A stretch of 64,000 nucleotides of DNA from Alphaproteobacteria bacterium (GCA_965222575.1 OZ244958.1:960001-1024000); one strand, 5' to 3'. Positions 1 to 64,000 are shown, counted from the stretch's first letter. The notes: generated by a model from the sequence alone, not told the origin. Translations and numbers: made by a program.

Positions 1-3000
1 TCCCTCCTCTTCAGGAGAGGTTACAGTAATAGGATCAACACCAGTCTCCATCGTCCACAATTGATAGTCTTCAAGCAATACATAATCAAAATCATTCGGC
101 ATCTGTGCCTGTCTTGTGCCTTCATCACTGACGGTATCTCTTCTCTTGTCTCTTCTTTTCCCTGTACCCTGTTGACCTTTAGCGGGAGCAGTTCTTAAGG
201 AAAAGTCGTATTTTTCTAGATTCCTTTTCAAATCAGTATTCCCTTCATGGTTCTCTCTCGGCAATCTATTGGCATCTAATACCTTCTTTTCAACCGCTTC
301 TACTGTATTATCATCATTAAAATCTACATTTACTATCCCATAAAAGAAGAGTTTATATTCAACGCATCCTAATTTATTGAATCTCCTTACATAACGAGGT
401 TCATTTGTGAAATGTATGCTAGACTTAGGGGGGATGAATTTTACAGGAACAGTTATCTCTTTTTGATGGATAACTTCTTGTAATTCAGAGGGGATTATAT
501 CCTTTCTATGTATATCACGCTTATTATATAGATAAGTTCTTGTCCATGTAATATAGTCTCCCTTCCTTGCTACCCCCTCTAGAACAACAATGTGTCCTGA
601 TTGGTCAGGTCTCAAAAGGGGCTTTCTACCCCAGCCTTCTTTGCTAGGAGAAGAATCAGAGACTACTTTATTCAAACTTTCATCAAAAGTAAAAATCCTT
701 TCATTATTTATCAAGACATAATCCTTATTATGAGGCATTTTTGCCTGATTATTAGGTATGTCAGTAAAACGTGACTGTCTTTTCGCTCTTTGTCCTTGTT
801 GACCCTGCGCTGGTGAGGAGGGGAAAAAAGAGGATAAGTTATCTTTCACATTCCCTCTAGGATTAAGATTGGCAGGCAACACTTCTCCAATAGTTGAACT
901 ATTATCAAAATCAAAATCTACACGACCATAGAACCTTAAATGATAAACAACATTACCACTTTCCTGAAGAATAATATTAGGATGTTGCAATGGGTCTTTG
1001 TATGGCTCAAGCATAGAAACTCCATTACGATCCAAATCTTGATTAGTAATAGTGTGATCAAGAATTTCATCACTTGCAACCGCCTGATAACCAATTTTAT
1101 CATTAGTTACAGCCTTAAAAGCAATTTTATGGGTAGTTACCGCATCATAATCAATTTTATCGGTAGTTACCGCATCATCAGCAAGTTTATCGGTAGTTAC
1201 AGACCCATCTGTTAAAGAAGCACCTACGCCATCCAATCCTTTAGCTCCAGTCTTTCCTGTTTCTCCAACATCACCTTTAGCACCATCCTTTCCTTCTGCC
1301 TTATAAACCCCCGCCCAATCTATTGCGACATTAGGTTTTCCGTAACCTACAAGGGTATACAAAATTCTTCCAGCTGCCTTATCAGGCACACTTGTACTCC
1401 AACTATCTGAAAGGTCGCTTACTGAATCATCAGCAAGAGTCTTTACTCTAACAAGAGGAGGTTGTGATAACACGCCATTAGCGTTTATTTGTTCTCTTGT
1501 TCTTGGTATAAGGAGCTCATAATTAGAGTCATCAATAGCATAATAAAATTGCATCTGACTTAGTCCATCAGTGCCTACTGTTCCAGCAAGACCTCTTAAT
1601 CCTGGTAGACCTACGCCATCTCTTCCTGCTGTTCCGTCTTTGCCTATTGTTCCATCATCACCCTTATCGCCTTTATCACCTACTTTATAAACTCCAGTCC
1701 AAAATACAGCAGTGCTAGGCTTACCACGCCCTATAAGCACCCATTGGGTTTTATTAGCGACAGGATTAGGTAATGTAGATTTCCAATCAGAGGTTGGTGG
1801 TAAGAGAGAACCATCAGAGCCTATTGTCTCTCTATTAGGTTTGCTTGGTGTAGGAGAGTCATCAAAAATACCATAGAAGCGAAATTGCGATAGACCATCT
1901 TGTCCATCATTACCATCCGTTCCATCTTGTCCATCTCTTCCATTAGTACCATCCGTTCCATCTTGTCCATCTCTTCCATTAGTACCATTCCGTCCTGCTG
2001 GTCCTGTAGGTCCTTTTGGTCCTTGTGGTCCTACATCGCCTTTAGCTACAGCACTACCAGGAAGACCTGTAGCTCCTTTCTCACCTTTCTGTCCTCTTGT
2101 AGGGAAAATACTTATCCATCTCACTTTAGACCTTGCCTTACCACTCCCAAACAAAAACCATAATACATAGTTGTTTGGTACAGTAAATCCTACAGTACTA
2201 ACACTTAATTCCCCAGCTAGTACTACTGCTGCCTCCTCTGGGGTTTCTTTCCAGCCTGTCGGAACATCCAAAACACCCTTAGCGTTAATGGGTTCTTGAA
2301 GGGGCTTTGTACAAGGTTGCCCTTCCTCGCAATACTTAAAGTAGACATAGTATCCATTACCATCACCCCAATCCCCTTTTTCTCCCTTTAATCCTGCCTG
2401 AAAAACACTGACCCAATTTACTGCTTTTCCTGCTGTGCCGTACCCCACAAGTGCCCATAGCTTAGTATTCGCTGCAGGACTAGGTATAGTATCACTCCAA
2501 TCCGTTACAGTTGGTAACACACCATCAGCACCAATTGTAGGTGTAGCCGCAGCAGTGTGGTCTGGCGTTGTACCATCAGCAACATTAGCATAGAGAACAT
2601 ATTGCCCTAAACCATCTGCTCCTGGTGTTCCTACTCCTGTTACTCCTCTTTCACCTTGCTTACCCGTCTCCCCCTTATCTCCCTTCTGAATTGGATAAGC
2701 TCCTGACCAATCTACCGCTTCTCCCGGTTTACCATGCCCTATAGCTACCCATAATGTCCTATTCGCTTCCGGGGTAGGGATAGTATCAATCCACTCCTTT
2801 ACTGCCCCTAATGCGCCATCATCGTCTATTGTAGGAGTCGCTATATTATCAGAATTCGGTGTCGTCCCGTCATTCTCAAGCTTGTAACGAATATACTGCC
2901 CTAAGCCATCTTGTCCTACACCATCCTTCCCATCAGTTCCTTTAGGACCCGGTATTAATGTTGCAGATTTTTTAATGTCCGATATTGTCTTTGCTACAGA

Positions 3001-3126
3001 GTCTACATTCCCACCCTCTGTTGTTACCTCTGTTGTTTTATCGCCATGCACAACTTGGTGAAATTTTTGTGCATCTGCCTCTGCAGTGGTTACAACTGTG
3101 TTAAGACGATTAGTTATACTACTCAT
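1..3126 (-). CDS. Collagen-like phage tail-fibre protein, paralogue 1 (3' end outside window)
   Basis: Missing from the ORF track because it runs off the edge. ATG at 3126 reads MSSITNRLNTVVTTAEADAQKFHQVVHG, like the N-terminus of 9834..12332. Segments translated near 1-180 and 720-840 are in the same frame and match 3309..9509. Confidence 0.9.
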   Translation of the reverse strand, partial: MSSITNRLNTVVTTAEADAQKFHQVVHGDKTTEVTTEGGNVDSVAKTISDIKKSATLIPGPKGTDGKDGVGQDGLGQYIRYKLENDGTTPNSDNIATPTIDDDGALGAVKEWIDTIPTPEANRTLWVAIGHGKPGEAVDWSGAYPIQKGDKGETGKQGERGVTGVGTPGADGLGQYVLYANVADGTTPDHTAAATPTIGADGVLPTVTDWSDTIPSPAANTKLWALVGYGTAGKAVNWVSVFQAGLKGEKGDWGDGNGYYVYFKYCEEGQPCTKPLQEPINAKGVLDVPTGWKETPEEAAVVLAGELSVSTVGFTVPNNYVLWFLFGSGKARSKVRWISIFPTRGQKGEKGATGLPGSAVAKGDVGPQGPKGPTGPAGRNGTNGRDGQDGTDGTNGRDGQDGTDGNDGQDGLSQFRFYGIFDDSPTPSKPNRETIGSDGSLLPPTSDWKSTLPNPVANKTQWVLIGRGKPSTAVFWTGVYKVGDKGDKGDDGTIGKDGTAGRDGVGLPGLRGLAGTVGTDGLSQMQFYYAIDDSNYELLIPRTREQINANGVLSQPPLVRVKTLADDSVSDLSDSWSTSVPDKAAGRILYTLVGYGKPNVAIDWAGVYKAEGKDGAKGDVGETGKTGAKGLDGVGASLTDGSVTTDKLADDAVTTDKIDYDAVTTHKIAFKAVTNDKIGYQAVASDEILDHTITNQDLDRNGVSMLEPYKDPLQHPNIILQESGNVVYHLRFYGRVDFDFDNSSTIGEVLPANLNPRGNVKDNLSSFFPSSPAQGQQGQRAKRQSRFTDIPNNQAKMPHNKDYVLINNERIFTFDESLNKVVSDSSPSKEGWGRKPLLRPDQSGHIVVLEGVARKGDYITWTRTYLYNKRDIHRKDIIPSELQEVIHQKEITVPVKFIPPKSSIHFTNEPRYVRRFNKLGCVEYKLFFYGIVNVDFNDDNTVEAVEKKVLDANRLPRENHEGNTDLKRNLEKYDFSLRTAPAKGQQGTGKRRDKRRDTVSDEGTRQAQMPNDFDYVLLEDYQLWTMETGVDPITVTSPEEEG

Positions 3127-3290
3127 GTCGTTTCCTTTAATGTTTGTTGTTCAAATGTGTGAAATGCCCTAAAGGCATTCCCTAAATCCTCATCTGTTAA
3201 AAGTTTTCCCTTTTCTTCACTTGAAGGTTGTGTATTGCCCCTCCGAGAGCCTCCACCCTACACAAAAAAGAGTAGGGGCTATGAAGGGAA
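3127..3290 (-). pseudogene. Eroded copy of the minor tail gene at 12329..12772
   Basis: DNA matches 9510-9830 (with deletions) and parts of 12335-12650, e.g. the NAF.AFHTF.QQTLKE-coding stretch and aagagtaggggct. Confidence 0.7.
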
Positions 3291-3308
3291 ATGAGAAAAT
3301 CTCCAAAA

Positions 3309-6300
3309 TTAATTTTCTAAAGCCACAATCCGCTTTTTCAATGTCTCTATCTGCTCTTGCTGCGTTTTTGTCTGCTCTTGCTGTGTTTTTATCTGATCTT
3401 GCTGTTGCTGTATAGCCTTTAAAAGAACAACTGATAGCCTGCTGTAGTCCACACTCTTATACCCCTCTGAATACTCAGAAGTGCCTACTAGGTCAGGACA
3501 AACCTTTTCTACTTCCTGCGCTATCAAACCATGTTCTACCTCACTAGACCCCCTTTGTCCTCCTTGTGGCGCTGGGTCTGGTATAATGTCATTCCCATCC
3601 TTATCTTTTTCAAATACAGGGTCAGGGATTTCCTTACGAGTAAATGTTATAGGACGAAGCTTTTTAACACAATCAAGACCATCCTGTACATCAGCTATAT
3701 TCTCCTTTAAGCGTTCATCACTGTTTTGCGTTAGTGTGCCTGTTAGAGTTAAGTTACCAGTAGTAAGGTCTCCTGTTAAGACCCTTCCTATGTTAATGTA
3801 ATCATCGGTTCCAGAACTTGGGGTTACTGCACCATCACCTATGCCTATGTTCCTATCCCCTGTGGTGTTGCTCAGTAAGGCACCAGTACCAATTGCCGTG
3901 TTATAATCCCCTGTGGTGTTGTTGAATAAGGCATTGATACCACTTGCGGTGTTAGAATGACCTGTGGTGTTGTTTCCTAGAGCAGCAACCCCAATTGCGA
4001 TGTTATTAGCCCCTGTGGTGTTGTAAAATAAGGCAAAAGTACCACTTGCGGTGTTAGAATACCCTGTGGTGTTGTTTTCTAAGGCAAAAGTACCACTTGC
4101 GGTGTTAGAACTCCCTGTGGTGTTGGCTGCTAAGGCACTAGTACCACTTGCGGTGTTACTATCCCCTGTGGTGTTGGAATATAAGGCACCACGACCACTT
4201 GCGGTGTTAGAATACCCTGTGGTGTTGGCTGCTAAGGCACGAGTACCACTTGCGGTGTTAGAATACCCTGTGGTGTTGGCTGCTAAGGCACTAGTACCAC
4301 TTGCGGTGTTAGAATTCCCTGTGGTGTTGGCTGCTAAGGCACGAGTACCACTTGCGGTGTTATAATACCCTGTGGTGTTGGCTGCTAAGGCACTAGTACC
4401 ACTTGCGGTGTTAGAACTCCCTGTGGTGTTGGCTGCTAAGGCACGAGTACCACTTGCGGTGTTAGAACTCCCTGTGGTGTTGCTTTGTAAGGCACCAGAA
4501 CCACTTGCGGTGTTATAATTCCCTGTGGTGTTGGCTTGTCCGTTCTCTGCCGAAAGAAAAGTATTATTGTAATCTGTTTTTCCATATGCATATTCTTCAA
4601 AGGTATCTGCCCTAGCAACTGTATATACATCAGTCCCTAGTTTTGCCTTTGTAACCGCTCCATCTGCTATCTTGCTAGTCCTTACAGCACTATCCCCTAA
4701 AGCCCCTACAGCAGGGTCACCTCTTTCTCCTTTCTGTCCTGCCTTGTAAACACCAGACCAAGTTATTGTCTCTCCCGCTTTACCACGCCCTAAAAGCACC
4801 CATAAGCTCTCTCCTACAGAAGGACGACCAGGAATATACTTAGTCCACCCGCTTACAGTTGCTAATACGCCATTAGAGCCTATTGACACTGCAGATGGCT
4901 CAGTAGGGGTTTGACCATCAGTTACAAACTTATACCTGAAGTATTGCCCCATACCATGTTGCCCATCTTCCCCAGCCGCACCAGTAAGCCTTACTTGTCC
5001 TCCGCCCCCGCCCCCGCCAAGTTGAACAATAGCATTAGGGTCAAGTTTGGAATATGTTATTGCCCCATCTGCTATTGTATGCTCAGTTGCTTTTCCTTCA
5101 TAATCTTCCCGTTCAAGATATGGATAAGTTCGTGTCCATGTAACATAATCCCCCATTTTTGCTATACCTTCCAAAACCATAATTATAGGAAGGGGAATGA
5201 ACTTATTAGAGGAGGCGGGTGCAATATCAACTGTCCTAAATGGATCTCTACTCCATCCTTCCTCCTGAGGAGAAGATACCATTCTTATGTCATGAGGAAA
5301 ATCCTGAGGAAACCTAGTATCAACAGTCCATAAATTAGAATTCTCTAATAGAACATAATCTTTATTATTAGGCATTTGTGCCTGGATAGGTACTAGTGAA
5401 ATCCTTCTCTTCCTTCTTTTTCCCTGTTGTGCTTGTGCTGGAATAGTGACATCCTTCCATAAATTCAATGCATCCTTTATATCCTCATTATTATTATGAT
5501 TAGTAGTTTTCCTAGGGGAGTAATTAGGCTCTAAAACTTTTTTTTGTGCTTCTGTTATAGTACCTGTAGTATCAAAATCAAAATTTACAATTCCGTAGAA
5601 AATTAACTTATGGTATTCGTTACCAGTTTTATCAAAAGTGATATAAGATGGAACTTCATTATCATAATAGTTGGTTATTCCATTTTCCCAAGGTTCAGCA
5701 TACTTCAAAGGGTTACCAATGTTTTCGTTAATAAAATAATCTAAAAACTCCCCTTTTTTTATGTTTTCCTGGTATAAGAAACCATCATTATAAGAATAAG
5801 TCTTTGTCCATACAATATAATCTCCTTTGTTTGCTACACCCTCTAGGACAACAATGTTTCCTGGTTGGTCATTTCTTAAAAGGGGCTTTCTACCCCAGCC
5901 CTCTTTGGTAGGAGCATCAAAATGTTCTAATTGACCTGTAGTCTCATGAACAGTTGCTATCTTTTCATTATTTATCAAGACATAATCCGCATTATTAGGT
6001 ATTCTTGCCTGATTATCAGGTATGTCAGTGAAGGAGGCTCTAGGCTGTCGACCAAATTCTCCTTGTCTTTTTCCTCTTTGTCCCTGTTGACTTTGTGCTG
6101 GGGAAGACTTAGTACTAGTTAATTCATTTTTCACATCCCCTCTAGGACTATAATGAGCAATCAACACTCTTTTTTCATTACTCTCAATTACACCATCATC
6201 ATCAAAATCAGCATTTATCCTCCCATAAAACCTTAAATGATAAACAACATTACCTCCTTCCTGAAAAGTAGTATTAAGGTTAGCTACTGAGTCTTTATAT

Positions 6301-9300
6301 GGCTCAAGCATAGAAACTTCATTACGATTCAAATCTGTATTAGTAATAGTTCCATCAGTAATTTTGGCACTTGTTATTGCTCCATTAACAATCTTAGCAC
6401 CTGTAACCGCACCATCAGCAAGTTTATCAGTCGTTATAGAACCATCTGTTATAGTAGCAGGGTCTCCCTTTGCTCCATCTTGCCCATCTCTTCCTGGTGC
6501 CCCTGGCGCTCCTTTTGCTCCTGGAGTTCCTGGATTGCCTTGTTGTCCCGTTGGTCCTTGTTGTCCAGCTTGTCCCGGTCTTCCTGGTGTCCCTGGAGTT
6601 CCTGGATTGCCTTGTGGTCCCGTTGGTCCTTGTTGTCCATCTTGTCCCGGGCTTCCTGGTGTTCCTGGATTGCCTTGTTGTCCCGTTGGTCCTTGTTGTC
6701 CAGCTTGTCCAGCTGCCCCTGTAGCCCCTGATGCTCCTATTGCTCCTGTAGCGCCTGTATCGCCTTTTTCTCCTACTTTATAAACCCCAGCCCAAGTTAC
6801 TGTACCAGAAGGTCTACCACGACCCACAAGTATCCATAACCTTTTATTTGCTCCAGAAACAGAAGCCTTAGCTTTCCAACCAGTTGGAGGTGATAAGGTA
6901 CCAGTAGGACTTATTGCATCTTTTGTAGTAGGTACAGGTGGCGTTGTCCCATTATCAACATTAGCATAATAACGAAATTGTCCTAGACCATCTTGTCCAG
7001 CTGCCCCTGTAGCCCCTGATGCTCCTATTGCTCCTGTATCGCCTTTCTCTCCTTTTTCTCCTACTTTATAAACCCCAGCCCAAGTTACTGTACCAGAAGG
7101 TCTACCACGACCCACAAGTATCCATAACCTTTTATTTGCTCCAGAAACAGAAGCCTTAGCTTTCCAACCAGTTGGAGGTGATAAGGTACCAGTAGGACTT
7201 ATTGCATCTTTTGTAGTAGGTACAGGTGGCGTTGTCCCATTATCAACATTAGCATAATAACGAAATTGTCCTAGACCATCCTGTCCCGCTACCCCTTGAG
7301 CCCCTGTATTACCCTGTATTCCTTGTTGTCCATCTGCTCCATCATCACCGTCTCTACCAGCTGCCCCTTTAGCCCCTGGATTACCCTGTACTCCAGTAGT
7401 GCCAGTAGCACCAGTTTCTCCTTTCTCTCCCTTAGTGCCATCACTACCGTCCTGTCCTGGATCGCCTTTAGCTCCTGGATTACCTTGTTGTCCATCTGCT
7501 CCATCATCACCGTCTCTACCAGCTGCCCCTTTAGCCCCTGGATTACCCTGTACTCCAGTAGTGCCAGTAGCACCAGTTTCTCCTTTCTCTCCCTTAGTGC
7601 CATCACTACCGTCCTGTCCTGGATCGCCTTTAGCTCCTGGATTACCTTGTTGTCCCGGCGCTCCATCAGTGCCATCTTGTCCTGTTAGTCCTGTATTACC
7701 CCGTATGCCCTGTATGCCCTGTGCTCCAGTAGTGCCAGTAGCACCAGTTTCTCCTTTCTCTCCCTTAGTGCCATCACTACCGTCCTGTCCTGGATCGCCT
7801 TTAGCTCCTGGATCACCTTGTTGTCCCGGCGCTCCATCAGTGCCATCTTGTCCTGTTAGTCCTGTATTACCCCGTATGCCCTGTATGCCCTGTGCTCCAG
7901 TAGTGCCAGTAGCACCAGTTTCTCCTTTCTCTCCCTTAGTGCCATCACTACCGTCCTGTCCTGGATCGCCTTTAGCTCCTGGATTACCTTGTTGTCCCGG
8001 CGCTCCATCAGTGCCATCTTGTCCTGTTAGTCCTGTATTACCCCGTATGCCCTGTATGCCCTGTGCTCCAGTAGTGCCAGTAGCACCAGTTTCTCCTTTC
8101 TCTCCCTTAGTGCCATCACTACCGTCTCTACCAGCTGCCCCTTTAGCCCCTGGATTACCCTGTATTCCTTGTTGTCCAACTGGACCTTGTTGTCCATCTG
8201 CTCCATCATTACCATCACCACCGTCCTGTCCTGGATCGCCTTTAGCACCTGCCGCCCCATCGTTGCCATCTTGCCCAGATAGTCCTCTTTCTCCCTGAGC
8301 TCCCTGTATACCTTGCGCTCCATCCACTCCGTCTTGTCCATCATTGCCATCTGCTCCACTAAGTCTAGTAATAGCATTAGAATCCAGCTTGTTATATGTT
8401 ATTGTCCCATTAGCAATTTGTCTCGCTGTTATAGACCCGTTAGAGAGATGCCCCCCTGATAGGGTAAAGGGGGTAACTTTAACCCCTGTTACAGCCTTAT
8501 CAGCAATTTTATCAGTAGTTACAGACCCATCTGTTAAAGCTCCTGCCTCCCCCTTATCTCCTTTATCGCCTTTAGCTCCTGGATTACCTTGTTGTCCCGG
8601 CGCTCCAGTCTCTCCTTTAGGTCCTACTGCTCCCTCTAGTCCTTGTAGCCCTTTATCTCCTCCTGCTTTGTAAACCCCAGTCCAAGTCACAGTACCGCCA
8701 ATATACGCCGCACCAGACAAAACCCATAACACCTTGCCAGTTTTTGGGGATGGAATTGTCTTACTCCATCCAGTAGGTAAAACTGGCGGGTGATCCATGC
8801 TGCTAAGGTCACCACTGTTATCTCTATCTATAAAAAGGTTCCTATACCACCATAAGGTATACTTATGATCATTAGGCACAGTAGGCGTTGACCCTTCATC
8901 AAATAGTCCATAATAAAAAATTGCAGAGCCTCCTGCCTCCCCCTTCGTTCTATAGACACCAGCCCAAGATACTGGACTAGACGGCTTGCCATCCCCTACA
9001 AGTACCCATAACGTTTCGCCTCTTTCAGAAGTAAGTACAGTAGAACTCCAATCAGTCGGAGCAGATAACGTACCATCAGAGTCTATTGTAGGTTTTTCAC
9101 TAGGGACAGGTGGCTTTGTTCCATCATCAAAATTCGCATAAAAACGATACTGTCCTAGACCATCCTGTCCCGCTGCTCCATCATTACCATCACCACCGTC
9201 CTGTCCTGGAGCGCCTTTATCCCCTGGATTACCCTGTATTCCTTGTAGTCCTCTATCTCCTTTATCTCCTTTTACTCCTGTTAGGTAAACCCCAGACCAA

Positions 9301-9509
9301 GACACTGCATGAGACGGCTTACCATACCCTACAAGTACCCATAATGTCTTATCTGTTTCAGAAGGAGGTACAGTAACACCCCAATCCCAATCAGTCGGAG
9401 GTATTAACACGCCATCAGCGCCTATCATAGGCGTTGCCGTAGGCACAGGTGGTGTTCTCCCATCATCAAAATTCGCATAAAAACGATACTGTTTATTAAT
9501 TGTACTCAT
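3309..9509 (-). CDS. Giant collagen-like tail-fibre/adhesin with Gly-X-Y tracts, 17-aa NTASG..NTTG repeats and C-terminal peptidase S74 chaperone (paralogue 2)
   Basis: Long G-X-Y runs, DGAVTxxKI repeats, S74 signature SDERLKENI...GLIAQEV...VDYSRL plus coiled coil. Start moved to ATG 9509 (AGGAG at 9516-9520); the track's 44-aa extension is pseudogene remnant. Confidence 0.88.
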   Translation of the reverse strand: MSTINKQYRFYANFDDGRTPPVPTATPMIGADGVLIPPTDWDWGVTVPPSETDKTLWVLVGYGKPSHAVSWSGVYLTGVKGDKGDRGLQGIQGNPGDKGAPGQDGGDGNDGAAGQDGLGQYRFYANFDDGTKPPVPSEKPTIDSDGTLSAPTDWSSTVLTSERGETLWVLVGDGKPSSPVSWAGVYRTKGEAGGSAIFYYGLFDEGSTPTVPNDHKYTLWWYRNLFIDRDNSGDLSSMDHPPVLPTGWSKTIPSPKTGKVLWVLSGAAYIGGTVTWTGVYKAGGDKGLQGLEGAVGPKGETGAPGQQGNPGAKGDKGDKGEAGALTDGSVTTDKIADKAVTGVKVTPFTLSGGHLSNGSITARQIANGTITYNKLDSNAITRLSGADGNDGQDGVDGAQGIQGAQGERGLSGQDGNDGAAGAKGDPGQDGGDGNDGADGQQGPVGQQGIQGNPGAKGAAGRDGSDGTKGEKGETGATGTTGAQGIQGIRGNTGLTGQDGTDGAPGQQGNPGAKGDPGQDGSDGTKGEKGETGATGTTGAQGIQGIRGNTGLTGQDGTDGAPGQQGDPGAKGDPGQDGSDGTKGEKGETGATGTTGAQGIQGIRGNTGLTGQDGTDGAPGQQGNPGAKGDPGQDGSDGTKGEKGETGATGTTGVQGNPGAKGAAGRDGDDGADGQQGNPGAKGDPGQDGSDGTKGEKGETGATGTTGVQGNPGAKGAAGRDGDDGADGQQGIQGNTGAQGVAGQDGLGQFRYYANVDNGTTPPVPTTKDAISPTGTLSPPTGWKAKASVSGANKRLWILVGRGRPSGTVTWAGVYKVGEKGEKGDTGAIGASGATGAAGQDGLGQFRYYANVDNGTTPPVPTTKDAISPTGTLSPPTGWKAKASVSGANKRLWILVGRGRPSGTVTWAGVYKVGEKGDTGATGAIGASGATGAAGQAGQQGPTGQQGNPGTPGSPGQDGQQGPTGPQGNPGTPGTPGRPGQAGQQGPTGQQGNPGTPGAKGAPGAPGRDGQDGAKGDPATITDGSITTDKLADGAVTGAKIVNGAITSAKITDGTITNTDLNRNEVSMLEPYKDSVANLNTTFQEGGNVVYHLRFYGRINADFDDDGVIESNEKRVLIAHYSPRGDVKNELTSTKSSPAQSQQGQRGKRQGEFGRQPRASFTDIPDNQARIPNNADYVLINNEKIATVHETTGQLEHFDAPTKEGWGRKPLLRNDQPGNIVVLEGVANKGDYIVWTKTYSYNDGFLYQENIKKGEFLDYFINENIGNPLKYAEPWENGITNYYDNEVPSYITFDKTGNEYHKLIFYGIVNFDFDTTGTITEAQKKVLEPNYSPRKTTNHNNNEDIKDALNLWKDVTIPAQAQQGKRRKRRISLVPIQAQMPNNKDYVLLENSNLWTVDTRFPQDFPHDIRMVSSPQEEGWSRDPFRTVDIAPASSNKFIPLPIIMVLEGIAKMGDYVTWTRTYPYLEREDYEGKATEHTIADGAITYSKLDPNAIVQLGGGGGGGQVRLTGAAGEDGQHGMGQYFRYKFVTDGQTPTEPSAVSIGSNGVLATVSGWTKYIPGRPSVGESLWVLLGRGKAGETITWSGVYKAGQKGERGDPAVGALGDSAVRTSKIADGAVTKAKLGTDVYTVARADTFEEYAYGKTDYNNTFLSAENGQANTTGNYNTASGSGALQSNTTGSSNTASGTRALAANTTGSSNTASGTSALAANTTGYYNTASGTRALAANTTGNSNTASGTSALAANTTGYSNTASGTRALAANTTGYSNTASGRGALYSNTTGDSNTASGTSALAANTTGSSNTASGTFALENNTTGYSNTASGTFALFYNTTGANNIAIGVAALGNNTTGHSNTASGINALFNNTTGDYNTAIGTGALLSNTTGDRNIGIGDGAVTPSSGTDDYINIGRVLTGDLTTGNLTLTGTLTQNSDERLKENIADVQDGLDCVKKLRPITFTRKEIPDPVFEKDKDGNDIIPDPAPQGGQRGSSEVEHGLIAQEVEKVCPDLVGTSEYSEGYKSVDYSRLSVVLLKAIQQQQDQIKTQQEQTKTQQEQIETLKKRIVALEN
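3850..4535 (-). repeat. 14 copies of a 51-bp (17-aa) coding repeat NTASGxxALxxNTTGxx
   Basis: cctgtggtg recurs every 51 bp from ~3859 to ~4522. Only 6 copies in paralogue 3 (~10335-10610). Confidence 0.95.
6700..7290 (-). repeat. Near-perfect ~288-bp tandem duplication within fibre 2
   Basis: cgaaattgtcctagacca at 6973 and 7261; the block GLGQFRYYANVDNG...VYKVGEKG appears twice. Confidence 0.92.
7320..8170 (-). repeat. Near-identical 162-171-bp collagen-coding tandem repeats
   Basis: gcaccagtttctcc at 7408, 7570, 7741, 7912 and 8083. Confidence 0.92.
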
Positions 9510-9810
9510 AATCATCTCCTTTAATGTTTGTTGTTCAAATGTGTGAAATGCCCTAAAGGCATTCCCTAAATCCTCAAAATTCTCATCTGTTAAAAGTTTT
9601 CCCTTTTCTTTCTCCAGAATAGGCCAGTGTAAGACCTTCAACGCTCCAAATAACGCCCATCCCAGCTTTCTGGTGCCTATAATGCTGTAGTTCTAACCCT
9701 CAAAAGGGTGATAGAGAAAGATTCTGCCCCGACCCCTTGATATCACTGCTTGTTGTGTATTGCCCCTCCGAGAGCCTCCACTCCACACAAAAAAGAGTAG
9801 GGGCTATGAA
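9510..9810 (-). pseudogene. Eroded copy of the minor tail gene at 12329..12772
   Basis: Encodes KVLHWPILE...NAFRAFHTFEQQTLKE versus EVLHWPLLG...NAFGGFHTFINQTLKE in the intact gene; the upstream part is broken. Confidence 0.75.
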
Positions 9811-9833
9811 GGGAAATGAGAAAATCTCCAAAA

Positions 9834-12332
9834 TTATGCTTCTAAAGCCACAATGCGTTTTTGTAATGCTTCTATGGTTTCCTGTTGCTCCTGTACAGCC
9901 TTTAAGAGAACAACTGATAGCCTGCTGTAGTCCACACTCTTATACCCCTCTGAATACTCAGAAGTGCCTACTAGGTCAGGACAAACCTTTTCTACTTCCT
10001 GTGCTATCAAACCATGTTCTACCTCACTAGACCCCCTTTGTCCTCCTTGTGGCGCTGGGTCTGGTATAATGTCATTCCCATCCTTATCTTTCGGAAATAC
10101 AGGGTCAGGGATTTCCTTGCGAGTGTATTTAACAGGACGAAGCTTTTTAACACAATCAAGACCATCCTGTACATCAGCTATATTCTCCTTTAAGCGTTCA
10201 TCACTGTATTGCGTTAGTATGCCTGTTAGAGTTAAGTTACCAGTACTAAGGTTTCCTGTTAAGACCCTTCCTATGTTAAGGTAACCATTGCTTGTAGCGC
10301 TTGGGGTTCTAACATTACCTATGCCTATGTTACTATCCCCTGTGGTGTTGGTTAGTAAGGCACCAGTACCACTTGCGGTGTTATAATCCCCTGTGGTGTT
10401 CAAAACTAAGGCACTATCACCACTTGCGGTGTTATTATGCCCTGTGGTGTTGTTGTATAAGGCACCATAACCACTTGCGGTGTTAGAATGCCCTGTGGTG
10501 TTGTTGTATAAGGCACCATAACCACTTGCGGTGTTAGAATGCCCTGTGGTGTTGTTGTATAAGGCCCTAGTACCACTTGCGGTGTTAGAATACCCTGTGG
10601 TGTTGGCTTGTCCGTTTTCTGCTGAAAGAAAAGTATTATTGTAATCTACTTTTCCCTTTACATATTCTTCATATGCATCTGCCCGCGCAACTGTAACGAC
10701 ATCCACCCCTAGTTTTGGCTTTGTAACCGCTCCGTCCGCTATCTTACTAGTCCTTACAGCACTATCCCCTAAAGCCCCTACAGCAGGGTCGCCTCTTTCT
10801 CCTTTTTGTCCTCTTGTAGGGAAGATACTTACCCACCTGACTTTGTCGCTTACCTTACCAGCTCCAAGCAAAAACCATAATACATAATTGTCTGGTACAA
10901 CATAACCATCAACAACTTGTCCTAATGATGTAGCTAAAACCCCTGCCGCTTCTTCCGGGGTTTTTTCCCAATCTGAATAAATTGTCAAAACACCTTTAGC
11001 GTTAATCCTTCCTTCATCGGGTTTTCTACAAGGACTTCCTTCCTCGCAATACTTAAAGTAGACATAATATCCAATACCATCACCCTTATCCCCTTTTTCT
11101 CCCTTTAATCTTGCTTGAAAAACACTGACCCAAGTTACTGCGTTTCCTGCTATACCATATCCTACAAGCCCCCATAAACTTTTATTTGCTGCAGGATTAG
11201 GTATTGTTCCTCTCCAATCCGTTACATATGGTAATATACCATCAGCACCAATTGTAGGTGTAGCCGCAACAGTGTGGTCTGGCGTTGTACCATCATCAAC
11301 ATTAGCATAGAGAATATATTGCCCTAATCCACTATTGCCTATATTACCTTGTTTACCTTTGTCTCCTTTTCTAATTGGGTAAAATCCCGACCATACTACT
11401 ATTTCACCTATCCTTCCTCGCCCTATAAGCATCCATAAAACTTTATTCGCTGACATAGACAGAACGGATTTACTCCAACCTGTTATGGCCGGTAATTCCC
11501 CGTTCGCAGTGATAGTATAATCATCTGTAATTTCGGCTGGCGTATTCCCCTTATCTTCAAGCCTATAAAGAATATACTGATTTAACCCACTTTTCCCGTT
11601 CGTTCCATCAAGACCATTCGTGCCATCGTCTCCTGTCTCGCCTTTTTCTCCCTTTAATCCTGCCTGAAAAACACTGACCCAAGTTACTGCGTTTCCTGCT
11701 GTACCATATCCTACAAGCCCCCATAGCTTAGTATCTGCTACAGGACTAGGTATTGTTACAGTCCAATCCGTTATAACTGGTAACACGCCATCAGCACCAA
11801 TTGTAGGTGTATCCGCAGCAGTGTGGTCTGGCGTTGTACCATCAGAAACATTAGCATAGAGAATATATTGCCCTAAACCATCTAGTCCTGGTGTTCCTAC
11901 TCCTGTTAGTCCTCTTTCACCTTGCTTACCCGTCTCCCCCTTCTGAATTGGATAAGCTCCTGACCAGACTACCGCTTCTGATGCTCTACCATGCCCTATA
12001 GCTACCCATAATGTCCTATTCGCTGCCGGGGCAAGGAGTGTATCACTCCACCCTGTTACAGTCCCTAATACGCCATCTGAGCCTATTGGAGGAGTTGGTA
12101 TGGAAGAACGAGTTGGCGTTGTGCCGTCATTCTCAAGCTTATACCGAATATATTGCCCTAGTCCATCCTGACCAGCCGGAATTTCTGACAGTCTCTTTGC
12201 TACAGAGTCTACATTCCCGCCATCTGTTGTCACCACTTTTGTTTTATCGCCATGCACAACATCGTGAAATATATCCGCATCTGTCTCCGCTTTGGATACA
12301 ACTGTATTAAGACGATTAGTTATATTACTCAT
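9834..12332 (-). CDS. Collagen-like tail-fibre protein with S74 chaperone (paralogue 3)
   Basis: N-terminal HDVVHGD...TDGGNVDSVAK tail-anchor-like segment, G-X-Y segments, 6 NTTG repeats; S74 domain almost identical to paralogue 2. Confidence 0.9.
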   Translation of the reverse strand: MSNITNRLNTVVSKAETDADIFHDVVHGDKTKVVTTDGGNVDSVAKRLSEIPAGQDGLGQYIRYKLENDGTTPTRSSIPTPPIGSDGVLGTVTGWSDTLLAPAANRTLWVAIGHGRASEAVVWSGAYPIQKGETGKQGERGLTGVGTPGLDGLGQYILYANVSDGTTPDHTAADTPTIGADGVLPVITDWTVTIPSPVADTKLWGLVGYGTAGNAVTWVSVFQAGLKGEKGETGDDGTNGLDGTNGKSGLNQYILYRLEDKGNTPAEITDDYTITANGELPAITGWSKSVLSMSANKVLWMLIGRGRIGEIVVWSGFYPIRKGDKGKQGNIGNSGLGQYILYANVDDGTTPDHTVAATPTIGADGILPYVTDWRGTIPNPAANKSLWGLVGYGIAGNAVTWVSVFQARLKGEKGDKGDGIGYYVYFKYCEEGSPCRKPDEGRINAKGVLTIYSDWEKTPEEAAGVLATSLGQVVDGYVVPDNYVLWFLLGAGKVSDKVRWVSIFPTRGQKGERGDPAVGALGDSAVRTSKIADGAVTKPKLGVDVVTVARADAYEEYVKGKVDYNNTFLSAENGQANTTGYSNTASGTRALYNNTTGHSNTASGYGALYNNTTGHSNTASGYGALYNNTTGHNNTASGDSALVLNTTGDYNTASGTGALLTNTTGDSNIGIGNVRTPSATSNGYLNIGRVLTGNLSTGNLTLTGILTQYSDERLKENIADVQDGLDCVKKLRPVKYTRKEIPDPVFPKDKDGNDIIPDPAPQGGQRGSSEVEHGLIAQEVEKVCPDLVGTSEYSEGYKSVDYSRLSVVLLKAVQEQQETIEALQKRIVALEA

Positions 12333-12772
12333 AACCTCTCCTTTAATGTTTGATTTATAAATGTGTGAAATCCCCCAAAGGCATTTAAGAGCGGAATTGC
12401 ATCTTCTCCCAACAAAGGCCAGTGTAAAACCTCCAAAGAGGCAGACACATCAAAAGCATTGCCTCGCCTCTTTGCTTTTGGCTGCTCTGTAAACCGAGCC
12501 CCGCATGGCTGTAAACCCAACCCGCCTAGAAGGGTGATAGTAAAAGACTCTGCTCCCATTTGTATTATTGTCTTATACCACTCCTTGAAGGCTGTATATT
12601 GTGCCTCTGATAATCTCCATTGCGCAGACACAAGAGTAGGGGCTTTTGTAAAGACTTGCCTGTGCGAAGACAGACCAGTATCCCTCTCTGTCCGTCTGAA
12701 AACTTGCCCTGCTGTAATCCTATATCCCTTGCGGGTAGGGAGGGGTAGGGTTGATGGCCATTCCTTTGTCAT
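12329..12772 (-). CDS. Phage minor tail protein (lambda gpM-like)
   Basis: WPSTLPLP..GY start; ATGA overlap with the upstream gene at 12769-12772; lies between tape-measure remnant and fibres. Confidence 0.65.
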   Translation of the reverse strand: MTKEWPSTLPLPTRKGYRITAGQVFRRTERDTGLSSHRQVFTKAPTLVSAQWRLSEAQYTAFKEWYKTIIQMGAESFTITLLGGLGLQPCGARFTEQPKAKRRGNAFDVSASLEVLHWPLLGEDAIPLLNAFGGFHTFINQTLKERL

Positions 12773-13098
12773 GATTTTACCTCCAAAACACCATTTACAG
12801 ACCACAGACTAGTAGCTACAGGTATGGAAGATATGGCCTGAATAAAGCGAACCTCCCCAATGTCTTGCAGCATAAACCAGTCCATCCCAGAATGAACTGA
12901 CCACCACTCTTCAAAGACCAGAAACTGATCTTCTGTCATTAACCAGTGTGCTGTAATCTTTTCAGGAGGACTTGCAAAGCGTAAGCGGTGCTGTCTTAGT
13001 CCAGCTTCACCTTGCGTGCGTAAAACCTCCTCTTGGTACTCTGTTCCGTAACCTTTCCTCTGCGGAAGGGGCAACGTCTTTGGCCAAATCTCACTCAT
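12769..13098 (-). CDS. Phage minor tail protein (lambda gpM-like), paralogue of 12329..12772
   Basis: WPKTLPLPQRKGY...LRTQGEAG..F..FEEWW pattern. Confidence 0.65.
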   Translation of the reverse strand: MSEIWPKTLPLPQRKGYGTEYQEEVLRTQGEAGLRQHRLRFASPPEKITAHWLMTEDQFLVFEEWWSVHSGMDWFMLQDIGEVRFIQAISSIPVATSLWSVNGVLEVKS

Positions 13099-13366
13099 TG
13101 CTTACTAAAGCCTCCTTATTAAAATTTTCTGTGTATTCTGCAATATTTCCCATGACATCTCCTTGGGTATCTCCATTTTCCTTTGAAATCTCCTGTACAT
13201 CAACTCCTCCGCCCGGTGTAAAGACTGCCTTGCGAGCAAGGATGGGTATCTCTTCTCCTACAACCCCTCCAGAAACAAACATATCCTGTGTTTTCGTCTT
13301 TGATAATACATACTTGCGCCGCAACTCCTCTGCTAGCCGTATGGATAATGTCTTCTTACTTGTCAT
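13091..13366 (-). pseudogene. Internally deleted tape-measure protein (N- and C-terminal stubs only)
   Basis: MTSKKTLSIRLA resembles tape-measure N-termini; GGVVGEEIPILARK.AVFTPG resembles their C-terminal motif; only 91 aa, at the syntenic position. Confidence 0.55.
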
Positions 13367-13592
13367 ACTTCTTATGAATGTCTTGTATTGCTAAAAATAT
13401 TCCCTCTGATACCCGCCACTAGCAACTCCGCCAGTACCTCTTGGTTATAACCAAGGCTAGCCGCAAGGTGTCTCAAGAGGAAATCGTTTGGTAATCTATA
13501 ATGGACAAGCGACAGGTGATATCCCACGCCTGCCAGCCTTCCTCTGTCGCTTCATACCATTCTCTAGGGAAGGGGCTTGTTTTAACTCCTTC

Positions 13593-13627
13593 AGAGAGGC
13601 TTCCCTTCGTGGTAAGCCTCTTTTTTT
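13593..13627 (+). terminator. Intrinsic terminator-like hairpin upstream of the NYN fragment
   Basis: gaggctt-cccttcgtggt-aagcctc followed by T7. Confidence 0.6.
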
Positions 13628-13643
13628 AATAGAGAGAGGATAT

Positions 13644-13811
13644 ATGAAAACTATTGTCTATATTGATGCACTGAACTTGTACTATGGATGCCTGAAAGGA
13701 ACCCCTTACAAATGGCTTGATTTACAAGCTTTGTTCTCAGTACTAGCAGAAAATTACAAAAGATTAAGAAAACGCCTAAATAAGCCTTCCTGTTCTTTTG
13801 TAGAGAGATAA
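13644..13811 (+). pseudogene. Truncated NYN/LabA-DUF88 (PIN-like) nuclease
   Basis: MKTIVYIDALNLYYGCLKGTPYKWLDL is a typical NYN N-terminus; good RBS (gagagga); stops after 55 aa. Confidence 0.7.
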
Positions 13812-13825
13812 GAAGCTTCTAACTT

Positions 13826-14029
13826 CTATTCCACATTTTTGAGGTAATTAACTTTTGTATTCCATGGCTTTACACCCGGCGGACGAGAGGAATATGGAAA
13901 GTCAATTCCAGTATCCTGTATACCACCTACGCCATGATACTTGCCAATCTTAATAGAGTCTCCTTGATTTCCAAGTTGCTTTTTAATGCTTTCTAACTCT
14001 TTTTGAAAAGGATTTTTAGTGTCTTTCAT
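13826..14029 (-). CDS. Small hypothetical protein downstream of the SDH protease
   Basis: Starts 3 nt after the SDH stop, with ggagg RBS. Confidence 0.5.
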   Translation of the reverse strand: MKDTKNPFQKELESIKKQLGNQGDSIKIGKYHGVGGIQDTGIDFPYSSRPPGVKPWNTKVNYLKNVE

Positions 14030-14032
14030 TTC

Positions 14033-14920
14033 TTACCTCCTGAGAAGTGGCAGTAAACCATATTTTGTATGAATTGAGTACACAATACCAATCTTTTGAC
14101 AATAATCTGTAAAAAGACCATAGTATTGTTGAATAGTATCATTTAACTCTTTATCCTTACCAAAATCAATTATTTTAAGCTTAATTTCATCTGATGTAAG
14201 AGTCTTCATTGGTATCCCACGGCTGTGGGATTTCCATATTTTGGGATCACCAAGTTTTTTTGCAATTTCTTTTGCTCTGTTTTCTTTGTATTCTTTGGTA
14301 ACCTCCTTCTTACCAGTTTCATGGGTTTCCCAATCCTTAAATTTGTATGCGCATAACCACTTTCCTATAAGCTCTATGGATCTTTCTTTTTCTCGTTTTA
14401 ACTGAAAGAGCTCGGCAGGATCAAATTTATTAAGTAGGATTTGCATTTCAGCAGTTGAAAGGGGTTCTTTTTTACTTTTATCTATGAGGTCTTGATACTC
14501 CTCCAAATAACCAAGACCTGGTAAAAGACGATTTCCCTTTTGGGTTTGGGGGTCAATCGGGCTAAGAATCGAGTAATAATCCATGTATATCTCATCTCCA
14601 GATAGGGCTAAAACAGTTCCAGCTGAAAATGCATGACTTGGTATTATAAAGTCAACATACTGAAAATGATGTCGAAAAACATCGCTGATTCGCTCTACAA
14701 CGTCAATAGAGCCCCCATCAGTTTCAAGAATAACAATTAATTTGTCTTTACACTTTTTCTGTGATTTGAGATATTCAATTACCATTTTAGCTTTAGCGTC
14801 AAGTCCTGACGTAATAGGGAAACAAAGAATAAAAACTTCCCCTTTAAGTTTCTCCTCAAGTTTTTCTGCGAAGTCCCTAAGAACATTACTTATAATGTCG
14901 TCAGATTCTATGGGTATCAT
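14033..14920 (-). CDS. SDH-family ClpP-fold serine protease (DUF114-like)
   Basis: LETDGGS, AFSAGT (Ser), PIDPQ (Asp), WKSH (His). Confidence 0.85.
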   Translation of the reverse strand: MIPIESDDIISNVLRDFAEKLEEKLKGEVFILCFPITSGLDAKAKMVIEYLKSQKKCKDKLIVILETDGGSIDVVERISDVFRHHFQYVDFIIPSHAFSAGTVLALSGDEIYMDYYSILSPIDPQTQKGNRLLPGLGYLEEYQDLIDKSKKEPLSTAEMQILLNKFDPAELFQLKREKERSIELIGKWLCAYKFKDWETHETGKKEVTKEYKENRAKEIAKKLGDPKIWKSHSRGIPMKTLTSDEIKLKIIDFGKDKELNDTIQQYYGLFTDYCQKIGIVYSIHTKYGLLPLLRR

Positions 14921-15036
14921 TCTTTGTAAATATAGCCTTAGTGCATCACTTTAGCAGTGTACTTAAAGTATACTGGAAACTTAGAGCCACTTCAATCATA
15001 ATCCATAATCTGAAAAAAACCCAAGCGTAGGCGTAG

Positions 15037-15982
15037 CTAATAACTACCGATTGTGTTCTTCAGGGTTGCTGTGAGCATATGTCCTACTGTGGTATCCTTT
15101 GCCCCTTGAAAGTCATAGGAAACCTCTATCCCACTAGGGCTGTCTATACGACTCTTCGGCTTCTGTAAATACACCTCATGTGCCGTAATCTCCAGCAAGT
15201 TATCTGCATCTATTGTATAGGCAAGTGTCAATGCCACCCTTGTGCCACCACTGGCTACAGCGGTCTCATGGGCATACCGCACAGTAATTGAACCCGTCAA
15301 AGACGCCCTTCCTAAATCCACTTCAATCTTTCCATCACTCCGTATTGTCTCTATACGCTCTAAATTGTTGCTATAGGTTAACGACCCATCGGTTACATTC
15401 GCAAGCAAATCACTACCTTTCTTAATGCTCCCTTGAAGCTGAGAAAATCTTTGATAGGCATGAGGAGCCGTTGGATTGCTATGCTTAGTAGAGCCACCAG
15501 TCGTTGCCCCTTGACCTATAACGTTGATAGTTGCTTGTGCCTCCCCTGAACTTTGGAAATTAAACGCTATGTTATTCGCCCGTACCCCTGAGAACAGAAA
15601 AAACTTGCTCACATCTGGATAGCCTACCTCCAGCGTCATACTCGGCACTGTCGTCTTCCCAGAAACAAACGTGTGCGTTTTCTTTGTGGTGTTCGAAGTT
15701 GTTGTTGGGTCTCCAAACAAAGCCTTTAGCCAATATCCGATATTGTTCAAGTCCACTGGGACCACAATATCTCTATCCACCCTAGTCACATCCTGAAATA
15801 TTATAGGGTCTCTGTCTTGTCCCAAAACTTGAGACTCTATCAATCCCTGTTCAGAGTTCAGACTGGACGAGACAAAGGGGACGATTTGATACGAGTCCGC
15901 ACTTGACGGCGCTGTCCCGTAAGTATCTGGTGCCTCCCACGCTATTAAAAGTTTTCTATATCCATTCATATGCTCTTGCCAT
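15037..15982 (-). CDS. Phage tail tube protein, apparently frameshifted just after the ancestral start
   Basis: PSMTLEVGYPDV, YSNNLERIETIRSDGKI, LTATLKN. A MARAY start at 15982 with RBS is out of frame with the body; the open frame begins at 15969. Confidence 0.8.
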
Positions 15983-16019
15983 TAACCTTCTTAGTAGTTA
16001 TTAAACTTTGTAAACGCCA

Positions 16020-16255
16020 TTTCAGATGACTGCTTCCCCTGCTTTTATCCCTCCAAGCCTATCCGTCCCAGACAACGCTTGTTGTACATCGGAAGCTCCA
16101 CCCTGTGCTGGGTAATATTGTGTGGAGGCGAGAGCAACACTTGTGGTGCTCCTTGATTGCCGTCGGCTTCAGGCGTAATCTGTTTTATCGCTTTTAGGAC
16201 GGCTACATGAGAAACATTTGCGTCTAGGGGCGTACTCTCGGAGTGATATCTCCAT
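16020..16255 (-). pseudogene. Fusion scar: terminase-small-subunit-like 5' end joined to a tail-terminator fragment
   Basis: MEISLREYA../SHVAVLKAIKQITPEADG continues directly into NQGAPQVLLSP...QHRVEL, then (shifted) DRLGGIKA; junction near 16160. Confidence 0.55.
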
Positions 16256-16374
16256 TTCCTAACGCGTAAGGCCTCCCCATTCTAATCAAAAATTAATACC
16301 ATTTTGTACCAAATGTACACAAGAAAAATGTACTGTTTTGTACCATTTTGTACCAAGTCCTTTAATAGCAAGGG

Positions 16375-16767
16375 TTAGGGACATTGTTTTTCATTTAATT
16401 TTATAGCAATTTTGTGTAATCCGCTTTTCCATTTTCGTACAGCAGTTGTGCGTCCACATCCTATCTTCCAGCAAATGACTTTCCAAGGCTTTCTGCACGC
16501 ACGCATCCAAATAATATCACCTTCTTCTTTTTCTATTCCTTCAAACCTAAGCCACTTACAGGTTTCCCAGCATTGAGTGATCTGTTTGGGGGTAGGACGT
16601 AAGACCATAGGAACAGGTTCTAATTGTTGTAGAATTTCCTCTGGAGAACAAATAAAATCTGGCCATGAATTTTTATATTTTTTTGGCAAAACGGAAGGCA
16701 ATGTACTCAGAACCCATACTGCTTGATAAAAGCGCTCAACAACAGTTTCCTTGGTCCACTTTCCCAT
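16375..16767 (-). CDS. Phage DUF6362-like protein (putative late-gene regulator, C-terminal HTH)
   Basis: WTKETVVERFYQA..LSTLP...WP; IIWMRA..KPWKVICWKIGCGRTTA; ATG 16767 with GGAG RBS. Confidence 0.7.
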   Translation of the reverse strand: MGKWTKETVVERFYQAVWVLSTLPSVLPKKYKNSWPDFICSPEEILQQLEPVPMVLRPTPKQITQCWETCKWLRFEGIEKEEGDIIWMRACRKPWKVICWKIGCGRTTAVRKWKSGLHKIAIKLNEKQCP

Positions 16768-16820
16768 AGCACACTCCTGCATGAGAGGTTTTGTTTTGAA
16801 AAAAAGGGAATTTCTAGTTG

Positions 16821-17090
16821 TCAATAGCTTTTTCCCCCCGGCGCATGATGCTTTGGACAGCGCCTGTTAGCATATCTACATTTCAGTCCTGTTTGTGTGA
16901 TAAATCGCTCGAAACACTCAGGACAATAGGTCTTCCAACAGAGAAGATACCGTTGTTCTCCTCGCTTCCCTTGATACTCTTCAAAACCAACATACTCGTA
17001 TCGTTGCCCTTGTTTCATGAAAACGCTTCTGAGAGGCGGGGGTGTGTGAAAGGCAATTTTCTTAACAAATACAGGGCTACTTAAGGACAT
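16821..17090 (-). CDS. Small Cys/His-rich phage hypothetical protein
   Basis: 89-aa ORF with CPEC and CPKH, co-directional with neighbours. Confidence 0.5.
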   Translation of the reverse strand: MSLSSPVFVKKIAFHTPPPLRSVFMKQGQRYEYVGFEEYQGKRGEQRYLLCWKTYCPECFERFITQTGLKCRYANRRCPKHHAPGGKSY

Positions 17091-17131
17091 GAAGGTTTTC
17101 TCTCCAAGATGCTCTTCTGAAACTTTCCCCT

Positions 17132-17215
17132 TGCCATATGAGAAAGAAGTGTAATCAAAAAGTCGCTTTTCCCCACTTTAGGAGTCCTCCAAACCCCAAT
17201 AGCTCTTTCTGATGT
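17132..17215 (-). pseudogene. Fragment of a second primase-helicase (Walker A region)
   Basis: Minus strand ctcctaaagtggggaaaagcgactttttgattacacttctttctcatatggca (PKVGKSDFLITLLSHMA) parallels 29018-29070 (PKVGKSDFLIALLSHMA). Confidence 0.75.
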
Positions 17216-17289
17216 TGCCATTTTTTCTCACCTGTATTTGAGTAATAAAAAATCCTTATCTTTGCTGTTCCTCACCTTGGGCTCAGAAT

Positions 17290-17713
17290 CACAAGCAAAT
17301 TGAAGCAAGAACATCCAGCTTCATTGTCATTTTTGGGGTACGCATTCTCCATTGTTGTCATAATAGGCTCCATTATTGGCGTTTTCAGTTCCTGTTGCGT
17401 GGTTTTTAATTGTCCCTATAGGAACTCCCTGATACGGAATAGTGTGGTGTTCGTACCAAGAAGTGCAGGATAAAAACCTGCCGTAAATGTGAGCGGCATC
17501 GGTTCCCCAATAGCTTCGCACCTCCTCAAAGACGACCTTTGTGATATGACCTACAGTTTTTCGCATTTCCTCCAACCACTTGTAAAAACGCCTTCTCCCT
17601 CCTTCAAAGCGACTAGTGCGAAAAGATTGACTACCACTGGTCATGTTCTCAGGCTGCATACAGACAGCCCCTCCAGTAGTCGTGCCAAGATTAAGCGCTA
17701 AAATCGTTTTCAT
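17290..17713 (-). pseudogene. Degenerate phage RuvC-like Holliday junction resolvase
   Basis: MKTILALNLGTTTG (expected catalytic Asp replaced by Asn), VVFEEVR, YQGVPIGTIK; terminal DNEAD motif shifted out of frame near 17320. Confidence 0.7.
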
Positions 17714-17890
17714 GAAAAAATTCTCACCCGAAAAAAATGTTGTGTCAACCCCCTTGAATTTCTCAAAATTCCCTATTTTTGCCCTTTTTTGAATATCTTT
17801 TAACATCACTGTAGTTCCTTTTCCCAAAAAGTTGGTCACTTTTTGCCTCCATTGACCTTCAGAGGTGAGAGCGTTTTGCACAAAAATGAC

Positions 17891-19353
17891 TTGGTGATTC
17901 GAAACACTATTTCTTCACAAAAATCAGTGTTTTACAGAAATCTATCTGACAGTGGGCAAGGCAAATTTTTTCCTATTACCCCCGTTCAATCACCAAACCC
18001 GCCCCCCAGAAGTCCTATTTTTGCCATTGCCCCACATCAAGCATCATGTCTTCTGGTGAGGCGTATATCTCTTGTGCTTTTCACTTCACCGAAGCATCGG
18101 GTTTCTGCTACGGGTCTGCTGAAAGAGGGATATTTAATTGCGCGCTGTAATGGAAGTCTTATTTTTTGCCATTGCCCCCACATCAAGCACCATTTTCTTC
18201 TGGTGAGGAGGCGCATATCTTTTGTGCTTTTCACTCACCGAAGCATCGGGTTTCTGTTGCGGGTCTGCTGAAAGAGGGATATTTAATTGCGCGCTGTAAT
18301 GGAAGTCTTATTTTTTGCCATTGCCCCCACATCAAGCATCATGTCTTCTGGTGAGGCGTATATCTCTTGTGCTTTTCACTTCACCGAAGCATCGGGTTTC
18401 TGCTACGGGTCTGCTGAAAGAGGGATATTTAATTGCGTGCTGTAATGGAAGTCTTATTTTTTGCCATTGCCCCCACATCAAGCACCATTTTCTTCTGGTG
18501 AGGAGGCGCATATCTTTTGTGCTTTTCACTCACCGAAGTATCGGATTTCTGCTACGGGTCTGCTACAAGAGGGATATTTAATTGCGCGCTGTAATGGAAG
18601 TCTTATTTTTTGCCATTGCTCCCACATCAAGTATCATTTTCTTCTGGTGAGGCGTATATCTCTTGTGCTTTTCACTCACCGAAGCATTGGGTTTCTGTTG
18701 CGGGTCTGCTGAAAGAGGGATATTTAATTGCGCGCTGTAATGGAAGTCTTATTTTTTGCCATTGCTCCCACATCAAGTATCATTTTCTTCTAGTGAGACG
18801 CATATCCTTTGTGTTTTTCACTCACCGAAGCATGGGGTTTCTGTTGCGGGTCTGCTGAAAAAGGGATATTGAATTGCGCGCTGTAATGGAAGTCTTATTT
18901 TTTGCCATTGCCCCACATCAAGTATCATTTTCTTCTGGTGAGGCGCATATCTCTTGTGCTTTTCACTCACCGAGCCATGGGGTTTTTGCTGCGGGTCTGC
19001 TGAAAAAGGGATATTGAATTGCGCGCTGTAATGGAAGTCTTATTTTTTGCCATTGCCCCACATCAAGTGTCATTTTCTTCTAATGACTCGGTGATATGAA
19101 ACACTATTTCTTCACAAAAATCAGTGTTTTATAGAAATCTATCTGACGGTGGGTAAGGCAAATTTTTTCCTATTACCCCCGTTCAATCACCAAACCCGCC
19201 CCCCAGAAGTCCTATTTTTGCCATTGCCCCACATCAAGCATCATGTCTTCTGGTGAGGAGGCGCATATCTCTTGTACTTTTCACTCACCGAGCCATCGGG
19301 TTTTTGCTGCGGGTCTGCTGAAAAAGGGATATTGAATTGCGCGCTGTAATGGA
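17891..19353. repeat. Non-coding tandem array: 8 full plus 1 partial units of ~144-149 bp, and two copies of a ~118-bp linker
   Basis: Unit starts (gaagtc[ct]tatttt) at 18009, 18153, 18302, 18448, 18597, 18743, 18889, 19034 (partial), 19206; linker at ~17891-18008 and ~19089-19205. Confidence 0.95.
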
Positions 19354-19490
19354 GGAAAGAGTCGGCTGTTGCTTGGTGATTATTGCAAGGGAAAGGCGGG
19401 TTGGAATTTTATGGCGAGCCTCTGCAATTCACTGGGTTTTACAGGCTACGGTGCAAAAAATGCCAAATTCTGAATCCCTAACCCTTTCCA

Positions 19491-19534
19491 CCCACGGAGA
19501 CCCTACCCTATACAGGGTAGGGTCTCCTAGTGGG
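19491..19534. other. Perfect 14-bp inverted repeat (hairpin/cruciform)
   Basis: GGAGACCCTACCCT-ATAC-AGGGTAGGGTCTCC at 19496-19527, extendable by CCCAC/GTGGG. Confidence 0.9.
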
Positions 19535-20537
19535 TGAGGGGTAGAGGGATTGTTCTTTACTGCTATCCATTGTGCTGAAGTCCTTGTAAATAGGGGGTTT
19601 TAGAAAACAAAAAAAATCCCACCAAGTCAAGAATGTTGATATATAAGAATAGATACTTATTCTAAATCATTGATTTACATGGTTTTGGCAGAGAGAGATG
19701 AGAAATTTGGAAAAATGCAGAAAATTCTGCCAAAATCATATGAATCAATGACTTACATCAATGCCAATCACAAGAGATCAAAAAATAGGGGTCAAAATCA
19801 GGATTTTTTTCCTCACATGGAGAAAATCTTTCCCCAACATGGAAGAATAGTAAGGAGTTTTAACTTACTAGAAATTGTGGAAGTAATGTTAATGGGCAAA
19901 GCTAACATGGAAAAAAGTTTTCCCTAACAAGGGGTAAAACAAGGCAAAAATAATTGAGTGCTTTTTAGAATCACTCTAACTTGAGGAGATATTGCTCTAT
20001 TCCATTGATTTTTGTTGTAAGTAGTGATACCCACTTTTTCTTTCTACCCCTAAACATTGAGTGCACACCGCCCGCCTGCATAGGAAATTTTTTGAGACAA
20101 TACTTCAATTCTCACTATTATCAATAGTTTAACAATAGATATCTAGCATTTAATACTAGATTTATGCGAAAACCCTAAGAAGAAGACCCTCCTAAACCAA
20201 CTTGGTTGCTACCATAAGCAGAGTTGGCTCTTCTTGGGAGGCGCAACGCATTTGACAGCGCTTGACAGCTACTTGAGGAAGACCCTCCTACACCAACTTG
20301 ATTGCTACTATAAACAGAGTTGGCTCTGGGGTCTGTACAATAACGGACTCCACCCGACTTACCAACATACTTGACCAAGTAATCTTCTCAAGACCCTTCA
20401 GCCGTGCAAACAAACAGGAGGCACCCACCATCCTTTGCCAACATTGATACCATGAGTCACGAGTCACACATAAGACTTGGTCGGGGACTTTGGCGACTAG
20501 GTCATTCTGAACATGCGAAAATTAGTGGTTTTTTCTG

Positions 20538-20566
20538 TTGACATGGTAGAGGTTCTCTTCTATAGG
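20538..20566 (+). promoter_or_regulatory. Sigma70-like promoter for the prophage outer-membrane protein
   Basis: TTGACA-17 nt-TATAGG. Confidence 0.55.
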
Positions 20567-20632
20567 TAATATGCCTATGTCTATAAGAATCTTCTATAGT
20601 CAAGTATAATTATGTAATAAGGACTATAGATT

Positions 20633-21355
20633 ATGAAAAAGATGAAAATTTTGAAAACAGGAGTAGCATTAATAGTCTGTTCCTTTTTCCTGTCTCTTCA
20701 TGCTGAAGAGGCGCAATCCACTGAAAAGAAAAACTTTTTAGGGCCTATAGATTTTGGTATTAGCTTTTTTCCTTACACAAAGTTCTTTAAAAACAAGGTG
20801 AATGTTGGGGATGCCGGGACTGTTTGGGAGGATAAAAAAGCTATTACATATCCTCTAGGGTTTGAACTTAGTTTTGGATGGGAAAAAGGTAAGATGCGTG
20901 GTGAATCGACACTACGTCTTCAGCGTTCACCATCAGGAACACACACTCTTGTACCTAATGAAGGAGAAGAGTTTGATGGCGTTTGGCCTAAATCAAAAAT
21001 GTTTAGTTCAATATCTCTCAACTATCTTTATTCCCTGTTGGAAAAAGATGCATGGCGTTTTTACTTAGGGGCTGGTATTGGTTATAATATAAGTGTAGGG
21101 GATTTTGCTGCACCGAAAGGTTTTACCATTACCGACCAATTTATTCCTCGGTGGCACATGAAGTTAATAGGAGATGTAGTACATAAATCTCATGAAAAGT
21201 CCTCAATATTCTTCCGTTTTGAATTTGCAAGATTCATAAAGAAACTTAGTACGACATACTCCTATGATACTACTTTGGCAAAAGGGGTTAGTACAAAAGT
21301 CGAACAGGCTTCTGTAGGGCGGAAGGTTTCAATAGGATTCGGCTTACGATTTTAA
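20633..21355 (+). CDS. Outer-membrane beta-barrel protein (prophage moron)
   Basis: Signal peptide ending SLHA, amphipathic strands (FYLGAGIGY), C-terminal VSIGFGLRF. Confidence 0.75.
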   Translation: MKKMKILKTGVALIVCSFFLSLHAEEAQSTEKKNFLGPIDFGISFFPYTKFFKNKVNVGDAGTVWEDKKAITYPLGFELSFGWEKGKMRGESTLRLQRSPSGTHTLVPNEGEEFDGVWPKSKMFSSISLNYLYSLLEKDAWRFYLGAGIGYNISVGDFAAPKGFTITDQFIPRWHMKLIGDVVHKSHEKSSIFFRFEFARFIKKLSTTYSYDTTLAKGVSTKVEQASVGRKVSIGFGLRF

Positions 21356-22161
21356 TTAGGATATAGCAAGAGAGAAATTGTGGAATTTTGAATAAAAAAA
21401 GTCATTTCCCAACACTCTTCATGCATTGACCATACGCCTTTTGGGTGATAGGATTTTTTCCAGTTGCAATCATTAAAATCTAGCCAATCTATTCCTCCTG
21501 CTGCTAGAGACAGGGGTGGAAGGCAAACTTTCTTTCCGAAGTCCCCCCTAATTTTCCCAGAAAGAGCTCTATAGTATTTTCTTGACTGCCAAAGTCTGTT
21601 GCTAGCAGAAGTCCACTCAATGAGTCCATCTTTACCCACCACTATCATGGCTCGTTTATCGCAAACTTTTATCCACCGCAAGCATACTGCTGTAAAAGAA
21701 ACTTCATAATACTCTGCGATTTCTTGGAAGATTTCTGGACCAAGTTTTTGTCCCTCAATTTTATGCTGAAAGTGGGTTTTTGGCATCAGGAAACAGGAAG
21801 CGAATTCGTTGGCTTGATTTTCTATGATTTTTGTATTTCTAAAACAGGGATCGCAATACAGGCTTTTGTGGAGCATATAATGTCCAAATTCGTGAGCTAT
21901 GGTGAAGTTTTTGCGCTCTCTTGACACCAAAGAGTTTTTGTAAAGAATAGCCCAGTGGCCTTCTTGGTAAGGATTCTTAACAAGCAATCCATCAGGCTCT
22001 ATGTCCAAACCTTCTATGTGCGTAATAGGGTCTTTAGGATGGACAATGCTTGAAAAGCTTAAGGCTACTTGAAGAGGGTCAACAGGAAAAGATTGGATGT
22101 CACAAGTTTTATGGATTTTCTGACAAATAAGATCAATATTTGTCATAGGTTTTCCCCCCAA
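21352..22161 (-). CDS. ImmA/IrrE-family metallopeptidase (CapP-like)
   Basis: RKNFTIAHEFGH, ENQANEFASCFLMP, YEVSFTA; overlaps an upstream XRE HTH gene. Confidence 0.88.
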   Translation of the reverse strand: MGGKPMTNIDLICQKIHKTCDIQSFPVDPLQVALSFSSIVHPKDPITHIEGLDIEPDGLLVKNPYQEGHWAILYKNSLVSRERKNFTIAHEFGHYMLHKSLYCDPCFRNTKIIENQANEFASCFLMPKTHFQHKIEGQKLGPEIFQEIAEYYEVSFTAVCLRWIKVCDKRAMIVVGKDGLIEWTSASNRLWQSRKYYRALSGKIRGDFGKKVCLPPLSLAAGGIDWLDFNDCNWKKSYHPKGVWSMHEECWEMTFFIQNSTISLLLYPN

Positions 22162-22478
22162 TCTTCTATGATTTTTCTAATTTTCTTGCGGTCAGTCGAG
22201 GAGAGTTTCTGAAAGTTTCTAAACATTGCTTCATCTATGATTTTATCGATAGGGTCTTTAGCATTGTCATCAAGCAGGAAATCAGTCGTGACATTTAGGG
22301 CTTCAGCAATCAGAGAAAGTTTTTTGCCAGTAGGATTGATTTGTTTTCCATCTGGCAATCCATTTTCCAGTGAATAAAGGTAACTTCTATTGGACCTAGT
22401 TAATTTTCCTAGGGCGCTTAAAGAGAGCCCTTTTTTTTCTCTCAGTTTTTTAATTTTTGCGCCAAGTAATGAGGTCAT
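22143..22478 (-). CDS. XRE-family HTH repressor (CapH/ImmR-like)
   Basis: LGAKIKKLREKKGLSLSAL...SYLYSLEN...IAEALNVTTDFLL. Confidence 0.88.
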   Translation of the reverse strand: MTSLLGAKIKKLREKKGLSLSALGKLTRSNRSYLYSLENGLPDGKQINPTGKKLSLIAEALNVTTDFLLDDNAKDPIDKIIDEAMFRNFQKLSSTDRKKIRKIIEDWGENL

Positions 22479-22520
22479 GCTCCGAGAAAATCCTTTGAAA
22501 TTAAACGTTTATTGTAGCAT

Positions 22521-22561
22521 ACAATTTTGTTCTTGACAAAGGACAATTTATGTTCTATAGA
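22521..22561 (+). promoter_or_regulatory. Early promoter with overlapping direct-repeat operator candidates
   Basis: TTGACA(22533)-17 nt-TATAGA; acaattttgttct at 22521 and acaatttatgttct at 22543; lies between divergent regulators. Confidence 0.6.
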
Positions 22562-22602
22562 TAAAACAAAAATGATATTTTTGAAAATCATATGGTGAGG
22601 CG

Positions 22603-22806
22603 ATGGATAAAAAAGAGCCCTTAGAATGTAAGCTATTTAGTCAAGAGGATGTTTGCAAAAGATATGATATTACCAGTCAGACTTTGCTGTATTGGCATCG
22701 GAAAAAAACTGCGCCTCAGCGTCTTAAAATTGGACAAAAAGTTTTTTATCGCTTAGAGGATTTGGTTGCATTTGAAGCCACTAAAATTATGGAGGAAAAA
22801 TCATGA
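22603..22806 (+). CDS. AlpA/excisionase-like HTH protein
   Basis: FSQEDVCKRYDITSQTLLYW...P..LKIGQKVFYRLEDL. Confidence 0.8.
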   Translation: MDKKEPLECKLFSQEDVCKRYDITSQTLLYWHRKKTAPQRLKIGQKVFYRLEDLVAFEATKIMEEKS

Positions 22807-22839
22807 AGGTGTTGACAACCCAGAAAGCATTGCTTAAGG

Positions 22840-22978
22840 TAGGGGCAAGGTCTCAAAACCTTGTACAAGCGGTCACCGCCCCCGTCGTGCGGTTTTTTTA
22901 TGACGACATTATGCCTTGGGGGTTAGTACCCATAAGTCAACGTAGCCTATCTTGTACAGGGTTTTATTACCCCCAGGG
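22840..22978 (+). ncRNA. Putative structured leader/antisense-regulated element (ash/c4-like)
   Basis: aaaaccttgtacaag (~22856) pairs with cttgtacagggtttt (~22951); internal gcggtcaccgcccccgtcgtgcggtttttttatg hairpin with U-tract. Confidence 0.4.
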
Positions 22979-23025
22979 TATTTTATGCTGTGCCCGCTTG
23001 AGAATAACAAGTGCGGGGTAAGGTC

Positions 23026-23562
23026 ATGCCGTTTTTCCAGAGATGTAAAGTATGTGGTCGGGCAGATCACACGAATTTTCATGTGCCGGATGATGTTTGG
23101 TATAGGGTTGTCCCTCAAGAATATAAAGACTCGGTTGTGTGCCTCTGTTGCTTTGACCATTTTGCTACTGCTAAAGGCGAGGATTATATCCATGAGTTGG
23201 AGGAAGAGTTTGTCTTTGCTGGGAACAAGGTCTTTTGTTCCGCTAATATCTTTAAGCGGTGGAGTACTATAGACTTTGAGCAAGGGAGAATGGAAACAGA
23301 TGTCTGCACAAAGACCTGCAAAGTGTGCCTAAGACAAGACTATTTAAGACATGAGGTCATAGATAGAAAATTATGGAAGCAGATTGTTCCAGTGGAGTTT
23401 CATTCAAAAAATGTTTGTCTTGCGTGTCTGGATGACTTTGCTTCTGGTAGAAACAAAAATTACAGCAAAGCCTTAGGGAAAGACATTGAGTTTTGGGGCA
23501 AAAGCGGTGGGTTTCAAGCCCGCATCCACGATATTACCATAGCAACCCCGGTGGGGTCATGA
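23026..23562 (+). CDS. Protein with two tandem CxxC...CxxC zinc-binding modules
   Basis: CKVC...WYRVVP...VCLCCFDHFA and CKVC...WKQIVP...VCLACLDDFA; ATG at 23026. Confidence 0.7.
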   Translation: MPFFQRCKVCGRADHTNFHVPDDVWYRVVPQEYKDSVVCLCCFDHFATAKGEDYIHELEEEFVFAGNKVFCSANIFKRWSTIDFEQGRMETDVCTKTCKVCLRQDYLRHEVIDRKLWKQIVPVEFHSKNVCLACLDDFASGRNKNYSKALGKDIEFWGKSGGFQARIHDITIATPVGS

Positions 23563-23936
23563 AAAAACAACAATATCACACATACTGGGAAGACTTAGTG
23601 GCCTACTTTAAGGGTAAGGCAAAAGCTCTATTTTGCATGCCGACATACTTTCCTCCCCAAACGAACCCTACAAGAAGGGTTCCCCCTCAGCTACAAACGA
23701 AAGAGTATTTGACTACGGATGAGCTTGCCCTTAAATGGAATTTAAGTGCTTCAACTCTATCGAATTGGCGTTGGGAAGGGAAAGGGCCTACTTTTGTCAA
23801 AGTTGGCAAGAGTGTCCGCTATAAAAAACACACCATTGAAGAATACGAAAAGACGTATTTTTTTGAACGCAATAATACTATTAAAATAGGAAATGACAAT
23901 GAACTTACCGATTATTTCAGCGGAAGAAAGGCTTAA
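23559..23936 (+). CDS. HTH_17/excisionase-like DNA-binding protein
   Basis: LTTDELALKWNLSASTLSNWRWEGKGPTFVKVGKSVRY. Confidence 0.8.
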   Translation: MKKQQYHTYWEDLVAYFKGKAKALFCMPTYFPPQTNPTRRVPPQLQTKEYLTTDELALKWNLSASTLSNWRWEGKGPTFVKVGKSVRYKKHTIEEYEKTYFFERNNTIKIGNDNELTDYFSGRKA

Positions 23937-24756
23937 AGAGCACCACAGTATAAAGGGGTGCATTTTTGGCAAAAGCGGTATTGGCAAGACCTCATTACTT
24001 TGGACATTAAATCCAGCGGAAACGCTATTTATAGACTTAGAAGCGGGAGATTTGGCGGTTAAAGAATGGCCGGGGGATACCTTGCGTCCAAAAACATGGT
24101 CAGAATGTCGTGATTTAGCAGTGTTCATTGGCGGCCCGAATTTATCCTTGAAGAAGGAGGAAGCCTACAGTCAAGACCACTATCGTGCGGTGTGTGAAAG
24201 TTTTGGCGATAGAAAATCACTAGAAAAATACAAAACCATCTTTATTGACTCCATCACAGTTGCTGGAAGACTCTGCTTTCGTTGGTGCAAAAATCAACCA
24301 CAATGCTTTAGTGAGAGAACAAAAACACTTAATATGCTAGAAGTATATGGGCTTCATGGGCAAGAAATGATGGGGTGGTTGACGCTCTTCCAACACATTC
24401 GGCGGAAAAACATTTGGTTTGTAGGGATTTTGGACGAAAAAATGGATGAATTCAATGGCAAAGTGTACGTACCGCAAATTGAGGGGGCAAAAACAGGACT
24501 GGAGCTACCGGGCATTGTAGACGAAGTACTTGTAATGAGTGAAATCCCTGTTTCTGACGGCAAAACAGATAGGGGCTTTGTCTGCCAGACGCTTAATGAT
24601 TGGGGGTATCCAGCCAAAGACAGATCGGGAAAATTGGCGGTGGTAGAAAAAGCCCACCTTGGACAATTGATGGCAAAAATTTCTGCTCGAAAAGAGCAAA
24701 AAAAAATCAAGAATCCTATTAAAAACTCATTGGAAATGATAACAACAAGTAAGTAA
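23893..24756 (+). CDS. Phage AAA_24-type ATPase (Sak4-like)
   Basis: Walker A GKSGIGKT, FIDLEAG, FIDSIT, PAKDRSG. Confidence 0.85.
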   Translation: MTMNLPIISAEERLKEHHSIKGCIFGKSGIGKTSLLWTLNPAETLFIDLEAGDLAVKEWPGDTLRPKTWSECRDLAVFIGGPNLSLKKEEAYSQDHYRAVCESFGDRKSLEKYKTIFIDSITVAGRLCFRWCKNQPQCFSERTKTLNMLEVYGLHGQEMMGWLTLFQHIRRKNIWFVGILDEKMDEFNGKVYVPQIEGAKTGLELPGIVDEVLVMSEIPVSDGKTDRGFVCQTLNDWGYPAKDRSGKLAVVEKAHLGQLMAKISARKEQKKIKNPIKNSLEMITTSK

Positions 24757-24762
24757 GGAGAA

Positions 24763-25383
24763 GTGAAGATGACTAATATGAAGCAATCTCATAACACTCA
24801 GTGGTATAATTTTAACACTGCTACAGATCAAACCTCTTTTGATATGATCCCAAAGGGAACTTTAGCAAAAGTCCGCCTGACAATTAAGCCGGGGGGATTT
24901 AATGACTTAGAGCAAGGCTGGACAGGGGGGTATGCTACTCAAAATCCTACTACGGGGTCGGTGTACTTGAATTGTGAATTTGTGCTATTGGAGGGAGAAT
25001 ATGCCCGGCGCAGGATATGGAGTCTCATCGGTCTTTACAGTCCAAAAGTTACTAAGGAGGGGAGAAAAAATCAATGGGGAGACATAGGACGATCCTTTAT
25101 AAAAGGTATTCTAAACTCAGCTTACGGTCTCCATCCGGAGGATATGTCTGAGACAGCCATAAAGCGGCGGTGTATTCCTGGTGTTAAGGTTTTAGATGGG
25201 ATGGACTTTGTAGCCAAAATTGATGTCGGCAAAGATCAGCATGGCGAGGATAAAAATGAGATTAGTGTTGCTATTACTCCTGAGAACCCTGAATACGGAG
25301 AAATAATGGGGACAATAGCAACGGTTTCTTCACCGCCACTGCCTGCACCACCGCCCTCTGATGTGCCGCCGTGGGCTACCTGA
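24763..25383 (+). CDS. Phage single-stranded DNA-binding protein-like
   Basis: IPKGT...YLNCEF..LEGEYARRRIW; Pro-rich tail ending PPWA; syntenic with AAA_24 and helicase. Confidence 0.65.
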   Translation: MKMTNMKQSHNTQWYNFNTATDQTSFDMIPKGTLAKVRLTIKPGGFNDLEQGWTGGYATQNPTTGSVYLNCEFVLLEGEYARRRIWSLIGLYSPKVTKEGRKNQWGDIGRSFIKGILNSAYGLHPEDMSETAIKRRCIPGVKVLDGMDFVAKIDVGKDQHGEDKNEISVAITPENPEYGEIMGTIATVSSPPLPAPPPSDVPPWAT

Positions 25384-25389
25384 TGAAAG

Positions 25390-27060
25390 ATGCTTTTGCG
25401 ATCCCGTCAGAAAACTTTTGTGCAAAGGTGTCTACAAGCTCTACATAAACATGGCAATACCCTAGGCATAGCCCCTACTGGGTTTGGGAAAACAATTGCT
25501 CTGTCGGGAGTCGTAGGAGAGTTGCTGAAGAAAGGAGGGAAAGCCTGTATTTTAGCGCATCGTGATGAACTCACGCAGCAGAATATGGGAAAATTTCGTG
25601 TTCTCTATCCTCATCGTTCAACATCCATTTTTGACAGAAAGAATAAGGATTTTTCAGGACAAGTTACAGGGGCAATGGTACAGACGCTTCACCGCAATTT
25701 ATGGAGTATGCCTGTACTGAGTTTGTTAGTCATTGATGAAACGCATCATGTCCCTGCTAAGAGTTACGCAAGAATCATTAAGCGTGCCTATGAGCTGAAT
25801 CCTCACTTATTGCTATTTGGTGTTACTGCCACCCCCTCTCGTGGCGATAAAAAACGATTGCGCGCCTTTTTTTCCAATATAGGCGACCAAGTTTCTGTCA
25901 GAGAACTCATAGAATCTGGCCATCTTGTTCCGCCTAAAACCTTTGTGATGAATGTTGGGACGCAAGAAGCTTTGAAGAATGTTGCTAAAATCGCCAATGA
26001 TTACGATATGAAGCAGGTAGACGCTATTATGAACAAACGCCCTGTCTCAGAGGCTGTTGTAAAGCACTGGAAAGAAAAAGCGCACAACAGGCAAACCATT
26101 ATCTTTTGTTCTACAATTGAGCATGCGAAAAACGTTTATGAATCATTCCTAGAAGAAGGGATTCCCTCTGGTTGTCTACATGGTCAACTTAGTATCGAAC
26201 AAAGAGACAAAGTATTAAAAGACTACTCAAGTTTCAAAACGCGTGTGCTGGTAAATGTAGCGCTACTTACTGAAGGATGGGATAGTCCATCAACATCATG
26301 TGTTGTTTTATTACGCCCCTCTTCTTACAAATCCACAATGATTCAAATGATTGGTAGGGGATTAAGGCCTTTGAACAATCAAGAGTATATCAATACAGTC
26401 AAAACTGATTGTGTTGTTTTAGATTTTGGAATATCAACACTGCTACATGGGTCAATAGAGCAGTCTTTTAGCTTAAATGTGCCAGACTCAACAACACAAT
26501 CACCGAAGATATCGCCTCAAAAGGAATGTCCGGAATGCCAAGTTTTTGTCCCTATTTTTACAACAGAATGCCCAATATGTCATTACAGTTGGAAGGTCAA
26601 AGAAGAGGATAAACGGACTCTGCTCAAAGAGTTTTCAATGTTAGAGATTGATTTATTAAACAAGTCCTCGTTTGTATGGGTTGATATTTTCAAGGATGGA
26701 CAATCTTTTTTAGCTACTGGATTTACAGCATGGGGTGGCATTTTTTGCTTTCAAAAGCAGTGGTTTGCTGTAGGAGGAGGAAAAACTAAAGTCGCCCGCT
26801 TGCTCACTATAGGAGAACGAACAGTGTGCTTAGCAAAAGCCAACGATTGGCTCAATACCCATGAAACAGATGAAAGTGCCCATAAGTCTAAAAAGTGGAT
26901 TCATCAGCTTCCTACGCGCAAGCAAACGACTCTGCTGCCTTCCTGTAAAAAAATGGATTTTAATCTCACACGCTATGAAGCATCAGCTTTTCTTACATAT
27001 AAATTCCACAAGTCTGCCATTAAAAATCTTGTGATGAAGACTAGTCAAAAGGTGGCATAA
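25390..27060 (+). CDS. Phage superfamily 2 DEAD/DEAH-like helicase with zinc ribbon
   Basis: PTGFGKT, DETHH, TAT, QMIGRGLR, CPEC...CPIC. Confidence 0.92.
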   Translation: MLLRSRQKTFVQRCLQALHKHGNTLGIAPTGFGKTIALSGVVGELLKKGGKACILAHRDELTQQNMGKFRVLYPHRSTSIFDRKNKDFSGQVTGAMVQTLHRNLWSMPVLSLLVIDETHHVPAKSYARIIKRAYELNPHLLLFGVTATPSRGDKKRLRAFFSNIGDQVSVRELIESGHLVPPKTFVMNVGTQEALKNVAKIANDYDMKQVDAIMNKRPVSEAVVKHWKEKAHNRQTIIFCSTIEHAKNVYESFLEEGIPSGCLHGQLSIEQRDKVLKDYSSFKTRVLVNVALLTEGWDSPSTSCVVLLRPSSYKSTMIQMIGRGLRPLNNQEYINTVKTDCVVLDFGISTLLHGSIEQSFSLNVPDSTTQSPKISPQKECPECQVFVPIFTTECPICHYSWKVKEEDKRTLLKEFSMLEIDLLNKSSFVWVDIFKDGQSFLATGFTAWGGIFCFQKQWFAVGGGKTKVARLLTIGERTVCLAKANDWLNTHETDESAHKSKKWIHQLPTRKQTTLLPSCKKMDFNLTRYEASAFLTYKFHKSAIKNLVMKTSQKVA

Positions 27061-27806
27061 TGTTAGAGTACAATGACAAATACCCAGCGTTTTCAAACAA
27101 ACTTGTTCACCTTATTGACAAAGCCCTAGAGGTCTCAAATGAAAAAAGGCTTTGTAAAAGTCTAGGGGCTAGCCGGTTAGGAGGCTCCTGTACTAGGGCT
27201 ATTCAGTATGAGTTTTTGAACACGCCTAAAGAAAAGGATTTTACAGGAAAAGTCTTACGTATTTTCTCTATAGGACACAGCCTAGAATCCCTAGCTGTTC
27301 AATGGTTGAAACAGGGCGGCATAAAAATCCAAACACGAAAAGACGATGGAACACCCTTTGGATTTAGTGTAGCTGGCGGAAAGATACGTGGATATGTGGA
27401 TGGCATTATTACAGTAGCACCCCCATCCTTAGAGTGGTCTTACCCGATGCTGTGGGAATGTAAATCCCTGAACGCTAAGAATTGGAGGAATCTCGTGAAG
27501 TATGGGGTATTTAAGGCTAATCTTGTGTATGCTACGCAAATTGCTTTGTACCAAGCTTATATGGAAGAAAGCTTTTCTGGCATATGGAAAAATCCCGCTT
27601 TATTCACTGCAATCAACAAAGATACGGCAGAATTATATTTTGAGCTAGTGCCTTTTGATAAAGCTTTAGCGCAAAAAATGAGTGACCGTGCGGTTCACAT
27701 CTTAAAGGCGTGTACGGCGGAAGAAACGTTGCCCCGCATCACTGACAATCCTGATTTTTTTGAGTGTAAGTGGTGTCCCTATCGTGAGCGGTGTTGGAGT
27801 GCTTAA
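27060..27806 (+). CDS. PD-(D/E)XK exonuclease (Cas4-like fold, phage)
   Basis: GYVDG, WECKS, QIALY, C-terminal CKWCPYRERC. Confidence 0.8.
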   Translation: MLEYNDKYPAFSNKLVHLIDKALEVSNEKRLCKSLGASRLGGSCTRAIQYEFLNTPKEKDFTGKVLRIFSIGHSLESLAVQWLKQGGIKIQTRKDDGTPFGFSVAGGKIRGYVDGIITVAPPSLEWSYPMLWECKSLNAKNWRNLVKYGVFKANLVYATQIALYQAYMEESFSGIWKNPALFTAINKDTAELYFELVPFDKALAQKMSDRAVHILKACTAEETLPRITDNPDFFECKWCPYRERCWSA

Positions 27807-27807
27807 A

Positions 27808-30138
27808 ATGAAGGAGTATTGGATTACAGCAAGTGAGATTGTAAAGAGGCAATTGCCGGGGCTACCGACAAGTCGACGGGGTGTGGAGTATAAAGCAAAA
27901 GCAGAAAACTGGTCTTTTCGCTCTAAGCAAGGGAAAGGCGGTGGTAAAGAATATGCTTTATCGGCGTTACCTAAAGAAGCACAAGGAGCCTATGAAGCCT
28001 TTTCACCTCCCCCTCCCTTATCAGGTGAAAAATGGCATGATTTCAACGTAGCTGCTGACCAAAAGGTTGAAAAGCAGGTCTCTGTTGATGAGATAAAACA
28101 AGCATTACTGATGAGACTTGAAGAAGTTTTATCTCATCTACTACCAAACGGAAGAATGTGTGGAGAAGTCTTTCAAGTGGGAGATGTCCGTAACGGGCAA
28201 GGAAAAAGTCTAAAAGTAGAACTCAATAGTGGCAAGGCTGGTTTATGGCATGATTTTGCCACAGGTGAAGGAGGAGATATTTTACATTTGTGGGCGATTT
28301 GCAAAGGACTAGATGTTAGCACACAGTTTTCTCAAGTGCTGGAGTCGGCTAAGGAATGGCTAGGGTATTCTGTGTATAACAGGAAGGTAGAGACTAAGAG
28401 AAAAAGATGGGCGTATTGTGATACAGAGGGGCAGGTATTAGCAACTGTGTATCGGCAGGAGACAAAGGAAGGCAAGCGTTTCTTTGTGCAAGATGCGAGG
28501 ACACTAGAATACAAAGCTCCCACTCCCCGTCCTTTGTACAACCAGCAAGGGATAAAGGCTAGCAAGCAGGTTGTTTTGGTAGAAGGAGAGAAGTGTGCGG
28601 ATGCGTTAATAGGACAAGGGATATGCGCAACCACGGCTATGGGAGGGTCTGGTGCGTCAATGGAAAAAACAGACTGGTCTCCGTTACAGGATAAGGATGT
28701 TGTGATATGGCCTGACAACGACGTCTGTGGGCGTGGGTTTGCTAAGAAGGTGAGTGAGTACTTAAAAGGGAAAGAGGTTGCGTCTGTGGTGATTTTAAGC
28801 GTCCCTGTAGGCAAAGCTGAAAAATGGGATGCTGCCGATGCAGTAGAGGAGGGATTTGATATCAAAACTTTCTTAGAGTCTGCACAGATAGCGAGGGATG
28901 TGCCTGCTATACCTTACTATTTCAGAGAAGATTACCTTACTGATAGATCTGCTATGCCTGCGGACTTGATAGCGCCCCGTGTGTTAACGCCGGAAGGGTT
29001 GCTAGTGTTTGGGGGGGCTCCTAAAGTGGGAAAAAGCGATTTTCTGATAGCATTACTATCGCATATGGCGGCTGGGATATCGTTTTTGAATATGAAGCCT
29101 ATGCGTCCGTTGCGTGTCTTTTATCTTCAGATGGAGATTGGCTATCACTATCTCAGAGAGCGCTTGCAGTCGAAGGTGTATGACACGGACGCACTACTGC
29201 CCGCAAACAAGAATCTTGTCATTACACCGCAAGCAACAATGCTTCTTAATGAGGAGGGGGTTAAAATGGTGACAGCCACCATAAGGCAGTGTTTTCCTAA
29301 AGAACCTGTGGATATTATTGCTATAGACCCTTTGCGGTGTGTGTTTGATGGAGGTTCACAGGAGTCTTCTGAGAATGACAACACGGCCATGATGTTTTTT
29401 CTTCAAAACAGGCTTGGGGACTTGAGGAGGGGTGTCAATGCTAAAGCCGGGATTATTTTAACGCACCACACCCGCAAGATGGTGAAGAAGCAGTTTGAGG
29501 AAGAGCCTTTTCAGGCCTTTAGCGGAGCCAGTGCTTTGCGCGCATTTTACACTACAGGGATGGTATTATTTCGTCCTGATGAAGAGAGGGCGGAGCGCGT
29601 TTTGTCCTTTGAATTGCGTAATGGTGAAGCAATTGATACGAAGTTTGTGCATAAACAAAGCGGAAAATGGTTTGAGTTAGACAAAAGAGAGGTTCGTTTT
29701 AGTGGTCAAAAGCAGGGGGAGAAGCAGGATACTGAGCGTGTGCGCAAACATGATGTGATTGTGCATATTTTGTTGGAAGAGGCAAGAAAAGGGCGGATTT
29801 ACACACTGAATCAATTTGGAGAAGTATTTGAAGGAGGCAATGGGTTAGGAAGCAAGGATTCTATTAGAAGGCGCCTAGATGTTTTATGTACTAATGGAGA
29901 GGTGAAATTTATAAGAGAAGCAATTAGTGGTTTGAAAACGCCTAGGAGGTCTTCCAGTGGATTTTTATGTGTGAAGAATATGAGACTAGGACTTATGGAA
30001 TCTGTGTATCATCCGAAGACAGGGGAAAAGATTGGTCTTTATCAATCACTTTATCCTACACATTTTAAGTGTTCTAGTACAGGGGCTTTGTTACCTGTTG
30101 AAGACCGCAAGCAATGGGTTGAGAGGAAGAAAAATTGA
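27808..30138 (+). CDS. Primase-helicase (Toprim plus AAA_25/RepA-type) with N-terminal Mu-type DNA-binding domain
   Basis: ATG 27808; LPGLPTSRRGV..KAKAENW..R...GGGKEYALSALP, then WHDFATGEGGD, LVEGEKCAD, IWPDND, GGAPKVGKS, IDPL, HHTRK. Confidence 0.88.
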   Translation: MKEYWITASEIVKRQLPGLPTSRRGVEYKAKAENWSFRSKQGKGGGKEYALSALPKEAQGAYEAFSPPPPLSGEKWHDFNVAADQKVEKQVSVDEIKQALLMRLEEVLSHLLPNGRMCGEVFQVGDVRNGQGKSLKVELNSGKAGLWHDFATGEGGDILHLWAICKGLDVSTQFSQVLESAKEWLGYSVYNRKVETKRKRWAYCDTEGQVLATVYRQETKEGKRFFVQDARTLEYKAPTPRPLYNQQGIKASKQVVLVEGEKCADALIGQGICATTAMGGSGASMEKTDWSPLQDKDVVIWPDNDVCGRGFAKKVSEYLKGKEVASVVILSVPVGKAEKWDAADAVEEGFDIKTFLESAQIARDVPAIPYYFREDYLTDRSAMPADLIAPRVLTPEGLLVFGGAPKVGKSDFLIALLSHMAAGISFLNMKPMRPLRVFYLQMEIGYHYLRERLQSKVYDTDALLPANKNLVITPQATMLLNEEGVKMVTATIRQCFPKEPVDIIAIDPLRCVFDGGSQESSENDNTAMMFFLQNRLGDLRRGVNAKAGIILTHHTRKMVKKQFEEEPFQAFSGASALRAFYTTGMVLFRPDEERAERVLSFELRNGEAIDTKFVHKQSGKWFELDKREVRFSGQKQGEKQDTERVRKHDVIVHILLEEARKGRIYTLNQFGEVFEGGNGLGSKDSIRRRLDVLCTNGEVKFIREAISGLKTPRRSSSGFLCVKNMRLGLMESVYHPKTGEKIGLYQSLYPTHFKCSSTGALLPVEDRKQWVERKKN

Positions 30139-30150
30139 CATGGCGGGCTT

Positions 30151-30192
30151 CCTACTAGTGGGTCCCCCGCTAGCGGGTTTCTCACTAGTGAG
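30151..30192. repeat. Three 12-bp CTAG-centred palindromes at a 15-bp period (candidate origin iterons)
   Basis: cctactagtggg at 30151 (imperfect), cccgctagcggg at 30166, ctcactagtgag at 30181. Confidence 0.75.
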
Positions 30193-30238
30193 TTTCCCAC
30201 AGAGAAAAAGCCCTAAAGGGTCACATTCCGTTTAGGGT

Positions 30239-31006
30239 TTATTCAACTATTTTATAACGATTTGATTTAATTAGGGTAATACTATTATAGTTATCAGTAT
30301 CTTTGAAGCCGTATTGCCAGAGACAATACAGCTCTTCCCTCTTCTCAAAAAAAACTAAAGAAACAGGCTTGCTTGTTTGTTGTTGCCACTGACGGAATGG
30401 ATAATATATCTGTCGAATTATTATATTGTTTGTATTAGAATTCTTTGCTTCGACTAAAAGAACATTGTTTTTGCCCTCATATCCAGCATCAATCTCTGTT
30501 TGAACACTTTTCACACAGAGACGTTGTTGATATTTGCCAGCAAGAAATGAAAACTTAGGTGTAAATTTTCGCCCTCTTATTGTGAGAATCAGAGTAGAAT
30601 CTCCCATAAATCTACGAATTAAACTCGTTGCGTAAGCATAGTCTAAATGTTGCATCTCAGAATTTCCAACTTGAGAAGTATCTGGAGAAAATGAAAGTTG
30701 CGACTTATACCGCAGTATTTCAGTATCAATGTCAGGAATATCTATATATCCTTCGCCTTTAATAATGGCATATATTCCATTTTTTATCGGAAGAATAAAA
30801 AGGTCATTTTCTTGAAAGATTTGAGGGCGATCATGACGAGAATCCTGCTTACATAAGAGACGAACTTCTTTATCTCCTGTATCAGTAAAATTTTGACAAG
30901 CTTTCTTTATTGCTTTGTTATCAATAGTAAAAGGCTCACGAGAAAAATCATGATCGATAACTTTATGATCATCAAAAATTTTTGCCCATGATTCATCCGC
31001 AGCCAT
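30239..31006 (-). CDS. Putative type II restriction endonuclease
   Basis: TEIDAGYEG...LVEAK PD-(D/E)XK-like motif; directly downstream of an adenine methyltransferase. Confidence 0.7.
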   Translation of the reverse strand: MAADESWAKIFDDHKVIDHDFSREPFTIDNKAIKKACQNFTDTGDKEVRLLCKQDSRHDRPQIFQENDLFILPIKNGIYAIIKGEGYIDIPDIDTEILRYKSQLSFSPDTSQVGNSEMQHLDYAYATSLIRRFMGDSTLILTIRGRKFTPKFSFLAGKYQQRLCVKSVQTEIDAGYEGKNNVLLVEAKNSNTNNIIIRQIYYPFRQWQQQTSKPVSLVFFEKREELYCLWQYGFKDTDNYNSITLIKSNRYKIVE

Positions 31007-31022
31007 TTACTTTTATCCCTTA

Positions 31023-31949
31023 TTATGGATAATTCCTAATGATCAGCTCAGTTACCTTGCCTCTTTGGTCTCCTTTACAAGAAACAGACCTAGAAGCACT
31101 GACAACATCCATATGGTACGCATGGTATAGAGACCTGACAAATCGGGTAGCGCTGTTGGAAAGAAGAAAATGTGATCCTTGAGAATTGATCTTATCACAG
31201 AATGTTGCAAGATTTTCATGGTCTTTATGGCCAAATCCTGCTCCATTATATTGGTCGTATGTTTGATGATAGGGAGGATCAAGGTAGTACAATGCATTTT
31301 TGCATGGGGTCAATTTCATAAAATCGTGCTGGTATATTTCTGTTCCTTGTAGGGCTTTTGAGCAATTTCTTAAATTGCTTTCGTCTAGTATTGATGGATT
31401 TGTGTATGAGCCAATGGGAACATTAAACTCTCCCTTTTTGTTCACTCTGTATAGTCCATTAAAACAGGTCTTATTCAAGTATATAAATGCCCCTGCTATT
31501 TTAACAGGACTTGCTTCATTGTTCAGTTCTGATCTGACTTTTTGATAGTATGCCTGACTATGTTTCTCTTTGTGCTGTTTTATCTGTTGGAGTATATCCT
31601 CTAAATGATCTCTTACAACTTGATACGTCACCATGAGATGAAAATTTATATCGGATAGATAGGCTTTTTTGGGCTTTATCTCAAAAAACACTGCGCCACC
31701 ACCAACAAACGGTTCAAAGTAATTATCTTTGAACTTACTCATATTTATATATTTTTTCATTTCTTCAAGTATAGAACGTTTGCCTCCTACCCATTTCACA
31801 AATGGTTTAGTGGGAGATATGATTTTTTCCCTGTTTTGATAAGCAACCGCACTTAAAATCTCATTGAAGGTTGCTTGTATTAGCTCATGATTTTTTCTTT
31901 GGCTAGTCATATTGATTTCTAAAAAAGTTTTCCTTACCGAAGACTTCAT
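31023..31949 (-). CDS. dam: Dam-family DNA adenine methyltransferase
   Basis: KPFVKWVGGK, EPFVGGGAV, LNKTCFNGLYRVN, DPPY. Confidence 0.92.
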   Translation of the reverse strand: MKSSVRKTFLEINMTSQRKNHELIQATFNEILSAVAYQNREKIISPTKPFVKWVGGKRSILEEMKKYINMSKFKDNYFEPFVGGGAVFFEIKPKKAYLSDINFHLMVTYQVVRDHLEDILQQIKQHKEKHSQAYYQKVRSELNNEASPVKIAGAFIYLNKTCFNGLYRVNKKGEFNVPIGSYTNPSILDESNLRNCSKALQGTEIYQHDFMKLTPCKNALYYLDPPYHQTYDQYNGAGFGHKDHENLATFCDKINSQGSHFLLSNSATRFVRSLYHAYHMDVVSASRSVSCKGDQRGKVTELIIRNYP

Positions 31950-32418
31950 CCATAATGAGACGGATACGGGTATTCAATCAATCGCAGTGGACATAGATAC
32001 TGCCATGGTCTGTTAGTAAGTCCCGCATTAGCCATAGCTTCTCTAACTACCATCTCCTCTTTCCTCTTTGGCATGCCTCTGGCAACGGGAAGTTTGTTCC
32101 TTCAATACCTACCTATTATCTAATAGTATCGGTGTAGCACGAAAAGTCAAAAAAAATTCAGGTAGACTCTAAACAAGGGGTTTTGGTGAGTGTTTAAGAG
32201 AGGTATGGAAACGGAAAACCTATACTTAGAGATTGCGTTAGCCCAAGAGGTGCGGGCGCCTGCGCGGATACAGATTACGCCGCGTGCGGGCAAAATAACG
32301 GCAAAGAACGGTCGGGTGATGGTGGCATCTTCAAGAAATCATCACCGCGTCACCCAGCACGGGTATAGGGCTTTTCATCACGGCTACCCCTCTCTATCCA
32401 AACGGCATAGAGACTTAA

Positions 32419-32904
32419 CTATCGCCTGTTCTTATTAGTCTCAAGATGTCCTGTAGCAATCACTACTACATAAAAAGTTTTTGCTGATTCAATATCAAAA
32501 TAGAAAAGTCGTGCCTCATCAGAGAGCTTTATTTCACGCAATTCTGTATCTTTAGACAATCCTTGATAAAGCTTTAGATACTCCCCTTTGCGCGTTATTT
32601 TTTTCTTGACTTCTTTGCCAAATATGTCTCCATTGAGGTCACCAGTACTCCTGACTTTAGTTCCTATTATGTTCAACACTACCAGAGCTTTCTTTGCGTC
32701 CTGGATTTTGAGGTTCTGCTTGATATCCCATCGGCTATCAGTGTTATATTTAGAGAAGGAAACTCTATACAGGCCCTCTTCATCAAGAAGCTGACTAGTG
32801 GTAAGAGACTTGGATAGTCGATTACTAGTATTAGTGTCTGTAAGAGATACTTTTTTATTAAGCTTTTTGTTTTTCGACTTGCGTTTTTTTGAGTTTCTCG
32901 CCAT
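32419..32904 (-). CDS. Putative toxin partner of the Panacea antitoxin (RelE-like C-terminus)
   Basis: Overlaps the antitoxin 3' end; basic N-terminus; LREIKLSDEARLFYF...FYVVVI. Confidence 0.55.
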   Translation of the reverse strand: MARNSKKRKSKNKKLNKKVSLTDTNTSNRLSKSLTTSQLLDEEGLYRVSFSKYNTDSRWDIKQNLKIQDAKKALVVLNIIGTKVRSTGDLNGDIFGKEVKKKITRKGEYLKLYQGLSKDTELREIKLSDEARLFYFDIESAKTFYVVVIATGHLETNKNRR

Positions 32905-33352
32905 AAAACTCCTTCATTGTCTCATTGGTTATGATAATACCAGAAGGTTCAGTGGCATCCAACCCCTCCCTTGCTTTTTGCCACGGTTTCTCATAATGAG
33001 AAAGAGTCTCAAGGTACTGAGCATCAAAGGAGCCGTAAATGTTCCACACTTCACGAATCAGCTTCTTGCCTTCTTGAGGTATATCGATATCCTTTTCTGC
33101 TACTTCTACTTCAATAGGATTGAAGCCGTGCTTTGCATACTCACGATACAAATTCGCCACCGCAGGACCATGTACCCATGCTTGTATAGGGTCCTCAAAA
33201 AGACTCTTGTCATTAAGCACTAAAGACCACGCTTGCGCATAATAGACAAGCTTCTGAAGTTTTTTATTGGTGAGTCTTTTCCCTTCTTTATGGGCAAGGT
33301 ATATGAAATACTTTGCACAATGAAAAACTTTTCCTTTTCTTTCTTCGCTCAT
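32858..33352 (-). CDS. Panacea (DUF4065/SocA-like) antitoxin
   Basis: LTNKKLQKLVYYAQ, IQAWVHGP, LSHYEKPW. Confidence 0.88.
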   Translation of the reverse strand: MSEERKGKVFHCAKYFIYLAHKEGKRLTNKKLQKLVYYAQAWSLVLNDKSLFEDPIQAWVHGPAVANLYREYAKHGFNPIEVEVAEKDIDIPQEGKKLIREVWNIYGSFDAQYLETLSHYEKPWQKAREGLDATEPSGIIITNETMKEFYGEKLKKTQVEKQKA

Positions 33353-33672
33353 AGTAACCTCTCATCCATGCAGCTATAAACAATCTTAGATTAAGTATAT
33401 GGCGTAAACAATAAAAATAAAAAAAATATGTATAAACAATAAAGTGAAAAATAGATACCTTATAAGAGGTGCTTATGGAAGCCTTATTACCAGTAGTAAT
33501 ACATGAGATCACCAAATCACTGCCCTTATCCGGACATGGAGGGATATGCCTTTATTTTCTTACAAGGTGGTAAATTCTAAGCGGTACATATACGGTACAC
33601 GAAGGTCTTATTGTCACTTTTACGCATTCCAGAGATTTCTCCTAACTCTCTGTTTTTCATAGAGAAAATCGG

Positions 33673-33745
33673 TGCCGATAGCAGGATTCGAACCTGCGAC
33701 CCCCGCATTACGAATGCGATGCTCTACCAACTGAGCTACATCGGC
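33673..33745 (-). tRNA. tRNA-Thr(CGT)
   Basis: GCCGATGTAGCTCAGTTGGTAGAGCATCGCATTCGTAATGCGGGGGTCGCAGGTTCGAATCCTGCTATCGGCA; followed by CCG rather than CCA. Confidence 0.97.
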
Positions 33746-33748
33746 ATC

Positions 33749-36700
33749 CTAACTACAGCCTGTTGTTGAACCACAGGTTGTACATTTCAAACAGGTGCCA
33801 TTCCTTAACATGGTGAAATTTCCACATTCCTCACACTTATCTCCGCAATAACCCTGTGTTTTCGCTTGATGAATCACCTGTACAAGAGACGGTGATAAAT
33901 CCTTCAAGACCTCCTTGACATCACTACCAGATGGTAACAGCGCCGTTGCCGCCTTCAAAACATTGTCTTCTTGCCTCCCTCCTAACACTACCCTAAGAGG
34001 GCTTCTTGTAAAACCTGTCGAAACAGCAGGATTCACTCTATCTTTAGAATCTACAACACGTCCTAAAGCATCATGACGCAAATCCTCTTTCTCTATGGCT
34101 GTTGATAAATCATGACGACCCAAATAACTCACAGCTAGTTCTCGGAAAATATAATCCAACACACTAGTAGCCATCTTAATCTTGTCATTTCCCGTCACAA
34201 CGCCCGAGGGCTCAAACCTCGTGAAAATAAAAGCGTCTACAAACTCCTCCAACGGTACCCCATACTGAAGACCAATGGAAATGGCTATGGCAAAATTGTT
34301 CATTAAACTTCTAAAGGCCGCTCCCTCCTTATGCATGTCAATAAATACCTCTCCTAGACTCCCATCTTCATATTCTCCAGCATGCAAATACACCTTGTGA
34401 TGGCCTACAGAGGCCTTTTGAATGTAGCCTTTACGCCTGTCAGGAAGACCTAAACGTTGACCCCGCAATGTTCCTCCCCCCCCTATGGCAACGGCAGGGA
34501 CTTTATCCGTACGACTGGATGAGAAAAATGTTGCATCTTCCTCCTCTTCCAGAAGAACAGATGCTAAAGGCTGTGAGAGTTTAGAACTGTCTCTGTATAA
34601 AGCATTAGCCTTTAATCCAAGCTTCCATGACAAAAAGTACGCCTTGGAGCATTCCTCAATAGAGGCAGAGTAAGGCATATTGATGGTCTTGGAGATGGCC
34701 CCGCTGATAAAAGGCTGAGCTGCCGCTACCATGCGAATGTGACTCTCTGTAGACAGAAAACGCTTCCCCTTGCGCCCACAAGGATTCGCACAATCAAAAA
34801 CCTTCAAGTCTCTTTCCTTGAGATGAGGGGCTCCCTCTAAAGTCATTGCCCCACAGGTATAAATGTTAGCAGCCTCAATCTCTTCTTTTGAAAATCCTAA
34901 GGCTTTCAGAAGACAAAAGTCTTTTTTGTATAAATCCGAAGCCTTAAGCCCTAGCGTTTCTACACAAAATTTTTCTCCTAATTTGTGGACTGTGAACACA
35001 AAGCGAATATCAAAAGCCTCTTTGAGTTGGCTTTCTACCGCTTCTAAAGAGGCTTTATGGAATCCCTTGTCTTGTAGTGCTAAGTGATCTATAGCAGGTG
35101 ACTGCTTCAAAGTCCCATGACCTGTGCCATACAGACAAATTTCCTCTCTTTGCTTTTGAGAATATCCCAACACGTTCAGTGCTTCTCTTACGGAAGAGTT
35201 GATAATTTTGAAATAGCCTCCTCCTGCTAGCTTTTTGAACTTTACCATTGCAAAGTCTGGTTCAATGCCTGTTGTTGCGCAATCCATGAGCAAGCCAATA
35301 GTCCCCGTTGGTGCAATCACGGAAACTTGAGCATTCCTGTACCCATGAGCTTTACCGGTTTTTAGCGCTTCTTGCCACGCTGTCTTTGCCGCCTTGACAA
35401 TGTCTTGAAACATATCCTGAGGGACAAGAACAGGGAGAACGTCTAACCCTTCATAGCCCTCTTCTTTGCCTTCAATAGCCCTAAGATGATTGCGAAGAAC
35501 CCGTAGCATAGGAGATTTATTGCTTGCAAATCCCGGGAAAGCCCCAATTTCTTTGGCTATCTGCGCCGAGGTGTTATAAGCAACCCCTGACATAAGAGCT
35601 GTTATTGCGCCGCATAAGGCTCTTGCTTCCTCAGAATCATACCCTAAGGCCTGTTCCATTACTAAGGCTCCAATGTTAGCATACCCTATGCCGAGTGTTC
35701 GAAATTTGTAAGATAATTCTGCAATCTTTTGAGAAGGGAACTGCGCCATGGCTACAGAAATTTCAAGGGCAATTGTCCAAAAAATTGTCGCATGGGAAAA
35801 GGCCTCAGTATCAAAAAGCGTCTCCCCCTTGCCCTTGAACTTCAAGAGATTCAAAGACGCTAGATTACAGGCGGTATCATCTAAAAACATGTACTCAGAG
35901 CAAGGATTAGACGCATTAATCCTGCCGCTGTTAGAACAAGTATGCCACTGGTTAATTGTGGTATCGAATTGTACCCCCGGGTCAGCGCAGCTCCAAGCAG
36001 ACTGGCACATAGCATCCCAAATGTCTCGTGCTGGTAAAACAAGGGCAATCGTGTTGTCCGTCCTGTTGAGTAAAAACCAGTTGCTACCGGTTTCTACCGC
36101 CTTGAGAAACTCATTTGTTACCCGTATGGAATTATTGGAGTTTTGACCCGATACAGTGTAATAGGCTTCATCATCCCACTCAGCGTTAAATACAGGGAAT
36201 TCTATCTGTTTTATCCCCTGTTTTCGGAGTTCTATGACCCGTTTGATGTAGTTTTCTGGAATCATGGCGGCTTTCGCTTCCCGTATGGCGTTTTTGAGCG
36301 CTGTATTGTACGCTGGGTCAAAACAGTTTTCTCCCGTGCAAGCGCTCATGATAGCGTTGAGGTGTTGCTGACACAGCTTAGAGCCTGCGACTAAAGAGGC
36401 GACCTTTTGCTCCTCTTTGGTTTTCCAGCCGATAAATTCCATGATATCAGGATGATCTACGTCTACAATGACCATTTTTGCCGCGCGACGGGTGGTGCCA
36501 CCGGACTTGATAGCCCCTGCTGCTCTATCTCCTATTTTCAGAAAACTCATCATGCCAGAAGAGGCGCCTCCTCCTGAGAGAACCTCCCCTTTGCCCCGTA
36601 ACTTGGAAAAATTTGTGCCTGTTCCAGAGCCATATTTGAAAATCCGCGCTTCTCTCGTCCATAAATCCATAATACCGCCCTCGTTCACCAGATCATCGTC

Positions 36701-37312
36701 TATGGACTGAATGAAACAGGCATGAGGCTGAGGGCGCTCATAGGCATTAGAAGAGACCTTGATGCGCTCTGTTTTCGGGTCTACATAATAATGTCCTTGC
36801 GCTTTGCCTGTTATGTTGTAGGCCCAATGAAGACCTGTATTAAACCACTGAGGAGAGTTTGGAGCTGCTATTTGGTGTGCTAGCATGTAACGCATCTCAT
36901 CGTAAAAGATGCGGGCGTCTTCCTCTGTATCAAACAGGTGACTCTTCCAGCCCCAATAGGCCCATGTCCCACACAAACGATGAAACACTTGCTTAGCACT
37001 TGTTTCACTTCTGTAACGTTCCTCCGGTGGAAGTAAAGATAACGCCTTCTCGTCGGCTTCTTGACGATACAAAAAAGCGGGAACGCCTTTTTCCTTCACA
37101 GGCTTTAATACTGAGGGAATGCCGGCTTTGCGAAAGTATTTTTGGGCTAAAATATCCGTAGCAACCGTGGACCAGAAAGAGGGTACTTCCACATTGTCCA
37201 TACAAAACACAATTGTGCCGTTAGGGTTTTGTATTTTTGAACAGACCTTGACAAAAGAGATAGTCCCATAAGCATCTCTCCCAGCAGTGGTGTAGTAACG
37301 ATGCATCTTCAT
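33749..37312 (-). CDS. nrdJ: Vitamin B12-dependent (class II) ribonucleotide reductase
   Basis: [31 protein letters not shown]-terminal CEEC...[11 protein letters not shown]. Confidence 0.96.
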
Positions 37313-37665
37313 AGCGAATCTCTTAAGTATTAGGGATTTCTGTGAATTTTCTTAGGGGGTATTACTTACTATACGACCCTCCTAGAGGAGAAGGAAAGCT
37401 TTTTTTTCAAAACCCTTCATCCCCTATAGAAACGGGATTTTCTCTTGCAGAAAAGAGGGATTACCCCTTGTTGGAGACAGGGAGAGGAAGGCATGGGAAT
37501 CCTGCCTATTCTCTGGTTTTTTCCCCTTAGCTTCTCTGTGAGAAATCAGGAGGTCTTTTGTGTGATTCTCTCTGTCATTATCAAGGGAAAAAGGCGCAAT
37601 CTTTTTTTTATCTCTTCTTGTTAGGGTTGGTGTGTGGGATTTTTTGTGAAAGGACGGGATTGAGC

Positions 37666-39594
37666 ATGCAGGTGAAATTTTTTTGTAAGCTGTGGTTTTT
37701 GTGCATAGGAATAGGGATTTTGGGGAAAGCTTTTGCCTATGGAGGCAGTGGCTCCATAGTGTTGAAAGTGGGGAATTATGAGTCTGTTATGATTGGAGAC
37801 CAACTGGTTGTCCCCCAAGAAGAGGATGATTTTTTGATTATTGAGGAGGTATCCCCTAAGAAGCGCTCGTCTTGGGCAAAAGATATCTTTGGGAATTTAG
37901 GGACCAATGTTGCTGGAGGTGTGGGCGGGAATCGTCGTATTTTCTCCGGTATTGTAGGCTTGGATAAAACAATTGGGCGTCTCCGCTTGTATGTGAGTGG
38001 AGGAATCATTTCCCATTATCAAAAGCAAAAGCAAAAGTTAGTGGGTGATATTAAGGAAAGGTTAGAAGAGGAGAAAAACGCTAGTGGGAGTGGAGGTGAG
38101 GATATGGATATGGGGGGGACTATGCCGATAGAGGGGGAGGCGGAGCTCTCTGAAGAGGAGAAAAACGCTAGTGAGAGTGGAGGTGAGGATATGGGGGGGA
38201 CTATGCGGATAGAGGAGGAGGAGGAGCTCTCTGAAGAGCGGGTGATTGACACTAAGGGGACAGAACTCACTCTTGATGAAGCCTATGGACAGTTGTCTAT
38301 TGGGGAAAAACTCTTGTTGCGTATTGGAAGACAACGCATTGTTTTAGGACAGTTTTTAGTATTTTCTCCTGTGAATTTTTTTGTTCTCCCTGCTAGAATG
38401 AGCGGAACGAGTATCTCCCATGAAAAAGTCAATTTCCGATATCCCCAGGATGGGATTTCTTTTGCCTTCTTTCCAACAGAGAAGATGGAAATACAAGGCT
38501 ATCTTTTTCGTCCCCGATATGATGAGCTGGTTCAAAAAGCCATAGAGATGAACTTGGTAGGATATGGTCTTGTGAAAACTGCAGATGGGATCCCTAAATT
38601 GGCCAATGAAGATAGATCCTTTATCAATGGACAAACCCCCTATGAACTCAAAGCTAGCAGTGTTTATGCACGAGGAGCAAGGGTCTTATTATACCATCAA
38701 GGCATGACATTAGGGGCTACGATATTCAAGGGCGTTGATGGGTATACAACGCACTCTAATGCGACCTTGAAGATAGCCCCTTTTACATCAACAACTGAGG
38801 ATGGGATCAATCTTTCTCTCACGGAAAAGGAGAAAAAGGGAGACGATGTACTCTATCTTCATTCGCCTGCGTTGGATAACGCTACCATGTCCCATAATGC
38901 AGGGATAGGCGTGGAGTTTTCCTATCAAAAAGGGAAGTGGGTACTCATTGGTGAGTACACACGCATTTATATGAATTTGGATTTTTATCTGGGTGACCAC
39001 TTTTATGATGAACCTGTTTCGGAGGATGACCTTAAGGCTTTTATCGAGTCTCCTCGAACACCAGATGATACGCCAGAAGGGCAGGACCTAGCACAACAAG
39101 CACTGTATCATTGGATTAAAAATAGCAATGATAAGAAGATGTATCTTGAGACAAAGGTTGACGCCATAGCCGTTGGTATTGAGTATCACGGTAAAAGGCT
39201 TAGTCTGTCGGCTGGTGTTGGCTGGTTGCTTGCAGTGAAGGGGAAAAGTCAAGACGATAAAAAAGGGTATACTTTGGCGAAATATGCCGGCTTTGTGAAC
39301 AGTGAGGAGGACGATGCTGTGTTGATTGTTCCGGCTGTTGCTGTCTTATATAATGCCAATGCTTCAGGCACGGTGAAGATTGGGGGGGCTTTTGGGATTG
39401 TAGGTCTTGGGACGGGGGTTGGGTTGACGGCTCAATTTCAGTTTCAGGAGCGCCTGCAGCTTGCTATTAATTGGCATAAAGGGGACAATATGGCTGGTTT
39501 TTTCTTGGAAAAAAGCAACTCTAAGGGAGGAAAGTATGAAAGAGCTGAAGAAGAGAGCAACATGTTTTCCTTAGTTGCTGTGTGGAAGTTTTAA
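37666..39594 (+). CDS. Exported/outer-membrane beta-barrel protein (DUF1302-like), paralogue A, with duplicated acidic insert
   Basis: Signal peptide ending AFA; LDEAY...LRIGRQRIVLG; terminal WKF; ~87-bp duplication at ~38065-38238. Confidence 0.65.
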   Translation: MQVKFFCKLWFLCIGIGILGKAFAYGGSGSIVLKVGNYESVMIGDQLVVPQEEDDFLIIEEVSPKKRSSWAKDIFGNLGTNVAGGVGGNRRIFSGIVGLDKTIGRLRLYVSGGIISHYQKQKQKLVGDIKERLEEEKNASGSGGEDMDMGGTMPIEGEAELSEEEKNASESGGEDMGGTMRIEEEEELSEERVIDTKGTELTLDEAYGQLSIGEKLLLRIGRQRIVLGQFLVFSPVNFFVLPARMSGTSISHEKVNFRYPQDGISFAFFPTEKMEIQGYLFRPRYDELVQKAIEMNLVGYGLVKTADGIPKLANEDRSFINGQTPYELKASSVYARGARVLLYHQGMTLGATIFKGVDGYTTHSNATLKIAPFTSTTEDGINLSLTEKEKKGDDVLYLHSPALDNATMSHNAGIGVEFSYQKGKWVLIGEYTRIYMNLDFYLGDHFYDEPVSEDDLKAFIESPRTPDDTPEGQDLAQQALYHWIKNSNDKKMYLETKVDAIAVGIEYHGKRLSLSAGVGWLLAVKGKSQDDKKGYTLAKYAGFVNSEEDDAVLIVPAVAVLYNANASGTVKIGGAFGIVGLGTGVGLTAQFQFQERLQLAINWHKGDNMAGFFLEKSNSKGGKYERAEEESNMFSLVAVWKF

Positions 39595-39738
39595 GCCTTA
39601 TGGTGTGAGGCGTACACTTGTTGTGCGTGTGGTCACTATCTCTATATATATATTTTTAGACATATGCCTCAAAATGGTTTAGAGTTTTCTTGTCATTATT
39701 TGTAAGGGTGTTTTTTTCAACTAGAGGCAAGGAGGAAT

Positions 39739-41391
39739 GTGATGCACAGAGTGATGCGTGTAGGGATGTCCTTCCTGTTTATGTTTAGTAGTAGCGTTTT
39801 TGCTTTACCCAATAGCTCCATTGTTTTAGGAGCATTGGAGACGGATTTTTTGACGACTGATGTGCAACTGCAGGAGGATTTTGTTATTGAGGAGAGTGTG
39901 TCGTCTAAGCCTTCGGCTTGGTCCAAGTATTTTTTTGGCAATATGGGCACGTATTTATCTAAAGGGCAGACCAGCAGTCGCTATGCGGTGTCTGGTGTTT
40001 TAGGAGTTGATAGAACAATAAACAAGATGCGCTTGTATTTGAGTGGCACCTTTGTAGCTATGAAGCAGGGGGTGAAACAAAAAAGAAGAGAAAATCGTAA
40101 AGGAGTTGCTGTAGCGGCAGAGGCGAGTCGTGACCTAGAGGGGTATACCATCACTATTGAAGGGGATGAAAGAACGATTGAATTTCAGGGGAAGAGTGTT
40201 GACTTAGATGAGGCCTATGGACAGTTTCCCCTTGGCGAAAAAGGGCTCTTGCGTTTAGGGCGGCAAAGGATTGTTATGGGGCAGTTTTTGCTTTTTTCTC
40301 CCATCAACTTTTTTATTCTGCCTGCTAAAGTGAGTGGGACGGGAATCTCGAGGGAAAAGATTCACTTCCGTTATCCTCAAGATGGGGTCTCCATGTTCTT
40401 TTTCCCCAGTGATAAAATAGAGATACAAGGCTACGTATTTCGTCTGAGGTATGACGAGTTGGTACAACAAGCTTTCCATTCTAATCTGTTTGTCTCTGGT
40501 CTGGTAAAGAAGGACGATGGCTCCTATGAATATGGAGCTAAACCCTACGAGCTTAAGACCAGTGGGGTTTATGGCAAAGGCATGAGGGTATTGTTTTACC
40601 AAAATAACTTGACCTTCGGGGCTATTGCCTTCAAAGGAGTCGATGGGTTTACAACGAACTTGAATTCTACCTTGAGCAAAACAAAGGTCACGGGGGCGAC
40701 TGCGTCGACTGCGTATCTTCAAAAGCTGGAGGCTTCTATGGCGTTTAATACGGGGGTTGGGGTTGAGGTGAAATACCAAAGAGGGAAGTGGACTCTGATA
40801 GGGGAATACGCCCGTATTTATCGTGATTCCAGCTTTTATCCTCATGAGTACAAAATCCTAGATGCTGGTGATTTAGAGTTGGCTGCTAAAATCAAACTTT
40901 ATGAGTGGGTTGCGGAGAAAAATGAGAATAAGATGTCCATCAAGTCCAAACTTGATATCATTGCCATTGGCGTGGAGTATTTCGGAGAGCGCTTAAGACT
41001 ATCGGCTGGTGTTGGTTGGTTGCTTTTACAGAGAGGAAGAACGCAGAAAGATAAAGAGGGATACGAGTTAGCAAAGGATGCGGACTTTATCACTGATTAT
41101 GAAAAAGATAATACGCAAATAGTCCCGGGAATTGTGGCTCTTTATACGCTCAATGATGCTGAGACTCTTAAGATTGGAGGTTTTGGTGGAGTTGTAGGGA
41201 GTGGGTTAGGGGTTGGTGTGTCGCTTCAGTTTTTGTATCAAGAGCGTTTTCATGTTGCCTTTAGTTGGATGAGGGCACGTCAGGCTTCTGAGTTTTTTTT
41301 GGAGGAGATTCTTCACAATCAAGGGAGGCAATTCAAAAGAACTTCTACTATGGATAACACAATTGCTTTGGTTGCTGTGCTACGGTATTAG
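39739..41391 (+). CDS. Exported/outer-membrane beta-barrel protein (DUF1302-like), paralogue B
   Basis: Shares LDEAYGQ, RQRIV.GQFL.FSP.NFF.LPA, FRYPQDG and FKGVDG with 37666..39594; terminal aromatic residue. Confidence 0.65.
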   Translation: MMHRVMRVGMSFLFMFSSSVFALPNSSIVLGALETDFLTTDVQLQEDFVIEESVSSKPSAWSKYFFGNMGTYLSKGQTSSRYAVSGVLGVDRTINKMRLYLSGTFVAMKQGVKQKRRENRKGVAVAAEASRDLEGYTITIEGDERTIEFQGKSVDLDEAYGQFPLGEKGLLRLGRQRIVMGQFLLFSPINFFILPAKVSGTGISREKIHFRYPQDGVSMFFFPSDKIEIQGYVFRLRYDELVQQAFHSNLFVSGLVKKDDGSYEYGAKPYELKTSGVYGKGMRVLFYQNNLTFGAIAFKGVDGFTTNLNSTLSKTKVTGATASTAYLQKLEASMAFNTGVGVEVKYQRGKWTLIGEYARIYRDSSFYPHEYKILDAGDLELAAKIKLYEWVAEKNENKMSIKSKLDIIAIGVEYFGERLRLSAGVGWLLLQRGRTQKDKEGYELAKDADFITDYEKDNTQIVPGIVALYTLNDAETLKIGGFGGVVGSGLGVGVSLQFLYQERFHVAFSWMRARQASEFFLEEILHNQGRQFKRTSTMDNTIALVAVLRY

Positions 41392-41446
41392 GGGGTTCCA
41401 TTTGATGACAAAATTCTTCGGGGCTTTTTTCATTTAATGATTAGGC

Positions 41447-43647
41447 ATGAAGAAGGGAAAATTATTGTTGCAATACGTGGTCCCTGTGATGATAGGGGGT
41501 GTGTGTATTTGGGGTTGGATGGGCTTGCAATCCCTCTCTATTGGAACGGAGAAGTGGTTATCGGAAGAAAATGTTTACCAGCAAGCGCAGCGTGAGCTAG
41601 AGCGGGAGTTTGATTCTACGGAAACATTCCTAGTAGTGTTAAAGGTCAAGGGGGATTTTTTTTCCTTTAGTTATCAAGAGTCTTTAATGGCTCTTAGTAA
41701 TGCTCTGTTAGCGTTAGAGGGGGTGGAAGATGTTGTGAGTCCGCTCACAGTTTCTGATATGATTCAGACGGACTCAACGTTGGCGATACAGCCTTATCAT
41801 AAGGGGTTTCAGAGCGGTGCGTTGCGGGACCAAGAGCAGTATCGGGAGGTGTTGCAGCAAAGTCCTTACTGGGGGAGACTTGTAGGAGGTACGGGAGAGC
41901 TGATTGTGTTACAGATTAAGCTCTTAAGTAAAGGTCAAAGTCTCAAGCGCCAGCACCTCATGGAAGAGATAGGCGTTATTTTAGGGCAGTTTCCTCTTCT
42001 TCTTGAGGGGGCGGTTTTCGCAGGAGAGGCGTTACTAAAGGACACACTTAATACCAAAACCCAGCAGCAGCTCTATAAGGTGTTGTTTTGGGTCACACTT
42101 CTAGTAGTAGGAGTTTTGGTATTGATGTATGGCTCTTTTGTTATCATGGGCATGATTTTTTCCATTGCCTTGATGTGTGTGATGGTGTCTTTTGCCCTTA
42201 TAAATTTTTCCGGTCACCCGTTTACAGTTTTGCACTTAATTTTACCGGCGATACTTGTGGTGATTGTCATAGCGGATAGCATTCATATCCTCAATCGTTG
42301 GATGTCTTTTGAAGAGTTTGCGGGATGGGAGCGGGTGGAAAAGACACTGCGTGCCACAGCGTTGCCTTGTTTTGTGACCTCTTTGACGACTGCTGTTGGG
42401 ATAGGGTCTTTTATGGTGAGTGATATCATTCCTCTTAAGACACTAGGACAAGATGGATTCTTTTCCATGATGCTGTCTTATGTGCTGACAGTGGGGGGGA
42501 TGGGGGTCTTGTTATGGCTTTATGGTCATTGCGTGAAGGGCAGGACAAGGTTGTTTTTCTTACTGAGGAGAGGAATCGAAAGGGTCTATAGACAGGTATT
42601 AGCCTACTATAAAATGATTATCACAGGGGCTTTAGGCTTAGCGTTGGTCTCTTTAGGGATGTGTTTTTTTCTCCGGACGGAAACGAACTTTTTAGAGGTC
42701 TTTTTTTTGAAATCCAGTAAGATTTTTCAGGATTTTATCTTTGTTGACCATCACCTTAAAGGGTCAGGAGTCCTTGAGCTTCTCATCTCATCTCCGCCGG
42801 AGGAAGGGGCATCTCTTGCTTTTCAGCACACACTTAATGACCTTGAGACTAAGCTGTTGACTATCACGGAGGTGAAAGACACTGTGAGTTCTCTTACAGT
42901 GTTGCGCCGGGTGCATGAGGTGTTGAAAACAGAAGAAATGGAAGACTTTCCTACTACAGAAGAACAGCTTGCACAGGAGATTCAGTTTTTAGAACTCTCA
43001 AGGAGCGAATCGCGCAAGGGCGTGTTAGAAGCCTATCTCAATTTTGACTATTCTCTTGCCCGTATGACAGTTCGTCTTCCCAATATGTCCTCTTCGGCTT
43101 TAGGCAATTTTCTGGAGGATATGCGCCCTATGTTACAGGATGTCTCTTATAGACTAGCAGGATTCAGTTACCATTTTTACGCTTTAAGTCGCTATATTCT
43201 CAAAACCCAAGGTGAGAGTTTGCTACTTGTCTTTATTGTGGTCTTTCTTCTGTTTTTGTTCTGTTTGGCTTGCGTCTGACTCTCATAGGGCTAGCCGTGA
43301 ACATACTGCCGATTGCTGTGGTGATGGGGAGTATAGCCCTCAGTGGGGTGCCGTTGGATTTGGCGACAGCGTTGGTTGCGTCTTTGACGTTAGGGCTGTG
43401 TGTAGATGATACTATCCATATGCTGTATTGCTATGTAAAGGGAGGGAAGTTGAAGGAAGCTCTTTATGTACCGGGACAGGCGATTGTGCAAAGTAGTGTG
43501 ATGTTTGTGTTAGCGGGAGGCGTGATTTTGTTATCTTCTGATTTGGTTTTGATGAGGAAATTTGGGGTCTTTATGTCTTTGGGGATTGCTTGTGCCTTAG
43601 TGGCGACGCTTTGGCTTTTGCCTGCGCTGTTAAGACGCTTCTCGTGA
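41447..43647 (+). pseudogene. MMPL/RND-family transporter split by a 1-nt frameshift (or sequence error)
   Basis: ADSIH and VDDTIH motifs; ORFs 41447..43279 and 43270..43647 join if one T is added to the T-run near 43253. Confidence 0.8.
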
Positions 43648-43703
43648 GATTTTTTTTTACACTTCTTCAATGTCTTCTGCTATAATGCTGCTCATGGAAA
43701 AGC

Positions 43704-44504
43704 GTGTGGAATCGTGAGATATCTCATTGTGCAAGGTCGGGTATGATAAGGCTAGCCAAAGTCTATACAGGGATTTTTTTCTTTTTAAGCCCTTTGGTTG
43801 TTGCGGAAGCGACTACAGGAAGAGAGGTGATGGAGGGGGTCTATAATCAGACGAAAATCCATACGACGCAGTCGGCGGATGTCCTGTTGGAGATTACTGA
43901 TAAAGGGGGCAAGAAACGCGAGCGGTGGTTTTCGCTCTTGACGAAGCATGAAGACCTTGATACAAAAAGTCTTTTGAAATTTTACAAGCCTCAAAATGTC
44001 AAAGGAACAGGTCTTCTGTCTCATAATCTTGAAGGAGAACAAAAGCCTATACAATGGATCTATTTACCGGCTTTTCGCTCGGTGAGACAGCTGTCTACCA
44101 GCGAACAAAATGATAGCTTCATGGGGTCAGATTTTTCTTACTATGATATTGGAGGTCGGAAACTTGACCAAGATGTGCATGAATTGCTCAAAGAGGACAA
44201 GAAGTACTATTATATACGCTCTTACCCTAAGGATGAGGAAGATGTTTATGCGTATTATGATACGACTGTTGCGAAGTCCATCATGGTGGTGAGGCGGGTT
44301 GTGTTTTATGACAGGAGTGCTAAAAAGATTAAAATGCTTGAAAACAAGAGGGTTGTGAAGATAGGGAAGATGTATTTGATAGCCGAGGCGGTGATGTTCA
44401 GTGAGATGACAGGTGGGCATACGCAGCTGGTGAAATCTGAGATTGAGGTGGATGTTTCTATTAGTGACCAAGATGTTGGGTTAAGGGGTCTTAAAGGTCA
44501 ATAG
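43704..44504 (+). CDS. Outer-membrane lipoprotein-sorting (LolA-like) protein
   Basis: P.NVKGTGLL, QWIYLPA, SFMGSDFSYYD; adjacent to MMPL; the true start may be ATG 43743. Confidence 0.85.
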   Translation: MWNREISHCARSGMIRLAKVYTGIFFFLSPLVVAEATTGREVMEGVYNQTKIHTTQSADVLLEITDKGGKKRERWFSLLTKHEDLDTKSLLKFYKPQNVKGTGLLSHNLEGEQKPIQWIYLPAFRSVRQLSTSEQNDSFMGSDFSYYDIGGRKLDQDVHELLKEDKKYYYIRSYPKDEEDVYAYYDTTVAKSIMVVRRVVFYDRSAKKIKMLENKRVVKIGKMYLIAEAVMFSEMTGGHTQLVKSEIEVDVSISDQDVGLRGLKGQ

Positions 44505-44506
44505 GG

Positions 44507-46210
44507 ATGTCTATTGGGATTGTTTTGGCACAAGTGCCTTCAAAGGTAGGAGATATAGAGGCTTGTGGGAAGCGTGTTGAGGAGATTTGTGCGGCGCACT
44601 GTGAGGATTGTGTTGTTTTTCCGGAGATGTTTTTAAGTGGGTATCCGCCTTGCGATGTAGTTTTGAGGGAGAGTTTTGTGGTGGCTTGTCGAAAGGAGGC
44701 GGAAAGGTTAGCGCGGTGTGTTGAGAATCCGGCTGTATTCTTACCGATGCCTTGGCGGCGTGGGGGAGACTTGTTGAATGCTGTGGCGGTGTTGCGGGGA
44801 GGGAAGGTTGAGTGCGTGATAGGCAAGAGTTGTTTGCCTAATGAAGGGGTATTTGATGAGAAGCGTTATTTTGTTTCCTCTTCTCTTTCTAGTCCGTTAA
44901 AAATTGGAGGAGTGAGGATACAAGTTTTAATCTGTGAAGATATTTGGCAGGAGAGTCTGTGTACTACTCTAGCGGAGAGACTGGAGGGGATAGACCTTGT
45001 TCTTGTTGTGAATGGGTCTCCTTTTGAGAGTGGGAAAGACGCCATGCGCCGTGCTCTTCTGAGAAAGCGGCAACAGGCGTTTTCGGTTCCTATTTTGTAT
45101 CTTAATGCTACTGGTGCTCAGGATGAGATAGTATTTGATGGGGGCAGTTTTCTCATCTCTGACGAGCAAGAGGTTAAAGCGCCTTTTTTTCGGTCATGTT
45201 TATTGTGTACTCGGTGGGAGAAATCCCATAACAAGCTTTGTCTTCAAGGGGTGAAGACAAAGGCGTTAAGTGTTGGGTTTACCCCGTGTACTCTTTTGAA
45301 TTTTTCTTCTGCGCTGTCTTTAGTTTATGGGGCTTTGGTGGAGGGGTTGGGGCAGTATATGGAGAGGTGCGGGTTTGAGAAAGTTGTGTTGGGGTTATCT
45401 GGGGGGATAGATTCGGCTCTTTGTGCTAGTGTGTGTGTGGATGCGGTGGGGTGTGATAGGGTGGAGGGGATTTTTTTGAAGACGCGTTTTAATCCTCCAT
45501 CTACTTATAGGGATGTGCAGGACATTGCTAGGAGGTTAGGGATTAGGCTTAGGGTTTTGGATATAGAGGATTTGCGTTGTGAGATTCGGGAGTTGTTAGA
45601 GAGTTTTGCTGTTGAAGGGATTGGCAAGGAGATAGCAGAGCAAAATCAGCAAGCGCGTCTCAGAGGCTTATGTCTAATGGCGGTTTCTAATTTCACGGGG
45701 TCTCTTGTGGTGTGTTCTTCTAACAAGTCGGAGCTTGCTAGTGGGTATGCGACTTTGTACGGGGATATGATAGGGGGGTATAGTCCGTTGAAGGATGTGT
45801 ACAAGACGGGGGTATATGAGTTGGCGCGTTTTCGTAATGGGTATGAAGAAGAGAGGGGAGGGGAGGGGTTTTTTTCGTCTTTGGTTTTATTGAAGGCGCC
45901 GTCTGCGGAGCTTGCGGAGGGGCAACGGGATGAGGAGGCATTGCCTCCTTATGAGGTTTTGGATAGGATTTTATTTTTGTTAATAGAAGAAGGTTTGGGG
46001 GTAGAAGAGGTGATAGAGCGCGGAGAGGAGGAGTCTGTGGTGAGGAAGGTAGCGAATGATTTATTTTCGTCTGAGTATAAGCGGTATCAGAGTCCTCCGG
46101 GCGTTAAGGTGACGCGTTGTGCTTTTGGTAGGGATTGGCGTTATCCGCTTGCTGGTTCTAGGGTGGGGTGGGGGTTAGTTGGGGAGAGGAGGAGGAGGAA
46201 GAAGGGATGA
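44507..46210 (+). CDS. nadE: Glutamine-dependent NAD+ synthetase
   Basis: FPEMFLSGYP, LPNEGVFDEKRYF, ICED, GLSGGIDS, NKSE..GYATLYGD. Confidence 0.95.
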   Translation: MSIGIVLAQVPSKVGDIEACGKRVEEICAAHCEDCVVFPEMFLSGYPPCDVVLRESFVVACRKEAERLARCVENPAVFLPMPWRRGGDLLNAVAVLRGGKVECVIGKSCLPNEGVFDEKRYFVSSSLSSPLKIGGVRIQVLICEDIWQESLCTTLAERLEGIDLVLVVNGSPFESGKDAMRRALLRKRQQAFSVPILYLNATGAQDEIVFDGGSFLISDEQEVKAPFFRSCLLCTRWEKSHNKLCLQGVKTKALSVGFTPCTLLNFSSALSLVYGALVEGLGQYMERCGFEKVVLGLSGGIDSALCASVCVDAVGCDRVEGIFLKTRFNPPSTYRDVQDIARRLGIRLRVLDIEDLRCEIRELLESFAVEGIGKEIAEQNQQARLRGLCLMAVSNFTGSLVVCSSNKSELASGYATLYGDMIGGYSPLKDVYKTGVYELARFRNGYEEERGGEGFFSSLVLLKAPSAELAEGQRDEEALPPYEVLDRILFLLIEEGLGVEEVIERGEEESVVRKVANDLFSSEYKRYQSPPGVKVTRCAFGRDWRYPLAGSRVGWGLVGERRRRKKG

Positions 46211-47622
46211 GTGGGGTTTTGAGGAAGCCTGTGGTACGGTTTGCACCTTCTCCTACTGGTTTGTTGCATGTTGGGAATGTGCGCGTATTTGCGTTGAATT
46301 GGTTACTAGCGCGTCGTGGGGGAGGGGAGGTAATTTTACGATTTGACGATACGGATAGTCGGCGTGTGAGGACTGAGTACATAGAGGCTATCAGAGAAGA
46401 TTTGGCTTGGTTGAGGTTATCGGTGGATAGGGAGGAATTTCAGTCTAGGAGGAAGAAGCGTTATGATGAGGTGATAGCGTTTTTGAAGGAAGAAGGTCGG
46501 TTGTATGCGTGTTTTGAGACGCCCGACGAGCTTGAGCGGAAGCGGTTACGCCAGCAAGAGCGTGGTCTTCCGCCTATTTACGATAGAGAGGCTTTGTCTT
46601 TAGCCCTTGGGGAGAAGGAGGCTTTACGGGGGAGGCGTCCTCATTATAGGTTTTTGTTATCTAGGGGCACAGAGTCTTGGGAGGATAAGGTTATGTCATG
46701 GAGAAAGTATGACACCTCTCATGTGAGTGATCCTGTATTAGTGAGAGCTGATGGGAGTGTTTTGTATACATTGTGTTCTGTGATTGATGATAGGGATTTT
46801 GGGGTTACTGATATTATTCGCGGTCAGGATCATTTAGTGAACACGGCGGTACAGCTAGAGATTTTGCGTGCATTAGGCGGGGAGGAGAGCAAGATTGCCT
46901 TTGGTCATATTCCGTTGATGGTAGGTGGGGAAGGAGAGCCTTTATCCAAGCGTCTTGGGTCATTAACGATTAGGGGGTTGAGGGAAGAAGGGATAGGCTG
47001 GCGTTCTTTGTTGCAGTTGTTGTTGTTGGGGGAGGGGGGAAAAGCTATAGAAGGGGATTTTTGGGGGTCTTTTTTGGAGGAGGGGGAGAGTAGGTTCAGG
47101 GAGTCGTTGAGTTCCCAAGCGTTTCGTTTTGATAAGAAGTCGTTGAGGCATCTTGAAGCGTTGTATGTGAGGGATTGGTCTTATGAGGAGGTAGAGTCTG
47201 TATTGCGTAAGGAGAAGTTGTTGCTTAAGGATGTGTGTGTATTTTGGGATATTGTGAGGGGGAATATTGAGAGGGAGGGGGATATTTTGTATTGGGCACG
47301 AGTGGTGTGCGGTGAGGAGGAGGAGGAGGGGGAGGGGCTTGCGGGGGAGTGGGGGGAGAAGGATTTGGGGGTTTTGCGGGTAGCTTTAGAGGTGCTACCG
47401 GAGGAGGAGGAGGAAGGGGAGGGTTTTGATGAGGAGTCTGTGGAGTGCTGGATAAAAGCGTTAGTGAAGGCGATGGGTGGCGGTGGGAAAGAGGTGTTTT
47501 TGCCCTTACGGCTAGCGTTAACGGGCCGTATTAAGGGGCCTGTTCTCGGGGAATTTTTACCCCTTTTGTCGCGACAATTGATAAGGAAGCGAATCAACAG
47601 TGCAATCAAAAGCAAGAAATAG
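46207..47622 (+). CDS. gltX: Glutamate-tRNA ligase
   Basis: VRFAPSPTG.LHVGN, RFDDTD, LSKR; ATG 46207 overlaps the nadE stop. Confidence 0.93.
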   Translation: MSGVLRKPVVRFAPSPTGLLHVGNVRVFALNWLLARRGGGEVILRFDDTDSRRVRTEYIEAIREDLAWLRLSVDREEFQSRRKKRYDEVIAFLKEEGRLYACFETPDELERKRLRQQERGLPPIYDREALSLALGEKEALRGRRPHYRFLLSRGTESWEDKVMSWRKYDTSHVSDPVLVRADGSVLYTLCSVIDDRDFGVTDIIRGQDHLVNTAVQLEILRALGGEESKIAFGHIPLMVGGEGEPLSKRLGSLTIRGLREEGIGWRSLLQLLLLGEGGKAIEGDFWGSFLEEGESRFRESLSSQAFRFDKKSLRHLEALYVRDWSYEEVESVLRKEKLLLKDVCVFWDIVRGNIEREGDILYWARVVCGEEEEEGEGLAGEWGEKDLGVLRVALEVLPEEEEEGEGFDEESVECWIKALVKAMGGGGKEVFLPLRLALTGRIKGPVLGEFLPLLSRQLIRKRINSAIKSKK

Positions 47623-47655
47623 AATTGCACTATTTTAGAATTTTCTGTATACTTT

Positions 47656-48504
47656 TTGACTAAAGAGGTTATGACCATGCGGAAAAGTGCAGCAGTTATG
47701 AGAAGTGGTTTAGGGATTGTTTCAGTTTTCAGGCTTTTTTGTCTGATGATTGTGTTGTCTTTTGTGTGTTCTGCGGTGAGTGCGGGGGCGGTGTCTGGGC
47801 TTTATGTAGAAGGGAGTTTTGGGTATGCTAGGCTGAATTATAAGAAAGCATTTGCTTTATCGATTCGCCATGCGGAAAAAACCTCAGGGATAGTGTCTTT
47901 TGATAAGAAGCCTATGTCTTTTGGGTTAGCGGCTGGTTTAATGTTTACGCGCTCTGATGGTCTTTTGTGGGGACTGATGCCGCACTATACGCGTTATGGT
48001 GCTTTTGAACAGACGTTGACCTTTGATTACTATGCTCGTGACAAGAAATTAGCAAGCGCTATTCCTGTGAAGAAGGATTACCTAGTGGTAACAGGCTTAG
48101 GGGTTTCCCTCCCCATAGGGTATCGCGTGCATTTGTGGGGTAGGAGTCATGGGTCTTTTTATTTCTTAGTGGGATTGGAATCGGTACACTCTAAGACGAA
48201 GGCAGTAGAGATTAAGCCTTCTGATTTATCCTCTGGTGTTAGTATCAGAAATTTAGGAGACAAAACCTATCAATTGGATGCGAAGGAGTTAACGCGTTTA
48301 TCTAATCGTTATGGTGTGGGGATGATGTTTGATAGCGGTAGTGCTATGGTGTTTGGTATAACCTACACGCTGTCTAAGGTGCTTCTGCCTTCTCATCAGG
48401 GCGTAGCGGAGAAGAACTTGAGAACAGAGTTAGAGGCAAAGAAGCCGCACAGATTGCATAGATTGAGTCTCTTTTTGGGGTCTATGGGAAATTTTTCCCC
48501 GTGA
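47656..48504 (+). CDS. Outer-membrane beta-barrel protein, array member 1
   Basis: Signal peptide, GLYVEGSFGY, amphipathic strands; atypical C-terminus. Confidence 0.65.
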   Translation: MTKEVMTMRKSAAVMRSGLGIVSVFRLFCLMIVLSFVCSAVSAGAVSGLYVEGSFGYARLNYKKAFALSIRHAEKTSGIVSFDKKPMSFGLAAGLMFTRSDGLLWGLMPHYTRYGAFEQTLTFDYYARDKKLASAIPVKKDYLVVTGLGVSLPIGYRVHLWGRSHGSFYFLVGLESVHSKTKAVEIKPSDLSSGVSIRNLGDKTYQLDAKELTRLSNRYGVGMMFDSGSAMVFGITYTLSKVLLPSHQGVAEKNLRTELEAKKPHRLHRLSLFLGSMGNFSP

Positions 48505-48538
48505 GCAGGGGGACCTAGCGGGTACTTGTGATTGAATA

Positions 48539-49531
48539 ATGGTAGGGATAAAGGGGCTGTTGATGCTGAAGATGTGGGGTTTTGTTGTCATACTAGTATT
48601 GATGCCGACTGCGGTTTATGGCAAGGGAAAGTTCTATGGATTAGTGAAGCCTTTTGTGTTGTCTACTGATGAGGCGACAGAATTTTCTCATCCTTATAGT
48701 AATGGTGAGCTAGGGGGCATTGGAGGAACCTATAGTGTTGCGGAAGGAGGCACTTTTGGATACGATTTAAGTGTTGGCATAGCGGTTCAGGAAAACTTCT
48801 TTCTTTTAGCGCTAGAGGGATTTACTCTACAGGCTTTCAATGGGTTAAGGACAACTGTAATCTTGACTCATTTTCATGAGTTAGACGATTTAGAGGACTT
48901 TTCTTCTACCCATCTTGGCAGGAGGCTGAGAAATCCTCTCACGAATGAGGAGAGGAATTATAAGGTGGGGGTGGAGTATCCTTTGGAGGTGACAAAGATT
49001 TCGAGTTATGGTGGTCGTGTTGTGATAGGCTTCAGGAGTGCCTTGATGAGTTTATGGTCTGTATATCCTTATGTGACGGTGGGGTATCATTGGACGGAGG
49101 TGAAGACGCAAGAGACCTTAATTGAAACGGGTAGTGCTGTCTTTGGAAGTGGAAATTTGCTGGTTGTGAAAGAGTATAAGCAGGTGCTAGAGGGGGAGGA
49201 GGAGGAGTACGTGTGGCTAAAATTGCCGAAGATATTGCCGGATAATGTAAGGGCGAGTGGAATTTTATTGTACGATGAGAATAAAGATAACGGGGGGGAT
49301 TTATTGCCGGATAAGAAGAGTAAATCTGTAGTTTTACGCAAGGGCGGAGTCTTATATGGAGGGGGAATCAGACTTTATCATGAGAATGGTTTGATTTTTG
49401 GTTGTTCTTTTGCTTTAATGAAAGTGAGCCTCCCTAAGTCTGATGGACAAGATGGGGTTTTTGGTGATAGTATTAAGGAACGAACGACGTATATCAAGAA
49501 AGTGTCTTTGACAATTGGGTATCAATTTTAG
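48539..49531 (+). CDS. Outer-membrane beta-barrel protein, array member 2
   Basis: Signal peptide, YPYVTVGY, YGGGI, terminal TIGYQF. Confidence 0.75.
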   Translation: MVGIKGLLMLKMWGFVVILVLMPTAVYGKGKFYGLVKPFVLSTDEATEFSHPYSNGELGGIGGTYSVAEGGTFGYDLSVGIAVQENFFLLALEGFTLQAFNGLRTTVILTHFHELDDLEDFSSTHLGRRLRNPLTNEERNYKVGVEYPLEVTKISSYGGRVVIGFRSALMSLWSVYPYVTVGYHWTEVKTQETLIETGSAVFGSGNLLVVKEYKQVLEGEEEEYVWLKLPKILPDNVRASGILLYDENKDNGGDLLPDKKSKSVVLRKGGVLYGGGIRLYHENGLIFGCSFALMKVSLPKSDGQDGVFGDSIKERTTYIKKVSLTIGYQF

Positions 49532-49570
49532 GGGATGATAGATGATTATAGATATGTTATATTATAGAGT

Positions 49571-50374
49571 TTGATGAAGGAGAGGTTGGAAATGGTGAAA
49601 CGCTTGTTACTGATTGCAGTTTTAGTAGCACCTTTTATGGTGAACGCTAAGACGAGTAATATAAGATTCCTAGTGGGTTTAGGATTTAACACAATAGACG
49701 GCAAAATTGATGTGAAGGTGGATGATACCACTAGATTCCTAACGGCATATCAAAAGATTAAGGAGAAGAATGCGTTAGGGATGGATGTGAGTATGATATT
49801 GGGGCTGAATATGAGTGATCAGGTGGAACTTGGGCTTGAATTATTCCATGTGAACTTTGGGTCTGTGACGCACACACTTGTTGCTTCTCGGGCTAGCAGT
49901 AGCAATGCTAGTTCTAAACTGGACAAGGATTACGTCATTGACCTTGAAGACGCTGAAATCAAGAGTTATGGCTGGGCAATTTTTTTGGGGATTAAAGTGA
50001 GTGAGGATAGGGCATTTATGATTATTCCCTATGCCAAGGTAGGCTACCATTATGCGCAAGTGGAGTTGATGAAAAGTGAAGTGAATTGGACTGAGGCAAA
50101 TCTTCCTGCTGCTGGCACGCCTCTTGCGGGGACGGACACACTGGAGGAAGAGAGCATTACCAAAACAGGCTTAATGATAGGGGGCGGTGTTAATCTTCAA
50201 AAGGCAAACGGTGTGGTGATAGGCTTTGAGTATACGCAAAGCGCCCTGTCTTTCCCAAAGAGAGCTCAAGACAACATAACCCTTTGGGGAGAGGGGAAAA
50301 AAGCAGATGGCAAAGAAAAGTCGAGTACGGCTACTATTTATAGGCTAGCAGTGCGTTTCGGGTATGCTTTTTGA
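49571..50374 (+). CDS. Outer-membrane beta-barrel protein, array member 3
   Basis: Signal peptide, PYAKVGY, IGGGVN, terminal RFGYAF. Confidence 0.8.
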   Translation: MMKERLEMVKRLLLIAVLVAPFMVNAKTSNIRFLVGLGFNTIDGKIDVKVDDTTRFLTAYQKIKEKNALGMDVSMILGLNMSDQVELGLELFHVNFGSVTHTLVASRASSSNASSKLDKDYVIDLEDAEIKSYGWAIFLGIKVSEDRAFMIIPYAKVGYHYAQVELMKSEVNWTEANLPAAGTPLAGTDTLEEESITKTGLMIGGGVNLQKANGVVIGFEYTQSALSFPKRAQDNITLWGEGKKADGKEKSSTATIYRLAVRFGYAF

Positions 50375-50426
50375 AACTAAAGAGTCTCTTTTTTTTATGG
50401 CTGTAAGTTTTAATAAAGATTTTTAC

Positions 50427-50518
50427 TTGACTTTAAGTTTTTCTTATCTTATACCTAGTGTTTAGGGGGCGGAAGTGTGTAAACATTTCTTGACATGGAA
50501 GGGAGGAGTGACTAAACT
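50427..50518 (+). promoter_or_regulatory. Two tandem sigma70-like promoters before array member 4
   Basis: TTGACT-17-TATACC at 50427 and TTGACA-17-TAAACT at 50490. Confidence 0.45.
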
Positions 50519-50559
50519 TTTCCTTTAATATTAATAATCATAAAACGTAAAAGAGGAAT

Positions 50560-51360
50560 ATGATGAAAAACGTGAAAAATATAATCTTCTGTGCTTTGGT
50601 TTCTTTAGCTCTTCCATTTGTAGCAAGTGCCCAAGGTTTCGGAGATGGTCAAACAAGAGTCCTTGTGGGAATTGGATTTAATAAAGTAAGTTTAAGTGAA
50701 ACTTTTCTGATGGTCGCGGGCAATAAAGCTACCCATAGTGTGTCTCAAAAGGTGGATGCTAGCAAAGTCATAGGCTTTGATATTGGCGTGTCCTACAGCT
50801 TTCCAGTCTCTGAGCAACTAATGGTAGGTGTTGAAGCATTCTTTAGTAGCCTTGGGTCTTTTGACCGTACAGTGACGGTTGCAAAATGGACCGACTTAAC
50901 GGCGGGGGAGGATGGTACGACCGGTGGCCGTAATGTTGCTCCTGCGGATTCTAAAGGTAAGCTGTCCGGCTTTGGTGCAGCTGTAGTAGCAGAAATGATG
51001 GCCAGTGAAATGGGAACCTTTATGGTGTATCCTTATGTCAAAGTGGGTTATCAATTTACTTCAGTGAATCTAGAGGCATTGGCCTTGGCTGAGGTCCCCG
51101 CTGCGAATAGCAGTGGTATCAAATTCACCCCAACAGCTCTAACTGAAGAAAAAGGCTCTAAAGGCGGTCTGTTGTTTGGTGGTGGTATCAACTTTATTAA
51201 TGATACAGGCTTAATTGTAGGGGCTGAATTTTCTGTTGTGAAAGTTTGGTTGCCAAAACGAGCTACAGGTAGTAATACGACTGTTTACGGAGCAACGCCA
51301 GGTACGCGTATAGGTGAGAATGTCACCAAAATGACAGTGAGATTTGGTTATAGTTTCTAA
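50560..51360 (+). CDS. Outer-membrane beta-barrel protein, array member 4
   Basis: Signal peptide ending ASA, PYVKVGY, FGGGIN, terminal RFGYSF. Confidence 0.82.
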   Translation: MMKNVKNIIFCALVSLALPFVASAQGFGDGQTRVLVGIGFNKVSLSETFLMVAGNKATHSVSQKVDASKVIGFDIGVSYSFPVSEQLMVGVEAFFSSLGSFDRTVTVAKWTDLTAGEDGTTGGRNVAPADSKGKLSGFGAAVVAEMMASEMGTFMVYPYVKVGYQFTSVNLEALALAEVPAANSSGIKFTPTALTEEKGSKGGLLFGGGINFINDTGLIVGAEFSVVKVWLPKRATGSNTTVYGATPGTRIGENVTKMTVRFGYSF

Positions 51361-51390
51361 ATGATGTTTGTTTTTGTTTAGGTTTGAAAG

Positions 51391-51420
51391 AAGGGAGAGC
51401 ACACACTCTCCCTTTTTTTT
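51391..51420 (+). terminator. Intrinsic terminator
   Basis: aagggagag-cacaca-ctctccctt plus T-run. Confidence 0.8.
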
Positions 51421-51424
51421 ATAT

Positions 51425-53960
51425 AGTCCCCCCCTCACACTTGCCCCAAAGAGACTAAGCCCCGAAGCCCCAGAGAGGATTTGCCCCAAAGAGGCGAAGC
51501 CCCAAAGGACGCCCCCCAATGGGGGCTTTCCGCTTTTCTTCCTCTATAGAGGAACTTCTTCTTAGAAGACCCCCAGCACCTCTTCCCCAACGACTCCCTG
51601 CCCCCTCCCTTTATTCAACCCCCCCGCCCCCACGCCTTTGCCTTCAAAAGCCCTGCGTGCTTCTTCTATAGCCCGCATCTCTGAAGATTCCACCTCTGCC
51701 TCGCCACCTTCCCCAACGACTCCCTGTCCCCCCTTTTAACGCCTTTGCCTTGCCCCGCCCTTCACAAGATTCCCGCCTCTTCCCCCGTATCTTCTCCCTG
51801 AAAGATTGCCTCCGCCTCCCTAAAGATTCCCGCCTTGCGCCCCGCACCCTCCCCAACGACTCCCTTCCCTCCCTTTACCCTAAAAAGCCTTTCCCTTCAA
51901 AAGCCCTCGTATCTTCTTCTAACCCGCCTCTCTGAAGATTCCGACTCTCCCCCTGCCTCTAGCCCTGCGCCGCCTCCCCCCCCTTAACGCCTTTGCCCTG
52001 CCCCGCCCTTTTCCTGAAAGATTGCCCCACCTCTTCCCTTACGACCCCTGTTCCCTCCTTTTATTTACCCCTCCCCCTGCGCGCCCCTTCAAAAGCCCCG
52101 TATTTTCTTCTAACCCGCCCCTGAAGATTCCACCTCTCCGCCACCTCTTCCCCAACGACTCCCTGTCCCTCCTTTTATTTACCCCCCCCGCCTTGCGCCG
52201 CGCCTTTGCCTTGCGTGCCCGCCTAAAAGCTTCCCCCGCACCTCTTCCCTCAACGACCCCGCCTCTATTCCCTTCAACACCCCGCCTTTCCGCCTCCACA
52301 AAGACTTCCCTACATCCTTAAAGTCTTTGCCTTCACAAGCCCCGTATCTTCTTCTAGCCCGCCTCTCTGAAGATTCCCGCCTCCTCCCCCCGCATTTCTG
52401 TTCCTGAAAGATTGCCTCCACCTCTTCCTCAACGATTCCCTGTCCCCTCCTTTTATACTAAAAGCCCCAGCCTTTCCCTTACACCCCGCGCCCTCGTATC
52501 TTCCGTGCCTCCTTGAAGATTCCACCTCTCCGCCACCCTTCCCCAACGACTCCTTGTCCCCTCCCTCTTATACTAAAAGCCTTTCCCTTTACGCCCCGCG
52601 CCCTGCCCGCCTCCCCCCCTTAACGCCTTTGCCTTGCCCCGCCTCTCCGCCACCTCTTCCCCAACGACTCCCTGTTCCCTCCCTTTATACTAAAAGCCCC
52701 AGCCTTTCCCTTCAACAGCCCCGCGCCCTTCTACTCCCGCCTCCTGAAGATTCCCCTCCCGCCACCTCTTCCCCAACGACTCCCTGTTCCCTCCTTTTAT
52801 TCAAAAGCCCCAGCATTTTCTTCTTAAGCCCGCATCTCTGAAGATTCCCACCTCCCCGCATTTCTGTTCCTGAAAGATTGCCTCCACCTCTTCCCCAACG
52901 ACTCCCTGTCCCCTCCCTTTATACTAAAAGCCCCCGCCTTTCCCTTTACACCCCTTGCCCCGCACCCGTGCCTCCACAAAGACTTCCCTACACCCTTAAA
53001 GTCTTTGCCTTCACAAGCCCTCGTATCTTCTTCTAGCCCGCCTCCCTGAAGATTCCCGCCTCTCGCCTCTCCACCTCCCCAACGACTCCCTGTTCCCTCC
53101 TTTTATTTACCCCCCCGCCTTGCGCCCCGTGCCTCTTCCCTTCCACAACGACTTCCCTGCCGCCTTTCCCCTTAACGCCTTTGCCCTGCCAAAAGCCTCT
53201 CCCTTTACACCTCTTCCCCTGCGACTCCCTCCGCCTCCCTTCAAAAGCCCCAGCCTTTGCCTTCAAAAGCCCCGCATTTTCTTCCCTAGCCCGCCTCTCC
53301 TGAAGATTCCACCTCCCCGCCACCTCTTCCCCAACGACTCCCTGTCCCTCCTTTTATACTAAAAGCCCCCCCCCCAGCCTTTCCCTTCACAAGCCCCGCG
53401 CCCTGAAGATTCCCGCCTCCCCGCATTTCTGTTCCTGAAAGATTGCCTCCACCTCTTCCTCAACGACTCCCTGTCCCCTCCTTTTATTTACCCCCCCGCC
53501 TTGCGCGCCCTTAACGCCTTTGCCTTGCCCCACCTTAAAGTCCCGCGCCTTTGCCTTGCCCCGCCTCTCCGCCACCTCTTCCCCAACGACTCCCTGTTCC
53601 CTCCTTTTATTCCCCCCCCCGCCTTGCGCGCCCTTAAAGTCTTTGCCTTCAAAAGCCCTCGTATCTTCTTCTAGCCCGCCTCCCTGAAGATTCCCGCCTC
53701 TCCACCTCTTCCCCAACGACTCCCTGTCCCTTCCCTTTATACTAAAAGCCCCCAGCCTTTCCCTTTACACCCCGCGCCCCGCGCTCCGTGCCTCCACAAA
53801 GACTTCCCTACACCCTTAACGCCTTTGCCTTGCCCCGCTCTCCGCCACCTCTTCCCCAACGACTCCCTGTCCCCTCCCTTTATTCAAAAGCCCCCAGCTT
53901 TTCCCTTCACAACCCGCGCCCCCATTTCCCCCCGCATCTCCCTTCACAATCCGCACTTTG
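51425..53960. repeat. C-rich mosaic repeat island built from shuffled short modules
   Basis: About 17-19 copies of ccacctcttccccaacgactccctgt at mostly ~100-185 bp spacing, interleaved with recurring modules. Confidence 0.93.
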
Positions 53961-54084
53961 TGCCCTAGAAAGAATTGATAAGGGGGGTAGGGACACTTTT
54001 GTTTGAAGTCGTTTCCATAATTTTCTTGACTTTCCCTTGAAAGTTTTGAAAAATAGGTAAGAATGAACAATTTTATAGAATTGT

Positions 54085-54915
54085 ATGCTAAAAAATAAAG
54101 AGGAATCGTCAATGAAAAGATTGAAAAACATCACTGTTTCACTATCTTTAGTATTAATATCTTCTGCGCTATTTTCTGCACCGTTAGTGGCGACTGCTGA
54201 GAACTTAGATATGAGAATGAAAGTGCTAGTGGGAGTTGGGATGAGTAAGCTTACTAAGATGTCTAACACCCTTAAGGCAAAAGCAACAGGTCATTATATA
54301 TCGGGAACTCAAGACCTTGAAGATAGCCAAGTGGTAGGCTTTGGTATTGGTGTTTTTCTTGGGTTACATACTACGAACAATCTGGAAGTAGGAATTGAGG
54401 CTTTCTTTGATGCTTTTGGCTCTTTTGAGCGTAACATGGTTTTTAAGCAGGCAAGTACTGCCGATGAAGCGTTATCGGAAGCAAAGTCCTTTATGCTAAA
54501 AAAAGCTGAGCTTTCTGGCTTTGGCGGCGCGGTTGTTTTAGGCATGAAGACTCCTCAAAAAATCTTTATTTTCTCTCCATATGCTAAAGCGGGGGTTCAA
54601 TATGTAACGGTCAAGTTCCCTCAACAGATACTGGAATGGGATGAGGATATCAAGTTACAGAAGATTAGCACCTCTTCTTTTACTCACAGAGATTTGATAG
54701 AAGCGGAATCCAGAAGTAAGTGGGGTATTGTCATAGGGGGGGGGGTTAATCTTATCAGTAAAGCATCGGGTGCCTTGATAGGGGTGGAAGCTGTGATGAT
54801 AAAGGTTTCCTTGCCTGAACTTACCACAGAAGAAAATAAGAAAAATTGGGAGGGGGGAAAGGATGTGACTGAGAATCTCATAAGAGTATCCTTGAGGTTT
54901 GGTTATAGCTTTTAA
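54085..54915 (+). CDS. Outer-membrane beta-barrel protein, array member 5
   Basis: Signal peptide, LSGFGGAVV, PYAKAG, IGGGVN, terminal RFGYSF; probable start ATG 54112. Confidence 0.82.
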   Translation: MLKNKEESSMKRLKNITVSLSLVLISSALFSAPLVATAENLDMRMKVLVGVGMSKLTKMSNTLKAKATGHYISGTQDLEDSQVVGFGIGVFLGLHTTNNLEVGIEAFFDAFGSFERNMVFKQASTADEALSEAKSFMLKKAELSGFGGAVVLGMKTPQKIFIFSPYAKAGVQYVTVKFPQQILEWDEDIKLQKISTSSFTHRDLIEAESRSKWGIVIGGGVNLISKASGALIGVEAVMIKVSLPELTTEENKKNWEGGKDVTENLIRVSLRFGYSF

Positions 54916-55121
54916 GTCACCTCTTAAGCCCTTTTATCTTAAGCGGGATTTATACGCAACTTGCCTTCTCTGTAAGCTTTTTTTCTATACCTTTATTTGA
55001 GCTGTAAGCTTAGGCTTTATAGCCAAGTGCTGTGAGAGAGGAATGAGGAGTTTAGGCTTTGTTTAGCGAAAATTTTTTGTTACCCTGAAGGCAACTTTCC
55101 TAACGCTACTGTTATTTTTTT

Positions 55122-56268
55122 ATGTCTTTTTCTTCTGTTACCCTTGCCCCTCCTTGTGATGTGGCATTGGTGTTGGAGGATGGTAAGAGGTTGGAGGGGT
55201 TAAGCTTTGGGGCTAAGGGCAAGGTGTTGGGGGAGATTTGTTTTCAGACTGCTATGACGGGCTATCAAGAGATTTTGACAGACCCTTCTTATAATGGGCA
55301 GATTATTATTTTTACCTTTCCTCACATAGGCAATACTGGTGGTAATCGCGAGGATATGGAGACGACTGCCTCTTATCATGCTAGGGGGATGGTGGTGCGT
55401 GATTCTGTGACGCCCCCTTCTAGTTGGCGGGCGACTTTCTCCTTACAGCAGTGGTTACAACAGCGCAAGATTGTTGGTATTAGTGGAATAGATACGCGTT
55501 TTCTCACTAGGCTTATTAGGACACAAGGGGCTCAACGGGCGGCTATTTGCTCTGTGGAGGAGAAGGCGGAGAGTGTCAGAGAGGAAATTAGGGCTTATCC
55601 CTTGATGCAGGGTCGTGAGTTAGCGGCAGAGAGTGGGACTAAGGTACCTTATGCTTATGGGGATTCTGGGGCGCCTTTTTATGTAGCTGTTGTTGATTAT
55701 GGGGTTAAGAAGCAGATTTTGGATTGTTTGTCTTCTATGGGGTGTTATATGACTGTTGTCCCGGCGGGTATGTCGGCTAGGGAGATTACTGCTCTTAGGC
55801 GCGAAGGAGGGAGGACTTCATGGGATTTTGTTGTCTAATGGACCCGGAGACCCGGCGGCTACAGGGCGTTATGCTACGGCAATACTGCGCGGGCTTTTAG
55901 AGACTGCTCTTCCTATTTTTGGTATTTGTATGGGGCATCAGTTGTTGGCTATGGCTTTGGGGTGTGAGACCTATAAAATGTCTTTTGGCCATAGGGGGGC
56001 TAATCAGCCCGTGAAGGAGTTAGAAACGGGGCGTTGTTTTATTACCTCGCAAAATCATGGCTTTGTGGTGAGGGAGGAGACTTTGCCGTCTCAAGTGGAA
56101 GTGACTTACCGCTCCTTGTTTGATAAGTGTATAGAGGGGATAAAAGTACGAGGTAGGCCGGTTTTTTCTGTACAATTTCATCCTGAGGCTAGTCCGGGCC
56201 CTCAGGACTGTCGTTATCTCTTTGAGCAATTCTTGGCTTTTATGGAGTCTTATAAGAACCATGCCTAG
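55122..56268 (+). CDS. carA: Carbamoyl-phosphate synthase small subunit, split by a +1 frameshift near 55794-55815
   Basis: [17 protein letters not shown] in frame 0; [15 protein letters not shown] and [10 protein letters not shown] in frame +1. Confidence 0.92.
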
Positions 56269-59200
56269 GCGTGATGACCTTGAGACCATTTTGGTAATTG
56301 GAGCAGGCCCTATTGTGATTGGTCAGGCTTGTGAGTTTGATTATTCGGGCACGCAGGCTTGTGGAGCCTTGAAAGAGGAAGGATACAGGGTTGTTTTGTT
56401 GAATTCTAATCCTGCTACGATTATGACTGACCCTGCTTTTTCTGATGCGACTTATATTGAGCCTATTTGCGAGGAGGCGGCGGAGAGGATTATTGAAAAA
56501 GAGCGTCCTTGTGCTCTTTTGCCTACTGTGGGGGGGCAGACGGCATTAAATGTGTCTATGAGGTTGGCGAAAAAGGGGGTATTGGACTGTCATGGCGTGG
56601 AGATGATAGGGGCTTCTGCCCTGTGTATTGAGCGAGCTGAGGACAGGCAGGTGTTCAAGAGCATTATGGAGGACATTGGTTTTGATACGCCGAAGGCTGT
56701 TATGGCCTCCTCTGAAGAGGAAGCCATGGAGGGCTTGCGAACCATAGGGTTACCGGTGGTGATTAGGCCTTCTTTTACTTTAGGGGGGCAGGGAGGCGGC
56801 ATTGCGCGAAAAGAAGAGGAGTTTTTGGAGATTATTCGTGGAGGATTGAAGGCTTCTTTGGTGCATCAGGTAATGATAGAACAGTCTGTGTTGAATTGGA
56901 AAGAGTATGAAATGGAGGTAGTGCGTGATAAGAATGATAATTGTATTATTGTTTGCTCCATTGAGAACATTGACCCTGTGGGGGTTCATACGGGGGATTC
57001 TGTGACGGTTGCACCTGCTCTTACCTTGACGGACAAGGAGTATCAAGCCATGCGCAATGCGTCTTTTCGTATATTGCGGGCTATTGGCATAGAGACGGGG
57101 GGGAGTAATGTGCAGTTTGCGGTAGAACCTGAGAGTGGGCGGATGGTGGTGATTGAAATGAATCCCAGAGTGTCGAGGTCTTCTGCCTTAGCCTCTAAGG
57201 CTACGGGGTTTCCTATTGCGAAGATTGCATCAAAGCTTGCTATTGGGTATACGCTGGATGAGTTGAAAAATGATATTACCAGAACGACTCCTGCTTCTTT
57301 TGAGCCTACTTTGGATTATGTTGTGACAAAAATGCCTCGTTTTGCCTTTGAGAAGTTTCCTGCTGCAGTGCCGCGCTTGGGAACTTCCATGCATTCGGTG
57401 GGAGAGGCCATGGCTATTGGGGGGACTTTTAAGGAGAGTTTACAAAAGTTGGTCTGTTCTTTAGAGACGGGATTAGATAGTTTATCTTATCCGGGGGAGG
57501 TTGGGACAAAAGAGGAGGTCTTGGAGACCTTAGGGACTCTTGTGCCTCATAGGCTATTATTGGTGGCAGAGGCTTTTAGGTTGGGGGCGACGGTGGAGCA
57601 AATTTATGGACGATGTTTTTATGACAGGTGGTTTTTGCGCCAGATAAAGGAGCTTGTAGAAGCTGAGGAGATTCTCAGAGCAATGCCTCTTCTTCCTACC
57701 TGTCGGCGACAGTGGTTTGCTATTAAGGAACAGGGGTTTTCTGATGCTTTTTTAGCCCGCCTTTGGCGTACGGATGAGCAAACTGTTTTTCAGTGCAGAA
57801 AGAGTTATCTTGTGACTCCTAGATATTGTCAGATTGATACTACGGCTGCTGAGTTTGAGTCTTATACGCCTTATCTGTATTCTACTTATGTTTCACTTGC
57901 ACCGTTTGCTTCACTGGAGGCAGTGCCTTCTTCGGGGAGTAAGAGAGTCCTGATACTAGGAAGTGGGCCTAATAGAATAGGACAGGGCTTGGAGTTTGAT
58001 TATTGTTGTGTTCATGGGGCTTGGGCGTTGAAAGCTGAGGGTGTTGTGCCTATTATGGTGAACTGCAATCCTGAGACGGTTTCCACGGATTATGATACGG
58101 CTGACAGACTGTATTTTGAACCGATTACATTGGAGAGTTTGCGTAATATTTTGCATTTTGAAAACACAGTTGATGGATTTTTTGGTGTCATCTCTCAATT
58201 TGGTGGACAAACGCCTCTGAATCTTGTCAAAGACCTTGAAAAAGAGACGGTCATTTTGGGGACTTCTGCTAAGGGTGTAGAGTTGGCTGAGGATAGGAAG
58301 CATTTTTCTGCTCTTGTGGCACAACAGGGGCTTTCTCAACCGCGTAATGGAGCGGCTTTTTCCTTCAAGCAAGCGCTCTGTATTGCTAAGAGCATTGGCT
58401 TTCCTGTTATGGTTCGCCCTTCTTATATTCTAGGAGGGCAAAAAATGTGCGTCATTCATTCTGAAGAGGCTTTGAAGACTTATATCGAATCCAATGACTC
58501 TGATGACCCTATTTTGATAGAGGAGTTTTTAGAAGAGGCTATAGAGGTGGATGTGGATTGCTTATATGATGGCAAAACGATTTATCTCGGTGGGATTATG
58601 GAGCATATTGAAAGAGTTGGCATTCACTCTGGAGATTCTGCTTGTGTTCTGCCCTCTCAGTCTTTATCACGTGGGGTGAAAAGCGCTATTTTTGACCATA
58701 CGCGGCAATTAGCTGATTCTTTAGGTGTTAGAGGACTGATGAATGTGCAGTATGCCATTAAGGGGCAACAGATTTATGTGATAGAAGCTAATCCGCGGGC
58801 GTCGCGCACCATTCCTTTTGTTTCTAAAGCCACTGGGACTCCTCTTATGGTTTGGGCTACAAAGATTCTCATGGGGCATTCTTTAGAAAGTATAGCCCCG
58901 GAACTTTCTCACGAGCAACAGAGGGTTTTATCTCTTCCTTATGTTTGTGTGAAAGAATCTGTGTTTCCTTTTAAGCGGTTTAAGAATGTGGATATACTGC
59001 TAGGGCCGGAGATGCGCTCAACGGGGGAGGTTATGGGCATTGATAGGGATGTTGCGAAGGCGTTTGCGAAAGCGCAAATGGCAGCGGGAGGGAGTCTTCC
59101 CATGGAGGGGCTTGTCTTAATTTCTGTGAAGGATGATGATAAAAGTCGAGCTTTTGCTGTGGCTAGAACATTGAAAGAGGCTGGTTTTTCTATTGTGTGT

Positions 59201-59500
59201 ACGAAGGGAACGGCAACTTTTTGTAGACGGCGCGGGCTGAAGGTACAAATGGTGCAAAAAGTAGTGGAAGGCTCTCCTCATATCGTAGAACGTATCCAAA
59301 GAGGCGAAATTAAGCTTGTTTTTAATACAACGGAAGGCAAACACTCTATAGAAGATAGCTTCAAAATCAGAAGAATAACACTTCTGTATGATGTGCCTTA
59401 TTTTACGACCATTGAAGGGATGGAAGCAATGATGCAGGCTATTTTATCTGTGAAAAAACAAAAACTTGATTTTTCCCCTTTACAGGATTACTCTCTATAG
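56261..59500 (+). CDS. carB: Carbamoyl-phosphate synthase large subunit
   Basis: MPRRDDL...[17 protein letters not shown], two ATP-grasp halves, MGS domain. Confidence 0.98.
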
Positions 59501-59539
59501 TCTGAAAAGCTTTTTGAAGATTTTGAAGGAGGGTATCTC

Positions 59540-60019
59540 TTGAGTGCTGGTCCTGTACCCATGACGAAAAGAGGCCATAAGTTGCTGGTTGAGGAGTTGA
59601 AAAAACTCAAAGAAATTGAGCGTCCTAAAGTTATTGAAGCCATTGCAACCGCTAGAGAGTACGGAGATTTGTCGGAAAATGCTGAATATCATGTGGCTAA
59701 AGAAAGACAAGGCTTTTTAGAAGGACGTATTCAGGAGCTTTCTTACAAGTTAGGATGCGCTGAGATTGTTGATACCTCTATTGTCTCTGTTTCTGTTGTG
59801 TCTTTTGGGGCGACGGTGGAGCTTGAGGGTCATGATGAAGAAGAAACAGTGACTTATCAAATTGTAGGCGAAGATGAGGCTGATATCCGGCAAGGGTATC
59901 TTTCTATTACCTCTCCTCTTGCGCGGTCTCTTTTAGGGAAAGAGAGAGAGGATGAAGTGAGTATTCAGACCCCAAAGGGGACGCGCACCTTTACGCTTAT
60001 TGATATCAAAGCTGTTTAG
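59540..60019 (+). CDS. greA: Transcription elongation factor GreA
   Basis: AREYGDLSENAEYH, SPLARSLLGK. Confidence 0.96.
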   Translation: MSAGPVPMTKRGHKLLVEELKKLKEIERPKVIEAIATAREYGDLSENAEYHVAKERQGFLEGRIQELSYKLGCAEIVDTSIVSVSVVSFGATVELEGHDEEETVTYQIVGEDEADIRQGYLSITSPLARSLLGKEREDEVSIQTPKGTRTFTLIDIKAV

Positions 60020-60489
60020 GGCATCTGTTTTAGGACAAGGTCTTGGGTTTGTGTTAAGGGCAAAAGAGAGGTGAGGTGTTGTCCTTGCGGTGATTGTATG
60101 GTAATGAGCTGAAAGGGCCCCCATCCTTTAGAAGGGTTGAGGGGTATGTTGCTGACACTGAGATTTTCAATGGTGATTTTTGTTTGCTGAGCAGCAGTAG
60201 CAGTGGTGAGGTATATTTGACCCTCTTTTTCATAAAGAGAAGACTCTTTGAGAGAAGCGGTGAGCAGTCCACGTTGATTGAGGAGTTGATGAGACTGTAT
60301 TGCAAGGTCTCTGTAGGTGTGGGTGAGGGTTAAGAAGAGGTATGTTTGCTTTATGATAAGAGGGGCGGAGAGACTGAGAATGAAGAGTGCTATCAACACT
60401 TCTAGTAGACTAAAAGCAGGAAGAATAGGCGTCTTATTTTTCTCTTTCCAAGAGTTTTTTGATGAGAAAAATGGCATCTTCGACATCAA
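60016..60489 (-). CDS. Prepilin-type N-terminal (pseudopilin-like) protein
   Basis: AFSLLEVLIALFILS class III signal motif. Confidence 0.7.
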   Translation of the reverse strand: MMSKMPFFSSKNSWKEKNKTPILPAFSLLEVLIALFILSLSAPLIIKQTYLFLTLTHTYRDLAIQSHQLLNQRGLLTASLKESSLYEKEGQIYLTTATAAQQTKITIENLSVSNIPLNPSKGWGPFQLITIQSPQGQHLTSLLPLTQTQDLVLKQMP

Positions 60490-61192
60490 TGCGGTTGTTG
60501 TTGTTAAGGTCGTAGGATTTTTTGTAATTGCGGTTTCTGAGGGCTTTTTTAAGCTGGATTAAATCCTCGTCATTGACATTGCCATCCTGATTAATATCAT
60601 AAGTATTGGTTGAATCGCTTGAATCGGGCTCACTGTTATTATTGTTAGTGTCCTGTACCTCTTCCTCTATGAGTGAATGAGGCGTGTTTGCAATGCGTCC
60701 TGTTAAGATGGTGGGCTCTAAAGTAAAAGAAGGAGCATTTTCGCTTGTGTATTGGACGCCATTAAAGGGAAGTTCTAGGGGAAAGTTTGTTTCTTCATCC
60801 AAGATTTTGTAAGTGCTTTGAGAGGTTTTTAAAAAGAAGAGCAGTTTCTGTTCGTTATTGTTGTCGCGTGTGACTGTTAGGAAGAAGACTCCGAGTTGAT
60901 TGTCAAAGATGGTCTGGGCAATGGGGGTGGAGGGGTCTGTTTGAAGTGAGATGAAGAGGGTATCTCCTTCTTGAGCGGCGATGTTGGATGGTTCTGAGTT
61001 TTCCACCTCCCCGAGGATGGACATTTGATATACAGCGTTTGCTTTTGGTAGCAGGACAATGATAAGTGTGCTACAAAAAACGATTGTACAGGCTTTATGG
61101 AATTTCATGGCTTGAAGTATAGGGAATAAAAGAACAAAAAGCAATGGAAAATACGGCTTTGATTGACAGGAGAGCCTTTGTATTGTATACAA
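60434..61192 (-). CDS. Secreted protein with C-terminal dockerin-like double Ca-binding motif
   Basis: Signal-like MKFHKACT...ANA; YDINQDGNVNDEDL...YDLNNNNRIDVEDA. Confidence 0.6.
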   Translation of the reverse strand: MYTIQRLSCQSKPYFPLLFVLLFPILQAMKFHKACTIVFCSTLIIVLLPKANAVYQMSILGEVENSEPSNIAAQEGDTLFISLQTDPSTPIAQTIFDNQLGVFFLTVTRDNNNEQKLLFFLKTSQSTYKILDEETNFPLELPFNGVQYTSENAPSFTLEPTILTGRIANTPHSLIEEEVQDTNNNNSEPDSSDSTNTYDINQDGNVNDEDLIQLKKALRNRNYKKSYDLNNNNRIDVEDAIFLIKKLLEREK

Positions 61193-61258
61193 GTAGAGGG
61201 CGGCTTGCAGTCGTTGGTGGAATAAAATAAAAAATAAAAAATAAAAGATAAGAGAGGA

Positions 61259-61864
61259 GTGGCTATGAAGGGTATATTTTCGTCTTTGCGTAATACGGTC
61301 TTGTTAGGATTTGTATTCGCCTTGTGTTTATTTGCGTTATATTATTATCAGCAATTTGATTCTATGGATTTCACCTTATTTTTTATGAGGTGGCTTCATG
61401 TTCTGTTTGGCATTATGTGGATAGGGCTGTTGTGGTACTTTAATTTTGTTCAGATTCCCAATATGGGCAAGATTCCGGATGAGCAGAAGCCTGCTATTAG
61501 TAAATTTATTGCGCCTACTGCGCTATTTTGGTTTCGCTGGGCGGCGTTATTAACAGTGTTGACGGGACTTCTTTTAGCCCATTTGAGTGGGTATTTAATG
61601 GATTCTCTTTTATTGGGGGGCTATGGAGGCTTTGGGGTACCGAAGAATATGTTTATTGGTATTGGTATGTGGCTTGGTATTGTGATGTTTTTTAATGTCT
61701 GGGTTTTTATCTGGCCTAATCAGAAGAAGGTCTTAGGGATTGTAGAGGCGAGTGCGGAGGAGAAGGTGAAAGCGGTGAAAATTGCGTTTCTGTTTTCGAG
61801 ACTCAATACCGCCTTGTCAATTCCCATGTTATTTTCTATGGTAGCAGCGCAGAATTTGTACTAA
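61259..61864 (+). CDS. Urate hydroxylase PuuD-like membrane protein (N-terminal domain only)
   Basis: RWLHVLFGIMWIGLLWYFNFV, WFRWAA, NVWVFIWPNQKK, SRLNT. Confidence 0.75.
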   Translation: MAMKGIFSSLRNTVLLGFVFALCLFALYYYQQFDSMDFTLFFMRWLHVLFGIMWIGLLWYFNFVQIPNMGKIPDEQKPAISKFIAPTALFWFRWAALLTVLTGLLLAHLSGYLMDSLLLGGYGGFGVPKNMFIGIGMWLGIVMFFNVWVFIWPNQKKVLGIVEASAEEKVKAVKIAFLFSRLNTALSIPMLFSMVAAQNLY

Positions 61865-62382
61865 CTTCCTTTTTTAGGCAGCAAATCGAAGACGATAGCG
61901 GACTTTGTGCGTCGGATAATAGGAGAAGTTTTGACAGTTAAGACGTTGGGTGCTGTTCTTATGTTGTTATCGATGAAGTTATTGAGGTCATCTAGGGAAG
62001 GAGCGATGATACGCAAGAGGAAGTCATTAGAGCCGCTTAAAACATAGCACTCCCGTACAGGCTTCCATGTTTCGATTTTCCTTTCGAAGTCTAAGAGAGT
62101 CTTTTCTGTTTGGTTTGCCATTCCGATGTGTACAAAGGCGCTGACGATGAATCCTAAGGCGGCTTCGTTAAGGTCTGCACGGTATCCTCTGATGAAGCCT
62201 TCATGCTCCAGGAGACGGAGACGTCTGAGGCAAGGTGGGGGTGTTAATCCTAGCTGACGGGACAGTTCCAAGTTTGTGATTCTAGCATTTTTTTGTAGTA
62301 TCTCTAGAATTGTCCAATCGATGTCACTTAATTTTTGGCTTTTTCTCTTTCTAGGAGAAAATGTCGTTTTGTGATTAGACAT
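61861..62382 (-). CDS. lrp: Lrp/AsnC-family transcriptional regulator
   Basis: LSDIDWTILEILQKNARITNLEL...PPCLRRLRLLE..GFIRGY. Confidence 0.9.
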   Translation of the reverse strand: MSNHKTTFSPRKRKSQKLSDIDWTILEILQKNARITNLELSRQLGLTPPPCLRRLRLLEHEGFIRGYRADLNEAALGFIVSAFVHIGMANQTEKTLLDFERKIETWKPVRECYVLSGSNDFLLRIIAPSLDDLNNFIDNNIRTAPNVLTVKTSPIIRRTKSAIVFDLLPKKGS

Positions 62383-62421
62383 GATATTTTGGTGTTTGCG
62401 GGGGGTTAGGGTTATAGTAAT

Positions 62422-62844
62422 GTGGGGGGTATGGTAGCATTGATAGGAGAAATTGTGTATAAAAATATTATAACCAGAGTGTTGTTAAAGGATTTATGTT
62501 TAAGGGTTTGTGTTGGGGTAAGTGAGGAGGAGAGACTCCAAGCCCAAGAGGTTATGGTACATATTGAACTGGAGATACATCGTTTACGAAAAGAGGATGC
62601 TCTTAGGTCCAGTGTGTGTTATGAATCTGTTTTGAAGGCTGTTTTAGCTAGGAGCAGAGGGTTGAAAGTGAAGCTTTTAGAGACTTTAGGAGAGAAGATT
62701 ATGGAGGTGTGTTTTGCTTTTGAGCCTGTTTGTAGCTGTTTAGTGAGGTTGGAAAAAGTTGAGACTCCTTATTCTCCGGTGTGTTTTTGTGTGGAGGTGT
62801 TTGGTCGGAGAAAGAGTGAAAAAGAGGAGGAGGAGGAGGAGTAA
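62422..62844 (+). CDS. folB: Dihydroneopterin aldolase
   Basis: VGVSEEER...Q.V, SVCY, KLLETL, VRLEK. Confidence 0.82.
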   Translation: MGGMVALIGEIVYKNIITRVLLKDLCLRVCVGVSEEERLQAQEVMVHIELEIHRLRKEDALRSSVCYESVLKAVLARSRGLKVKLLETLGEKIMEVCFAFEPVCSCLVRLEKVETPYSPVCFCVEVFGRRKSEKEEEEEE

Positions 62845-62848
62845 TCAG

Positions 62849-63454
62849 ATGCTGAGAGCTGAGAATATGGTGAGTATTGGTATGTCTACTCCTTTTTCCA
62901 TAGAGGTTTTGAGGGGAGATGTTGCGTTAGTGTGTGGTCCTAATGGCAGTGGTAAGACGACGGTGTTGAGGCATCTTTGCGGGTTGTCGCGCTTGAAAGG
63001 GAGTGTGGTGACTTTGTGTGGGGTAGATGTGTTCAGGCAAATGCGCTGTGGTCATATTCTCTATGTTGGTCACAAACAGGGGGTGTATCCGCAGCTGACT
63101 TTTTTGGAGCAACTGCTTTTGTTTTGCGGTCTTCATAAGGGGGTGGTGGGGGGTGAGGATAGGGAGAAGAGTTTGGGTGTTCTTGAACGCATGGGGCTTT
63201 GCGCTTATCAGAGCATTTCAAAGGCCTCTGAGGGGGAAAAAAAGCGGTTGGGACTAGCAAAACTTTTGCTCTTAGAGGCGACGCTTTGGGTATTAGATGA
63301 GCCTTTTTCTTCTTTGGATAAGGCGGGAAGGGTGTTGTTGGGAGAGCTTTTGGAAAGCCATAGAGAGAAGGGGAATATTGGAGTGGTTGCAGAGCATTAT
63401 GTGGAGGAATTTTCTTGGGATAGGCGTTTTGTGTTAGGAGAGGAAAATGTTTAG
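62849..63454 (+). CDS. ccmA: Heme exporter ATP-binding subunit
   Basis: GPNGSGKTT, YVGH, LWVLDEPFSSLD; upstream of ccmB. Confidence 0.85.
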   Translation: MLRAENMVSIGMSTPFSIEVLRGDVALVCGPNGSGKTTVLRHLCGLSRLKGSVVTLCGVDVFRQMRCGHILYVGHKQGVYPQLTFLEQLLLFCGLHKGVVGGEDREKSLGVLERMGLCAYQSISKASEGEKKRLGLAKLLLLEATLWVLDEPFSSLDKAGRVLLGELLESHREKGNIGVVAEHYVEEFSWDRRFVLGEENV

Positions 63455-64000
63455 ATTGCTGATGAAAAAAGAGCTTATCATCTTGTGGCAAGGAGGTGTG
63501 GGGGGGGTATTGCCTTTTTTATTTCTTTTGTTTCTCTTTTTTTTGCTGTCTTTTTCAGTGAGGGATGCTCAGGTTCTGTCAATTGCTGCTCCCGGGTTTG
63601 TTTGGCTTGTGGTGATGAGTTGTACGGTGATTTCTTTGGAAGGCTTGTTTGCGCAAGAAAAAGAGCAAGGAACTTTAGATATTTTGAAGTTTAGTCCTCT
63701 TCCGTGGTCTTTGTTTGTAGGGATAAAAATAGGCTGTTTGTGGGTTGTCTCTTGTGTGCCTGTTATGGTGGCAGTACCGTTGGCGGGATTAGCGTGGTCT
63801 TTGCCTTTTGAGGTTCAGGTGGGGCTATTATTAAGTTTATTGGCAGGCACTCCAGCAGTGGTGGCTCTTGGTGCTGTGTTTGGGGCCTTAGGCTTATGTT
63901 GTGATAGGGGGCGTGGGTTTGTGCCTTTTTTGGTAATGCCTTTGTATATTCCTATAGTGATTTTTGCTCTTCAGGTTGTCCATGCTGTGGTGGCGGGAGA
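63447..64000 (+). CDS. ccmB: Heme exporter permease (3' end outside window)
   Basis: MFRLLMKKEL...APGFVW...LEGLFAQEKEQGTLD; hydrophobic; overlaps the ccmA end. Confidence 0.85.
   Translation, partial: MFRLLMKKELIILWQGGVGGVLPFLFLLFLFFLLSFSVRDAQVLSIAAPGFVWLVVMSCTVISLEGLFAQEKEQGTLDILKFSPLPWSLFVGIKIGCLWVVSCVPVMVAVPLAGLAWSLPFEVQVGLLLSLLAGTPAVVALGAVFGALGLCCDRGRGFVPFLVMPLYIPIVIFALQVVHAVVAG

Follow-up and report, generated by a model that had tools for sequence, protein, structure and literature searches.

Tail fibres with a C-terminal intramolecular chaperone (Peptidase_S74) form a class that includes the endosialidase and T5 L-shaped-fibre types, and collagen-stalked fibres with such chaperones are already known. 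Defective prophages are common. F-type tailocins are flexible and lambda-like; their genes encode a phage tail without a head, together with lysis functions. Known phage satellites are much smaller than the element described here and lack tail genes. Our comparison set of temperate lambda-like siphoviruses comprised RcDormio and its cluster (Rhodobacter phage), 'Synechococcus phage Sc-Yong805-1', MT836000.1 and 35 IMG/VR contigs, in which the tail tube is 33–60% identical to that of the prophage analysed below. The order common to these relatives and the prophage is RuvC-like, DUF6362, head genes, gp12, gp13, tube, G/GT, tape measure, M-like, fibre, DUF1833, J-like and lysis, and the relatives' fibre bears the same N-terminal adaptor as the prophage fibres. 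The relatives keep the head, connector, chaperone and tape-measure genes, which are deleted in this prophage. Relative G010 runs from RuvC-like through DUF6362, about 11 kb of head genes, gp12, gp13 and tube to G; two others (G014 and G038) have the full gene order and a single fibre of 541 or 264 aa. Complete relatives measure 37.6–42 kb.

We analysed a 64,000-nt stretch of DNA (the window) from an Alphaproteobacteria bacterium (GCA_965222575.1 OZ244958.1:960001-1024000). The host genome is a single 1.216-Mb contig, 97.6% complete, and apparently belongs to an intracellular bacterium with a small genome; none of the 40 genomes compared shares even its family. Positions 1–16255 of the window form the late arm, with the tail genes, of a temperate lambda-like siphovirus prophage that is 45.3 kb long and sits in tRNA-Thr. 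The prophage is bounded by a 30-bp direct repeat without mismatches (30/30), of which one copy lies beside the integrase (domains Phage_integrase and Arm-DNA-bind_3) and the other inside the tRNA gene (Table 1). Both the prophage and fibre 3 reach left beyond the window start, the fibre 3 gene ending at genome position 958573, 1428 nt left of the window. The integrase, repressor, replication, tube, DUF1833, J-like, holin and lysozyme genes are open. Among the immunity and early genes, an M78 peptidase and an HTH repressor are encoded on the minus strand, and AAA_24, helicase, PD-(D/E)XK nuclease and primase-helicase on the plus strand. The tail tip (M-like, DUF1833/L-like, J-like) and the lysis cassette are present; the J-like protein has 599 aa v 776 aa in G014, and no K-like gene was found with the G014 query.

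Table 1. Features of the prophage and its borders (window positions unless marked as genome positions).
Feature	Position	Strand	Remarks
Left att repeat copy	genome 948397-948426		adjoins integrase
Fibre 3, first 1042 of 1517 aa inside window	1..3126	-	
M-like relic before fibre 3, decayed	3132..3279	-	tblastn with 158-aa M-like protein; two overlapping pieces, different frames
Fibre 2, about 2066 aa from ATG at 9509	3309..9509	-	without adaptor; collagen; S74 domain
M-like relic before fibre 2, decayed	9510..9804	-	two pieces, frameshifted
Fibre 1, 832 aa	9834..12332	-	adaptor, four FN3/Ig-like beads, NTTG repeats, S74 chaperone
M-like minor tail protein, 158 aa (phrog_384)	12329..12805	-	
Second M-like paralogue, partial, 109 aa	12769..13098	-	
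91-aa ORF with C-terminal tape-measure relic (13154-13279)	13091..13366	-	
Tail-chaperone frameshift product (GT) relic, weak	13402..13547	-	E 0.001 in small search space; tentative
Inserted cassette: 67-aa ORF and ClpP/SDH-like serine protease (14033-14920)	13826..14920	-	
Tail tube protein, 310 aa, intact	15037..15969	-	PF18906, 9.3e-43
Deletion scar in place of head and connector genes	15970..16374	.	contains gp13-like connector relic
DUF6362 protein (16375-16824) and 89-aa ORF	16375..17090	-	DUF6362 gene followed by the head module in G010
RuvC-like resolvase, degenerate	17327..17881	-	
ORF-poor 2.75-kb stretch, probably decayed	17882..20632	.	holds many listed strain differences
Immunity and early genes	21352..30138	mixed	every ORF open
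Right-end cargo	30239..33352	-	type II restriction enzyme, Dam-like methylase, SocA/Panacea protein and neighbour ORF
tRNA-Thr(CGT)	33671..33745	-	contains right att repeat copy 33686-33715

An earlier note on this DNA had reported that no terminase, portal or capsid gene lies between DUF6362 and the tail tube, and the comparison with relatives agreed. The two genes are 405 bp apart here, whereas the intact relative G010 carries TerS, TerL, portal, protease-capsid and connectors (~11 kb) at exactly that gap. No terminase, portal or capsid gene was found in the 405 bp or anywhere within the att boundaries. The gap does hold a 24-aa relic of a gp13-like connector (16093-16164) upstream of the tube; gp13 lies upstream of the tube in 31/31 viral contigs with both located (at a distance of ≤96 nt in 28). 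Across the whole 97.6%-complete genome, no HK97-type capsid, lambda-E-type capsid, lambda-type portal or GpA terminase scored above cut-off, and tblastn with head proteins of four relatives returned no matching head genes. The other head genes in the genome are scattered Mu-type remnants with one large terminase. A search of the rest of the genome for head genes or a sister prophage, as the note had proposed, thus yielded Mu-type remnants and no head module of matching type, and neither a head nor a tape-measure module adjoins the window. One deletion thus took out ~11 kb between DUF6362 and the tube, and with it both terminase genes (small and large), the portal, the protease-capsid gene and the connectors.

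Assembly collapse or a misjoin might instead be hiding these modules in a prophage that is truly complete, as the region is repeat-rich and the run contigs break at several points, none covering the whole stretch. We regard such an artefact as highly improbable: the genome assembled into one contig of high completeness, relics of the deleted genes lie at both junctions, few differences were seen in the run contigs that cover 15992-17948 and 12566-13598, and matching-type head genes were found nowhere in the assembly.

The tube gene itself is the sole copy in the genome and scores 147 bits over the full PF18906 profile. Its start had been described as frameshifted, and this did not hold: the 310-aa ORF aligns from residues 2–6 through its end with full-length homologues, and the sequence upstream is a relic of the preceding connector gene, not a displaced tube start. 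In the relatives, G follows the tube in 31/31 viral contigs with both located (within ≤14 nt in 27), the tube-to-M-like spacing is 3.3–5.2 kb in 20/20, and M-like homologues in other phages directly follow the tape measure. Downstream of the prophage tube we found relics of these genes and no intact tail chaperones G/GT or tape measure. The 91-aa stub previously read as a reduced tape measure indeed contains a C-terminal fragment of one, matching residues 767–813 of the relatives' 871/896-aa tape measures (E 6e-5 to 2e-4, 3.7-kb subject); the genome's only tape measure sits in a Mu-like cluster. The ClpP-like protease cassette is foreign to the phage family (0/35 viral relatives), and contigs from two sequencing runs join across it. 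A second deletion removed the chaperones and nearly the entire tape measure, and the foreign cassette now occupies its site. Having lost the head genes in one deletion and the chaperones and tape measure in the other, the element can build neither heads nor tails.

The RuvC-like gene is degenerate, as had also been stated: it reads ILALNLG v ILALDLG in the G010 homologue, its C-terminus is gone, and its PHROG match is weak and partial. The decay of this gene, of the ORF-poor stretch and of the M-like relics is not very recent, and on that count speaks against recency.

All three fibre genes are open, over 2499 nt (fibre 1), 6333 nt (fibre 2; 6201 nt if counted from the ATG behind a ribosome-binding site) and 4554 nt (fibre 3), in line with the earlier reading of about 2.5, 6.2 and >3.1 kb. 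Together they sum to 13.25 kb, about 1.1% of the host genome. The start of fibre 1 overlaps the stop of the M-like gene; the fibre 2 ATG is preceded by AAAGGAG, and its open frame continues to 9641 through an M-like relic. Fibre 3 is made up of an N-terminal adaptor, FN3/Ig-like beads, collagen, two ~230-aa domains, 17-aa NTTG repeats and an S74 chaperone. An N-terminal segment of ~55 aa is common to fibres 1 and 3 and missing from fibre 2, as the note had observed. Peptidase_S74 matched above the Pfam cut-off at the C-termini of fibre 2 (45.6 bits) and fibre 1 (48.6 bits), and fibre 3 is among the five matches in the genome. The motif SDERLKENI lies 123–137 aa from the end of all three fibres and would correspond to the Ser...Lys site at which S74 fibres cleave themselves in a trimer-dependent way. 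Collagen (GXY triple-helix repeats, PF01391, cut-off 27.2) scored 252.9 bits in fibre 2, 42 bits in fibre 3 and 17.8 bits, below the cut-off, in fibre 1. No enzymatic head domain was detected in the three fibres, and no signal peptide was evident at their N-termini when judged by eye.

The native fibre slot of this phage family is 13.8 kb here v 1.5–2.7 kb in 12/12 viral relatives (5–9 times larger), and an M-like relic precedes each extra fibre, so that the fibres have been amplified, as had been claimed. By tblastn, none of the 35 viral contigs has an S74 domain, an FN3-like bead or a protease near the tube. As fibres 2 and 3 each have an M-like relic in front of them, and the AAAGGAG..ATG junction is conserved on all three, the fibres arose through multiplication of an M-like-plus-fibre cassette, by repeated duplication or by recombinational capture. 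The fibre bodies (collagen stalk, FN3/Ig-like beads, 17-aa repeats and predicted self-cleaving S74 chaperone) come from a pool of fibre sequences that phages of this host have in common. With its deleted genes restored, the element would measure about 58–60 kb, above the 37.6–42 kb of complete relatives; hence much of the fibre expansion probably took place after packaging ceased to matter. If so, the paralogues, which differ by 11–20% in DNA and are all open, would have diverged inside the host while under constraint.

We consider the element to be, with somewhat better than even probability, a prophage that was disabled recently and whose fibre locus recombines. Against this reading count the size argument above, the simulations reported below and the decay that is not very recent. 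The openness of the fibres would then stem mainly from past selection in working phages, from frame-preserving repeats and from the recency of the disabling deletions; this recency, for which the open integrase, replication, tail and lysis genes speak, we infer, like the order of events. Tandem-repeat periods are divisible by 3 in 8/8 rows, so slippage leaves the frame intact.

The earlier note had suggested that selection keeps the fibres independently of virion formation. Amplification, open frames and paralogue dN/dS of 0.28–0.63 in the adaptor, bead and S74 segments fit this suggestion, which for the present headless state stays a hypothesis. The domestication reading considered here holds that the element was kept after losing its head and tape-measure genes since the fibres benefit the bacterium, either as adhesins displayed or released by the element's holin and lysozyme, or as a recombining receptor-binding store for other prophages of the genome. 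We think this unlikely, yet several observations favour it besides the enlarged slot and the conserved ribosome-binding junction. Packaging size counts in its favour too: the element already occupies 45.3 kb without about 14 kb of essential genes. In the receptor repeats dN/dS is about 1–1.5, as in diversifying binding proteins. Redundant M-like copies decayed and their fibres did not. In simulations with 1% unconstrained substitution, the open frame survived in only 32% of trials for fibre 1 and in 8% for fibre 2, and ORFs of such length are not expected to survive 1–2% neutral change; run X2 contigs differ from the window by about 0.4–1.9% in neighbouring stretches, which implies constraint on the fibres if the headless state is older than the split from those contigs. 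Nor did fibres accumulate stops in the one allele seen in another assembly, which is intact (1131 aa) and mosaic. The 1.2-Mb genome has five S74 fibre genes in all; one belongs to the Mu-like cluster, and its C-terminal 346 aa show 62% identity.

Other points stand against it. Fibre 2 lacks the docking adaptor and no N-terminus shows an evident signal peptide; the fibres are no better preserved than the integrase, repressor, replication and lysis genes; the paralogue divergence may predate the decay, having built up in working phages; and the repeat periods are frame-safe. The Mu-like fibre has only 75–83% DNA identity to the prophage fibres, so no recent exchange is visible. A solo fibre paralogue at genome 761.7–763.9 kb is frameshifted and split across three frames, and the restriction-modification and antitoxin cargo could alone hold the element in place. 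A related and likewise doubtful proposal is a post-virion fibre locus, in which cassettes multiplied past the packaging limit, were kept open and were shuffled between strains. Selection would then be purifying for the stalk and diversifying for the tip. The fibres would act as adhesins of an intracellular bacterium, either set free by lysis or placed at the surface, or would supply its Mu-like elements with receptor modules from a store.

The intact integrase, att repeats, repressor, helicase-primase and lysis genes would also suit a helper-dependent, satellite-like defective phage that excises, replicates and lyses, taking heads and tails from an intact relative in the population and supplying its own tube, tail tip and fibres to the helper-made particles. 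In runs X1 and X2 the locus is present as several coexisting haplotypes, and the 405-bp spacer after DUF6362 might in principle keep a packaging site. However, this genome has no matching-type helper, neither a packaging site nor a small terminase was identified in the element, its length exceeds that of complete relatives, and known satellites differ in size and gene content as described above. We judge this reading improbable.

The unusual combination here is a 1.2-Mb genome, three intact tandem fibres and an element unable to build a virion. Should host selection prove true, an intracellular bacterium would have re-used phage receptor-binding proteins outside the tailocin and injection-system routes. 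If not, and the element is the recently disabled prophage that we favour, the locus offers a well-resolved snapshot of prophage decay by block deletion rather than point mutation, and of the ways in which fibre cassettes gain copies and recombine.

Three known kinds of element were considered and rejected. Like F-type tailocins, the prophage has a headless tail gene set and a lysis cassette; unlike them, it lacks the tape measure and chaperones, so no tube assembly is expected, and it retains integrase, att sites and a replication module with helicase and primase. A gene transfer agent is not supported, as the element has no head genes, and those of Mu type elsewhere in the genome lie scattered and include just one large terminase. 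A phage satellite (PICI or P4-like) does not fit either: the element is 45.3 kb long, encodes a tube, tail tip and fibres, and has no matching helper in the genome. The fibres themselves belong with known classes. All three carry Peptidase_S74 above cut-off, as do the S74 chaperone fibres. Collagen-like tail-fibre proteins are reported from prophages, for example in E. coli O157:H7 (PMC3368898), where GXY collagen stalks occur in prophage fibre genes as they do in our locus. The present case differs in that a headless prophage in a 1.2-Mb genome carries three giant copies in tandem, and in that these combine the collagen with FN3-like beads and S74 chaperones.

A perfect 30-bp direct repeat, one copy inside tRNA-Thr and the other beside the integrase, delimits a prophage of 45,319 bp. 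The genome is one contig of 1,215,846 bp, 97.6% complete, and the window is G000:C1:960001–1024000. Every large ORF of window 1–17.9 kb lies on the minus strand; fibre 3, of 1517 aa in all, has 1428 nt of its gene beyond the window's left edge. From 37.5 kb onward the window looks like host chromosome by content. The possibility that head genes were hidden in the large unnamed ORFs at 37.5–50 kb was rejected because NAD synthase, a Glu/Gln-type tRNA synthetase, LolA-like, MMPL and outer-membrane proteins are encoded there; three large ORFs at 37558–43279 have no solid family match. The ORF-poor stretch of the prophage had no match among phage records, and a literature search found no publications on DUF6362.

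Features of the prophage and of phage-related loci elsewhere in the genome (window positions unless marked genome)
Feature	Position	Strand	Remark
Direct repeat, right	33686–33715		inside tRNA-Thr
Direct repeat, left	genome 948397–948426		beside integrase
Repressor/M78 pair, replication module, type II restriction-modification pair, SocA/Panacea gene, then tRNA-Thr	right of fibre/tail region
RuvC-like ORF	17327–17881	-	first in transcription order
89-aa ORF	between RuvC-like ORF and DUF6362	-
DUF6362	16375–16824	-
Tail tube	15037–15969	-	PF18906, 147 bits
ClpP/SDH-like protease	14033–14920	-
ORFs of 67 and 91 aa	after protease in transcription order	-
Two 'virion structural' ORFs	12769–13098 and 12329–12805	-	phrog_384
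Fibres 1, 2 and 3 (three collagen/Peptidase_S74 ORFs)	9834–12332, 3309–9509, 1–3126	-	last in window, transcription order
DUF1833 (phrog_396, minor tail), 599-aa J-like protein, Fic-MerR gene, DUF6127, holin-like ORF, lysozyme	left of window after fibre 3, in this order
Two ankyrin/Fic cargo genes, then integrase	after lysozyme
Mu-like structural cluster	genome ~273–302 kb	-	L020, L021
Mu-like portal	genome 300889–302187	-
Mu-like gpT capsid	genome 296172–297005	-
Mu-like tape measure	genome 285658–287268	-	537 aa
Mu-like collagen/S74 fibre	genome 282290–283783	-	498 aa
Mu-like gpD hub	within 273–302 kb cluster	-
Large-terminase locus	genome 118.3–121.1 kb		L005:14280–17055
Second siphovirus remnant	genome 1146.2–1149.1 kb		L009:18024–20000, L010:1–1083
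Solo fibre paralogue	genome 761.7–763.9 kb		L019:9667–11896

Several further features lie inside the element or outside it. Cargo on its left side (L001:10190–16297, another stretch of this genome) includes a 474-aa Fic-ankyrin protein and a 730-aa protein with ~22 ankyrin repeats, and the Fic-MerR gene, which is SoFic-like, sits within the late operon there. Window 30239–33352 carries the restriction-modification pair (DUF6996/6997 and a Dam-like methylase) and the SocA/Panacea gene, whose partner ORF is unnamed. A set of at least five outer-membrane beta-barrel paralogues occurs at 20633–21355 and 47656–54915 (PF13505; most score near the cut-off or slightly below it), and one of these ORFs lies inside the prophage adjoining the repressor. 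A C-rich tandem repeat at 52332–52954 (117/234 nt, 2.6–3.5 copies, 70–72% matches) lies in a 2-kb stretch of GC 0.58 and GC skew −0.61, with neither a long ORF nor an Rfam match. Just beyond the left att site (L001:1763–8256) are three large ORFs of 547, 580 and 934 aa, the first encoding an ankyrin-repeat protein.

The anatomy that the earlier note described is real and can now be placed precisely; only its frameshifted tube fails, as the tube aligns from residues 2–6 to its end. DUF6362 and the tube are separated by 405 bp, at the place where G010, a genome of the same class, has a head/connector block of about 11 kb, and this spacer contains a 24-aa relic of gp13 (16093–16164, 58% identity). 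The distance from the tube to the M-like genes is only 1.9–2.2 kb, filled by a protease cassette, a weak GT-chaperone relic and a 91-aa ORF; it is 3.3–5.2 kb in 20/20 viral contigs (here and below, only contigs in which both genes of a pair were located are counted). The 91-aa ORF had been called a tape-measure stub, rightly, because its residues match positions 767–813 of relatives' tape measures, which are 871/896 aa long. RuvC is degenerate as claimed: relative to G010, Asn replaces the first catalytic Asp and the C-terminus is lost. We also considered that the PF18906 'tube' might be a wrongly named capsid and the ClpP-like protease beside it a prohead protease. This was rejected because, as in phage RcDormio, the homologue follows gp13 in 31/31 viral contigs (≤96 nt apart in 28) and precedes chaperone G in 31/31 (≤14 nt in 27, 242–755 nt in 4), and because the protease is missing from 35/35 relatives.

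A head module of matching type was found neither just outside the window, where its presence would have contradicted the idea of a headless element, nor in the rest of the 97.6%-complete genome, which contains no HK97-type or lambda-E-type capsid, no lambda-type portal and no GpA terminase above cut-off. A tblastn search of the genome, using head proteins from four relatives, returned only host protease-like or Fic/ankyrin-region matches. Other phage debris is present, none of it bordering the window or bearing a head module of that type. The Mu-like cluster has no large terminase adjoining its portal, and another gpT capsid lies at genome 144 kb. The genome has a single large terminase (428 aa), which comes after a second Mu-type portal and a DUF2730 ORF, in an order not native to Mu; this locus is flanked by a DNA methylase/helicase pair and an ankyrin gene. 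Another remnant of the prophage's own siphovirus family lies by tRNA-Pro, between host genes. It retains gp12, gp13, G and GT together with an N-terminal stub of the tape measure, which is frameshifted, and has no tube; a single fibre-type bead (1147747–1147974) occupies the expected tube position. We rejected the view that a single prophage was split between this remnant and the window locus, in favour of two separately decayed copies, because the tube of relatives sits between gp13 and G and a gp13 relic is still present at the window locus itself.

The three fibres follow a common modular plan of 70–88-aa beads (GLGQY...W.GVY; 12 by pattern, 11 aligned) with collagen GXY runs between them, 17-aa NTTG..NTASG repeats and an S74 chaperone, in which SDERLKENI lies 123–137 aa before the C-terminal end; fibres 2 and 3 also have two ~230-aa domains. 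Modelled with internal bead copies as the alignment, a 71-aa bead gave a pLDDT of 91.6. Fold searches returned no match at E ≤ 0.001 in either PDB or BFVD, the best BFVD neighbours being phage tail, collagen and J proteins (TM 0.6–0.69). The predicted structure fits an FN3/Ig-like fibre decoration without proving it. A ~55-aa adaptor opens fibres 1 and 3, as it does the single fibre of relatives. Fibre 2, described earlier as lacking the N-terminal segment of the other two, indeed keeps only the adaptor's first residues, and starts with ATG at 9509, preceded by AAAGGAG.

The unit that was multiplied is [M-like + fibre], since relics of the M-like gene stand in front of fibres 2 and 3 and the junction of M-like end, ribosome-binding site and ATG is identical in plan for all three. 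The fibre bodies seem to be drawn from a host-specific pool of modules, because S74 domain, bead and protease occur near the tube in 0/35 viral relatives, while over its C-terminal 346 aa the Mu-like fibre is 62% identical to fibre 1. A solo paralogue, with beads, NTTG repeats and S74, is split over three frames; its neighbours are a peptide deformylase gene, ankyrin genes and housekeeping genes, and the surroundings contain no further phage gene.

Two sequencing runs of one study, X1 and X2, each hold 85–93% of the stretch's sampled words, and their contigs reveal several haplotypes; depth in a third run, X3, was 0–6. The protease cassette is polymorphic, since contigs join across it in two runs (13437>15025 and 13627>15039) and read depth over it is about one half to one third that of its flanks. 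The cassette (13437–15039) is an insertion polymorphism at the tube-chaperone junction, where extra DNA also occurs in 4/31 viral relatives and in the related phage contig MT836000.1. As a single-protein query the protease found no relative in IMG/VR, and against phage records it gave distant matches only, without shared context. The tape-measure relic region was covered in both X1 and X2. The strain differences listed, a small and selected set of 40 out of about 680, comprise 7 synonymous, 12 non-synonymous and 21 intergenic changes; seven of them, grouped in fibre 1 close to the end of a contig, are probably of paralogous origin. All length changes listed in fibre 1 are net in-frame, and many probably derive from paralogous fibres.

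We asked whether the fibres are under selection in their present, headless state; that the bacterium itself uses them we consider unlikely. Paralogous segments are 80–89% identical in DNA, with dN/dS of 0.28–0.63 in adaptor, bead, ~230-aa-domain and S74 segments and ~1–1.5 in the ambiguously aligned NTTG repeats. Under simulated unconstrained change, fibre 2 stayed open in 0.4% of trials at 2% and fibre 1 in 0.2% at 5%; the paralogue divergence therefore built up under constraint, which speaks for such selection. Such constraint, however, may date from functional phages whose cassettes were captured by recombination. Slippage is frame-neutral, because the periods of 8/8 tandem-repeat rows are multiples of 3, and the integrase, repressor, replication, tail-tip and lysis genes all have open frames as well. 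With its lost genes restored the element would measure ~58–60 kb, against 37.6–42 kb in complete relatives, and part of the fibre expansion therefore probably came once packaging no longer mattered. This too speaks for selection in the present state, as does an intact mosaic 1131-aa allele in another assembly (first 130 aa identical to fibre 1, residues 1–807 65% identical to fibre 3, tip distinct). Against such selection, the restriction-modification and antitoxin cargo can itself stabilise the element, the fibres have no obvious export signal and the solo paralogue is broken. The most likely reading, which we favour with some reserve, is of a lambda-like prophage that would have been disabled recently, its fibre slot having grown by cassette multiplication and module exchange.

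Homologues of the tube, 33–60% identical, were found in RcDormio-group Rhodobacter phages, in two records labelled 'cyanophage', in a phage contig of 14 kb that carries no annotation, in 35 IMG/VR contigs and in three genomes from the class of this bacterium; the 40 genomes compared were all of this class. The RcDormio homologue is annotated as the tube; TerS, TerL, portal, capsid-protease and connectors precede it, and the chaperones and tape measure follow. G010 has the order RuvC-like, DUF6362, ~11 kb of TerS/TerL/portal/capsid-protease/connectors, gp12, gp13, tube and G. The same-class genomes G014 and G038 keep the whole module, with an M-like gene after the tape measure and then a single fibre, 541 or 264 aa long and similar at its N-terminus to fibres 1 and 3. 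In G014 the fibre is followed by DUF1833 and then a J-like gene, and fibre start and DUF1833 are 1.5–2.7 kb apart in 12/12 viral contigs.
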